Assembly: GCA_964016885.1 (NCBI GenBank)
Contig: OZ024743.1
Coordinates: 297,848,001 to 297,912,000 of the forward strand
Origin: Eledone cirrhosa
Taxonomy: Eukaryota
Length of the DNA: 64,000 nucleotides
Reading direction: 5' to 3'
The position numbers and the translations under genes were made by a program. The notes beneath the pieces are model-generated. The model was not told where the DNA came from. It saw only the letters and a program-made list of their open reading frames with translations, and made no database searches. Shown here piece by piece: positions 1 through 64,000 of this stretch (position 1 is the stretch's first letter; each line of letters opens with the position of its first letter).

Positions 1-81
1 TAAGTTTAGTCAAGTATCTCTTATTTAATCTTCAATTCATTACACGCTTATTTCTTTTATTCATCATTATTTATCCTTTAA

Positions 82-150
82 CGGGTCGATAAAATAAAGT
101 ACCAGTAATACACTGGAATAATTGCTGGCCTTGTGCCAAAAGTAGAAACA
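82..150 (+). mobile_element. 5'-truncated SINE fragment (69 bp), copy 1
   Basis: Flanked by 16-bp direct repeat ATTATTTATCCTTTAA (66-81, 151-166). Absent from most units. Matches the 3' part of the full SINE at 12867-13068. Confidence 0.9.
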
Positions 151-548
151 ATTATTTATCCTTTAAAGGGGCAATAATTTATCTGTAAATATATTTTTCG
201 TTCTGCGTGTTTTCCAATTTCTCCCAAACTAAGCGCTTGTTTTCTCTCGTCAATGACTACATCTAATTATTCTTAACACATGTACGCAATAGATTCTTTA
301 AGAAATATATTCAAAGATATTTTCACAGCTTGTTAGAACTGATCTCACAAATATGAAGAAACAATAACGAAACTACAAGATTGAAGCTCTTTCTTGCTAT
401 GTTAAAAGTAAAATAGATAATTTGATTATCAAGAAACTGAACTGGAAAGTAGAGCAATACAGGAGTTCGAAAAGTGAAGATCAGAAAAGTTCAATCCGTT
501 ATTAGTCACATTCAGCGTTTAGCCAAATGTTCTCTTAATTTCATTTCA

Positions 549-583
549 ACACTATTTACACACTATCTTACACACTACCTTAC
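549..583. repeat. Short degenerate tandem repeat in the spacer (ACACTATTTAC/ACACTATCTTAC/ACACTACCTTAC), present in every unit
   Basis: Three 11-12-bp units read directly; first unit given as representative. Confidence 0.7.
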
Positions 584-685
584 TATATCAGATTATCTCC
601 TTCTTTAGTGATGTCCTCGTTTATTGACTAAAGTGAGAAATGCTAAACTAATTCGTCCAATCTAAATTTACAGATATTTATATTG

Positions 686-693
686 TGACGTCA
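686..693. promoter_or_regulatory. Perfect CRE/ATF palindrome TGACGTCA, one per unit (function unproven)
   Basis: Exact 8-bp consensus seen in each unit just after a TA-rich tract. Motif match only. Confidence 0.25.
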
Positions 694-1542
694 TAGGAAA
701 GCATTTGAGTAGAGAGGTTTTACGAACGTAACGGTCATTCTTAAAATGTTACCATTTATCAACACAAGTTAATTTTGTTAATGGTAGTTTTACTGTAATA
801 CAATTGATGCCTGGAATAATATACTCACCATCTTTTAAAGACGGCTCGGTTTGAAATATTTCTATTATCACGTCTTTTACGTGCATCTAAGGGAAATTCT
901 GCCATCATGATTCCATCTAATTTTGGATAATTTGCTCTTAAATTCGTTGGCGATTCAAATGAGTCTTTCTATAAGAACGCTGAAAATTTAGAAACGGGAC
1001 AAGGTGGGCTTATATTTGTAGTTTTATTTTATCGTTTATTAGGTATTTCGAGATGAAAGCGAACAGTTTTTCTTCGAAAATTACAATAACGTTGCATTTT
1101 CAATTGTATTTATTTGATTTTAATCGAACTATCATTGTTTGATATTACAATTGTTCGATAGATCACAGTAGATTTCAATTAACTTGTTTAGTTTTACTAT
1201 AAATTTTTATTAGAATTGCAATAATAAGATTGTTTATTGTGATTTGTATGATTGTTTGTAGTGTATGCATGAATCTCTATCTCGTCTACGATATATGGTG
1301 AATGATAACATGTAGAAATAACAGCACGATATATGTGAATGTTATTTGATTTAGATAGCAGTATTTATAGCAGAACTTGAAATATCAGTTATATATATAA
1401 AGTAAAGTCTCTATAGAATGTATATTGTTTAGATAATTGCCAGAATATATATACATAAATATCTAATATGCAAAATATGTAATGAAAAGAAAAATGATTT
1501 TTTAAAGAATTATTATTCCTCTACTTCAAAATATCGGTGTTT

Positions 1543-1615
1543 CGAGCTTGTCATGAAACCAATCAGGAATCTCCTGATCCGTAGTCAGGCGCGTTATCCA
1601 TTGCACCACAAGCAC
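1543..1615 (-). pseudogene. tRNA-Arg-ACG: tRNA-Arg(ACG) pseudogene, copy 1
   Basis: Minus strand reads GTGCTTG TG GTGC AATGGATA ACGC G CCTGA CTACGGA TCAGG..., collinear over 73 nt with metazoan tRNA-Arg(ACG). Anticodon arm is perfect, but the T-arm/B-box is destroyed and there is a T2:T71 mismatch. Confidence 0.88.
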
Positions 1616-2068
1616 AGGTTACAAACTGACTGTCAATTTAAATTACTGTAGGTATGTTTTAGACAATACAATCGTTGAATGTCACTCTAATTCTTCCGTG
1701 TCGATGACAAACTTTTGTCCCCAAGATTAGCTAACATTTGGATAATGAATTCAATTTCACTGGAAATTAGGTAAATTATAATTGCATAGAAGGGTGTTAC
1801 CATTCAATTTTCGTGAGTCTGAAATTTTAATTCCAATCCGTTCTCCCTTAAAACCAGTCTTAGGTTTCTTAAACATAACCAATCTTAGTGATTATTTCCT
1901 CCTTAATTTAAAATAGTTGGTAAATATTGTTTCTCCCATACTATCATAGATGGAGAATGCTGAAATTCTTCTATGACCAAATTATCAACTTTCAAGCGAT
2001 TATATTCATAAACGTTTATCTCAAATTACAGTTCTATATGTGAAGAATTCCACTTTCGTTTCCAACTT

Positions 2069-2150
2069 GACGAGGTGGCCGAGTGGTTAAGGCGATGGAC
2101 TGCTAATCCATTGGGATTTTCCCGCGTGAGTTCGAATCTCATCTTCGTCG
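2069..2150 (+). tRNA. tRNA-Ser-GCT: tRNA-Ser(GCT), copy 1
   Basis: Full 82-nt cloverleaf: GACGAGG/CTTCGTC acceptor, ATGGA-CTGCTAA-TCCAT anticodon arm, long variable arm GGG-ATTTT-CCC, GTTCGAATC B-box, G discriminator, no encoded CCA. Confidence 0.97.
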
Positions 2151-2153
2151 ACG

Positions 2154-2158
2154 TTTTT
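2154..2158 (+). terminator. Pol III terminator (T5) after tRNA-Ser, present in each unit
   Basis: TTTTT begins after a 3-nt gap (ACG) following the gene 3' end; first unit given as representative. Confidence 0.8.
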
Positions 2159-3626
2159 GCCATTATATTTAAGTTAAGTCAAGTATCTCTTATTTAATCT
2201 TCAATTCATTACACGCTTATTTCTTTTATTCATCATTATTTTTCCTTTAAAAGGGCAATAATTTATCTGTAAATATATTTTTCGTTCTGCGTGTTTTCCA
2301 ATTTCTCCCAAACTAAGCGCTTGTTTTCTCTCGTCAATGACTACATCTAATTATTCTGAACACATGTACGCAATAGATTCTTTAAGAAATATATTCAAAG
2401 ATATTTTCACAGCTTGTTAGCCTTGATCTCACAAATATGAAGAAACAATAACAAAACTACAAGATTGAAGCTCTTTCTTGCTATGTTAAAAGTAAAATAG
2501 ACAATTTGATTATCAAGAAACTGAACTGGAAAGTAGAGCAATACAGGAGTTCGAAAAGTGAAAATCAGAACAGTTCAATCCGTTATTAGTCACATTCAGC
2601 GTTTAGCCAAATGTTCTCTTAATTTGATTTCAACACTATTTACACACTATCTTACACACTACCTTACTATATCAGATTATCTCCTTCTTTAGTGATGTCC
2701 TCGTTTATTGACGAAAGTGAGAAATGCTAAACTAATTCGTCCAATCTAAATTTACAGATATTTATATTGTGACGTCATAGGAAAGCATTTGAGTAGAGAG
2801 GTTTTACGAACGTAACGGTCATTCTTAAAATGTTACCATTTATCAACACAAGTTAATTTTGTTAATGGTAGTTTTACTGTAATACAATTGATGCCTGGAA
2901 TAATATACTCACCATCTTTTAAAGACGGCTCGGTTTGAAATATTTCTATTATCACGTCTTTTACGTGCATCTAAGGGAAATTCTGCCATCATGATTCCAT
3001 CTAATTTTGGATAATTTGCTCTTAAATTCGTTGGCGATTCAAATGAGTCTTTCTATAAGAACGCTGAAAATTTAGAAACGGGACAAGGTGGGCTTATATT
3101 TGTAGTTTTATTTTATCGTTTATTAGGTATTTCGAGATGAAAGCGAACAGTTTTTCTTCGAAAATTACAATAACGTTGCATTTTCAATTGTATTTATTTG
3201 ATTTTAATCGAACTATCATTGTTTGATATTACAATTGTTCGATAGATCACAGTAGATTTCAATTAACTTGTTTAGTTTTACTATAAATTTTTATTAGAAT
3301 TGCAATAATAAGATTGTTTATTGTGATTTGTATGATTGTTTGTAGTGTATGCATGAATCTCTATCTCGTCTACGATATATGGTGAATGATAACATGTAGA
3401 AATAACAGCACGATATATGTGAATGTTATTTGATTTAGATAGCAGTATTTATAGCAGAACTTGAAATATCAGTTATATATATAAAGTAAAGTCTCTATAG
3501 AATGTATATTGTTTAGATAATTGCCAGAATATATATACATAAATATCTAATATGCAAAATATGTAATGAAAAGAAAAATGATTTTTTAAAGAATTATTAT
3601 TCCTCTACTTCAAAATATCGGTGTTT

Positions 3627-3699
3627 CGAGCTTGTCATGAAACCAATCAGGAATCTCCTGATCCGTAGTCAGGCGCGTTATCCATTGCACCACAAGCAC
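3627..3699 (-). pseudogene. tRNA-Arg-ACG: tRNA-Arg(ACG) pseudogene, copy 2
   Basis: Same sequence as copy 1. Confidence 0.88.
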
Positions 3700-4152
3700 A
3701 GGTTACAAACTGACTGTCAATTTAAATTACTGTAGGTATGTTTTAGACAATACAATCGTTGAATGTCACTCTAATTCTTCCGTGTCGATGACAAACTTTT
3801 GTCCCCAAGATTAGCTAACATTTGGATAATGAATTCAATTTCACTGGAAATTAGGTAAATTATAATTGCATAGAAGGGTGTTACCATTCAATTTTCGTGA
3901 GTCTGAAATTTTAATTCCAATCCGTTCTCCCTTAAAACCAGTCTTAGGTTTCTTAAACATAACCAATCTTAGTGATTATTTCCTCCTTAATTTAAAATAG
4001 TTGGTAAATATTGTTTCTCCCATACTATCATAGATGGAGAATGCTGAAATTCTTCTATGACCAAATTATCAACTTTCAAGCGATTATATTCATAAACGTT
4101 TATCTCAAATTACAGTTCTATATGTGAAGAATTCCACTTTCGTTTCCAACTT

Positions 4153-4234
4153 GACGAGGTGGCCGAGTGGTTAAGGCGATGGACTGCTAATCCATTGGGA
4201 TTTTCCCGCGTGAGTTCGAATCTCATCTTCGTCG
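4153..4234 (+). tRNA. tRNA-Ser-GCT: tRNA-Ser(GCT), copy 2
   Basis: Identical to copy 1. Confidence 0.97.
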
Positions 4235-5711
4235 ACGTTTTTGCCATTATATTTAAGTTAAGTCAAGTATCTCTTATTTAATCTTCAATTCATTACACGC
4301 TTATTTCTTTTATTCATCATTATTTTTCCTTTAAAAGGGCAATAATTTATCTGTAAATATATTTTTCGTTCTGCGTGTTTTCCAATTTCTCCCAAACTAA
4401 GCGCTTGTTTTCTCTCGTCAATGACTACATCTAATTATTCTGAACACATGTACGCAATAGATTCTTTAAGAAATATATTCAAAGATATTTTCACAGCTTG
4501 TTAGCCTTGATCTCACAAATATGAAGAAACAATAACAAAACTACAAGATTGAAGCTCTTTCTTGCTATGTTAAAAGTAAAATAGACAATTTGATTATCAA
4601 GAAACTGAACTGGAAAGTAGAGCAATACAGGAGTTCGAAAAGTGAAAATCAGAACAGTTCAATCCGTTATTAGTCACATTCAGCGTTTAGCCAAATGTTC
4701 TCTTAATTTGATTTCAACACTATTTACACACTATCTTACACACTACCTTACTATATCAGATTATCTCCTTCTTTAGTGATGTCCTCGTTTATTGACGAAA
4801 GTGAGAAATGCTAAACTAATTCGTCCAATCTAAATTTACAGATATATATATTGTGACGTCATAGGAAAGCATTTGAGTAGAGAGGTTTTACGAACGTAAC
4901 ATTCATTCTGAAAATGTTACCATTTATCAACACAAGTTAATTTTGTTAATGGTAGTTTTACTGTAATACAATTGATGCCTGGAATAATATACTCACCATA
5001 TTTTAAAGACGGCTCGGTTTGAAATATTTCTATTATCACGTCTTTTACGTGCATTTAAGGGAAATTCTGCCATCATGATTCCATCTAATTTTGGAAAATT
5101 TGCTCTTAAATTCGTTGGCGATTCAAATGAGTCTTTCTATAAGAACGCTGAAAATTTAGAAACGGGACAAGGTGGGCTAATAATTGTAGTTTTATTTTAT
5201 CGTTTATTAGGATGTTTCGACATGAAAGCGAACCGTTTTTCTTCGAAAATTACAATAACGTTGCATTTTCAATTGTATTTATTTGATTTTAATCGAACTA
5301 TCATTGTTTGATATTACAATTGGTCGATAGATCACAGTAGATTTCAATTAACTTGTTTAGTTTTACTATAAATTTCTATTAGAATTGCAATAATAAGATT
5401 GTTTATTGTGATTTGTATGATTGTTTGTAGTGTATGCATGAATCTCTATCTCGTCTACGATATATGGTGAATGATAACATGTAGAAATAACAGCACGATA
5501 TATGTGAATGTTATTTGATTTAGATAGCAGTATTTATAGCAGAACTTGAAATATCAGTTATATATATAAAGTAAAGTCTCTATAGAATGTATATTGTTTA
5601 GATAATTGCCAGAATATATATACATAAATATCTAATATCCAAAATATGTAATGAAAAGAAAAATGATTTTTTAAAGAATTATTATTCATCTACTTCAAAA
5701 TATCGGTGTTT

Positions 5712-5784
5712 CGAGCTTGTCATGAAACCAATCTGGAATCTCCTGATCCGTAGTCAGGCGCGTTATCCATTGCACCAGAAGCAC
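5712..5784 (-). pseudogene. tRNA-Arg-ACG: tRNA-Arg(ACG) pseudogene, copy 3
   Basis: Array copy with degenerate T-arm. Confidence 0.88.
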
Positions 5785-6238
5785 AGGTTACAAACTGACT
5801 GTCAATTTAAATTACTCTAGGTATGTTTTAGACAATACAATCGTTGAATGTCACTCTAATTCTTCCGTGTCGATGACAAACTTTTGTCCACAAGATTAGC
5901 TACCATTTGGATAATGAATTCAATTTCACTGGAAATCAGCTAAATTATAATTGCATAGAAGTGGTGCTACCATTCAATTTACGTGAGTGTGAAATTTTAA
6001 TTCCAATCCGTTCTCCCTTAAAACCAGTCTTAGGTTTCTTAAACATAACCAATCTTAGTGATTATTTCCTCCTTAATTTAAAATAGTTGGTAAACATTGT
6101 TTTTCCCATACTATCATTGATGGAGAATGCTGAAATTCTTCTATGACCAAATTATCAACTTTCAAGCGATTATATTCATAAACGTTTATCTCAAATTACA
6201 GTTCTATATGTGAAGAATTCCACTTTCGTTTCCAACTT

Positions 6239-6320
6239 GACGAGGTGGCCGAGTGGTTAAGGCGATGGACTGCTAATCCATTGGGATTTTCCCGCGTGAG
6301 TTCGAATGTCATCTTCGTCG
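6239..6320 (+). tRNA. tRNA-Ser-GCT: tRNA-Ser(GCT), copy 3, B-box mutant C61>G (probably impaired)
   Basis: GTTCGAATG instead of GTTCGAATC at 6308. Confidence 0.85.
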
Positions 6321-6420
6321 ACGTTTTTGCCATGATATTTAAGTTTAGTCAAGTATCTCTTATTTAATCTTCAATTCATTACACGCTTATTTCTTTTATT
6401 CATCATTATTTATCCTTTAA

Positions 6421-6489
6421 CGGGTCGATAAAATAAAGTACCAGTAATACACTGGAATAATTGCTGGCCTTGTGCCAAATGTAGAAACA
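6421..6489 (+). mobile_element. 5'-truncated SINE fragment, copy 2
   Basis: Same 69-bp insert and 16-bp TSD as 82-150, 100 bp downstream of tRNA-Ser. Confidence 0.9.
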
Positions 6490-7884
6490 ATTATTTATCC
6501 TTTAAAGGGGCAATAATTTATCTGTAAATATATTTTTCGTTCTGCGTGTTTTCCAATTTCTCCCAAACTAAGCGCTTGTTTTCTCTCGTCAATGACTACA
6601 TCTAATTAATCTGAACACATGTACGCAATAGATTCTTTAAGAAATATATTCAAAGATATTTTCACAGCTTGTTAGCCTTGATCTCACAAATATGAAGAAA
6701 CAATAACAAAACTACAAGATTGAAGCTCTTTCTTGCTATGTTAAAAGTAAAATAGACAATTTGATTATCAAGAAACTGAACTGGAAAGTAGAGCAATACA
6801 GGAGTTCGAAAAGTGAAAATCAGAACAGTTCAATCCGTTATTAGTCACATTCAGCGTTTAGCCAAATGTTCTCTTAATTTGATTTCAACACTATTTACAC
6901 ACTATCTTACACACTACCTTACTATATCAGATTATCTCCTTCTTTAGTGATGTCCTCGTTTATTGACTAAAGTGAGAAATGCTAAACTAATTCGTCCAAT
7001 CTAAATTTACAGATATATATATTGTGACGTCATAGGGAAGCATTTGAGTAGAGAGGTTTTACGAACGTAACGGTCATTCTTAAAATGTTACCATTTATCA
7101 ACACAAGTTAATTTTGTTAATGGTAGTTTTACTGTAATACAATTGATGCCTGGAATAATATACTCACCATATTTTAAAGACGGCTCGGTTTGAAATATTT
7201 CTATTATCACGTCTTTTACGTGCATTTAAGGGAAATTCTGCCATCATGATTCCATCTAATTTTGGAAAATTTGCTCTTAAATTCGTTGGCGATTCAAATG
7301 AGTCTTTCTATAAGAACGCTGAAAATTTAGAAACGGGACAAGGTGGGCTAATAATTGTAGTTTTATTTTATCGTTTATTAGGATGTTTCGACATGAAAGC
7401 GAACCGTTTTTCTTCGAAAATTACAATAACGTTGCATTTTCAATTGTATTTATTTGATTTTAATCGAACTATCATTGTTTGATATTACAATTGGTCGATA
7501 GATCACAGTAGATTTCAATTAAACTTGTTTAGTTTTACTATAAATTCCTATGAGAATTGCAATAATAAGATTGTTTATTGTGATTTGTATGATTGTTTGT
7601 AGTGTATGCATGAATCTCTATCTCGTCTACGATATATGGTGAATGATAACATGTAGAAATAACAGCACGATTTATGTGAATGTTATTTGATTTAGATAGC
7701 AGTATTTATAGCAGAACTTGAAATATCAGTTATATATATATAGTAAAGTCTCTATAGAATGTATATTGTTTAGATAATTGCCAGAATATATATATACATA
7801 AATATCTAATATCCAAAATATGTAATGAAAAGAAAAAAATTTTTTAAAGAATTATTATTCATCTACTTCAAAATATCGGTGTTT

Positions 7885-7957
7885 CGAGATTGTCAGGAAA
7901 CGAATCTGGAATCTCCTGATCCGTATTCAGGCGCATTATCCATTGCACCAGAAGCAC
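7885..7957 (-). pseudogene. tRNA-Arg-ACG: tRNA-Arg(ACG) pseudogene, copy 4
   Basis: Array copy with extra changes in the anticodon loop and D-stem. Confidence 0.85.
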
Positions 7958-8410
7958 AGGTTACAAACTGACTGTCAATTTAAATTACTCTAGGTATGTT
8001 TTAGACAATACAATCGTTGAATGTCACTCTAATTCTTCCGTGTCGATGACAAACTTTTGTCCACAAGATTAGCTACCATTTGGATAATGAATTCAATTTC
8101 ACTGGAAATCAGCTAAATTATAATTGCATAGAAGGGTGCTACCATTCAATTTACGTGAGTGTGAAATTTTAATTCCAATCCGTTCTCCCTTAAAACCAGT
8201 CTTAGGTTTCTTAAACATAACCAATCTTAGTGATTATTTCCTCCTTAATTTAAAATAGTTGGTAAACATTGTTTTTCCCATACTATCATTGATGGAGAAT
8301 GCTGAAATTCTTCTATCACCAAATTATCAACTTTCAAGCGATTATATTCATAAATGTTTATCTCAAATTACAGTTCTACATGTGAAGAATTCCACTTTCG
8401 TTTCCAATTT

Positions 8411-8492
8411 GACGAGGTGGCCGAGTGGTTAAGGCGATGGACTGCTAATCCATTGGGATTTTCCCGCGTGAGTTCGAATCTCATCTTCGTCG
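8411..8492 (+). tRNA. tRNA-Ser-GCT: tRNA-Ser(GCT), copy 4
   Basis: Identical to copy 1. Confidence 0.97.
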
Positions 8493-8591
8493 ACGTTTTT
8501 GCCATTATATTTAAGTTTAGTCAAGTATCTCTTATTTAATTTCAATTCATTACACGCTTATTTCTTTTATTCATCATTATTTATCCTTTAA

Positions 8592-8660
8592 CGGGTCGAT
8601 AAAATAAAGTACCAGTAATACACTGGAATAATTACTGGCCTTGTGCCAAAAGTAGAAACA
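8592..8660 (+). mobile_element. 5'-truncated SINE fragment, copy 3
   Basis: Same 69-bp insert and 16-bp TSD. Confidence 0.9.
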
Positions 8661-10053
8661 ATTATTTATCCTTTAAAGGGGCAATAATTTATCTGTAAAT
8701 ATATTTTTCGTTCTGCGTGTTTTCCAATTTCTCCCAAACTAAGCGCTTGTTTTCTCTCGTCAATGACTACATCTAATTATTCTTAACACATGTACGTAAT
8801 AGATTCTTTAAGAAATATATTCAAAGATATTTTCACAGCTTGTTAGAACTGATCTCACAAATATGAAGAAACAATAACAAAACTACAAGATTGAAGCTCT
8901 TTCTTGCTATGTTAAAAGTAAAATAGATAATTTGATTATCAAGAAACTGAACTGGAAAGTAGAGCAATACAGGAGTTCGAAAAGTGAAGATCAGAAAAGT
9001 TCAATCCGTTATTATTCACATTCAGCGTTTAGCCAAATGTTCTCTTAATTTGATTTCAACACTATTTACACACTATCTTACACACTACCTTACTATATCA
9101 GATTATCTCCTTCTTTAGTGGTGTCCTCGTTTATTGACGAAAGTGAGAAATGCTAAACTAATTCGTCCAATCTAAATTTACAGATATTTATATTGTGACG
9201 TCATAGGAAAGGATTTGAGTAGAGAGGTTTTACGAACGTAACGGTCATTCTTAAAATGTTACCATTTATCAACACAAGTTAATTTTGTTAATGGTAGTTT
9301 TACTGTAATACAATTGATGCCTGGAATAATATACTCACCATCTTTTAAAGACGGCTCGGTTTGAAATATTTCTATTATCACGTCTTTTACGTGCATCTAA
9401 GGGAAATTCTGCCAACATGATTCCATCTAATTTTGGAAAATTTGCTCTTAAATTCGTTGGCGATTCAAATGAGTCTTTCTATAAGAACGCTGAAAATTTA
9501 GAAACAGGACAAGGTGGGCTAATAATTGTAGTTATATTTTATCGTTTATTAGGATGTTTCGACATGAAATAGAACCGTTTTTCTTCGAAAATTACAATAA
9601 CGTTGCATTTTCAATTGTATTTATTTGATTTTAATCGAACTATCATTGTTTGATATTACAATTGGTCGATAGATCACAGTAGATTTCAATTAACTTGTTT
9701 AGTTTTACTATAAATTCCTATTAGAATTGCAATAATAAGATTGTTTATTGTGATTTGTATGATTGTTTGTAGTGTATGCATGAATCTCTATCTCGTCTAC
9801 GATATATGGTGAATGATAACATGTAGAAATAACAGCACGATATATGTGAATGTTATTTGATTTAGATAGCAGTATTTATAGCAGAACTTGAAATATCAGT
9901 TATATATATAAAGTAAAGTCTCTATAGAATGTATATTGTTTAGATAATTGCCAGAATATATATACATAAATATCTAATATCCAAAATATGTAATGAAAAG
10001 AAAAATGAATTTTTAAAGAATTATTATTCATCTACTTCAAAATATCGGTGTTT

Positions 10054-10126
10054 CGAGCTTGTCATGAAACCAATCTGGAATCTCCTGTTCCGTAGTCAGG
10101 CGCGTTATCCATTGCACCACATGCAC
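10054..10126 (-). pseudogene. tRNA-Arg-ACG: tRNA-Arg(ACG) pseudogene, copy 5
   Basis: Array copy with extra anticodon-stem and acceptor mismatches. Confidence 0.85.
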
Positions 10127-10579
10127 AGGTTACAAACTGACTGTCAATTTAAATTACTGTAGGTATGTTTTAGACAATACAATCGTTGAATGTCACTCTA
10201 ATTCTTCCGTGTCGATGACAAACTTTTTTCCACAAGATTAGCTAATATGTGGATAATGAATTCAATTTCACTGGAAATCAGGTAAATTATAATTGCATAG
10301 AAGGGTGTTACCATTCAATTTTCGTGAGTCTGAAATTTTAATTCCAATCCGTTCTCCCTTAAAACCAGTCTTAGGTTTCTTAAACATAACCAATCTTAGT
10401 GATTATTTCCTCCTTAATTTAAAATAGTTGGTAAATATTGTTTCTCCCATACTATCATAGATGGAGAATGCTGAAATTCTTCTATGACCAAATTATCAAC
10501 TTTCAAGCGATTATATTCATAAACGTTTATCTCAAATTACAGTTCTATATGTGAAGAATTCCACTTTTGTTTCCAACTT

Positions 10580-10661
10580 GACGAGGTGGCCGAGTGGTTA
10601 AGGCGATGGACTGCTAATCCATTGGGATTTTCCCGCGTGAGTTCGAATCTCATCTTCGTCG
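10580..10661 (+). tRNA. tRNA-Ser-GCT: tRNA-Ser(GCT), copy 5
   Basis: Identical to copy 1. Confidence 0.97.
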
Positions 10662-11633
10662 ACGTTTTTGCCATTATATTTAAGTTAAGTCAAGTATCTC
10701 TTATTTAATCTTCAATTCACTACACGCTTATTTCTTTTATTCATCATTATTTTTCCTTTAAAAGGGCAATAATTTATCTGTAAATATATTTTTCGTTCTG
10801 CGTGTTTTCCAATTTCTCCCAAACTAAGCGCTTGTTTTCTCTCGTCAATGACTACATCTAATTATTCTGAACACATGTACGCAATAGATTCTTTAAGAAA
10901 TATATTCAAAGATATTTTCACAGCTTGTTAGACATGATCTCACAAATATGATGAAACAATAACGAAACTACAAGATTGAAGCTCTTTCTTGCTATGTTAA
11001 AAGTAAAATAGACAGTTTGATTATCAAGAAACTGAACTGGAAAGTAGAGCAATACAGGAGTTCGAAAAGTGAAAATCAGAACATTTCAATCCGTTATTAG
11101 TCACATTCAGCGTTTAGCCAAATGTTCTCTTAATTTGATTTCAACACTATTTACACACTATCTTAAACACTACCTTACTATATCAGATTATCTCCTTCTT
11201 TAGTGATGTCCTCGTTTATTGACTAAAGTGAGAAATGCTAAACTAATTCGTCCAATCTAAATTTACAGATATATATATTGTGACGTCATAGGAAAGCATT
11301 TGAGTACAGATGTTTTACGAACGTAACGTTCATTCTGAAAATGTTACCATTTATCAACACAAGTTAATTTTGTTAATGGTAGTTTTACTGTAATACAATT
11401 GATGCCTGGAATAATATACTCACCATATTTTAAAGACGGCTCGGTTTGAAATATTTCTATTATCACGTCTTTTACGTGAATTTAAGGGAAATTCTGCCAT
11501 CATGATTCCATCTAATTTTGGAAAATTTGCTCTTAAATTCGTTGGCGATTCAAATGAGTCTTTCTATAAGAACGCTGAAAATTTAGAAACGGGACAAGGT
11601 GGGCTAATAATTGTAGTTTTATTTTATCGTTTA

Positions 11634-12581
11634 CTAGCAGTAAAGCCCGGCGTTGCTCGGGGTCGCTCAGTAGCTGTGTTAAAGTTACAGTGTTAAGTTT
11701 CTTTTTTGGCTTAAAAACTGTAGTGTTTACTGTGCAGACTTGCATGTGGTGTTTTTGATTAATATTCCCTCAACCAACAATATGCCTTATGAAGTTAAGA
11801 AAACATAACGATAACCCGAATGTTATAACAAAAGAGGATGCTGGGGATAAAAACTGCACTGGAATTTATTAACAAAGATCGAAAATGTAAACACTGCAAC
11901 GCAGAGAAAAACATTAGCGTAACCAAATTATCAGTTATGTCTGTCTGCACGCCTATATCACCTCTCTGCACGACTGTCTGTCTGCACGCCTATATCAACT
12001 CTCTGCACGACTGTCTGTCTGCACGCCTATATCACCTCTCTGCACGACTGTCTGTCTGCACGCCTATATCACCTCTCTGCACGACTGTCTGTCTGCACGA
12101 CTGTCTGTCTGCACGCCTAACGACGAAATATTTGCTTGTTTTACGTAGTCTTTAAATAGACTTGTTTTCAAGTAAAAATATTGTTTTAAAATGCTTTTAA
12201 ATGGAAATGAAGCAAAACGGAAGCTTTGTGTTCGAACTGATGAATTTTGCAGGTCAATATTTTGCTGGCTCGACAACTCTTCGTGTATTGTGTTAATGTC
12301 ATTTTTAAACGCTGAGGAAGCCAGCGTAATTTTTTACGTAAGACGCTCAATGTAAACAGAACAAAGGGAAATAACTGATGACTTACGCTCAAAAATCGAT
12401 ACATTATATTCGATTTCGTCACATAGGTTGGGTCAATTTGAAATATTTTTATTCCGATGTCTTCGCTAGGGCTCAATGTACAAGTATAGCAATTTCGGTG
12501 CAATTCCGTTGGAGATTCTAAGAGGAGCTGTGTGCCAAAAATCGATAGACAGACAGACAACCACAGTTTTATATATATAGA
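11634..12581 (-). mobile_element. Non-autonomous Helitron (948 bp), copy 1
   Basis: On the - strand: 5'-TC start, (GTCT)n near the 5' end, hairpin CCCGAGCAACGCCGGG 8 nt before the terminal CTAG-3'. Inserted between A and T of the empty site CGTTTA|TTAGG with no TSD. Confidence 0.92.
11939..12120. repeat. 37-bp minisatellite inside Helitron copy 1 (4 full units plus partials)
   Basis: Unit GTCTGTCTGCACGCCTATATCACCTCTCTGCACGACT read directly. Confidence 0.95.
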
Positions 12582-12866
12582 TTAGGATGTTTCGACATGA
12601 AAGCGAACCGTTTTTCTTCGAAAATTACAATAACGTTGCATTTTCAATTGTATTTATTTGATTTTAATCGAACTATCATTGTTTGATATTACAATTGGTC
12701 GATAGATCACAGTAGATTTCAATTAACTTGTTTAGTTTTACGATAAATTTCTATTAGAATTGCAATAATAAGATTGTTTATTGTGATTTGTATGATTGTT
12801 TGTAGTGTATGCATGAATCTCTATCTCGTCTACGATATATGGTGAATGATAACATGTAGAAATAAC

Positions 12867-13068
12867 TGTTTCTACTTTAGGCACAAGGCCAGCAATTACC
12901 CAGTGCATTACTGGTACTTTATTTTATCGACCCCGTAAGGATGAAAGGCAAAGTCAACCTCGGCGGGATTTGAACTCAGATCGTAAAGGGACGTAACTAT
13001 GCTGGAAAGCATGGCGTCCGACCCTCTACCGATACTGCCAATCCACCGCCTAAAAGTGACAATCCACC
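12867..13068 (-). mobile_element. Full-length tRNA-derived SINE (202 bp including 18 extra 5' nt)
   Basis: 12-bp TSD TGTAGAAATAAC (12855-12866, 13069-13080). On the - strand: A-box-like TGGCAGTATCGG, B-box GAGTTCAAATC, body GCCTTTCATCCTTACGGGGTCGATAAAATAAAGTACCAG. Resembles octopus SINEs from memory. Confidence 0.92.
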
Positions 13069-13300
13069 TGTAGAAATAACAGCACGATATATGTGAATGT
13101 TATTTCATTTAGATAGCAGTATTTATAGCAGAACTTGAAATATCAGTTATATATATAAAGTAAAGTCTCTATAGAATGTATTTTGTTTAGATAATTGCCA
13201 GAATATATATACATAAATATCTAATATCCAAAATATTTAATGAAAAAAAAAATGATTTTTTAAAGAATTATTATTCATCTACTTCAAAATATCGGTGTTT

Positions 13301-13373
13301 CGAGCTTGTCATGAAACCAATCTGGAATCTCCTGATCCGTAGTCAGGCGCGTTATCCATTGCACCACAAGCAC
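13301..13373 (-). pseudogene. tRNA-Arg-ACG: tRNA-Arg(ACG) pseudogene, copy 6
   Basis: Array copy. Confidence 0.88.
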
Positions 13374-13810
13374 AGGTTACAAACTGACAGTCAATTTAAA
13401 TTACTGTAGGTATGTTTTAGACAATACAATCGTTGAATGTCACTCTAATTCTTCCGTGTCGATGACAAACTTTTGTCCACAACATTAGCTAACATTTGGA
13501 TAATGAATTCAATTTCACTGGAAATCAGGTAAATTATAATTGCATAGAATTTTCGTGAGTCTGAAATTTTAATTCCAATCCGTTCTCCCTTAAAACCAGT
13601 CTTAGGTTTCTTAAACATAACCAATCTTAGTGATTATTTCCTCCTTAATTTAAAATAGTTGGTAAATATTGTTTCTCCCATACTATCATAGATCGAGAAT
13701 GCTGAAATTCTTCTATCACCAAATTATCAACTTTCAAGCGATTATTATCATAAACGTTTATCTCAAATTACAGTTCTATATGTGAAGAATTCCACTTTCG
13801 TTTCCAACGT

Positions 13811-13892
13811 GACGAGGTGGCCGAGTGGTTAAGGCGATGGACTGCTAATCCATTGGGATTTTCCCGCGTGAGTTCGAATCTCATCTTCGTCG
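13811..13892 (+). tRNA. tRNA-Ser-GCT: tRNA-Ser(GCT), copy 6
   Basis: Identical to copy 1. Confidence 0.97.
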
Positions 13893-15369
13893 ACGTTTTT
13901 GCCATGATATTTAAGTTTAGTCAAGTATCTCTTATTTAATCTTCAATTCATTACACGCTTATTTCTTTTATTCATCATTATTTTTCCTTTAAAAGGGCAA
14001 TAATTTATCTGTAAATATATTTTTCGTTCTGCGTGTTTTCCAATTTCTCCCAAACTAAGCGCTTGTTTTCTCTCGTCAATGACTACATCTAATTATTCTG
14101 AACACATGTACGCAATAGATTCTTTAAGAAATATATTCAAAGATATTTTCACAGCTTGTTAGACATGATCTCACAAATATGAAGAAACAATAACGAAACT
14201 ACAAGATTGAAGCTCTTTCTTGCTATGTTAAAAGTAAAATAGACAATTTGATTATCAAGAAACTGAACTGGAAAGTAGAGCAATACAGGAGTTCGAAAAG
14301 TGAAAATCAGAACATTTCAATCCGTTATTAGTCACATTCAGCGTTTAGCCAAATGTTCTCTTAATTTGATTTCAACACTATTTACACACTATCTTACACA
14401 CTACCTTACTATATCAGATTATCTCCTTCTTTAGTGATGTCCTCGTTTATTGACTAAATTGAGAAATGCTAAACTAATTCGTCCAATCTAAATTTACAGA
14501 TATATATATTGTGACGTCATAGGAAAGCATTTGAGTAGAGAGGTTTTACGAACGTAACGTTCATTCTGAAAATGTTACCATTTATTAACACAAGTTAATT
14601 TTGTTAATGGTAGTTTTACTGTAATACAATTGATGCCTGGAATAATATACTCACCATATTTTAAAGACGGCTCGGTTTGAAATATTTCTATTATCACGTC
14701 TTTTACGTGCATTTAAGGGAAATTCTGCCATCATGATTCCATCTAATTTTGGAAAATTTGCTCTTAAATTCGTTGGCGATTCAAATGAGTCTTTCTATAA
14801 GAAGGCTGAAAATTTAGAAACGGGACAAGGTGGGCTAATAATTGTAGTTTTATTTTATCGTTTATTAGGATGTTTCGACATGAAAGCGAACCGTTTTTCT
14901 TCGAAAATTACAATAACGTTGCATTTTCAATTGTATTTATTTGATTTTAATCGAACTATCATTGTTTGATATTACAATTGGTCGATAGATCACAGTAGAT
15001 TTCAATTAACTTGTTTAGTTTTACTATAAATTCCTATTAGAATGGCAATAATAAGATTGTTTATTGTGATTTGTATGATTGTTTGTAGTGTATGCATGAA
15101 TCTCTATCTCGTCTACGATATATGGTGAATGATAACATGTAGAAATAACAGCAGGATATATGTGAATGTTATTTGATTTAGATAGCAGTATTTATAGCAG
15201 AACTTGAAATATCAGTTATATATATAAAGTAAAGTCTCTATAGAATGTATATTGTTTAGATAATTGCCAGAATATATATACATAAATATCTAATATCCAA
15301 AATATGTAATGAAAAGAAAAATGATTTTTTAAAGAATTATTATTCATCTACTTCAAAATATCGGTGTTT

Positions 15370-15442
15370 CGAGATTGTCAGGAAACGAATCTGGAATCTC
15401 CTGATCCGTAGTCAGGCGCGTTATCCATTGCACCACAAGCAC
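15370..15442 (-). pseudogene. tRNA-Arg-ACG: tRNA-Arg(ACG) pseudogene, copy 7
   Basis: Array copy; T-loop reads TTCGTTT. Confidence 0.88.
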
Positions 15443-15896
15443 AGGTTACAAACTGACTGTCAATTTAAATTACTCTAGGTATGTTTTAGACAATACAATC
15501 GTTGAATGTCACTCTAATTCTTCCGTGTCGATGACAAACTTTTGTCCACAAGATTAGCTACCATTTGGATAATGAATTCAATTTCACTGGAAATCAGCTA
15601 AATTATAATTGCATAGAAGGGGTGCTACCATTCAATTTACGTGAGTCTGGAATTTTAATTCCAATACGTTCTCCCTTAAAACCAGTCTTAGGTTTCTTAA
15701 ATATAACCAATCTTAGTGATTATTTCCTCCTTAATTTAAAATAGTTGGTAAATATTGTTTCTCCCATACTATCATTGATGGAGAATGCTGAAATTCTTCT
15801 ATGACCAAATTATCAACTTTCAAGCGATTATATTCATAAACGTTTATCTCAAATTACAGTTCTATATGTGAAGAATTCCACTTTCGTTTCCAACTT

Positions 15897-15978
15897 GACG
15901 AGGTGGCCGAGTGGTTAAGGCGATGGACTGCTAATCCATTGGGATTTTCCCGCGTGAGTTCGAATCTCATCTTCGTCG
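15897..15978 (+). tRNA. tRNA-Ser-GCT: tRNA-Ser(GCT), copy 7
   Basis: Identical to copy 1. Confidence 0.97.
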
Positions 15979-16078
15979 ACGTTTTTGCCATTATATTTAA
16001 GTTTAGTCAAGTATCTCTTATTTAATCTTCAATTCATTACACGCTTATTTCTTTTATTCATCATTATTTATCCTTTAA

Positions 16079-16147
16079 CAGGTCGATAAAATAAAGTACC
16101 AGTAATACACTGGAATAATTGCTGGCCTTGTGCCAAATGTAGAAACA
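16079..16147 (+). mobile_element. 5'-truncated SINE fragment, copy 4
   Basis: Same 69-bp insert; TSD carries one substitution. Confidence 0.88.
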
Positions 16148-17035
16148 ATTGTTTATCCTTTAAAGGGGCAATAATTTATCTGTAAATATATTTTTCGTTC
16201 TGCGTGTTTTCCAATTTCTCCCAAACTAAGCGCTTGTTTTCTCTCGTCAATGACTACATCTAATTAATCTGAACACATGTACGCAATAGATTCTTTAAGA
16301 AATATATTCAAAGATATTTTCACAGCTTGTTAGCCTTGATCTCACAAATATGAAGAAACAATAACAAAACTACAAGATTGAAGCTCTTTCTTGCTATGTT
16401 AAAAGTAAAATAGACAATTTTATTATCAAGAAACTGAACTGGAAAGTAGAGCAATACAGGAGTTCGAAAAGTGAAAATCAGAACAGTTCAATCCGTTATT
16501 AGTCACATTCAGCGTTTAGCCAAATGTTCTCTTAATTTGATTTCAACACTATTTACACACTATCTTACACACTACCTTACTATATCAGATTATCTCCTTC
16601 TTTAGTGATGTCCTCGTTTATTGACTAAAGTGAGAAATGCTAAACTAATTCGTCCAATCTAAATTTACAGATATATATATTGTGACGTCATAGGAAAGCA
16701 TTTGAGTAGAGAGGTTTTACGAACGTAACGTTCATTCTGAAAATGTTACCATTTATCAACACAAGTTAATTTTGTTAATGGTAGTTTTACTGTAATACAA
16801 TTGATGCCTGGAATAATATACTCACCATATTTTAAAGACGGCTCGGTTTGAAATATTTCTATTATCACGTCTTTTACGTGCATTTAAGGGAAATTCTGCC
16901 ATCATGATTCCATCTAATTTTGGAAAATTTGCTCTTAAATTCGTTGGCGATTCAAATGAGTCTTTCTATAAGAACGCTGAAAATTTAGAAACGGGACAAG
17001 GTGGGCTAATAATTGTAGTTTTATTTTATCGTTTA

Positions 17036-18012
17036 CTAGCAGTAAAGCCCGGCGTTGCTCGGGGTCGCTCAGTAGCTGTGTTAAAGTTACAGTGTTAAGT
17101 TTCTTTTTTGGCTTAAAAACTGTAGTGTTTACTGTGCAGACTTGCATGTGGTGTTTTTGATTAATATTCCCTCAACCAACAATATGCCTTATGAAGTTAA
17201 GAAAACATAACGATAACCCGAATGTTATAACAAAAGAGGATGCTGGGGATAAAAACTGCACTGGAATTTATTAACAAAGATCGAAAATGTAAACACTGCA
17301 ACGCAGAGAAAAACATTAGCGTAACCAAATTATCAGTTATGCACGCCTATATCACCTCTCTGCACGACTGTCTGTCTGCACGCCTATATCACCTCTCTGC
17401 ACGACTGTCTGTCTGCACGCCTATATCAACTCTCTGCACGACTGTCTGTCTGCACGCCTATATCACCTCTCTGCACGACTGTCTGTCTGCACGCCTATAT
17501 CACCTCTCTGCACGACTGTCTGTCTGCACGACTGTCTGTCTGCACGCCTAACGACGAAATATTTGCTTGTTTTACGTAGTCTTTAAATAGACTTGTTTTC
17601 AAGTAAAAATATTGTTTTAAAATGCTTTTAAATGGAAATGAAGCAAAACGGAAGCTTTGTGTTCGAACTGATGAATTTTGCAGGTCAATATTTTGCTGGC
17701 TCGACAACTCTTCGTGTATTGTGTTAATGTCATTTTAAACGCTGAGAAAGCCAGCGTAATTTTTTTACGTAAGACGCTCAATGTAAACAGAACAAAGGGA
17801 AATAACTGATAACTTACGCTCAAAAATCGATACATTATATTCGATTTCGTCACATAGGGTGGGTCAATTTGAAATATTTTTTTTCCGATGTCTTCGCTAG
17901 GGCTCAATGTACAAGTATAGCAATTTCGGTGCAATTCCGTTGGGGATTCTAAGAGGAGATGTGTGCCAAAAATCGATAGACAGACAGACAACCACAGTTT
18001 TATATATATAGA
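17036..18012 (-). mobile_element. Non-autonomous Helitron (977 bp), copy 2
   Basis: Same termini, hairpin and unit position as copy 1; 29 bp longer because of the internal minisatellite. Confidence 0.92.
17341..17551. repeat. 37-bp minisatellite inside Helitron copy 2 (29-bp partial, 4 full units, partials)
   Basis: Read directly. Confidence 0.95.
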
Positions 18013-18517
18013 TTAGGATGTTTCGACATGAAAGCGAACCGTTTTTCTTCGAAAATTACAATAACGTTGCATCTTCAATTGTATTTATTTGATTTTAATC
18101 GAACTATCATTGTTTGATATTACAATTGGTCGATAGATCACAGTAGATTTCAATTAACTTGTTTAGTTTTACTATAAATTCCTATTAGAATTGCAATAAT
18201 AAGATTGTTTATTGTGATTTGTATGATTGTTTGTAGTGTATGCATGAATCTCTATCTCGTCTACGATATATGGTGAATGATAACATGTAGAAATAACAGC
18301 ACGATATATGTGAATGTTATTTGATTTAGATAGCAGTATTTATAGCAGAACTTGAAATATCAGTTATATATATAAAGTAAAGTCTCTATAGATTGTATAT
18401 TGTTTAGATAATTGCCAGAATATATATACATAAATATCTAATATCCAAAATATGTAATGAAAAGAAAAATGATTTTTTAAAGAATTATTATTCATCTACT
18501 TCAAAATATCGGTGTTT

Positions 18518-18590
18518 CGAGATTGTCATGAAACGAATCTGGAATCTCCTGATCCGTAGTCAGGCGCGTTATCCATTGCACCAGAAGCAC
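18518..18590 (-). pseudogene. tRNA-Arg-ACG: tRNA-Arg(ACG) pseudogene, copy 8
   Basis: Array copy. Confidence 0.88.
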
Positions 18591-19043
18591 AGGTTACAAA
18601 CTGACTGTCAATTTAAATTACTCTAGGTATGTTTTAGACAATACAATCGTTGAATGTCACTCTAATTCTTCCGTGTCGATGACAAACTTTTGTCCACAAG
18701 ATTAGCTAACATTTGGATAATGAATTCAATTTCACTGGAAATCAGGTAAATTATAATTGCATAGAAGGGTGTTACCATTCAATTTTCGTGAGTCTGGAAT
18801 TTTAATTCCAATACGTTCTCCCTTAAAACCAGTCTTAGTTTTCTTAAACATAACCAATCTTAGTGATTATTTCCTCCTTAATTTAAAATAGTTGGTAAAT
18901 ATTGTTTCTCCCATACTATCATAGATGGAGAATGCTGAAATTCTTCTATCACCAAATTATCAACTTTCAAGCGATTATATTCATAAACGTTTATCTCAAA
19001 TTACAGTTCTATATGTGAAGAATTCCACTTTCGTTTCCAACTT

Positions 19044-19125
19044 GACGAGGTGGCCGAGTGGTTAAGGCGATGGACTGCTAATCCATTGGGATTTTCCCGC
19101 GTGAGTTCGAATCTCATCTTCGTCG
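19044..19125 (+). tRNA. tRNA-Ser-GCT: tRNA-Ser(GCT), copy 8
   Basis: Identical to copy 1. Confidence 0.97.
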
Positions 19126-20602
19126 ACGTTTTTGCCATGATATTTAAGTTTAGTCAAGTATCTCTTATTTAATCTTTAATTCATTACACGCTTATTTCTT
19201 TTATTCATCATTATTTTTCCTTTAAAAGGGCAATAATTTATCTGTAAATATATTTTTCGTTCTGCGTGTTTTCCAATTTCTCCCAAACTAAGCGCTTGTT
19301 TTCTCTCGTCAATGACTACATCTAATTATTCTGAACACATGTACGCAATAGATTCTTTAGGAAATATATTCAAAGATATTTTCACAGCTTGTTAGACATG
19401 ATCTCACAAATATGAAGAAACAATAACGAAACTACAAGATTGAAGCTCTTTCTTGCTATGTTAAAAGTAAAATAGACAATTTGATTATCAAGAAACTGAA
19501 CTGGAAAGTAGAGCAATACAGGAGTTCGAAAAGTGAAAATCAGAACATTTCAATCCGTTATTAGTCACATTCAGCGTTTAGCCAAATGTTCTCTTAATTT
19601 GATTTCAACACTATTTACACACTATCTTACACACTACCTTACTATATCAGATTATCTCCTTCTTTAGTGATGTCCCCGTTTATTGACTAAATTGAGAAAT
19701 GCTAAACTAATTCGTCCAATCTAAATTTACAGATATATATATTGTGACGTCATAGAGAAGCATTTGAGTAGAGAGGTTTTACGAACGTAACATTCATTCT
19801 GAAAATGTTACCATTTATCAACACAAGTTAATTTTGTTAATGGTAGTTTTACTGTAATACAATTGATGCCTGGAATAATATACTCACCATATTTTAAAGA
19901 CGGCTCGGTTTGAAATATTTCTATTATCACGTCTTTTACGTGCATCTAAGGGAAATTCTGCCATTATGATTCCATCTAATTTTGGAAAATTTGCTCTTAA
20001 ATTCGTTGGCGATTCAAATGAGTCTTTCTATAAGAACGCTGAAAATTTAGAAACGGGACAAGGTGGGCTAATAAGTGTAGCTATATTTTATCGTTTATTA
20101 GGATGTTACGACATGAAAGCGACCCGTTTTACTTCGAAAATTACAATAACGTTGCATCTTCAATTGTATTTATTTGATTTTAATCGAACTATCATTGTTT
20201 AATATTACAATTGGTCGATAGATCACAGTAGATTTCAATTAACTTGTTTAGTTTTACGATAAATTTCTATTAGAATTGCAATAATAAGATTGTTTATTGT
20301 GATTTGTATGATTGTTTGTAGTGTATGCATGAATCTCTATCTCGTCTACGATATATGATGAATGATAACATGTAGAAATAACAGCAGGATATATGTGAAT
20401 GTTATTTGATTTAGATAGCAGTATTTATAGCAGAATTTGAAATATCAGTTATATATATAAAGTAAACTCTCTATAGAATGTATATTGTTTAGATAATTGC
20501 CAAAATATATATACATAAATATCTAATATCCAAAATATATAATGAAAAGAAAAATGATTTTTTAAAGAATTATTATTCATCTACTTCAAAATATCGGCGT
20601 TT

Positions 20603-20675
20603 CGAGATTGTCAGGAAACGAATCTGGAATCTCCTGATCCGTAGTCAGGCGCGTTGTCCATTGCACCAGAAGCAC
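20603..20675 (-). pseudogene. tRNA-Arg-ACG: tRNA-Arg(ACG) pseudogene, copy 9
   Basis: Array copy. Confidence 0.86.
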
Positions 20676-21128
20676 AGGTTACAAACTGACTGTCAATTTA
20701 AATTACTCTAGGTATGTTTTAGACAATACGATCGTTGAATGTCACTCTAATTCTTCCGTGTCGATGACAAACTTTTGTCCACAAGATTAGCTAACATTTG
20801 GATAATGAATTCAATTTCACTGGAAATCAGGTAAATTATAATTGCATAGAAGGGTGTTACCATTCAATTTTCGTGAGTCTGGAATTTTAATTCCAATACG
20901 TTCTCCCTTAAAACCAGTCTTAGGTTTCCTAAACATAACCAATCTTAGTGATTATTTCCTCCTTAATTCAAATTAGTTGGTAAATATTGTTTCTCCCATA
21001 CTATCATAGATGGAGAATGCTGAAATTCTTCTATGACCAAATTATCAACTTTCAAGCGATTATATTCATAAACGTTTATCTCAAATTACAGTTCTATATG
21101 TGAAGAATTCCACTTTCGTTTCCAACGT

Positions 21129-21210
21129 GACGAGGTGGCCGAGTGGTTAAGGCGATGGACTGCTAATCCATTGGGATTTTCCCGCGTGAGTTCGAATCTC
21201 ATCTTCGTCG
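21129..21210 (+). tRNA. tRNA-Ser-GCT: tRNA-Ser(GCT), copy 9
   Basis: Identical to copy 1. Confidence 0.97.
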
Positions 21211-22686
21211 ACGTTTTTGCCATGATATTTAAGTTTAGTCAAGTATCTCTTATTTAATCTTCAATTCATTACACGCTTATTTCTTTATTCATCATTATTT
21301 TTCCTTTAAAAGGGCAATAATTTATCTGTAAATATATTTTTCGTTCTGCGTGTTTTCCAATTTCTCCCAAACTAAGCGCTTGTTTTCTCTCGTCAATGAC
21401 TACATCTAATTATTCTGAACACATGTACGCAATAGATTCTTTAAGAAATATATTCAAAGATATTTTCACAGCTTGTTAGACATGATCTCACAAATATGAA
21501 GAAACAATAACGAAACTACAAGATTGAAGCTCTTTCTTGCTATGTTAAAAGTAAAATAGACAATTTGATTATCAAGAAACTGAACTGGAAAGTAGAGCAA
21601 TACAGGAGTTCGAAAAGTGAAAATCAGAACATTTCAATCCGTTATTAGTCACATTCAGCGTTTAGCCAAATGTTCTCTTAATTTGATTTCAACACTATTT
21701 ACACACTATCTTACACACTACCTTACTATATCAGATTATCTCCTTCTTTAGTGATGTCCCCGTTTATTGACTAAATTGAGAAATGCTAAACTAATTCGTC
21801 CAATCTAAATTTACAGATATATATATTGTGACGTCATAGAGAAGCATTTGAGTAGAGAGGTTTTCCGAACGTAACATTCATTCTGAAAATGTTACCATTT
21901 ATCAACACAAGTTAATTTTGTTAATGGTAGTTTTACTGTAATACAATTGATGCCTGGAATAATATACTCACCATATTTTAAAGACGGCTCGGTTTGAAAT
22001 ATTTCTATTATCACGTCTTTTACGTGCATCTAAGGGAAATTCTGCCATCATGATTCCATCTAATTTTGGAAAATTTGCTCTTAAATTCGTTGGCGATTCA
22101 AATGAGTCTTTCTATAAGAACGCTGAAAATTTAGAAACGGGACAAGGTGGGCTAATAATTGTAGTTATATTTTATCGTTTATTAGGATGTTACGACATGA
22201 AAGCGACCCGTTTTACTTCGAAAATTACAATAACGTTGCATTTTCAATTGTATTTATTTGATTTTAATCGAACTATCATTGTTTAATATTACAATTGGTC
22301 GATAGATCACAGTAGATTTCAATTAACTTGTTTAGTTTTACGATAAATTTCTATTAGAATTGAAATAATAAGATTGTTTATTGTGATTTGTATGATTGTT
22401 TGTAGTGTATGCATGAATCTCTATCTCGTCTACGATATATGGTGAATGATAACATGTAGAAATAACAGCAGGATATATGTGAATGTTATTTGATTTAGAT
22501 AGCAGTATTTATAGCAGAACTTGAAATATCAGTTATATATATAAAGTAAACTCTCTATAGAATGTATATTGTTTAGATAATTGCCAAAATATATATACAT
22601 AAATATCTAATATCCAAAATATGTAATGAAAAGAAAAATGATTTTTTAAAGAATTATTATTCATCTACTTCAAAATATCGGTGTTT

Positions 22687-22759
22687 CGAGATTGTCAGGA
22701 AACGAATCTGGAATCTCCTGATCCGTAGTCAGGCGCCTTATCCATTGCACCAGAAGCAC
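22687..22759 (-). pseudogene. tRNA-Arg-ACG: tRNA-Arg(ACG) pseudogene, copy 10
   Basis: Array copy. Confidence 0.86.
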
Positions 22760-23212
22760 AGGTTACAAACTGACTGTCAATTTAAATTACTCTAGGTATG
22801 TTTTAGACAATACAATCGTTGAATGTCACTCTAATTCTTCCGTGTCGATGACAAACTTTTGTCCACAAGATTAGCTAACATTTGGATAATGAATTCAATT
22901 TCACTGGAAATCAGGTAAATTATAATTGCATAGAAGGGTGTTACCATTCAATTTTCGTGAGTCTGGAATTTTAATTCCAATACGTTCTCCCTTAAAACCA
23001 GTCTTAGGTTTCTTAAATATAACCAATCTTAGTGATTATTTCCTCCTTAATTTAAAATAGTTGGTAAATATTGTTTCTCCCATACTATCATAGATGGAGA
23101 ATGCTGAAATTCTTCTATCACCAAATTATCAACTTTCAAGCGATTATATTCATAAACGTTTATCTCAAATTACAGTTCTATATGTGAAGAATTCCACTTT
23201 CGTTTCCAACGT

Positions 23213-23294
23213 GACGAGGTGGCCGAGTGGTTAAGGCGATGGACTGCTAATCCATTGGGATTTTCCCGCGTGAGTTCGAATCTCATCTTCGTCG
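23213..23294 (+). tRNA. tRNA-Ser-GCT: tRNA-Ser(GCT), copy 10
   Basis: Identical to copy 1. Confidence 0.97.
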
Positions 23295-24770
23295 ACGTTT
23301 TTGCCATGATATTTAAGTTTAGTCAAGTATCTCTTATTTAATCTTCAATTCATTACACGCTTATTTCTTTATTCATCATTATTTTTCCTTTAAAAGGGCA
23401 ATAATTTATCTGTAAATATATTTTTCGTTCTGCGTGTTTTCCAATTTCTCCCAAACTAAGCGCTTGTTTTCTCTCGTCAATGACTACATCTAATTATTCT
23501 GAACACATGTACGCAATAGATTCTTTAAGAAATATATTCAAAGATATTTTCACAGCTTGTTAGACATGATCTCACAAATATGAAGAAACAATAACGAAAC
23601 TACAAGATTGAAGCTCTTTCTTGCTATGTTAAAAGTAAAATAGACAATTTGATTATCAAGAAACTGAACTGGAAAGTAGAGCAATACAGGAGTTCGAAAA
23701 GTGAAAATCAGAACATTTCAATCCGTTATTAGTCACATTCAGCGTTTAGCCAAATGTTCTCTTAATTTGATTTCAACACTATTTACACACTATCTTACAC
23801 ACTACCTTACTATATCAGATTATCTCCTTCTTTAGTGATGTCCCCGTTTATTGACTAAATTGAGAAATGCTAAACTAATTCGTCCAATCTAAATTTACAG
23901 ATATATATATTGTGACGTCATAGAGAAGCATTTGAGTAGAGAGGTTTTCCGAACGTAACATTCATTCTGAAAATGTTACCATTTATCAACACAAGTTAAT
24001 TTTGTTAATGGTAGTTTTACTGTAATACAATTGATGCCTGGAATAATATACTCACCATATTTTAAAGACGGCTCGGTTTGAAATATTTCTATTATCACGT
24101 CTTTTACGTGCATCTAAGGGAAATTCTGCCATTATGATTCCATCTAATTTTGGAAAATTTGCTCTTAAATTCGTTGGCGATTCAAATGAGTCTTTCTATA
24201 AGAACGCTGAAAATTTAGAAACGGGACAAGGTGGGCTAATAATTGTAGCTATATTTTATCGTTTATTAGGATGTTACGACATGAAAGCGACCCGTTTTAC
24301 TTCGAAAATTACAATAACGTTGCATCTTCAATTGTATTTATTTGATTTTAATCGAACTATCATTGTTTAATATTACAATTGGTCGATAGATCACAGTAGA
24401 TTTCAATTAACTTGTTTAGTTTTACGATAAATTTCTATTAGAATTGCAATAATAAGATTGTTTATTGTGATTTGTATGATTGTTTGTAGTGTATGCATGA
24501 ATCTCTATCTCGTCTACGATATATGATGAATGATAACATGTAGAAATAACAGCAGGATATATGTGAATGTTATTTGATTTAGATAGCAGTATTTATAGCA
24601 GAATTTGAAATATCAGTTATATATATAAAGTAAACTCTCTATAGAATGTATATTGTTTAGATAATTGCCAAAATATATATACATAAATATCTAATATCCA
24701 AAATATATAATGAAAAGAAAAATGATTTTTTAAAGAATTATTATTCATCTACTTCAGAATATCGGCGTTT

Positions 24771-24843
24771 CGAGATTGTCAGGAAACGAATCTGGAATCT
24801 CCTGATCCGTAGTCAGGCGCGTTGTCCATTGCACCAGAAGCAC
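24771..24843 (-). pseudogene. tRNA-Arg-ACG: tRNA-Arg(ACG) pseudogene, copy 11
   Basis: Array copy. Confidence 0.86.
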
Positions 24844-25296
24844 AGGTTACAAACTGACTGTCAATTTAAATTACTCTAGGTATGTTTTAGACAATACGAT
24901 CGTTGAATGTCACTCTAATTCTTCCGTGTCGATGACAAACTTTTGTCCACAAGATTAGCTAACATTTGGATAATGAATTCAATTTCACTGGAAATCAGGT
25001 AAATTATAATTGCATAGAAGGGTGTTACCATTCAATTTTCGTGAGTCTGGAATTTTAATTCCAATACGTTCTCCCTTAAAACCAGTCTTAGGTTTCCTAA
25101 ACATAACCAATCTTAGTGATTATTTCCTCCTTAATTCAAATTAGTTGGTAAATATTGTTTCTCCCATACTATCATAGATGGAGAATGCTGAAATTCTTCT
25201 ATGACCAAATTATCAACTTTCAAGCGATTATATTCATAAACGTTTATCTCAAATTACAGTTCTATATGTGAAGAATTCCACTTTCGTTTCCAACGT

Positions 25297-25378
25297 GACG
25301 AGGTGGCCGAGTGGTTAAGGCGATGGACTGCTAATCCATTGGGATTTTCCCGCGTGAGTTCGAATCTCATCTTCGTCG
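25297..25378 (+). tRNA. tRNA-Ser-GCT: tRNA-Ser(GCT), copy 11
   Basis: Identical to copy 1. Confidence 0.97.
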
Positions 25379-26854
25379 ACGTTTTTGCCATGATATTTAA
25401 GTTTAGTCAAGTATCTCTTATTTAATCTTCAATTCATTACACGCTTATTTCTTTATTCATCATTATTTTTCCTTTAAAAGGGCAATAATTTATCTGTAAA
25501 TATATTTTTCGTTCTGCGTGTTTTCCAATTTCTCCCAAACTAAGCGCTTGTTTTCTCTCGTCAATGACTACATCTAATTATTCTGAACACATGTACGCAA
25601 TAGATTCTTTAAGAAATATATTCAAAGATATTTTCACAGCTTGTAAGACATGATCTCACAAATATGAAGAAACAATAACGAAACTACAAGATTGAAGCTC
25701 TTTCTTGCTATGTTAAAAGTAAAATAGACAATTTGATTATCAAGAAACTGAACTGGAAAGTAGAGCAATACAGGAGTTCGAAAAGTGAAAATCAGAACAT
25801 TTCAATCCGTTATTAGTCACATTCAGCGTTTAGCCAAATGTTCTCTTAATTTGATTTCAACACTATTTACACACTATCTTACACACTACCTTACTATATC
25901 AGATTATCTCCTTCTTTAGTGATGTCCTCGTTTATTGACTAAATTGAGAAATGCTAAACTAATTCGTCCAATCTAAATTTACAGATATATATATTGTGAC
26001 GTCATAGGAAAGCATTTGAGTAGAGAGGTTTTACGAACGTAACATTCATTCTGAAAATGTTACCATTTATCAACACAAGTTAATTTTGTTAATGGTAGTT
26101 TTACTGTAATACAATTGATGCCTGGAATAATATACTCACCATATTTTAAAGACGGCTCGGTTTGAAATATTTCTATTATCACGTCTTTTACGTGCATCTA
26201 AGGGAAATTCTGCCATTATGATTCCATCTAATTTTGGAAGATTTGCTCTTAAATTCGTTGGTGATTCAAATGAGTCTTTCTATAAGAACGCTGAAAATTT
26301 AGAAACGGGACAAGGTGGGCTAATAATTGTAGTTATATTTTATCGTTTATTAGGATGTTACGACATGAAAGCGACCCGTTTTACTTCGAAAATTACAATA
26401 ACGTTGCATTTTCAATTCTATTTATTTGATTTTAATCGAACTATCATTGTTTAATATTACAATTGGTCGATAGATCACAGTAGATTTCAATTAACTTGTT
26501 TAGTTTTACGATAAATTTCTATTAGAATTGCAATAATAAGATTGTTTATTGTGATTTGTATGATTGTTTGTAGTGTATGCATGAATCTCTATCTCGTCTA
26601 CGATATATGGTGAATGATAACATGTAGAAATAACAGCAGGATATATGTGAATGTTATTTGATTTAGATAGCAGTATTTATAGCAGAACTTGAAATATCAG
26701 TTATATATATAAAGTAAACTCTCTATAGAATGTATATTGTTTAGATAATTGCCAAAATATATATACATAAATATCTAATATCCAAAATATGTAATGAAAA
26801 GAAAAATGATTTTTTAAAGAATTATTATTCATCTACTTCAAAATATCGGTGTTT

Positions 26855-26927
26855 CGAGATTGTCAGGAAACGAATCTGGAATCTCCTGATCCGTAGTCAG
26901 GCGCCTTATCCATTGCACCAGAAGCAC
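26855..26927 (-). pseudogene. tRNA-Arg-ACG: tRNA-Arg(ACG) pseudogene, copy 12
   Basis: Array copy. Confidence 0.86.
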
Positions 26928-27380
26928 AGGTTACAAACTGACTGTCAATTTAAATTACTCTAGGTATGTTTTAGACAATACAATCGTTGAATGTCACTCT
27001 AATTCTTCCGTGTCGATGACAAACTTTTGTCCACAAGATTAGCTAACATTTGGATAATGAATTCAATTTCACTGGAAATCAGGTAAATTATAATTGCATA
27101 AAAGGGTGTTACCATTCAATTTTCGTGAGTCTGGAATTTTAATTCCAATACGTTCTCCCTTAAAACCAGTCTTAGGTTTCCTAAACATAACCAATCTTAG
27201 TGATTATTTCCTCCTTAATTTAAAATAGTTGGTAAATATTGTTTCTCCCATACTATCATAGATGGAGAATGCTGAAATTCTTCTATCACCAAATTATCAA
27301 CTTTCAAGCGATTATATTCATAAACGTTTATCTCAAATTACAGTTCTATATGTGAAGAATTCCACTTTCGTTTCCAACGT

Positions 27381-27462
27381 GACGAGGTGGCCGAGTGGTT
27401 AAGGCGATGGACTGCTAATCCATTGGGATTTTCCCGCGTGAGTTCGAATCTCATCTTCGTCG
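27381..27462 (+). tRNA. tRNA-Ser-GCT: tRNA-Ser(GCT), copy 12
   Basis: Identical to copy 1. Confidence 0.97.
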
Positions 27463-28938
27463 ACGTTTTTCCATGATATTTAAGTTTAGTCAAGTATCTC
27501 TTATTTAATCTTCAATTCATTACACGCTTATTTCTTTTATTCATCATTATTTTTCCTTTAAAAGGGCAATAATTTATCTGTAAATATATTTTTCGTTCTG
27601 CGTGTTTTCCAATTTCTCCCAAACTAAGCGCTTGTTTTCTCTCGTCAATGACTACATCTAATTATTCTGAACACATGTACGTAATAGATTCTTTAAGAAA
27701 TATATTCAAAGATATTTTCACAGCTTGTTAGACATGATCTCACAAATATGAAGAAACAATAACGAAACTACAAGATTGAAGCTCTTTCTTGCTATGTTAA
27801 AAGTAAAATAGACAATTTGATTATCAAGAAACTGAACTGGAAAGTAGAGCAATACAGGAGTTCGAAAAGTGAAAATCAGAACATTTCAATCCGTTATTAG
27901 TCACATTTAGCGTTTAGCCAAATGTTGTCTTAATTTGATTTCAACACTATTTACACACTATCTTACACACTACCTTACTATATCAGATTATCTCCTTCTT
28001 TAGTGATGTCCTCGTTTATTTACTAAAGTGAGAAATGCTAAACTAATTTGTCCAATCTAAATTTACAGATATATATATTGTGACGTCATAGGAAAGCATT
28101 TGAGTAGAGAGGTTTTACGAACGTAACATTCATTCTGAAAATGTTACCATTTATCAACACAAGTTAATTTTGTTAATGGTAGTTTTACTGTAATACAATT
28201 GATGCCTGGAATAATATACTCACCATATTTTAAAGACGGCTCGGTTTGAAATATTTCTATTATCACGTCTTTTACGTGCATCTAAGGGAAATTCTGCCAT
28301 TATGATTCCATCTAATTTTGGAAAATTTGCTCTTAAATTCGTTGGCTATTCAAATGAGTCTTTCTATAAGAACGCTGAAAATTTAGAAACGGGACAAGGT
28401 GGGCTAATAATTGTAGTTATATTTTATCGTTTATTAGGATGTTACGACATGAAAGCGACCCGTTTTACTTCGAAAATTACAATAACGTTGCATTTTCAAT
28501 TCTATTTATTTGATTTTAATCGAACTATCATTGTTTAATATTACAATTGGTCGATAGATCACAGTAGATTTCAATTAACTTGTTTAGTTTTACGATAAAT
28601 TTCTATTAGAATTGCAATAATAAGATTGTTTATTGTGATTTGTATGATTGTTTGTAGTGTATGCATGAATCTCTATCTCGTCTACGATATATGGTGAATG
28701 ATAACATGTAGAAATAACAGCAGGATATATGTGAATGTTATTTGATTTAGATAGCAGTATTTATAGCAGAACTTGAAATATCAGTTATATATATAAAGTA
28801 AACTCTCTATAGAATGTATATTGTTTAGATAATTGCCAAAATATATATACATAAATATCTAATATCCAAAATATGTAATGAAAAGAAAAATGATTTTTTA
28901 AAGAATTATTATTCATCTACTTCAAAATATCGGTGTTT

Positions 28939-29011
28939 CGAGATTGTCAGGAAACGAATCTGGAATCTCCTGATCCGTAGTCAGGCGCCTTATCCATTGC
29001 ACCAGAAGCAC
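28939..29011 (-). pseudogene. tRNA-Arg-ACG: tRNA-Arg(ACG) pseudogene, copy 13
   Basis: Array copy. Confidence 0.86.
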
Positions 29012-29464
29012 AGGTTACAAACTGACTGTCAATTTAAATTACTCTAGGTATGTTTTAGACAATACAATCGTTGAATGTCACTCTAATTCTTCCGTGTCGA
29101 TGACAAACTTTTGTCCACAAGATTAGCTAACATTTGGATAATGAATTCAATTTCACTGGAAATCAGGTAAATTATAATTGCATAGAAGGGTGTTACCATT
29201 CAATTTTCGTGAGTCTGGAATTTTAATTCCAATACGTTCTCCCTTAAAACCAGTCTTAGGTTTCTTAAATATAACCAATCTTAGTGATTATTTCCTCCTT
29301 AATTTAAAATAGTTGGTAAATATTGTTTCTCCCATACTATCATAGATGGAGAATGCTGAAATTCTTCTATCACCAAATTATCAACTTTCAAGCGATTATA
29401 TTCATAAACGTTTATCTCAAATTACAGTTCTATATGTGAAGAATTCCACTTTCGTTTCCAACGT

Positions 29465-29546
29465 GACGAGGTGGCCGAGTGGTTAAGGCGATGGACTGCT
29501 AATCCATTGGGATTTTCCCGCGTGAGTTCGAATCTCATCTTCGTCG
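29465..29546 (+). tRNA. tRNA-Ser-GCT: tRNA-Ser(GCT), copy 13
   Basis: Identical to copy 1. Confidence 0.97.
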
Positions 29547-31022
29547 ACGTTTTTGCCATGATATTTAAGTTTAGTCAACTATCTCTTATTTAATCTTCAA
29601 TTCATTACACGCTTATTTCTTTATTCATCATTATTTTTCCTTTAAAAGGGCAATAATTTATCTGTAAATATATTTTTCGTTCTGCGTGTTTTCCAATTTC
29701 TCCCAAACTAAGCGCTTGTTTTCTCTCGTCAATGACTACATCTAATTATTCTGAACACATGTACGCAATAGATTCTTTAAGAAATATATTCAAAGATATT
29801 TTCACAGCTTGTTAGACATGATCTCACAAATATGAAGAAACAATAACGAAACTACAAGATTGAAGCTCTTTCTTGCTATGTTAAAAGTAAAATAGACAAT
29901 TTGATTATCAAGAAACTGAACTGGAAAGTAGAGCAATACAGGAGTTCGAAAAGTGAAAATCAGAACATTTCAATCCGTTATTAGTCACATTCAGCGTTTA
30001 GACAAATGTTCTCTTAATTTGATTTCAACACTATTTACACACTATCTTACACACTACCTTACTATATCAGATTACCTCCTTCTTTAGTGATGTCCTCGTT
30101 TATTGACTAAATTGAGAAATGCTAAACTAATTCGTCCAATCTAAATTTACAGATATATATCTTGTGACGTCATAGGAAAGCATTTGAGTACAGAGGTTTT
30201 ACGAACATAACGTTCATTCTGAAAATGTTACCATTTATCAACACAAGTTAATTTTGTTAATGGTAGTTTTACTGTAATACAATTGATGCCTGGAATAATA
30301 TACTCACCATATTTTAAAGACGGCTCGGTTTGAAATATTTCTATTATCACGTCTTTTACGTGCATCTAAGGGAAATTCTGCCATTATGATTCCATCTAAT
30401 TTTGGAAAATTTGCTCTTAAATTCGTTGGTGATTCAAATGAGTCTTTCTATAAGAACGCTGAAAATTTAGAAACGGGACAAGGTGGGCTAATAATTGTAG
30501 TTATATTTTATCGTTTATTAGGATGTTACGACATGAAAGCGACCCGTTTTACTTCGAAAATTACAATAACGTTGCATTTTCAATTCTATTTATTTGATTT
30601 TAATCGAACTATCATTGTTTAATATTACAATTGGTCGATAGATCACAGTAGATTTCAATTAACTTGTTTAGTTTTACGATAAATTTCTATTAGAATTGCA
30701 ATAATAAGATTGTTTATTGTGATTTGTATGATTGTTTGTAGTGTATGCATGAATCTCTATCTCGCCTTCGATATATGGTGAATGATAACATGTAGAAATA
30801 ACAGCAGGATATATGTGAATGTTATTTGATTTAGATAGCAGTATTTATAGCAGAACTTGAAATATCAGTTATATATATAAAGTAAACTCTCTATAGAATG
30901 TATATTGTTTAGATAATTGCCAAAATATATATACATAAATATCTAATATCCAAAATATGTAATGAAAAGAAAAATGATTTTTTAAAGAATTATTATTCAT
31001 CTACTTCAAAATATCGGTGTTT

Positions 31023-31095
31023 CGAGATTGTCAGGAAACGAATCTGGAATCTCCTGATCCGTAGTCAGGCGCCTTATCCATTGCACCAGAAGCAC
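31023..31095 (-). pseudogene. tRNA-Arg-ACG: tRNA-Arg(ACG) pseudogene, copy 14
   Basis: Array copy. Confidence 0.86.
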
Positions 31096-31548
31096 AGGTT
31101 ACAAACTGACTGTCAATTTAAATTACTCTAGGTATGTTTTAGACAATACAATCGTTGAATGTCACTCTAATTCTTCCGTGTCGATGACAAACTTTTGTCC
31201 ACAAGATTAGCTAACATTTGGATAATGAATTCAATTTCACTGGAAATCAGGTAAATTATAATTGCATAGAAGGGTGTTACCATTCAATTTTCGTGAGTCT
31301 GGAATTTTAATTCCAATACGTTCTCCCTTAAAACCAGTCTTAGGTTTCTTAAATATAACCAATCTTAGTGATTATTTCCTCCTTAATTTAAAATAGTTGG
31401 TAAATATTGTTTCTCCCATACTATCATAGATCGAGAATGCTGAAATTCTTCTATCACCAAATTATCAACTTTCAAGCGATTATATTCATAAACGTTTATC
31501 TCAAATTACAGTTCTATATGTGAAGAATTCCACTTTCGTTTCCAACTT

Positions 31549-31630
31549 GACGAGGTGGCCGAGTGGTTAAGTCGATGGACTGCTAATCCATTGGGATTTT
31601 CCCGCGTGAGTTCGAATCTCATCTTCGTCG
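31549..31630 (+). tRNA. tRNA-Ser-GCT: tRNA-Ser(GCT), copy 14, D-stem variant G24>T
   Basis: TTAAGTCG instead of TTAAGGCG (31572). Confidence 0.9.
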
Positions 31631-33107
31631 ACGTTTTTGCCATGATATTTAAGTTTAGTCAAGTATCTCTTATTTAATCTTCAATTCATTACACGCTTAT
31701 TTCTTTTATTCATCATTATTTTTCCTTTAAAAGGGCAATAATTTATCTGTAAATATATTTTTCGTTCTGCGTGTTTTCCAATTTCTCCCAAACTAAGCGC
31801 TTGTTTTCTCTCGTCAATGACTACATCTAATTATTCTGAACACATGTACGTAATAGATTCTTTAAGAAATATATTCAAAGATATTTTCACAGCTTGTTAG
31901 ACATGATCTCACAAATATGAAGAAACAATAACGAAACTACAAGATTGAAGCTCTTTCTTGCTATGTTAAAAGTAAAATAGACAATTTGATTATCAAGAAA
32001 CTGAACTGGAAAGTAGAGCAATACAGGAGTTCGAAAAGTGAAAATCAGAACATTTCAATCCGTTATTAGTCACATTCAGCGTTTAGCCAAATGTTCTCTT
32101 AATTTGATTTCAACACTATTTACACACTATCTTACACACTACCTTACTATATCAGATTATCTCCTTCTTTAGTGATGTCCTCGTTTATTGACTAAATTGA
32201 GAAATGCTAAACTAATTCGTCCAATCTAAATTTACAGATATATATATTGTGACGTCATAGGAAAGCATTTGAGTAGAGAGGTTTTACGAACGTAACATTC
32301 ATTCTGAAAATGTTACCATTTATCAACACAAGTTAATTTTGTTAATGGTAGTTTTACTGTAATACAATTGATGCCTGGAATAATATACTCACCATATTTT
32401 AAAGACGGCTCGGTTTGAAATATTTCTATTATCACGTCTTTTACGTGCATCTAAGGGAAATTCTGCCATTATGATTCCATCTAATTTTGGAAAATTTGCT
32501 CTTAAATTCGTTGGCTATTTAAATGAGTCTTTCTATAAGAACGCTGAAAATTTAGAAACGGGACAAGGTGGGCTAATAATTGTAGTTATATTTTATCGTT
32601 TATTAGGATGTTACGACATGAAAGCGACCCGTTTTACTTCGAAAATTACAATAACGTTGCATTTTCAATTCTATTTATTTGATTTTAATCGAACTATCAT
32701 TGTTTAATATTACAATTGGTCGATAGATCACAGTAGATTTCAATTAACTTGTTTAGTTTTACGATAAATTTCTATTAGAATTGCAATAATAAGATTGTTT
32801 ATTGTGATTTGTATGATTGTTTGTAGTGTATGCATGAATCTCTATCTCGTCTACGATATATGGTGAATGATAACATGTAGAAATAACAGCAGGATATATG
32901 TGAATGTTATTTGATTTAGATAGCAGTATTTATAGCAGAACTTGAAATATCAGTTATATATATAAAGTAAACTCTCTATAGAATGTATATTGTTTAGATA
33001 ATTGCCAAAATATATATACATAAATATCTAATATCCAAAATATGTAATGAAAAGAAAAATGATTTTTTAAAGAATTATTATTCATCTACTTCAAAATATC
33101 GGTGTTT

Positions 33108-33180
33108 CGAGATTGTCAGGAAACGAATCTGGAATCTCCTGATCCGTAGTCAGGCGCCTTATCCATTGCACCAGAAGCAC
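33108..33180 (-). pseudogene. tRNA-Arg-ACG: tRNA-Arg(ACG) pseudogene, copy 15
   Basis: Array copy. Confidence 0.86.
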
Positions 33181-33633
33181 AGGTTACAAACTGACTGTCA
33201 ATTTAAATTACTCTAGGTATGTTTTAGACAATACAATCGTTGAATGTCACTCTAATTCTTCCGTGTCGATGACAAACTTTTGTCCACAAGATTAGCTAAC
33301 ATTTGGATAATGAATTCAATTTCACTGGAAATCAGGTAAATTATAATTGCATAAAAGGGTGTTACCATTCAATTTTCGTGAGTCTGGAATTTTAATTCCA
33401 ATACGTTCTCCCTTAAAACCAGTCTTAGGTTTCCTAAACATAACCAATCTTAGTGATTATTTCCTCCTTAATTTAAAATAGTTGGTAAATATTGTTTCTC
33501 CCATACTATCATAGATGGAGAATGCTGAAATTCTTCTATCACCAAATTATCAACTTTCAAGCGATTATATTCATAAACGTTTATCTCAAATTACAGTTCT
33601 ATATGTGAAGAATTCCACTTTCGTTTCCAACGT

Positions 33634-33715
33634 GACGAGGTGGCCGAGTGGTTAAGGCGATGGACTGCTAATCCATTGGGATTTTCCCGCGTGAGTTCGA
33701 ATCTCATCTTCGTCG
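33634..33715 (+). tRNA. tRNA-Ser-GCT: tRNA-Ser(GCT), copy 15
   Basis: Identical to copy 1. Confidence 0.97.
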
Positions 33716-35191
33716 ACGTTTTTCCATGATATTTAAGTTTAGTCAAGTATCTCTTATTTAATCTTCAATTCATTACACGCTTATTTCTTTTATTCATCAT
33801 TATTTTTCCTTTAAAAGGGCAATAATTTATCTGTAAATATATTTTTCGTTCTGCGTGTTTTCCAATTTCTCCCAAACTAAGCGCTTGTTTTCTCTCGTCA
33901 ATGACTACATCTAATTATTCTGAACACATGTACGTAATAGATTCTTTAAGAAATATATTCAAAGATATTTTCACAGCTTGTTAGACATGATCTCACAAAT
34001 ATGAAGAAACAATAACGAAACTACAAGATTGAAGCTCTTTCTTGCTATGTTAAAAGTAAAATAGACAATTTGATTATCAAGAAACTGAACTGGAAAGTAG
34101 AGCAATACAGGAGTTCGAAAAGTGAAAATCAGAACATTTCAATCCGTTATTAGTCACATTTAGCGTTTAGCCAAATGTTATCTTAATTTGATTTCAACAC
34201 TATTTACACACTATCTTACACACTACCTTACTATATCAGATTATCTCCTTCTTTAGTGATGTCCTCGTTTATTTACTAAAGTGAGAAATGCTAAACTAAT
34301 TTGTCCAATCTAAATTTACAGATATATATATTGTGACGTCATAGGAAAGCATTTGAGTAGAGAGGTTTTACGAACGTAACATTCATTCTGAAAATGTTAC
34401 CATTTATCAACACAAGTTAATTTTGTTAATGGTAGTTTTACTGTAATACAATTGATGCCTGGAATAATATACTCACCATATTTTAAAGACGGCTCGGTTT
34501 GAAATATTTCTATTATCACGTCTTTTACGTGCATCTAAGGGAAATTCTGCCATTATGATTCCATCTAATTTTGGAAAATTTGCTCTTAAATTCGTTGGCT
34601 ATTCAAATGAGTCTTTCTATAAGAACGCTGAAAATTTAGAAACGGGACAAGGTGGGCTAATAATTGTAGTTATATTTTATCGTTTATTAGGATGTTACGA
34701 CATGAAAGCGACCCGTTTTACTTCGAAAATTACAATAACGTTGCATTTTCAATTCTATTTATTTGATTTTAATCGAACTATCATTGTTTAATATTACAAT
34801 TGGTCGATAGATCACAGTAGATTTCAATTAACTTGTTTAGTTTTACGATAAATTTCTATTAGAATTGCAATAATAAGATTGTTTATTGTGATTTGTATGA
34901 TTGTTTGTAGTGTATGCATGAATCTCTATCTCGTCTACGATATATGGTGAATGATAACATGTAGAAATAACAGCAGGATATATGTGAATGTTATTTGATT
35001 TAGATAGCAGTATTTATAGCAGAACTTGAAATATCAGTTATATATATAAAGTAAACTCTCTATAGAATGTATATTGTTTAGATAATTGCCAAAATATATA
35101 TACATAAATATCTAATATCCAAAATATGTAAAGAAAAGAAAAATGATTTTTTAAAGAATTATTATTCATCTACTTCAAAATATCGGTGTTT

Positions 35192-35264
35192 CAAGATTGT
35201 CAGGAAACGAATCTGGAATCTCCTGATCCGTAGTCAGGCGCGTTATCCATTGCACCAGAAGCAC
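35192..35264 (-). pseudogene. tRNA-Arg-ACG: tRNA-Arg(ACG) pseudogene, copy 16
   Basis: Array copy. Confidence 0.86.
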
Positions 35265-35717
35265 AGGTTACAAACTGACTGTCAATTTAAATTACTCTAG
35301 GTATGTTTTAGACAATACAATCGTTGAATGTCACTCTATTTCTTCCGTGTCGATGACAAACTTTTGTCCACAAGATTAGCTAACATTTGGATAATGAATT
35401 CAATTTCACTGGAAATCAGGTAAATTATAATTGCATAGAAGGGTGTTACCATTCAATTTTCGTGAGTCTGGAATTTTAATTCCAATACGTTCTCCCTTAA
35501 AACCAGTCTTAGGTTTCTTAAATATAACCAATCTTAGTGATTATTTCCTCCTTAATTTAAAATAGTTGGTAAATATTGTTTCTCCCATACTATCATAGAT
35601 GGAGAATGCTGAAATTCTTCTATCACCAAATTATCAACTTTCAAGCGATTATATTCATAAACGTTTATCTCAAATTACAGTTCTATATGTGAAGAATTCC
35701 ACTTTCGTTTCCAACTT

Positions 35718-35799
35718 GACGAGGTGGCCGAGTGGTTAAGGCGATGGACTGCTAATCCATTGGGATTTTCCCGCGTGAGTTCGAATCTCATCTTCGTCG
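35718..35799 (+). tRNA. tRNA-Ser-GCT: tRNA-Ser(GCT), copy 16
   Basis: Identical to copy 1. Confidence 0.97.
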
Positions 35800-37276
35800 A
35801 CGTTTTTGCCATGATATTTAAGTTTAGTCAAGTATCTCTTATTTAATCTTCAATTCATTACACGCTTATTTCTTTTATTCATCATTATTTTTCCTATAAA
35901 AGGGCAATAATTTATCTGTAAATATATTTTTCGTTCTGCGTGTTTTCCAATTTCTCCCAAACTAAGCGCTTGTTTTCTCTCGTCAATGACTACATCTAAT
36001 TATTCTGAACACATGTACGCAATAGATTCTTTAAGAAATATATTCAAAGATATTTTCACAGCTTGTTAGACATGATCTCACAAATATGAAGAAACAATAA
36101 CGAAACTACAAGATTGAAGCTCTTTCTTGCTATGTTAAAAGTAAAATAGACAATTTGATTATCAAGAAACTGAACTGGAAAGTAGAGCAATACAGGAGTT
36201 CGAAAAGTGAAAATCAGAACATTTCAATCCGTTATTAGTCACATTCAGCGTTTAGCCAAATATTCTCTTAATTTGATTTCAACACTATTTACACACTATC
36301 TTACACACTACCTTACTATATCAGATTATCTCCTTCTTTAGTGATGTCCTCGTTTATTGACTAAATTGAGAAATGCTAAACTAATTCGTCCAATCTAAAT
36401 TTACAGATATATATATTGTGACGTCATAGGAAAGCATTTGAGTAGAGAGGTTTTACGAACGTAACATTCATTCTGAAAATGTTACCATTTATCAACACAA
36501 GTTAATTTTGTTAATGGTAGTTTTACTGTAATACAATTGATGCCTGGAATAATATACTCACCATATTTTAAAGACGGCTCGGTTTGAAATATTTCTATTA
36601 TCACGTCTTTTACGTGCATCTAAGGGAAATTCTGCCATAATGATTCCATCTAATTTTGGAAAATTTGCTCTTAAATTCGTTGGCGATTCAAATGAATCTT
36701 TCTATAAGAACGCTGAACATTTAGAAACGGGACAAGGTGGGCTAATAATTGTAGTTATATTTTATCGTTTATTAGGATGTTACGACATGAAAGCGACCCG
36801 TTTTACTTCGAAAATTACAATAACGTTGCATTTTCAATTCTATTTATTTGATTTTAATCGAACTATCATTGTTTAATATTACAATTGGTCGATAGATCAC
36901 AGTAGATTTCAATTAACTTGTTTAGTTTTACGATAAATTTCAATTAGAATTGCAATAATAAGATTGTTTATTGTGATTTGTATGATTGTTTGTAGTGTAT
37001 GCATGAATCTCTATCTCGTCTACGATATATGGTGAATGATAACATGTAGAAATAACAGCAGGATATATGTGAATGTTATTTGATTTAGATAGCAGTATTT
37101 ATAGCAGAACTTGAAATATCAGTTATATATATAAAGTAAACTCTCTATAGAATGTATATTGTTTAGATAATTGCCAAAATATATATACATAAATATCTAA
37201 TATCCAAAATATGTAATGAAAAGAAAAATGATTTTTTAAAGAATTATTATTCATCTACTTCAAAATATCGGTGTTT

Positions 37277-37349
37277 CAAGATTGTCAGGAAACGAATCTG
37301 GAATCTCCTGATCCGTAGTCAGGCGCCTTATCCATTGCACCAGAAGCAC
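37277..37349 (-). pseudogene. tRNA-Arg-ACG: tRNA-Arg(ACG) pseudogene, copy 17
   Basis: Array copy. Confidence 0.86.
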
Positions 37350-37802
37350 AGGTTACAAACTGACTGTCAATTTAAATTACTCTAGGTATGTTTTAGACAA
37401 TACAATCGTTGAATGTCACTCTATTTCTTCCGTGTCGATGACAAACTTTTGTCCAGAAGATTAGCTAACATTTGGATAATGAATTCAATTTCACTGGAAA
37501 TCAGGTAAATTATAATTGCATAGAAGGGTGTTACCATTCAATTTTCGTGAGTCTGGAATTTTAATTCCAATACGTTCTCCCTTAAAACCAGTCTTAGGTT
37601 TCTTAAATATAACCAATCTTAGTGATTATTTCCTCCTTAATTTAAAATAGTTGGTAAATATTGTTTCTCCCATACTATCATAGATCGAGAATGCTGAAAT
37701 TCTTCTATGACCAAATTATCAACTTTCAAGCGATTATATTCATAAACGTTTATCTCAAATTACAGTTCTATATGTGAAGAATTCCACTTTCGTTTCCAAC
37801 TT

Positions 37803-37884
37803 GACGAGGTGGCCGAGTGGTTAAGTCGATGGACTGCTAATCCATTGGGATTTTCCCGCGTGAGTTCGAATCTCATCTTCGTCG
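37803..37884 (+). tRNA. tRNA-Ser-GCT: tRNA-Ser(GCT), copy 17, D-stem variant G24>T
   Basis: TTAAGTCG (37826). Confidence 0.9.
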
Positions 37885-39361
37885 ACGTTTTTGCCATGAT
37901 ATTTAAGTTTAGTCAAGTATCTCTTATTTAATCTTCAATTCATTACACGCTTATTTCTTTTATTCATCATTATTTTTCCTATAAAAGGGCAATAATTTAT
38001 CTGTAAATATATTTTTCGTTCTGCGTGTTTTCCAATTTCTCCCAAACTAAGCGCTTGTTTTCTCTCGTCAATGACTACATCTAATTATTCTGAACACATG
38101 TACGCAATAGATTCTTTAGGAAATATATTCAAAGATATTTTCACAGCTTGTTAGACATGATCTCACAAATATGAAGAAACAATAACGAAACTACAAGATT
38201 GAAGCTCTTTCTTGCTATGTTAAAAGTAAAATAGACAATTTGATTATCAAGAAACTGAACTGGAAAGTAGAGCAATACAGGAGTTCGAAAAGTGAAAATC
38301 AGAACATTTCAATCCGTTATTAGTCACATTCAGCGTTTAGCCAAATATTCTCTTAATTTGATTTCAACACTATTTACACACTATCTTACACACTACCTTA
38401 CTATATCAGATTATCTCCTTCTTTAGTGATGTCCTCGTTTATTGACTAAATTGAGAAACGCTAAACTAATTCGTCCAATCTGAATTTACAGATATATATA
38501 TTGTGACGTCATAGGAAAGCATTTGAGTAGAGAGGTTTTACGAACGTAACATTCATTCTGAAAATGTTACCATTTATCAACACAAGTTAATTTTGTTAAT
38601 GGTAGTTTTACTGTAATACAATTGATGCCTGGAATAATATACTCACCATATTTTAAAGACGGCTCGGTTTGAAATATTTCTATTATCACGTCTTTTACGT
38701 GCATCTAAGGGAAATTCTGCCATAATGATTCCATCTAATTTTGGAAAATTTGCTCTTAAATTCGTTGGCGATTCAAATGAATCTTTCTATAAGAACGCTG
38801 AACATTTAGAAACGGGACAAGGTGGGCTAATAATTGTAGTTATATTTTATCGTTTATTAGGATGTTACGATATGAAAGCGACCCGTTTTACTTCGAAAAT
38901 TACAATAACGTTGCATTTTCAATTCTATTTATTTGATTTTAATCGAACTATCATTGTTTAATATTACAATTGGTCGATAGATCACAGTAGATTTCAATTA
39001 ACTTGTTTAGTTTTACGATAAATTTCAATTAGAATTGCAATAATAAGATTGTTTATTGTGATTTGTATGATTGTTTGTAGTGTATGCATGAATCTCTATC
39101 TCGTCTACGATATATGGTGAATGATAACATGTAGAAATAACAGCAGGATATATGTGAATGTTATTTGATTTAGATAGCAGTATTTATAGCAGAACTTGAA
39201 ATATCAGTTATATATATAAAGTAAACTCTCTATAGAATGTATATTGTTTAGATAATTGCCAAAATATATATACATAAATATCTAATATCCAAAATATGTA
39301 ATGAAAAGAAAAATGATTTTTTAAAGAATTATTATTCATCTACTTCAAAATATCGGTGTTT

Positions 39362-39434
39362 CAAGATTGTCAGGAAACGAATCTGGAATCTCCTGATCCG
39401 TAGTCAGGCGCCTTATCCATTGCACCAGAAGCAC
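39362..39434 (-). pseudogene. tRNA-Arg-ACG: tRNA-Arg(ACG) pseudogene, copy 18
   Basis: Array copy. Confidence 0.86.
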
Positions 39435-39887
39435 AGGTTACAAACTGACTGTCAATTTAAATTACTCTAGGTATGTTTTAGACAATACAATCGTTGAATG
39501 TCACTCTATTTCTTCCGTGTCGATGACAAACTTTTGTCCACAAGATTAGCTAACATTTGGATAATGAATTCAATTTCACTGGAAATCAGGTAAATTATAA
39601 TTGCATAGAAGGGTGTTACCATTCAATTTTCGTGAGTCTGGAATTTTAATTCCAATACGTTCTCCCTTAAAACCAGTCTTAGGTTTCTTAAATATAACCA
39701 ATCTTAGTGATTATTTCCTCCTTAATTTAAAATAGTTGGTAAATATTGTTTCTCCCATACTATCATAGATCGAGAATGCTGAAATTCTTCTATGACCAAA
39801 TTATCAACTTTCAAGCGATTATATTCATAAACGTTTATCTCAAATTACAGTTCTATATGTGAAGAATTCCACTTTCGTTTCCAACTT

Positions 39888-39969
39888 GACGAGGTGGCCG
39901 AGTGGTTAAGTCGATGGACTGCTAATCCATTGGGATTTTCCCGCGTGAGTTCGAATCTCATCTTCGTCG
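39888..39969 (+). tRNA. tRNA-Ser-GCT: tRNA-Ser(GCT), copy 18, D-stem variant G24>T
   Basis: TTAAGTCG (39911). Confidence 0.9.
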
Positions 39970-41446
39970 ACGTTTTTGCCATGATATTTAAGTTTAGTCA
40001 AGTATCTCTTATTTAATCTTCAATTCATTACACGCTTATTTCTTTTATTCATCATTATTTTTCCTTTAAAAGGGCAATAATTTATCTGTAAATATATTTT
40101 TCGTTCTGCGTGTTTTCCAATTTCTCCCAAACTAAGCGCTTGTTTTCTCTCGTCAATGACTACATCTAATTATTCTGAACACATGTACGTAATAGATTCT
40201 TTAAGAAATATATTCAAAGATATTTTCACAGCTTGTTAGACATGATCTCACAAATATGAAGAAACAATAACGAAACTACAAGATTGAAGCTCTTTCTTGC
40301 TATGTTAAAAGTAAAATAGACAATTTGATTATCAAGAAACTGAACTGGAAAGTAGAGCAATACAGGAGTTCGAAAAGTGAAAATCAGAACATTTCAATCC
40401 GTTATTAGTCACATTCAGCGTTTAGCCAAATGTTCTCTTAATTTGATTTCAACACTATTTACACACTATCTTACACACTACCTTACTATATCAGATTATC
40501 TCCTTCTTTAGTGATGTCCTCGTTTATTGACTAAATTGAGAAATGCTAAACTAATTCGTCCAATCTAAATTTACAGATATATATATTGTGACGTCATAGG
40601 AAAGCATTTGAGTAGAGAGGTTTTACGAACGTAACATTCATTCTGAAAATGTTACCATTTATCAACACAAGTTAATTTTGTTAATGGTAGTTTTACTGTA
40701 ATACAATTGATGCCTGGAATAATATACTCACCATATTTTAAAGACGGCTCGGTTTGAAATATTTCTATTATCACGTCTTTTACGTGCATCTAAGGGAAAT
40801 TCTGCCATTATGATTCCATCTAATTTTGGAAAATTTGCTCTTAAATTCGTTGGCTATTTAAATGAGTCTTTCTATAAGAACGCTGAAAATTTAAAAACGG
40901 GACAAGGTGGGCTAATAATTGTAGTTATATTTTATCGTTTATTAGGATGTTACGACATGAAAGCTTCCCGTTTTACTTCGAAAATTACAATAACGTTGCA
41001 TTTTCAATTCTATTTATTTGATTTTAATCGAACTATCATTGTTTAATATTACAATTGGTCGATAGATCACAGTAGATTTCAATTAACTTGTTTAGTTTTA
41101 CGATAAATTTCAATTAGAATTGCAATAATAAGATTGTTTATTGTGATTTGTATGATTGTTTGTAGTGTATGCATGAATCTCTATCTCGTCTACGATATAT
41201 GGTGAATGATAACATGTAGAAATAACAGCAGGATATATGTGAATGTTATTTGATTTAGATAGCAGTATTTATAGCAGAACTTGAAATATCAGTTATATAT
41301 ATAAAGTAAACTCTCTATAGAATGTATATTGTTTAGATAATTGCCAAAATATATATACATAAATATCTAATATCCAAAATATGTAATGAAAAGAAAAATG
41401 ATTTTTTAAAGAATTATTATTCATCTACTTCAAAATATCGGTGTTT

Positions 41447-41519
41447 CAAGATTGTCAGGAAACGAATCTGGAATCTCCTGATCCGTAGTCAGGCGCCTTA
41501 TCCATTGCACCAGAAGCAC
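41447..41519 (-). pseudogene. tRNA-Arg-ACG: tRNA-Arg(ACG) pseudogene, copy 19
   Basis: Array copy. Confidence 0.86.
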
Positions 41520-41972
41520 AGGTTACAAACTGACTGTCAATTTAAATTACTCTAGGTATGTTTTAGACAATACAATCGTTGAATGTCACTCTATTTCTTC
41601 CGTGTCGATGACAAACTTTTGTCCACAAGATTAGCTAACATTTGGATAATGAATTCAATTTCACTGGAAATCAGGTAAATTATAATTGCATAGAAGGGTG
41701 TTACCATTCAATTTTCGTGAGTCTGGAATTTTAATTCCAATACGTTCTCCCTTAAAACCAGTCTTAGGTTTCTTAAATATAACCAATCTTAGTGATTATT
41801 TCCTCCTTAATTTAAAATAGTTGGTAAATATTGTTTCTCCCATACTATCATAGATCGAGAATGCTGAAATTCTTCTATGACCAAATTATCAACTTTCAAG
41901 CGATTATATTCATAAACGTTTATCTCAAATTACAGTTCTATATGTGAAGAATTCCACTTTCGTTTCCAACTT

Positions 41973-42054
41973 GACGAGGTGGCCGAGTGGTTAAGTCGAT
42001 GGACTGCTAATCCATTGGGATTTTCCCGCGTGAGTTCGAATCTCATCTTCGTCG
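41973..42054 (+). tRNA. tRNA-Ser-GCT: tRNA-Ser(GCT), copy 19, D-stem variant G24>T
   Basis: TTAAGTCG (41996). Confidence 0.9.
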
Positions 42055-43533
42055 ACGTTTTTGCCATGATATTTAAGTTTAGTCAAGTATCTCTTATTTA
42101 ATCTTCAATTCATTACACGCTTATTTCTTTTATTCATCATTATTTTTCCTTTAAAAGGGCAATAATTTATCTGTAAATATATTTTTCGTTCTGCGTGTTT
42201 TCCAATTTCTCCCAAACTAAGCGCTTGTTTTCTCTCGTCAATGACTACATCTAATTATTCTGAACACATGTACGTAATAGATTCTTTAAGAAATATATTC
42301 AAAGATATTTTCACAGCTTGTTAGACATGATCTCACAAATATGAAGAAACAATAACGAAACTACAAGATTGAAGCTCTTTCTTGCTATGTTAAAAGTAAA
42401 ATAGACAATTTGATTATCAAGAAACTGAACTGGAAAGTAGAGCAATACAGGAGTTCGAAAAGTGAAAATCAGAACATTTCAATCCGTTATTAGTCACATT
42501 CAGCGTTTAGCCAAATGTTCTCTTAATTTGATTTCAACACTATTTACACACTATCTTACACACTACCTTACTATATCAGATTATCTCCTTCTTTAGTGAT
42601 GTCCTCGTTTATTGACTAAATTGAGAAATGCTAAACTAATTCGTCCAATCTAAATTTACAGATATATATATATTGTGACGTCATAGGAAAGCATTTGAGT
42701 AGAGAGGTTTTACGAACGTAACATTCATTCTGAAAATGTTACCATTTATCAACACAAGTTAATTTTGTTAATGGTAGTTTTACTGTAATACAATTGATGC
42801 CTGGAATAATATACTCACCATATTTTAAAGACGGCTCGGTTTGAAATATTTCTATTATCACGTCTTTTACGTGCATCTAAGGGAAATTCTGCCATTATGA
42901 TTCCATCTAATTTTGGAAAATTTGCTCTTAAATTCGTTGGCTATTTAAATGAGTCTTTCTATAAGAACGCTGAAAATTTAAAAACGGGACAAGGTGGGCT
43001 AATAATTGTAGTTATATTTTATCGTTTATTAGGATGTTACGACATGAAAGCTTCCCGTTTTACTTCGAAAATTACAATAACGTTGCATTTTCAATTCTAT
43101 TTATTTGATTTTAATCGAACTATCATTGTTTAATATTACAATTGGTCGATAGATCACAGTAGATTTCAATTAACTTGTTTAGTTTTACGATAAATTTCAA
43201 TTAGAATTGCAATAATAAGATTGTTTATTGTGATTTGTATGATTGTTTGTAGTGTATGCATGAATCTCTATCTCGTCTACGATATATGGTGAATGATAAC
43301 ATGTAGAAATAACAGCAGGATATATGTGAATGTTATTTGATTTAGATAGCAGTATTTATAGCAGAACTTGAAATATCAGTTATATATATAAAGTAAACTC
43401 TCTATAGAATGTATATTGTTTAGATAATTGCCAAAATATATATACATAAATATCTAATATCCAAAATATGTAATGAAAAGAAAAATGATTTTTTAAAGAA
43501 TTATTATTCATCTACTTCAAAATATCGGTGTTT

Positions 43534-43606
43534 CAAGATTGTCAGGAAACGAATCTGGAATCTCCTGATCCGTAGTCAGGCGCCTTATCCATTGCACCAG
43601 AAGCAC
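43534..43606 (-). pseudogene. tRNA-Arg-ACG: tRNA-Arg(ACG) pseudogene, copy 20
   Basis: Array copy. Confidence 0.86.
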
Positions 43607-44059
43607 AGGTTACAAACTGACTGTCAATTTAAATTACTCTAGGTATGTTTTAGACAATACAATCGTTGAATGTCACTCTATTTCTTCCGTGTCGATGACA
43701 AACTTTTGTCCACAAGATTAGCTAACATTTGGATAATGAATTCAATTTCACTGGAAATCAGGTAAATTATAATTGCATAGAAGGGTGTTACCATTCAATT
43801 TTCGTGAGTCTGGAATTTTAATTCCAATACGTTCTCCCTTAAAACCAGTCTTAGGTTTCTTAAATATAACCAATCTTAGTGATTATTTCCTCCTTAATTT
43901 AAAATAGTTGGTAAATATTGTTTCTCCCATACTATCATAGATCGAGAATGCTGAAATTCTTCTATGACCAAATTATCAACTTTCAAGCGATTATATTCAT
44001 AAACGTTTATCTCAAATTATAGTTCTATATGTGAAGAATTCCACTTTCGTTTCCAACTT

Positions 44060-44141
44060 GACGAGGTGGCCGAGTGGTTAAGTCGATGGACTGCTAATCC
44101 ATTGGGATTTTCCCGCGTGAGTTCGAATCTCATCTTCGTCG
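44060..44141 (+). tRNA. tRNA-Ser-GCT: tRNA-Ser(GCT), copy 20, D-stem variant G24>T
   Basis: TTAAGTCG (44083). Confidence 0.9.
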
Positions 44142-45621
44142 ACGTTTTTGCCATGATATTTAAGTTTAGTCAAGTATCTCTTATTTAATCTTCAATTCAT
44201 TACACGCTTATTTCTTTTATTCATCATTATTTTTCCTTTAAAAGGGCAATAATTTATCTGTAAATATATTTTTCGTTCTGCGTGTTTTCCAATTTCTCCC
44301 AAACTAAGCGCTTGTTTTCTCTCGTCAATGACTACATCTAATTATTCTGAACACATGTACGTAATAGATTCTTTAAGAAATATATTCAAAGATATTTTCA
44401 CAGCTTGTTAGACATGATCTCACAAATATGAAGAAACAATAACGAAACTACAAGATTGAAGCTCTTTCTTGCTATGTTAAAAGTAAAATAGACAATTTGA
44501 TTATCAAGAAACTGAACTGGAAAGTAGAGCAATACAGGAGTTCGAAAAGTGAAAATCAGAACATTTCAATCCGTTATTAGTCACATTCAGCGTTTAGCCA
44601 AATGTTCTCTTAATTTGATTTCAACACTATTTACACACTATCTTACACACTACCTTACTATATCAGATTATCTCCTTCTTTAGTGATGTCCTCGTTTATT
44701 GACTAAATTGAGAAATGCTAAACTAATTCGTCCAATCTAAATTTACAGATATATATATATTGTGACGTCATAGGAAAGCATTTGAGTAGAGAGGTTTTAC
44801 GAACGTAACATTCATTCTGAAAATGTTACCATTTATCAACACAAGTTAATTTTGTTAATGGTAGTTTTACTGTAATACAATTGATGCCTGGAATAATATA
44901 CTCACCATATTTTAAAGACGGCTCGGTTTGAAATATTTCTATTATCACGTCTTTTACGTGCATCTAAGGGAAATTCTGCCATTATGATTCCATCTAATTT
45001 TGGAAAATTTGCTCTTAAATTCGTTGGCGATTCAAATGAGTCTTTCTATAAGAACGCTGAAAATTTAGAAACGGGACAAGGTGGGCTAATAATTGTAGCT
45101 ATATTTTATCGTTTATTAGGATGTTACGACATGAAAGCGACCCGTTTTACTTCGAAAATTACAATAACGTTGCATCTTCAATTGTATTTATTTGATTTTA
45201 ATCGAACTATCATTGTTTAATATTACAATTGGTCGATAGATCACAGTAGATTTCAATTAACTTGTTTAGTTTTACGATAAATTTCTATTAGAATTGCAAT
45301 AATAAGATTGTTTATTGTGATTTGTATGATTGTTTGTAGTGTATGCATGAATCTCTATCTCGTCTACGATATATGATGAATGATAACATGTAGAAATAAC
45401 AGCAGGATATATGTGAATGTTATTTGATTTAGATAGCAGTATTTATAGCAGAATTTGAAATATCAGTTATATATATAAAGTAAACTCTCTATAGAATGTA
45501 TATTGTTTAGATAATTGCCAAAATATATATACATAAATATCTAATATCCAAAATATATAATGAAAAGAAAAATGATTTTTTTAAAGAATTATTATTCATC
45601 TACTTCAAAATATCGGCGTTT

Positions 45622-45694
45622 CGAGATTGTCAGGAAACGAATCTGGAATCTCCTGATCCGTAGTCAGGCGCGTTGTCCATTGCACCAGAAGCAC
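45622..45694 (-). pseudogene. tRNA-Arg-ACG: tRNA-Arg(ACG) pseudogene, copy 21
   Basis: Array copy. Confidence 0.86.
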
Positions 45695-46147
45695 AGGTTA
45701 CAAACTGACTGTCAATTTAAATTACTCTAGGTATGTTTTAGACAATACGATCGTTGAATGTCACTCTAATTCTTCCGTGTCGATGACAAACTTTTGTCCA
45801 CAAGATTAGCTAACATTTGGATAATGAATTCAATTTCACTGGAAATCAGGTAAATTATAATTGCATAGAAGGGTGTTACCATTCAATTTTCGTGAGTCTG
45901 GAATTTTAATTCCAATACGTTCTCCCTTAAAACCAGTCTTAGGTTTCCTAAACATAACCAATCTTAGTGATTATTTCCTCCTTAATTCAAATTAGTTGGT
46001 AAATATTGTTTCTCCCATACTATCATAGATGGAGAATGCTGAAATTCTTCTATGACCAAATTATCAACTTTCAAGCGATTATATTCATAAACGTTTATCT
46101 CAAATTACAGTTCTATATGTGAAGAATTCCACTTTCGTTTCCAACGT

Positions 46148-46229
46148 GACGAGGTGGCCGAGTGGTTAAGGCGATGGACTGCTAATCCATTGGGATTTTC
46201 CCGCGTGAGTTCGAATCTCATCTTCGTCG
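46148..46229 (+). tRNA. tRNA-Ser-GCT: tRNA-Ser(GCT), copy 21
   Basis: Identical to copy 1. Confidence 0.97.
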
Positions 46230-47705
46230 ACGTTTTTGCCATGATATTTAAGTTTAGTCAAGTATCTCTTATTTAATCTTCAATTCATTACACGCTTATT
46301 TCTTTATTCATCATTATTTTTCCTTTAAAAGGGCAATAATTTATCTGTAAATATATTTTTCGTTCTGCGTGTTTTCCAATTTCTCCCAAACTAAGCGCTT
46401 GTTTTCTCTCGTCAATGACTACATCTAATTATTCTGAACACATGTACGCAATAGATTCTTTAAGAAATATATTCAAAGATATTTTCACAGCTTGTAAGAC
46501 ATGATCTCACAAATATGAAGAAACAATAACGAAACTACAAGATTGAAGCTCTTTCTTGCTATGTTAAAAGTAAAATAGACAATTTGATTATCAAGAAACT
46601 GAACTGGAAAGTAGAGCAATACAGGAGTTCGAAAAGTGAAAATCAGAACATTTCAATCCGTTATTAGTTACATTCAGCGTTTAGCCAAATGTTCTCTTAA
46701 TTTGATTTCAACACTATTTACACACTATCTTACACACTACCTTACTATATCAGATTACCTCCTTCTTTAGTGATGTCCTCGTTTATTGACTAAATTGAGA
46801 AATGCTAAACTAATTCGTCCAATCTAAATCTACAGATATATATCTTGTGACGTCATAGGAAAGCATTTGAGTACAGAGGTTTTACGAACATAACGTTCAT
46901 TCTGAAAATGTTACCATTTATCAACACAAGTTAATTTTGTTAATGGTAGTTTTACTGTAATACAATTGATGCCTGGAATAATATACTCACCATATTTTAA
47001 AGACGGCTCGGTTTGAAATATTTCTATTATCACGTCTTTTACGTGCATCTAAGGGAAATTCTGCCATTATGATTCCATCTAATTTTGGAAAATTTGCTCT
47101 TAAATTCGTTGGTGATTCAAATGAGTCTTTCTATAAGAACGCTGAAAATTTAGAAACGGGACAAGGTGGGCTAATAATTGTAGTTATATTTTATCGTTTA
47201 TTAGGATGTTACGACATGAAAGCGACCCGTTTTACTTCGAAAATTACAATAACGTTGCATTTTCAATTCTATTTATTTGATTTTAATCGAACTATCATTG
47301 TTTAATATTACAATTGGTCGATAGATCACAGTAGATTTCAATTAACTTGTTTAGTTTTACGATAAATTTCTATTAGAATTGCAATAATAAGATTGTTTAT
47401 TGTGATTTGTATGATTGTTTGTAGTGTATGCATGAATCTCTATCTCGCCTTCGATATATGGTGAATGATAACATGTAGAAATAACAGCAGGATATATGTG
47501 AATGTTATTTGATTTAGATAGCAGTATTTATAGCAGAACTTGAAATATCAGTTATATATATAAAGTAAACTCTCTATAGAATGTATATTGTTTAGATAAT
47601 TGCCAAAATATATATACATAAATATCTAATATCCAAAATATGTAATGAAAAGAAAAATGATTTTTTAAAGAATTATTATTCATCTACTTCAAAATATCGG
47701 TGTTT

Positions 47706-47778
47706 CGAGATTGTCAGGAAACGAATCTGGAATCTCCTGATCCGTAGTCAGGCGCCTTATCCATTGCACCAGAAGCAC
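47706..47778 (-). pseudogene. tRNA-Arg-ACG: tRNA-Arg(ACG) pseudogene, copy 22
   Basis: Array copy. Confidence 0.86.
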
Positions 47779-48231
47779 AGGTTACAAACTGACTGTCAAT
47801 TTAAATTACTCTAGGTATGTTTTAGACAATACAATCGTTGAATGTCACTCTAATTCTTCCGTGTCGATGACAAACTTTTGTCCACAAGATTAGCTAACAT
47901 TTGGATAATGAATTCAATTTCAATGGAAATCAGGTAAATTATAATTGCATAGAAGGGTGTTACCATTCAATTTTCGTGAGTCTGGAATTTTAATTCCAAT
48001 ACGTTCTCCCTTAAAACCAGTCTTAGGTTTCTTAAATATAACCAATCTTAGTGATTATTTCCTCCTTAATTTAAAATAGTTGGTAAATATTGTTTCTCCC
48101 ATACTATCATAGATCGAGAATGCTGAAATTCTTCTATGACCAAATTATCAACTTTCAAGCGATTATATTCATAAACGTTTATCTCAAATTACAGTTCTAT
48201 ATGTGAAGAATTCCACTTTCGTTTCCAACTT

Positions 48232-48313
48232 GACGAGGTGGCCGAGTGGTTAAGTCGATGGACTGCTAATCCATTGGGATTTTCCCGCGTGAGTTCGAAT
48301 CTCATCTTCGTCG
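48232..48313 (+). tRNA. tRNA-Ser-GCT: tRNA-Ser(GCT), copy 22, D-stem variant G24>T
   Basis: TTAAGTCG (48255). Confidence 0.9.
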
Positions 48314-49790
48314 ACGTTTTTGCCATGATATTTAAGTTTAGTCAAGTATCTCTTATTTAATCTTCAATTCATTACACGCTTATTTCTTTTATTCATCATT
48401 ATTTTTCCTTTAAAAGGGCAATAATTTATCTGTAAATATATTTTTCGTTCTGCGTGTTTTCCAATTTCTCCCAAACTAAGCGCTTGTTTTCTCTCGTCAA
48501 TGACTACATCTAATTATTCTGAACACATGTACGTAATAGATTCTTTAAGAAATATATTCAAAGATATTTTCACAGCTTGTTAGACATGATCTCACAAATA
48601 TGAAGAAACAATAACGAAACTACAAGATTGAAGCTCTTTCTTGCTATGTTAAAAGTAAAATAGACAATTTGATTATCAAGAAACTGAACTGGAAAGTAGA
48701 GCAATACAGGAGTTCGAAAAGTGAAAATCAGAACATTTCAATCCGTTATTAGTCACATTCAGCGTTTAGCCAAATGTTCTCTTAATTTGATTTCAACACT
48801 ATTTACACACTATCTTACACACTACCTTACTATATCAGATTATCTCCTTCTTTAGTGATGTCCTCGTTTATTGACTAAATTGAGAAATGCTAAACTAATT
48901 CGTCCAATCTAAATTTACAGATATATATATTGTGACGTCATAGGAAAGCATTTGAGTAGAGAGGTTTTACGAACGTAACATTCATTCTGAAAATGTTACC
49001 ATTTATCAACACAAGTTAATTTTGTTAATGGTAGTTTTACTGTAATACAATTGATGCCTGGAATAATATACTCACCATATTTTAAAGACGGCTCGGTTTG
49101 AAATATTTCTATTATCACGTCTTTTACGTGCATCTAAGGGAAATTCTGCCATTATGATTCCATCTAATTTTGGAAAATTTGCTCTTAAATTCGTTGGCTA
49201 TTTAAATGAGTCTTTCTATAAGAACGCTGAAAATTTAGAAACGGGACAAGGTGGGCTAATAATTGTAGTTATATTTTATCGTTTATTAGGATGTTACGAC
49301 ATGAAAGCGACCCGTTTTACTTCGAAAATTACAATAACGTTGCATTTTCAATTCTATTTATTTGATTTTAATCGAACTATCATTGTTTAATATTACAATT
49401 GGTCGATAGATCACAGTAGATTTCAATTAACTTGTTTAGTTTTACGATAAATTTCTATTAGAATTGCAATAATAAGATTGTTTATTGTGATTTGTATGAT
49501 TGTTTGTAGTGTATGCATGAATCTCTATCTCGTCTACGATATATGGTGAATGATAACATGTAGAAATAACAGCAGGATATATGTGAATGTTATTTGATTT
49601 AGATAGCAGTATTTATAGCAGAACTTGAAATATCAGTTATATATATAAAGTAAACTCTCTATAGAATGTATATTGTTTAGATAATTGCCAAAATATATAT
49701 ACATAAATATCTAATATCCAAAATATGTAAAGAAAAGAAAAATGATTTTTTAAAGAATTATTATTCATCTACTTCAAAATATCGGTGTTT

Positions 49791-49863
49791 CAAGATTGTC
49801 AGGAAACGAATCTGGAATCTCCTGATCCGTAGTCAGGCGCCTTATCCATTGCACCAGAAGCAC
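49791..49863 (-). pseudogene. tRNA-Arg-ACG: tRNA-Arg(ACG) pseudogene, copy 23
   Basis: Array copy. Confidence 0.86.
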
Positions 49864-50316
49864 AGGTTACAAACTGACTGTCAATTTAAATTACTCTAGG
49901 TATGTTTTAGACAATACAATCGTTGAATGTCACTCTATTTCTTCCGTGTCGATGACAAACTTTTGTCCACAAGATTAGCTAACATTTGGATAATGAATTC
50001 AATTTCACTGGAAATCAGGTAAATTATAATTGCATAGAAGGGTGTTACCATTCAATTTTCGTGAGTCTGGAATTTTAATTCCAATACGTTCTCCCTTAAA
50101 ACCAGTCTTAGGTTTCTTAAACATAACCAATCTTAGTGATTATTTCCTCCTTAATTTAAAATAGTTGGTAAATATTGTTTCTCCCATACTATCATAGATG
50201 GAGAATGCTGAAATTCTTCTATCACCAAATTATCAACTTTCAAGCGATTATATTCATAAACGTTTATCTCAAATTACAGTTCTATATGTGAAGAATTCCA
50301 CTTTCGTTTCCAACTT

Positions 50317-50398
50317 GACGAGGTGGCCGAGTGGTTAAGGCGATGGACTGCTAATCCATTGGGATTTTCCCGCGTGAGTTCGAATCTCATCTTCGTCG
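50317..50398 (+). tRNA. tRNA-Ser-GCT: tRNA-Ser(GCT), copy 23
   Basis: Identical to copy 1. Confidence 0.97.
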
Positions 50399-51876
50399 AC
50401 GTTTTTGCCATGATATTTAAGTTTAGTCAAGTATCTCTTATTTAATCTTCAATTCATTACACGCTTATTTCTTTTATTCATCATTATTTTTCCTATAAAA
50501 GGGCAATAATTTATCTGTAAATATATTTTTCGTTCTGCGTGTTTTCCAATTTCTCCCAAACTAAGCGCTTGTTTTCTCTCGTCAATGACTACATCTAATT
50601 ATTCTGAACACATGTACGCAATAGATTCTTTAAGAAATATATTCAAAGATATTTTCACAGCTTGTTAGACATGATCTCACAAATATGAAGAAACAATAAC
50701 GAAACTACAAGATTGAAGCTCTTTCTTGCTATGTTAAAAGTAAAATAGACAATTTGATTATCAAGAAACTGAACTGGAAAGTAGAGCAATACAGGAGTTC
50801 GAAAAGTGAAAATCAGAACATTTCAATCCGTTATTAGTCACATTCAGCGTTTAGCCAAATATTCTCTTAATTTGATTTCAACACTATTTACACACTATCT
50901 TACACACTACCTTACTATATCAGATTATCTCCTTCTTTAGTGATGTCCTCGTTTATTGACTAAATTGAGAAATGCTAAACTAATTCGTCCAATCTAAATT
51001 TACAGATATATATATTGTGACGTCATAGGAAAGCATTTGAGTAGAGAGGTTTTACGAACGTAACATTCATTCTGAAAATGTTACCATTTATCAACACAAG
51101 TTAATTTTGTTAATGCTAGTTTTACTGTAATACAATTGATGCCTGGAATAATATACTCACCATATTTTAAAGACGGCTCGGTTTGAAATATTTCTATTAT
51201 CACGTCTTTTACGTGCATCTAAGGGAAATTCTGCCATCATGATTCCATCTAATTTTGGAAAATTTGCTCTTAAATTCGTTGGCGATTCAAATGAATCTTT
51301 CTATAAGAACGCTGAACATTTAGAAACGGGACAAGGTGGGCTAATAATTGTAGTTATATTTTATCGTTTATTAGGATGTTACGACATGAAAGCGACCCGT
51401 TTTACTTCGAAAATTACAATAACGTTGCATTTTCAATTCTATTTATTTGATTTTAATCGAACTATCATTGTTTAATATTACAATTTTGTCGATAGATCAC
51501 AGTAGATTTCAATTAACTTGTTTAGTTTTACGATAAATTTCTATTAGAATTGCAATAATAAGATTGTTTATTGTGATTTGTATGATTGTTTGTAGTGTAT
51601 GCATGAATCTCTATCTCGTCTACGATATATGGTGAATGATAACATGTAGAAATAACAGCAGGATATATGTGAATGTTATTTGATTTAGATAGCAGTATTT
51701 ATAGCAGAACTTGAAATATCAGTTATATATATAAAGTAAACTCTCTATAGAATGTATATTGTTTAGATAATTGCCAAAATATATATACATAAATATCTAA
51801 TATCCAAAATATGTAATGAAAAGAAAAATGATTTTTTAAAGAATTATTATTCATCTACTTCAAAATATCGGTGTTT

Positions 51877-51949
51877 CGAGATTGTCAGGAAACGAATCTG
51901 GAATCTCCTGATCCGTAGTCAGGCGCCTTATCCATTGCACCAGAAGCAC
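51877..51949 (-). pseudogene. tRNA-Arg-ACG: tRNA-Arg(ACG) pseudogene, copy 24
   Basis: Array copy. Confidence 0.86.
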
Positions 51950-52402
51950 AGGTTACAAACTGACTGTCAATTTAAATTACTCTAGGTATGTTTTAGACAA
52001 TACAATCGTTGAATGTCACTCTAATTCTTCCGTGTCGATGACAAACTTTTGTCCACAAGATTAGCTAACATTTGGATAATGAATTCAATTTCACTGGAAA
52101 TCAGGTAAATTATAATTGCATAAAAGGGTGTTACCATTCAATTTTCGTGAGTCTGGAATTTTAATTCCAATACGTTCTCCCTTAAAACCAGTCTTAGGTT
52201 TCCTAAACATAACCAATCTTAGTGATTATTTCCTCCTTAATTTAAAATAGTTGGTAAATATTGTTTCTCCCATACTATCATAGATGGAGAATGCTGAAAT
52301 TCTTCTATCACCAAATTATCAACTTTCAAGCGATTATATTCATAAACGTTTATCTCAAATTACAGTTCTATATGTGAAGAATTCCACTTTCGTTTCCAAC
52401 TT

Positions 52403-52484
52403 GACGAGGTGGCCGAGTGGTTAAGGCGATGGACTGCTAATCCATTGGGATTTTCCCGCGTGAGTTCGAATCTCATCTTCGTCG
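52403..52484 (+). tRNA. tRNA-Ser-GCT: tRNA-Ser(GCT), copy 24
   Basis: Identical to copy 1. Confidence 0.97.
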
Positions 52485-53961
52485 ACGTTTTTGCCATGAT
52501 ATTTAAGTTTAGTCAAGTATCTCTTATTTAATCTTCAATTCATTACACGCTTATTTCTTTTATTCATCATTATTTTTCCTATAAAAGGGCAATAATTTAT
52601 CTGTAAATATATTTTTCGTTCTGCGTGTTTTCCAATTTCTCCCAAACTAAGCGCTTGTTTTCTCTCGTCAATGATTACATCTAATTATTCTGAACCCATG
52701 TACGCAATAGATTCTTTAAGAAATATATTCAAAGATATTTTCACAGCTTGTTAGACATGATCTCACAAATATGAAGAAACAATAACGAAACTACAAGATT
52801 GAAGCTCTTTCTTGCTATGTTAAAAGTAAAATAGACAATTTGATTATCAAGAAACTGAACTGGAAAGTAGAGCAATACAGGAGTTCGAAAAGTGAAAATC
52901 AGAACATTTCAATCCGTTATTAGTCACATTCAGCGTTTAGCCAAATGTTCTCTTAATTTGATTTCAACACTATTTACACACTATCTTACACACTACCTTA
53001 CTATATCAGATTATCTCCTTCTTTAGTGATGTCCTCGTTTATTGACTAAATTGAGAAATGCTAAACTAATTCGTCCAATCTAAATTTACAGATATATATA
53101 TTGTGACGTCATAGGAAAGCATTTGAGTAGAGAGGTTTTACGAACGTAACATTCATTCTGAAAATGTTACCATTTATCAACACAAGTTAATTTTGTTAAT
53201 GGTAGTTTTACTGTAATACAATTGATGCCTGGAATAATATACTCACCATATTTTAAAGACGGCTCGGTTTGAAATATTTCTATTATCACGTCTTTTACGT
53301 GCATCTAAGGGAAATTCTGCCATTATGATTCCATCTAATTTTGGAAAATTTGCTCTTAAATTCGTTGGTGATTCAAATGAGTCTTTCTATAAGAACGCTG
53401 AAAATTTAGAAACGGGACAAGGTGGGCTAATAATTGTAGTTATATTTTATCGTTTATTAGGATGTTACGACATGAAAGCGACCCGTTTTACTTCGAAAAT
53501 TACAATAACGTTGCATTTTCAATTCTATTTATTTGATTTTAATCGAACTATCATTGTTTAATATTACAATTGGTCGATAGATCACAGTAGATTTCAATTA
53601 ACTTGTTTAGTTTTACGATAAATTTCTATTAGAATTGCAATAATAAGATTGTTTATTGTGATTTGTATGATTGTTTGTAGTGTATGCATGAATCTCTATC
53701 TCGTCTACGATATATGGTGAATGATAACATGTAGAAATAACAGCAGGATATATGTGAATGTTATTTGATTTAGATAGCAGTATTTATAGCAGAACTTGAA
53801 ATATCAGTTATATATATAAAGTAAACTCTCTATAGAATGTATATTGTTTAGATAATTGCCAAAATATATATACATAAATATCTAATATCCAAAATATGTA
53901 ATGAAAAGAAAAATGATTTTTGAAAGAATTATTATTCATCTACTTCAAAATATCGGTGTTT

Positions 53962-54034
53962 CGAGATTGTCAGGAAACGAATCTGGAATCTCCTGATCCG
54001 TAGTCAGGCGCCTTATCCATTGCACCAGAAGCAC
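53962..54034 (-). pseudogene. tRNA-Arg-ACG: tRNA-Arg(ACG) pseudogene, copy 25
   Basis: Array copy. Confidence 0.86.
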
Positions 54035-54487
54035 AGGTTACAAACTGACTGTCAATTTAAATTACTCTAGGTATGTTTTAGACAATACAATCGTTGAATG
54101 TCACTCTAATTCTTCCGTGTCGATGACAAACTTTTGTCCACAAGATTAGCTAACATTTGGATAATGAATTCAATTTCACTGGAAATCAGCTAAATTATAA
54201 TTGCATAGAAAGGTGTTACCATTCAATTTTCGTGACTCTGAAATTTTAATTCCAATACGTTCTCCCTTAAAACCAGTCTTAGGTTTCCTAAACATAACCA
54301 ATCTTAGTGATTATTTCCTCCTTAATTTAAAATAGTTGGTAAATATTGTTTCTCCCATACTATCATAGATGGAGAATGCTGAAATTCTTCTGTCACCAAA
54401 TTATCAACTTTCAAGCGATTATATTCATAAACGTTTATCTCAAATTACAGTTCTATATGTGAAGAATTCCACTTTCGCTTCCAACGT

Positions 54488-54569
54488 GACGAGGTGGCCG
54501 AGTGGTTAAGACGATGGACTGCTAATCCATTGGGATTTTCCCGCGTGAGTTCGAATCTCATCTTCGTCG
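54488..54569 (+). tRNA. tRNA-Ser-GCT: tRNA-Ser(GCT), copy 25, D-stem variant G24>A
   Basis: TTAAGACG (54511). Confidence 0.9.
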
Positions 54570-56046
54570 ACGTTTTTGCCATGATATTTAAGTTTAGTCA
54601 AGTATCTCTTATTTAATCTTCAATTCATTACACGCTTATTTCTTTTATTCATCATTATTTTTCCTTTAAAAGGGCAATAATTTATCTGTAAATATATTTT
54701 TCGTTCTGCGTGTTTTCCAATTTCTCCCAAACTAAGCGCTTGCTTTCTCTCGTCAATGACTACATCTAATTATTCTGAACACATGTACGTAATAGATTCT
54801 TTAAGAAATATATTCAAAGATATTTTCACAGCTTGTTAGACATGATCTCACAAATATGAAGAAACAATAACGAAACTACAAGATTGAAGCTCTTTCTTGC
54901 TATGTTAAAAGTAAAATAGACAATTTGATTATCAAGAAACTGAACTGGAAAGTAGAGCAATACAGGAGTTCGAAAAGTGAAAATCAGAACATTTCAATCC
55001 GTTATTAGTCACATTCAGCGTTTAGCCAAATGTTCTCTTAATTTGATTTCAACACTATTTACACACTATCTTACACACTACCTTACTATATCAGATTATC
55101 TCCTTCTTTAGTGATGTCCTCGTTTATTGACTAAATTGAGAAATGCTAAACTAATTCGTCCAATCTAAATTTACAGATATATATATTGTGACGTCATAGG
55201 AAAGCATTTGAGTAGAGAGGTTTTACGAACGTAACATTCATTCTGAAAATGTTACCATTTATCAACACAAGTTAATTTTGTTAATGGTAGTTTTACTGTA
55301 ATACAATTGATGCCTGGAATAATATACTCACCATATTTTAAAGACGGCTCGGTTTGAAATATTTCTATTATCACGTCTTTTACGTGCATCTACGGGAAAT
55401 TCTGCCATTATGATTCCATCTAATTTTGGAAAATTTGCTCTTAAATTCGTTGGCTATTCAAATGAGTCTTTCTATAAGAACGCTGAAAATTTAGAAACGG
55501 GACAAGGTGGGCTAATAATTGTAGTTATATTTTATCGTTTATTAGGATGTTACGACATGAAAGCGACCCGTTTTACTTCGAAAATTACAATAACGTTGCA
55601 TTTTCAATTCTATTTATTTGATTTTAATCGAACTATCATTGTTTAATATTACAATTGGTCGATAGATCACAGTAGATTTCAATTAACTTGTTTAGTTTTA
55701 CGATAAATTTCTATTAGAATTGCAATAATAAGATTGTTTATTGTGATTTGTATGATTGTTTGTAGTGTATGCATGAATCTCTATCTCGTCTACGATATAT
55801 GGTGAATGATAACATGTAGAAATAACAGCAGGATATATGTGAATGTTATTTGATTTAGATAGCAGTATTTATAGCAGAACTTGAAATATCAGTTATATAT
55901 ATAAAGTAAACTCTCTATAGAATGTATATTGTTTAGATAATTGCCAAAATATATATACATAAATATCTAATATCCAAAATATGTAATGAAAAGAAAAATG
56001 ATTTTTTAAAGAATTATTATTCATCTACTTCAAAATATCGGTGTTT

Positions 56047-56119
56047 CGAGATTGTCAGGAAACGAATCTGGAATCTCCTGATCCGTAGTCAGGCGCCTTA
56101 TCCATTGCACCAGAAGCAC
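56047..56119 (-). pseudogene. tRNA-Arg-ACG: tRNA-Arg(ACG) pseudogene, copy 26
   Basis: Array copy. Confidence 0.86.
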
Positions 56120-56572
56120 AGGTTACAAACTGACTGTCAATTTAAATTACTCTAGGTATGTTTTAGACAATACAATCGTTGAATGTCACTCTAATTCTTC
56201 CGTGTCGATGACAAACTTTTGTCCACAAGATTAGCTAACATTTGGATAATGAATTCAATTTCACTGGAAATCAGCTAAATTATAATTGCATAGAAGGGTG
56301 TTACCATTCAATTTTCGTGAGTCTGGAATTTTAATTCCAATACGTTCTCCCTTAAAACCAGTCTTAGGTTTCTTAAATATAACCAATCTTAGTGATTATT
56401 TCCTCCTTAATTTAAAATAGTTGGTAAATATTGTTTCTCCCATACTATCATAGATCGAGAATGCTGAAATTCTTCTATGACCAAATTATCAACTTTCAAG
56501 CGATTATATTCATAAACGTTTATCTCAAATTACAGTTCTATATGTGAAGAATTCCACTTTCGTTTCCAACTT

Positions 56573-56654
56573 GACGAGGTGGCCGAGTGGTTAAGTCGAT
56601 GGACTGCTAATCCATTGGGATTTTCCCGCGTGAGTTCGAATCTCATCTTCGTCG
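56573..56654 (+). tRNA. tRNA-Ser-GCT: tRNA-Ser(GCT), copy 26, D-stem variant G24>T
   Basis: TTAAGTCG (56596). Confidence 0.9.
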
Positions 56655-58132
56655 ACGTTTTTGCCATGATATTTAAGTTTAGTCAAGTATCTCTTATTTA
56701 ATCTTCAATTCATTACACGCTTATTTCTTTTATTCATCATTATTTTTCCTTTAAAAGGGCAATAATTTATCTGTAAATATATTTTTCGTTCTGCGTGTTT
56801 TCCAATTTCTCCCAAACTAAGCGCTTGTTTTCTCTCGTCAATGACTACATCTAATTATTCTGAACACATGTACGTAATAGATTCTTTAAGAAATATATTC
56901 AAAGATATTTTCACAGCTTGTTAGACATGATCTCACAAATATGAAGAAACAATAACGAAACTACAAGATTGAAGCTCTTTCTTGCTATGTTAAAAGTAAA
57001 ATAGACAATTTGATTATCAAGAAACTGAACTGGAAAGTAGAGCAATACAGGAGTTCGAAAAGTGAAAATCAGAACATTTCAATCCGTTATTAGTCACATT
57101 CAGCGTTTAGCCAAATGTTCTCTTAATTTGATTTCAACACTATTTACACACTATCTTACACACTACCTTACTATATCAGATTATCTCCTTCTTTAGTGAT
57201 GTCCTCGTTTATTGACTAAATTGAGAAATGCTAAACTAATTCGTCCAATCTAAATTTACAGATATATATATTGTGACGTCATAGGAAAGCATTTGAGTAG
57301 AGAGGTTTTACGAACGTAACATTCATTCTGAAAATGTTACCATTTATCAACACAAGTTAATTTTGTTAATGGTAGTTTTACTGTAATACAATTGATGCCT
57401 GGAATAATATACTCACCATATTTTAAAGACGGCTCGGTTTGAAATATTTCTATTATCACGTCTTTTACGTGCATCTAAGGGAAATTCTGCCATTATGATT
57501 CCATCTAATTTTGGAAAATTTGCTCTTAAATTCGTTGGCTATTTAAATGAGTCTTTCTATAAGAACGCTGAAAGTTTAGAAACGGGACAAGGTGGGCTAA
57601 TAATTGTAGTTATATTTTATCGTTTATTAGGATGTTACGACATGAAAGCGACCCGTTTTACTTCGAAAATTACAATAACGTTGCATTTTCAATTCTATTT
57701 ATTTGATTTTAATCGAACTATCATTGTTTAATATTACAATTTTGTCGATAGATCACAGTAGATTTCAATTAACTTGTTTAGTTTTACGATAAATTTCTAT
57801 TAGAATTGCAATAATAAGATTGTTTATTGTGATTTGTATGATTGTTTGTAGTGTATGCATGAATCTCTATCTCGTCTACGATATATGGTGAATGATAACA
57901 TGTAGAAATAACAGCAGGATATATGTGAATGTTATTTGATTTAGATAGCAGTATTTATAGCAGAACTTGAAATATCAGTTATATATATAAAGTAAACTCT
58001 CTATAGAATGTATATTGTTTAGATAATTGCCAAAATATATATACATAAATATCTAATATCCAAAATATGTAATGAAAAGAAAAATGATTTTTTAAAGAAT
58101 TATTATTCATCTACTTCAAAATATCGGTGTTT

Positions 58133-58205
58133 CGAGATTGTCAGGAAACGAATCTGGAATCTCCTGATCCGTAGTCAGGCGCCTTATCCATTGCACCAGA
58201 AGCAC
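58133..58205 (-). pseudogene. tRNA-Arg-ACG: tRNA-Arg(ACG) pseudogene, copy 27
   Basis: Array copy. Confidence 0.86.
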
Positions 58206-58658
58206 AGGTTACAAACTGACTGTCAATTTAAATTACTCTAGGTATGTTTTAGACAATACAATCGTTGAATGTCACTCTAATTCTTCCGTGTCGATGACAA
58301 ACTTTTGTCCACAAGATTAGCTAACATTTGGATAATGAATTCAATTTCACTGGAAATCAGGTAAATTATAATTGCATAAAAGGGTGTTACCATTCAATTT
58401 TCGTGAGTCTGGAATTTTAATTCCAATACGTTCTCCCTTAAAACCAGTCTTAGGTTTCCTAAACATAACCAATCTTAGTGATTATTTCCTCCTTAATTTA
58501 AAATAGTTGGTAAATATTGTTTCTCCCATACTATCATAGATGGAGAATGCTGAAATTCTTCTATCACCAAATTATCAACTTTCAAGCGATTATATTCATA
58601 AACGTTTATCTCAAATTACAGTTCTATATGTGAAGAATTCCACTTTCGTTTCCAACTT

Positions 58659-58740
58659 GACGAGGTGGCCGAGTGGTTAAGGCGATGGACTGCTAATCCA
58701 TTGGGATTTTCCCGCGTGAGTTCGAATCTCATCTTCGTCG
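58659..58740 (+). tRNA. tRNA-Ser-GCT: tRNA-Ser(GCT), copy 27
   Basis: Identical to copy 1. Confidence 0.97.
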
Positions 58741-60217
58741 ACGTTTTTGCCATGATATTTAAGTTTAGTCAAGTATCTCTTATTTAATCTTCAATTCATT
58801 ACACGCTTATTTCTTTTATTCATCATTATTTTTCCTATAAAAGGGCAATAATTTATCTGTAAATATATTTTTCGTTCTGCGTGTTTTCCAATTTCTCCCA
58901 AACTAAGCGCTTGTTTTCTCTCGTCAATGATTACATCTAATTATTCTGAACCCATGTACGCAATAGATTCTTTAAGAAATATATTCAAAGATATTTTCAC
59001 AGCTTGTTAGACATGATCTCACAAATATGAAGAAACAATAACGAAACTACAAGATTGAAGCTCTTTCTTGCTATGTTAAAAGTAAAATAGACAATTTGAT
59101 TATCAAGAAACTGAACTGGAAAGTAGAGCAATACAGGAGTTCGAAAAGTGAAAATCAGAACATTTCAATCCGTTATTAGTCACATTCAGCGTTTAGCCAA
59201 ATGTTCTCTTAATTTGATTTCAACACTATTTACACACTATCTTACACACTACCTTACTATATCAGATTATCTCCTTCTTTAGTGATGTCCTCGTTTATTG
59301 ACTAAATTGAGAAATGCTAAACTAATTCGTCCAATCTAAATTTACAGATATATATATTGTGACGTCATAGGAAAGCATTTGAGTAGAGAGGTTTTACGAA
59401 CGTAACATTCATTCTGAAAATGTTACCATTTATCAACACAAGTTAATTTTGTTAATGGTAGTTTTACTGTAATACAATTGATGCCTGGAATAATATACTC
59501 ACCATATTTTAAAGACGGCTCGGTTTGAAATATTTCTATTATCACGTCTTTTACGTGCATCTAAGGGAAATTCTGCCATTATGATTCCATCTAATTTTGG
59601 AAAATTTGCTCTTAAATTCGTTGGTGATTCAAATGAGTCTTTCTATAAGAACGCTGAAAATTTAGAAACGGGACAAGGTGGGCTAATAATTGTAGTTATA
59701 TTTTATCGTTTATTAGGATGTTACGACATGAAAGCGACCCGTTTTACTTCGAAAATTACAATAACGTTGCATTTTCAATTCTATTTATTTGATTTTAATC
59801 GAACTATCATTGTTTAATATTACAATTGGTCGATAGATCACAGTAGATTTCAATTAACTTGTTTAGTTTTACGATAAATTTCTATTAGAATTGCAATAAT
59901 AAGATTGTTTATTGTGATTTGTATGATTGTTTGTAGTGTATGCATGAATCTCTATCTCGTCTACGATATATGGTGAATGATAACATGTAGAAATAACAGC
60001 AGGATATATGTGAATGTTATTTGATTTAGATAGCAGTATTTATAGCAGAACTTGAAATATCAGTTATATATATAAAGTAAACTCTCTATAGAATGTATAT
60101 TGTTTAGATAATTGCCAAAATATATATACATAAATATCTAATATCCAAAATATGTAATGAAAAGAAAAATGATTTTTGAAAGAATTATTATTCATCTACT
60201 TCAAAATATCGGTGTTT

Positions 60218-60290
60218 CGAGATTGTCAGGAAACGAATCTGGAATCTCCTGATCCGTAGTCAGGCGCCTTATCCATTGCACCAGAAGCAC
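60218..60290 (-). pseudogene. tRNA-Arg-ACG: tRNA-Arg(ACG) pseudogene, copy 28
   Basis: Array copy. Confidence 0.86.
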
Positions 60291-60743
60291 AGGTTACAAA
60301 CTGACTGTCAATTTAAATTACTCTAGGTATGTTTTAGACAATACAATCGTTGAATGTCACTCTAATTCTTCCGTGTCGATGACAAACTTTTGTCCACAAG
60401 ATTAGCTAACATTTGGATAATGAATTCAATTTCACTGGAAATCAGCTAAATTATAATTGCATAGAAAGGTATTACCATTCAATTTTCGTGACTCTGAAAT
60501 TTTAATTCCAATACGTTCTCCCTTAAAACCAGTCTTAGGTTTCCTAAACATAACCAATCTTAGTGATTATTTCCTCCTTAATTTAAAATAGTTGGTAAAT
60601 ATTGTTTCTCCCATACTATCATAGATGGAGAATGCTGAAATTCTTCTGTCACCAAATTATCAACTTTCAAGCGATTATATTCATAAACGTTTATCTCATA
60701 TTACAGTTCTATATGTGAAGAATTCCACTTTCGCTTCCAACGT

Positions 60744-60825
60744 GACGAGGTGGCCGAGTGGTTAAGACGATGGACTGCTAATCCATTGGGATTTTCCCGC
60801 GTGAGTTCGAATCTCATCTTCGTCG
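60744..60825 (+). tRNA. tRNA-Ser-GCT: tRNA-Ser(GCT), copy 28, D-stem variant G24>A
   Basis: TTAAGACG (60767). Confidence 0.9.
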
Positions 60826-62302
60826 ACGTTTTTGCCATGATATTTAAGTTTAGTCAAGTATCTCTTATTTAATCTTCAATTCATTACACGCTTATTTCTT
60901 TTATTCATCATTATTTTTCCTTTAAAAGGGCAATAATTTATCTGTAAATATATTTTTCGTTCTGCGTGTTTTCCAATTTCTCCCAAACTAAGCGCTTGTT
61001 TTCTCTCGTCAATGACTACATCTAATTATTCTGAACACATGTACGTAATAGATTCTTTAAGAAATATATTCAAAGATATTTTCACAGCTTGTTAGACATG
61101 ATCTCACAAATATGAAGAAACAATAACGAAACTACAAGATTGAAGCTCTTTCTTGCTATGTTAAAAGTAAAATAGACAATTTGATTATCAAGAAACTGAA
61201 CTGGAAAGTAGAGCAATACAGGAGTTCGAAAAGTGAAAATCAGAACATTTCAATCCGTTATTAGTCACATTCAGCGTTTAGCCAAATGTTCTCTTAATTT
61301 GATTTCAACACTATTTACACACTATCTTACACACTACCTTACTATATCAGATTATCTCCTTCTTTAGTGATGTCCTCGTTTATTGACTAAATTGAGAAAT
61401 GCTAAACTAATTCGTCCAATCTAAATTTACAGATATATATATTGTGACGTCATAGGAAAGCATTTGTGTAGAGAGGTTTTACGAACGTAACATTCATTCT
61501 GAAAATGTTACCATTTATCAACACAAGTTAATTTTGTTAATGGTAGTTTTACTGTAATACAATTGATGCCTGGAATAATATACTCACCATATTTTAAAGA
61601 CGGCTCGGTTTGAAATATTTCTATTATCACGTCTTTTACGTGCATCTACGGGAAATTCTGCCATTATGATTCCATCTAATTTTGGAAAATTTGCTCTTAA
61701 ATTCGTTGGCTATTCAAATGAGTCTTTCTATAAGAACGCTGAAAATTTAGAAACGGGACAAGGTGGGCTAATAATTGTAGTTATATTTTATCGTTTATTA
61801 GGATGTTACGACATGAAAGCGACCCGTTTTACTTCGAAAATTACAATAACGTTGCATTTTCAATTCTATTTATTTGATTTTAATCGAACTATCATTGTTT
61901 AATATTACAATTGGTCGATAGATCACAGTAGATTTCAATTAACTTGTTTAGTTTTACGATAAATTTCTATTAGAATTGCAATAATAAGATTGTTTATTGT
62001 GATTTGTATGATTGTTTGTAGTGTATGCATGAATCTCTATCTCGTCTACGATATATGGTGAATGATAACATGTAGAAATAACAGCAGGATATATGTGAAT
62101 GTTATTTGATTTAGATAGCAGTATTTATAGCAGAACTTGAAATATCAGTTATATATATAAAGTAAACTCTCTATAGAATGTATATTGTTTAGATAATTGC
62201 CAAAATATATATACATAAATATCTAATATCCAAAATATGTAATGAAAAGAAAAATGATTTTTTAAAGAATTATTATTCATCTACTTCAAAATATCGGTGT
62301 TT

Positions 62303-62375
62303 CGAGATTGTCAGGAAACGAATCTGGAATCTCCTGATCCGTAGTCAGGCGCCTTATCCATTGCACCAGAAGCAC
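62303..62375 (-). pseudogene. tRNA-Arg-ACG: tRNA-Arg(ACG) pseudogene, copy 29
   Basis: Array copy. Confidence 0.86.
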
Positions 62376-62828
62376 AGGTTACAAACTGACTGTCAATTTA
62401 AATTACTCTAGGTATGTTTTAGACAATACAATCGTTGAATGTCACTCTAATTCTTCCGTGTCGATGAGAAACTTTTGTCCACAAGATTAGCTAACATTTG
62501 GATAATGAATTCAATTTCACTGGAAATCAGGTAAATTATAATTGCATAGAAGGGTGTTACCATTCAATTTTCGTGAGTCTGGAATTTTAATTCCAATACG
62601 TTCTCCCTTAAAACCAGTCTTAGGTTTCTTAAATATAACCAATCTTAGTGATTATTTCCTCCTTAATTTAAAATAGTTGGTAAATATTGTTTCTCCCATA
62701 CTATCATAGATGGAGAATGCTGAAATTCTTCTATCACCAAATTATCAACTTTCAAGCGATTATATTCATAAAAGTTTATCTCAAATTACAGTTCTATATG
62801 TGAAGAATTCCACTTTCGTTTCCAACTT

Positions 62829-62910
62829 GACGAGGTGGCCGAGTGGTTAAGGCGATGGACTGCTAATCCATTGGGATTTTCCCGCGTGAGTTCGAATCTC
62901 ATCTTCGTCG
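62829..62910 (+). tRNA. tRNA-Ser-GCT: tRNA-Ser(GCT), copy 29
   Basis: Identical to copy 1. Confidence 0.97.
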
Positions 62911-64000
62911 ACGTTTTTGCCATGATATTTAAGTTTAGTCAAGTATCTCTTATTTAATCTTCAATTCATTACACGCTTATTTCTTTTATTCATCATTATT
63001 TTTCCTTTAAAAGGGCAATAATTTATCTGTATATATATTTTTCGTTCTGCGTGTTTTCCAATTTCTCCCAAACTAAGCGCTTGTTTTCTCTCGTCAATGA
63101 CTACATCTAATTATTCTGAACACATGTACGTAATAGATTCTTTAAGAAATATATTCAAAGATATTTTCACAGCTTGTTAGACATGATCTCACAAATATGA
63201 AGAAACAATAACGAAACTACAAGATTGAAGCTCTTTCTTGCTATGTTAAAAGTAAAATAGACAATTTGATTATCAAGAAACTGAACTGGAAAGTAGAGCA
63301 ATACAGGAGTTCGAAAAGTGAAAATCAGAACATTTCAATCCGTTATTAGTCACATTCAGCGTTTAGCCAAATGTTCTCTTAATTTGATTTCAACACTATT
63401 TACACACTATCTTACACACTACCTTACTATATCAGATTATCTCCTTCTTTAGTGATGTCCTCGTTTATTTACTAAAGTGAGAAATGCTAAACTAATTTGT
63501 CCAATCTAAATTTACAGATATATATATTGTGACGTCATAGGAAAGCATTTGAGTAGAGAGGTTTTACGAACGTAACATTCATTCTGAAAATGTTACCATT
63601 TATCAACACAAGTTAATTTTGTTAATGGTAGTTTTACTGTAATACAATTGATGCCTGGAATAATATACTCACCATATTTTAAAGACGGCTCGGTTTGAAA
63701 TATTTCTATTATCACGTCTTTTACGTGCATCTAAGGGAAATTCTGCCATTATGATTCCATCTAATTTTGGAAAATTTGCTCTTAAATTCGTTGGCTATTC
63801 AAATGAGTCTTTCTATAAGAACGCTGAAAATTTAGAAACGGGACAAGGTGGGCTAATAATTGTAGTTATATTTTATCGTTTATTAGGATGTTACGACATG
63901 AAAGCGACCCGTTTTACTTCGAAAATTACAATAACGTTGCATTTTCAATTCTATTTATTTGATTTTAATCGAACTATCATTGTTTAATATTACAATTGGT

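What the first reader, a model, noticed from the sequence alone, without database searches (positions are those of the whole stretch)
1..64000. A >64-kb tRNA-Ser(GCT) macrosatellite: one isoacceptor amplified in an rDNA-like array
Seen: 29 tRNA-Ser(GCT) genes at ~2,085-bp spacing, each with a T5 terminator, and the array runs past both window ends. Known: tandem tDNA arrays exist elsewhere (Entamoeba tRNA arrays, Xenopus oocyte tRNA repeat, human 1q23 tRNA repeat, Arabidopsis Ser-Tyr-Tyr cluster), but I do not recognise this Ser(GCT) plus dead Arg(ACG) unit. Inference: it may supply tRNA dosage for AGY-rich, tissue- or oocyte-specific translation. Alternatively it may play a structural role as periodic TFIIIC/condensin sites, a barrier, or a centromeric/subtelomeric satellite.
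Basis: partly seen in the sequence, partly recalled or inferred. Interest (0 to 1): 0.72.

Follow-up and report, generated by a model that had tools for sequence, protein, structure and literature searches.

The report
Inverted tRNA arrays with split duties
The 29 serine tRNA genes belong to one half of a 190-kb pair of oppositely oriented repeat arrays, where this half has mostly intact serine and broken arginine tRNA genes and the other half has the reverse, likely because an inversion split one array and selection then kept a different tRNA in each half.

Summary
The array is real: 29 tRNA-Ser(GCT) genes, ~2,085-bp units, T5 terminators, a B-box-broken Arg(ACG) relic in every unit. It is not open-ended. 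It is an ~85-kb, 40-copy arm that abuts a ~104-kb, 48-copy inverted sister arm 11.7 kb left of the window, with 12.7% spacer divergence. The arms decayed in complementary fashion. Window arm: Ser structurally clean in 24 of 40, Arg in 0 of 39. Sister arm: Ser 0 of 48, Arg 35 of 49 (Fisher p=0.002 on consensus changes). Best reading: an inversion split one Ser+Arg array, exchange between the halves stopped, and each kept one gene as bulk tRNA supply. Indirect signs of transcription (flank variability, retro-fused copies) are good for the sister-arm Arg, weak for the window's Ser; no RNA was available. The special Ser/AGY reading is not supported: Tyr, Thr and Pro arrays occur in this genome too. 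The scan had already noted other tDNA arrays here (Met, Val, Pro) and a telomere tract in the sister arm; a word look-up found no note on reciprocal loss. New variant of a known kind.

The parts
1..64000 (+). Window part of the plus arm: head-to-tail ~2,085-bp units, each Arg(ACG) relic (-) and Ser(GCT) gene (+) head to head, 453 bp apart. Whole arm: G000 C4:297,836,309 to ~297,921,700 (from 11.7 kb left of base 1 to ~9.7 kb right of base 64,000). Outside the window and part of the same locus: a gap-free inversion junction at C4:297,836,276-297,836,311 and the inverted sister arm, C4:297,732,375-297,836,311 (48 Ser copies, 0 clean; 49 Arg copies, 35 clean)
2069..2150 (+). tRNA-Ser(GCT), first of 29 (last 62,829-62,910); A box, B box, all stems paired in 19 of 29; T5 three bases downstream; array-type isodecoder (A-U closing pair in the variable arm, G6-U wobble)
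   Evidence: (62.3 bits in 19 copies; 52.8-53.6 in 10)
1543..1615 (-). tRNA-Arg(ACG) relic, first of 29; G53A and A58T in the B box in all window copies plus 3-6 broken stem pairs; T4 11 bases downstream
11634..12581 (-). Non-autonomous Helitron-like insertion (5' TC, 3' hairpin then CTAG, between A and T; 37-bp minisatellite inside); same end motif in 4 units of the arm. Class name from recalled Helitron end rules
17036..18012 (-). Second window copy of the same Helitron-like insertion at the same unit position (spread by unit duplication, inferred)
12868..13069 (-). ~200-bp SINE-like insertion with a 12-bp flanking direct repeat; abundant elsewhere in the genome
6423..6497 (+). 3' fragment of the same SINE-like element (adds ~86 bp); also at 84, 8,594, 16,081 and once left of the window
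21948..22048 (.). 101-bp spacer block identical between the two arm consensuses (shown for one unit; present in every unit); likely an old gene-conversion tract

Best explanation
This is one arm of a two-armed tRNA gene array in which this arm has mostly intact Ser(GCT) and broken Arg(ACG) genes and the adjoining inverted arm has the reverse, likely because an inversion split one Ser+Arg array and selection for tRNA supply then kept a different gene in each arm. Steps. (1) Shown: both arms share one 2.08-kb unit with a head-to-head Arg/Ser pair, and each arm is homogenised within itself (spacer diversity 1.7% and 2.4%) but 12.7% apart from the other. (2) Shown by outgroups: the ancestral unit had both genes intact. 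(3) Inferred: an inversion inside an older head-to-tail array stopped unequal crossing-over between the halves. (4) Shown in sequence: complementary decay; inferred: purifying selection on the kept gene of each arm. (5) Inferred: the kept genes are RNA polymerase III templates giving bulk tRNA-Ser(GCU) and tRNA-Arg(ICG), as this genome's other isotype arrays probably do; copies with new mutations turn over by unequal crossing-over.
For: Structure tally: plus arm Ser clean 24 of 40, Arg 0 of 39; sister arm Ser 0 of 48, Arg 35 of 49. The arm consensuses differ at 9 Arg positions, all derived in the plus arm, and 6 Ser positions, 5 derived in the sister arm and 1 ambiguous (against dispersed genes); Fisher p=0.002. 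At half the spacer divergence (6.4%; stem branches 0.068 and 0.059), P(0 of 73)=0.008 and P(<=1 of 82)=0.03. Each arm is one side of a 100/100 branch (85 units; P40 left out), with no run longer than 2 other-arm alleles among 258 diagnostic columns outside the edge units. Old + strand fragments (77-83% identity) lie at both outer edges; the left one ends at unit position 833 and the inverted arm at 874, as a simple inversion predicts. Inner flanks as defined in PMC6130373 are more polymorphic beside kept genes (19 of 60 sites) than beside decayed ones (6 of 60), p=0.006. Sister-arm Arg has 20 variable sites, all rare, none fixed. Dispersed Arg copies carry array-specific 3' trailers that stop at or near the T4 terminator and run into SINE-like sequence: one event with the sister-arm trailer (L068/L069), and L059 and L070 with the plus-arm trailer and an intact B box. 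The arms hold 24 clean Ser against 14 high-scoring copies elsewhere, and 35 clean Arg against 7.
Against: No transcript or Pol III data. For the window's own Ser gene the indirect signals are not significant alone: flanks 7 of 30 vs 4 of 30 (p=0.51), polymorphism-to-fixation p=0.27, allele frequency p=0.29. A D-stem-breaking change has spread to 9 of 29 window copies, so selection per copy is weak. No retro-fused copy of the plus-arm Ser was found. Five sister-arm Ser copies still score 57.4 Rfam bits, above the window's D-stem mutants; calling them inactive rests on the recalled role of C56 in TFIIIC binding. The fixed-difference test is one historical event with 15 changes, and units within an arm are not independent, so all p values are optimistic. 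Dispersed-gene counts come from exact 15-16-mers, are lower bounds, and were scored by Rfam bits rather than my pair test. The left-edge breakpoint rests on a 48-bp hit.
Confidence: 0.65

Rival explanations
1. Neutral or silenced satellite: both arms are passengers, and the complementary pattern is luck in which unit swept each arm.
For: Defective copies spread in both kept genes (16 of 40 Ser, 14 of 49 Arg not clean); window Ser polymorphism does not differ from spacer; transposon and telomere inserts spread in the units; 14 Ser and 7 Arg high-scoring genes exist outside.
Against: Zero or one fixed change in the two kept genes against about 5 expected each (joint probability about 2.5e-4); rare-only variants and hot flanks at sister-arm Arg; retro-fused copy with the sister-arm trailer.
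Confidence: 0.15
2. Tissue- or oocyte-specific Ser(GCU) dosage device for AGY-rich proteins, like the Arabidopsis Ser-Tyr-Tyr cluster in root-cap cells.
For: The array Ser is a distinct isodecoder and outnumbers the dispersed copies; PMC12308677 (abstract) shows such a role is possible; retro-fused Arg copies imply germline transcription of the unit at some time.
Against: Arg(ACG) is amplified as much in the sister arm; Tyr, Thr and Pro have comparable arrays, so nothing singles out AGY. Codon usage and expression were not testable.
Confidence: 0.08
3. Structural locus: periodic TFIIIC/condensin sites, barrier or centromeric satellite; selection is on B boxes, not on tRNA.
For: Each unit keeps about one intact B box in both arms (36 of 40; 48 of 49); the human 1q23.3 repeat is implicated as a boundary (PMC4041453, abstract); one 101-bp spacer block is identical between arms.
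Against: Whole cloverleaves, not just B boxes, are kept; the 101-bp block is as polymorphic as spacer in the sister arm (12 of 101); the locus is 190 kb, interstitial and 31% GC.
Confidence: 0.07
4. Head-to-head interference: genes 453 bp apart compete for upstream factors, so losing one partner is favoured and drives one live gene per pair.
For: 0 of 56 head-to-head pairs sampled in the 1,912-bp Pro array have both genes clean, 40 have exactly one; same pattern in both arms here.
Against: A Pro pair 380 bp apart has both genes clean (L094); the Pro pattern is one event copied many times and reads equally as one dead and one live tail-to-tail subunit.
Confidence: 0.04
5. Assembly artefact (over-expanded repeat or false inverted join).
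For: No public contig bridged the junction (the tool notes that a hole proves nothing).
Against: No N in 464 kb; window units individually distinct; arms 12.7% apart; both arm types present at high and similar depth in runs X1 and X2 (351 vs 332; 533 vs 458; uncalibrated, possibly the assembly's own sample).
Confidence: 0.02

Closest known systems
Arabidopsis Ser-Tyr-Tyr (SYY) tDNA array (PMC2886086, passages seen; PMC12308677, abstract and outline seen; PMC7544208, search listing)
   Same: Tens of tandem units with more than one tRNA type, expanded by unequal crossing-over, many pseudogenes, most diverged copies at array ends.
   Different: No inversion is discussed there (the stem 'inver' does not occur in PMC2886086) and tissue-restricted expression is shown; here two inverted arms with complementary gene loss, expression unknown.
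Entamoeba tRNA gene arrays (PMC2652664, passages seen)
   Same: Isotype-specific tandem arrays under concerted evolution; fission of a multi-gene unit into separate arrays is documented ([ADSSD] into [ASD] and [SD]).
   Different: That paper found no clear pseudogenes and infers fission between species; spacers there are STR-rich. Here the split is caught midway in one locus, with the dead partner still in every unit and an STR-poor spacer (one 12-bp x3 repeat).
Human 1q23.3 tRNA VNTR (PMC4041453, abstract and outline seen)
   Same: Macrosatellite of tens of units bearing tRNA genes.
   Different: 7.3-kb GC-rich unit with a conserved CTCF site; here a 2.08-kb, 31% GC unit, no tested insulator site, two inverted diverged arms.
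Duplication-degeneration-complementation (subfunctionalisation; term as cited in PMC2886086, model otherwise recalled)
   Same: Two duplicates each lose a complementary part of the ancestral function.
   Different: The duplicates here are whole homogenising arrays of 40-48 units, not single genes; need for both is untested, and dispersed back-up genes exist.
Other tDNA arrays of this genome: Tyr(GTA), Thr(AGT), Pro(TGG/AGG); Met and Val (earlier scan notes, not verified here)
   Same: Kilobase units, tens of copies, partly dead genes.
   Different: The sampled Pro array keeps one orientation; Tyr, Thr and Pro units hold one amino-acid family; inverted arms were not seen in the stretches sampled.

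Membership tests
Tandem tDNA array (SYY / 1q23.3 type) | Head-to-tail units of fixed length that carry tRNA genes | tested here: met
Tandem tDNA array (SYY / 1q23.3 type) | Concerted evolution: units within an array far more alike than between arrays | tested here: met
   spacer diversity 1.7% and 2.4% within arms, 12.7% between; arms separate at 100/100
Tandem tDNA array (SYY / 1q23.3 type) | Copy-number variation between individuals | not testable with these tools
   only reduced-representation reads of other samples, 2-3 reads laid
Functional Pol III tRNA gene (window Ser) | A box, B box, paired cloverleaf, oligo-T terminator | tested here: met
   19 of 29 clean, 62.3 bits vs 64.6 for dispersed genes; T5 in 29 of 29
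Functional Pol III tRNA gene (window Ser) | Transcribed and processed | tested here: inconclusive
   indirect only: flank polymorphism not significant for this arm alone; no retro-fused copy
Functional Pol III tRNA gene (window Arg) | Intact B box and stems | tested here: not met
   0 of 29
Subfunctionalised duplicates (DDC) | Ancestor had both functions | tested here: met
   dispersed copies with plus-arm trailer and intact Arg B box; edge Ser copy and dispersed genes give ancestral Ser states
Subfunctionalised duplicates (DDC) | Complementary loss in the two duplicates | tested here: met
   24/40 and 0/39 vs 0/48 and 35/49; p=0.002; sequence-level only
Subfunctionalised duplicates (DDC) | Both duplicates now required | not testable with these tools
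   needs deletion or population data
Entamoeba-type tRNA arrays | STR-rich spacers, no clear pseudogenes | tested here: not met
1q23.3-type boundary repeat | GC-rich unit with conserved CTCF site | tested here: not met
   31% GC; CTCF binding itself not tested
Centromeric or subtelomeric satellite | Terminal position | tested here: not met
   81 Mb from the nearer end
Centromeric or subtelomeric satellite | CENP-A occupancy | not testable with these tools
   no ChIP data

The most novel reading that the evidence does not exclude
An inversion that cuts a homogenising two-gene tRNA array in two is enough to subfunctionalise whole arrays: each arm becomes the genome's main source of one isoacceptor, both arms become needed, and this is a route by which animals turn mixed tRNA repeats into single-isotype arrays. 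This locus shows the process midway, with the switch in activity readable in flank mutation load and in retro-fused fossils of each arm's pre-tRNA.
Probability: 0.35. Interest if true: 0.6.

Novelty: new variant of a known kind. Interest (0 to 1): 0.4.

Why it matters
Tandem tRNA arrays are known, and this genome has several, so the array alone is ordinary. What is unusual is a natural experiment: the same two tRNA genes in the same unit, split into two non-exchanging arrays, with opposite fates. It gives an internal control for whether arrayed tRNA copies are under selection and transcribed, a question that PMC2652664 (passages seen) left open for Entamoeba. The arm-specific isodecoders and trailers make it directly testable by sequencing.

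Tried and rejected
Exon reading of the 101-bp block: on - it starts at an ATG, is open for 25 codons and ends at a donor-like GTGAGT. Rejected: no synonymous or intronic divergence either, within-arm changes alter residues and include a stop, polymorphism equals spacer in the sister arm (12 of 101; slightly lower in the plus arm, 5 of 101, p=0.049), no Pfam match. No other Rfam family in window 1-22,000 at E<=1 beyond tRNA and sub-threshold matches lying on the tRNA itself. Inverted arms in the Pro array: the strand switch was a motif polymorphism; the array keeps one orientation. Strict one-live-gene-per-pair rule: counter-example in L094. Retro-fused plus-arm Ser copies: none; the one new outside hit is a degenerate relic; a further sister-type Arg fragment (L087) lies in AT microsatellite and is uninformative. 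Val motif search gave 2 hits, no more than control, so the Val array of earlier notes was not verified. Rfam tRNA family search of the genome scored only 63 of ~552,000 candidates and gives no census. Sequencing runs: no RNA holder listed. Junction not bridged by any listed contig; reads were laid only on 831 bases of spacer around it, so read support over the tRNA genes is untested. Literature: searches showed no paper title or abstract start describing inverted sister tRNA arrays with complementary loss; the library lacks most subscription papers and no supplements were opened, so annotation tables may already list this locus.
Full report
Observation. ARAGORN finds 29 tRNA-Ser(GCT) genes on the + strand. 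24 of 28 spacings are 2,084-2,088 bp; the four longer ones carry insertions. All 29 genes end in a SalI site and T5. The 28 complete units differ at 1-68 of 2,085 columns, mean 1.5%. Each unit has an Arg(ACG) relic on the - strand, head to head with Ser and 453 bp away. By a test of all stem pairs and invariant bases, set so that two dispersed reference genes pass, 19 of 29 window Ser genes are clean and 0 of 29 Arg relics are (one search had wrong numbering and its clean/broken tally is discarded). Rfam agrees: 62.3 bits for 19 Ser copies, 52.8-53.6 for 10, and only 1 Arg relic above the 29-bit cut-off.

Extent and surroundings. The window is G000 C4:297,848,001-297,912,000 in a 3.0-Gb genome; C4 is 378.8 Mb. 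I read 464 kb around it, with no N. The window's arm runs from 297,836,309 to about 297,921,700 and has 40 Ser copies, two of them degenerate edge copies. Directly left lies an inverted array of the same unit, 297,732,375-297,836,311, with 48 Ser and 49 Arg copies. The arm consensuses differ at 242 of 1,905 spacer columns (12.7%); diversity within arms is 1.7% and 2.4% (37 and 46 units; edge units P39, P40, M01 left out). On a spacer tree of 85 units (P40 left out) each arm is one side of a 100/100 branch, and outside edge units no copy has more than 2 consecutive other-arm alleles at 258 diagnostic columns.

Complementary decay. Plus arm: Ser clean 24 of 40, B box intact 36 of 40; Arg clean 0 of 39, B box broken in all 39. 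Sister arm: Ser clean 0 of 48, B box broken in 36 (C56U in 35), the other 12 with A21U and at least two broken pairs or a deletion; Arg clean 35 of 49, B box intact in 48. Sister Arg scores mostly 60.6 bits, like dispersed Arg genes (58.7-62.8), while sister Ser copies that pass the cut-off score 36.7-57.4 against 64.6 for dispersed Ser. Polarised with dispersed genes, all 9 Arg consensus differences arose in the plus arm, and 5 of 6 Ser differences in the sister arm, 1 ambiguous; Fisher p=0.002. One of the five (G49A) turns a G-U into an A-U pair and is not damaging by itself. With 6.4% neutral change per arm, keeping 0 of 73 and at most 1 of 82 changes has probabilities 0.008 and 0.03. Conversion from dispersed genes is an unlikely cause, because both kept genes carry array-type bases absent from most dispersed copies.

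Origin (inferred). Fragments 77-83% identical to the unit lie in + orientation at both outer edges. The left fragment ends at unit position 833; the inverted arm ends at 874; the plus arm resumes at 1,167 while the inverted arm begins at about 117. This fits an inversion inside an older head-to-tail array, with about 1 kb lost at one break. Unequal crossing-over cannot move whole units between oppositely oriented blocks without rearranging the chromosome (established knowledge), which explains the two clades. One 101-bp spacer block is identical between arms (permutation p<1/2000) but not depleted of polymorphism in the sister arm; I read it as an old conversion tract.

Activity (indirect). 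PMC6130373 (passages seen) reports that the 20 bases upstream and 10 downstream of active tRNA genes are more variable than those of inactive ones. With those windows, flanks of kept genes have 19 of 60 variable sites, flanks of decayed genes 6 of 60, background 11% (p=0.006). The signal comes mostly from the sister arm (12 vs 2 of 30, p=0.005); the window's arm alone is not significant (7 vs 4 of 30, p=0.51). Sister Arg has 20 variable sites, each variant in at most 4 of 46 units, none fixed (p=0.0016 for frequency); window Ser does not differ from spacer (p=0.29), and a D-stem break is in 9 of 29 copies. Units are related by duplication, so these p values overstate independence. Of 14 Arg anticodon-arm hits outside the locus, five carry array trailers. 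L068 and L069 (one event) are a 5'-truncated Arg gene whose sister-type trailer ends at the T4 and joins the head of the SINE-like element. L059 and L070 are full-length, have an intact B box and a plus-type trailer, and join a shared repeat tail; L062 has the plus-type trailer and runs on past the T4. These look like template-switch retrocopies of pre-tRNA (class known for U6 and other RNAs; PMC4476161 and PMC13174262 seen as search listings only). They imply germline transcription of the array's Arg gene, including a version with the plus-type trailer before it decayed. No such copy of the plus-arm Ser was found.

Genome context. An exact 16-mer of the Ser(GCT) anticodon arm has 64 hits: 38 plus arm, 5 sister arm, 21 elsewhere; in the loci scanned (20 of those 21) 14 genes score at least 64.6 bits, most on C6. 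The Arg(ACG) 15-mer has 92 hits: 43 sister arm, 35 plus arm, 14 elsewhere, of which 7 score 58.7-62.8 bits. So each arm is the largest pool of its isoacceptor found, though these are lower bounds. Other arrays: Tyr(GTA), 4,981-bp unit, 99.8% identical, C1:49.29-49.40 Mb; Thr(AGT), 66 calls in 48 kb on C1; Pro(TGG/AGG), 1,912-bp unit on C3; a looser Lys(TTT) cluster on C2. Only the first 100 of 547 and of 200 motif hits were listed. Ser(GCT) is therefore not singled out.

Comparison. Tandem tDNA arrays are known: Arabidopsis SYY (PMC2886086 passages; PMC12308677 abstract), human 1q23.3 (PMC4041453 abstract), Entamoeba (PMC2652664 passages), and clustering varies widely among animals (PMC2888827 passages). 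PMC13578239 was seen as abstract and outline only. The locus meets the testable features of a tandem tDNA array and the sequence-level features of subfunctionalised duplicates; it fails the Entamoeba and 1q23.3 specifics. Searches showed no description of inverted sister arrays with complementary tRNA loss; the library is partial and no supplements were read. Earlier scan notes (a few lines each, unchecked) report Met, Val and Pro arrays and a telomere tract in the sister arm; I confirmed the tract (9 units) and the Pro array. Look-ups near the window and by words returned nothing.

Verdict. Real; ordinary as an array; unusual as a two-armed locus with complementary gene loss. Best explanation 0.65; interest 0.4; new variant of a known kind.

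Noticed in passing
G000 C4:297,781,502-297,806,841 (L004-L006) and junction 297,836,311: A (TTAGGG)n-type tract sits at one site in 9 sister-arm units (sister consensus ~881-898), within about 10 bp of the inversion breakpoint (874). The same spot of the unit may have broken twice; noticed after the fact.
   Followed up: partly
window 21,948-22,048 and every unit: 101-bp block identical between the arms; on - it begins at an ATG, is open for 25 codons and ends at a splice-donor-like site. Read as a conversion tract; exon reading not supported.
   Followed up: yes
L068:3094-3200, L069, L059, L070, L062: Dispersed Arg(ACG) copies with array-specific trailers fused to SINE-like or repeat-tail sequence: likely retro-chimeras of pre-tRNA, the raw material of new tRNA-headed SINEs.
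   Followed up: yes
G000 C3:235.94 to at least 236.15 Mb (L094-L100): Pro array whose 1,912-bp unit is a dimer of 73%-identical halves, with one good and one broken TGG and one good and one broken AGG gene; a 5,030-bp variant block lies to its left.
   Followed up: partly
G000 C1:49.29-49.40 Mb (L071-L077): Tyr(GTA) array, 4,981-bp unit with three genes on both strands, 99.8% identical units.
   Followed up: partly
G000 C1:243.648-243.696 Mb (L084-L086, L091-L093): Thr(AGT) array with copies called Ser(ACT), Ile(AAT), Pro(AGG), Phe(AAA) by ARAGORN, probably anticodon mutants.
   Followed up: no
G000 C6:30.830-30.849 Mb (L044-L045): Second Ser(GCT) cluster of 13 copies on both strands, ~3.2-kb period in its middle, unrelated spacer; two copies have a variable arm close to the array type.
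   Followed up: partly
L040, L002, L004 (sister arm): Anticodon mutants inside the sister arm: Arg body with ACT (2 copies) or TCG (1), Ser body with ACT (2); possible mistranslating or re-assigned tRNAs if expressed.
   Followed up: no
sister arm, distal 50 kb (L039-L003): Units largely alternate between two subtypes, a dimeric higher-order repeat, each with a different set of Ser defects.
   Followed up: partly
window 11,634-12,581 and 17,036-18,012: Helitron-like inserts and SINE fragments are confined to the junction-proximal 13 units of the plus arm; the distal units, apart from the degenerate right edge, are insertion-free and more homogeneous.
   Followed up: partly
G000 C4:297,835,529-297,835,731 (L009): A ~300-bp local duplication puts a second, damaged Arg copy in the last sister-arm unit.
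   Followed up: no
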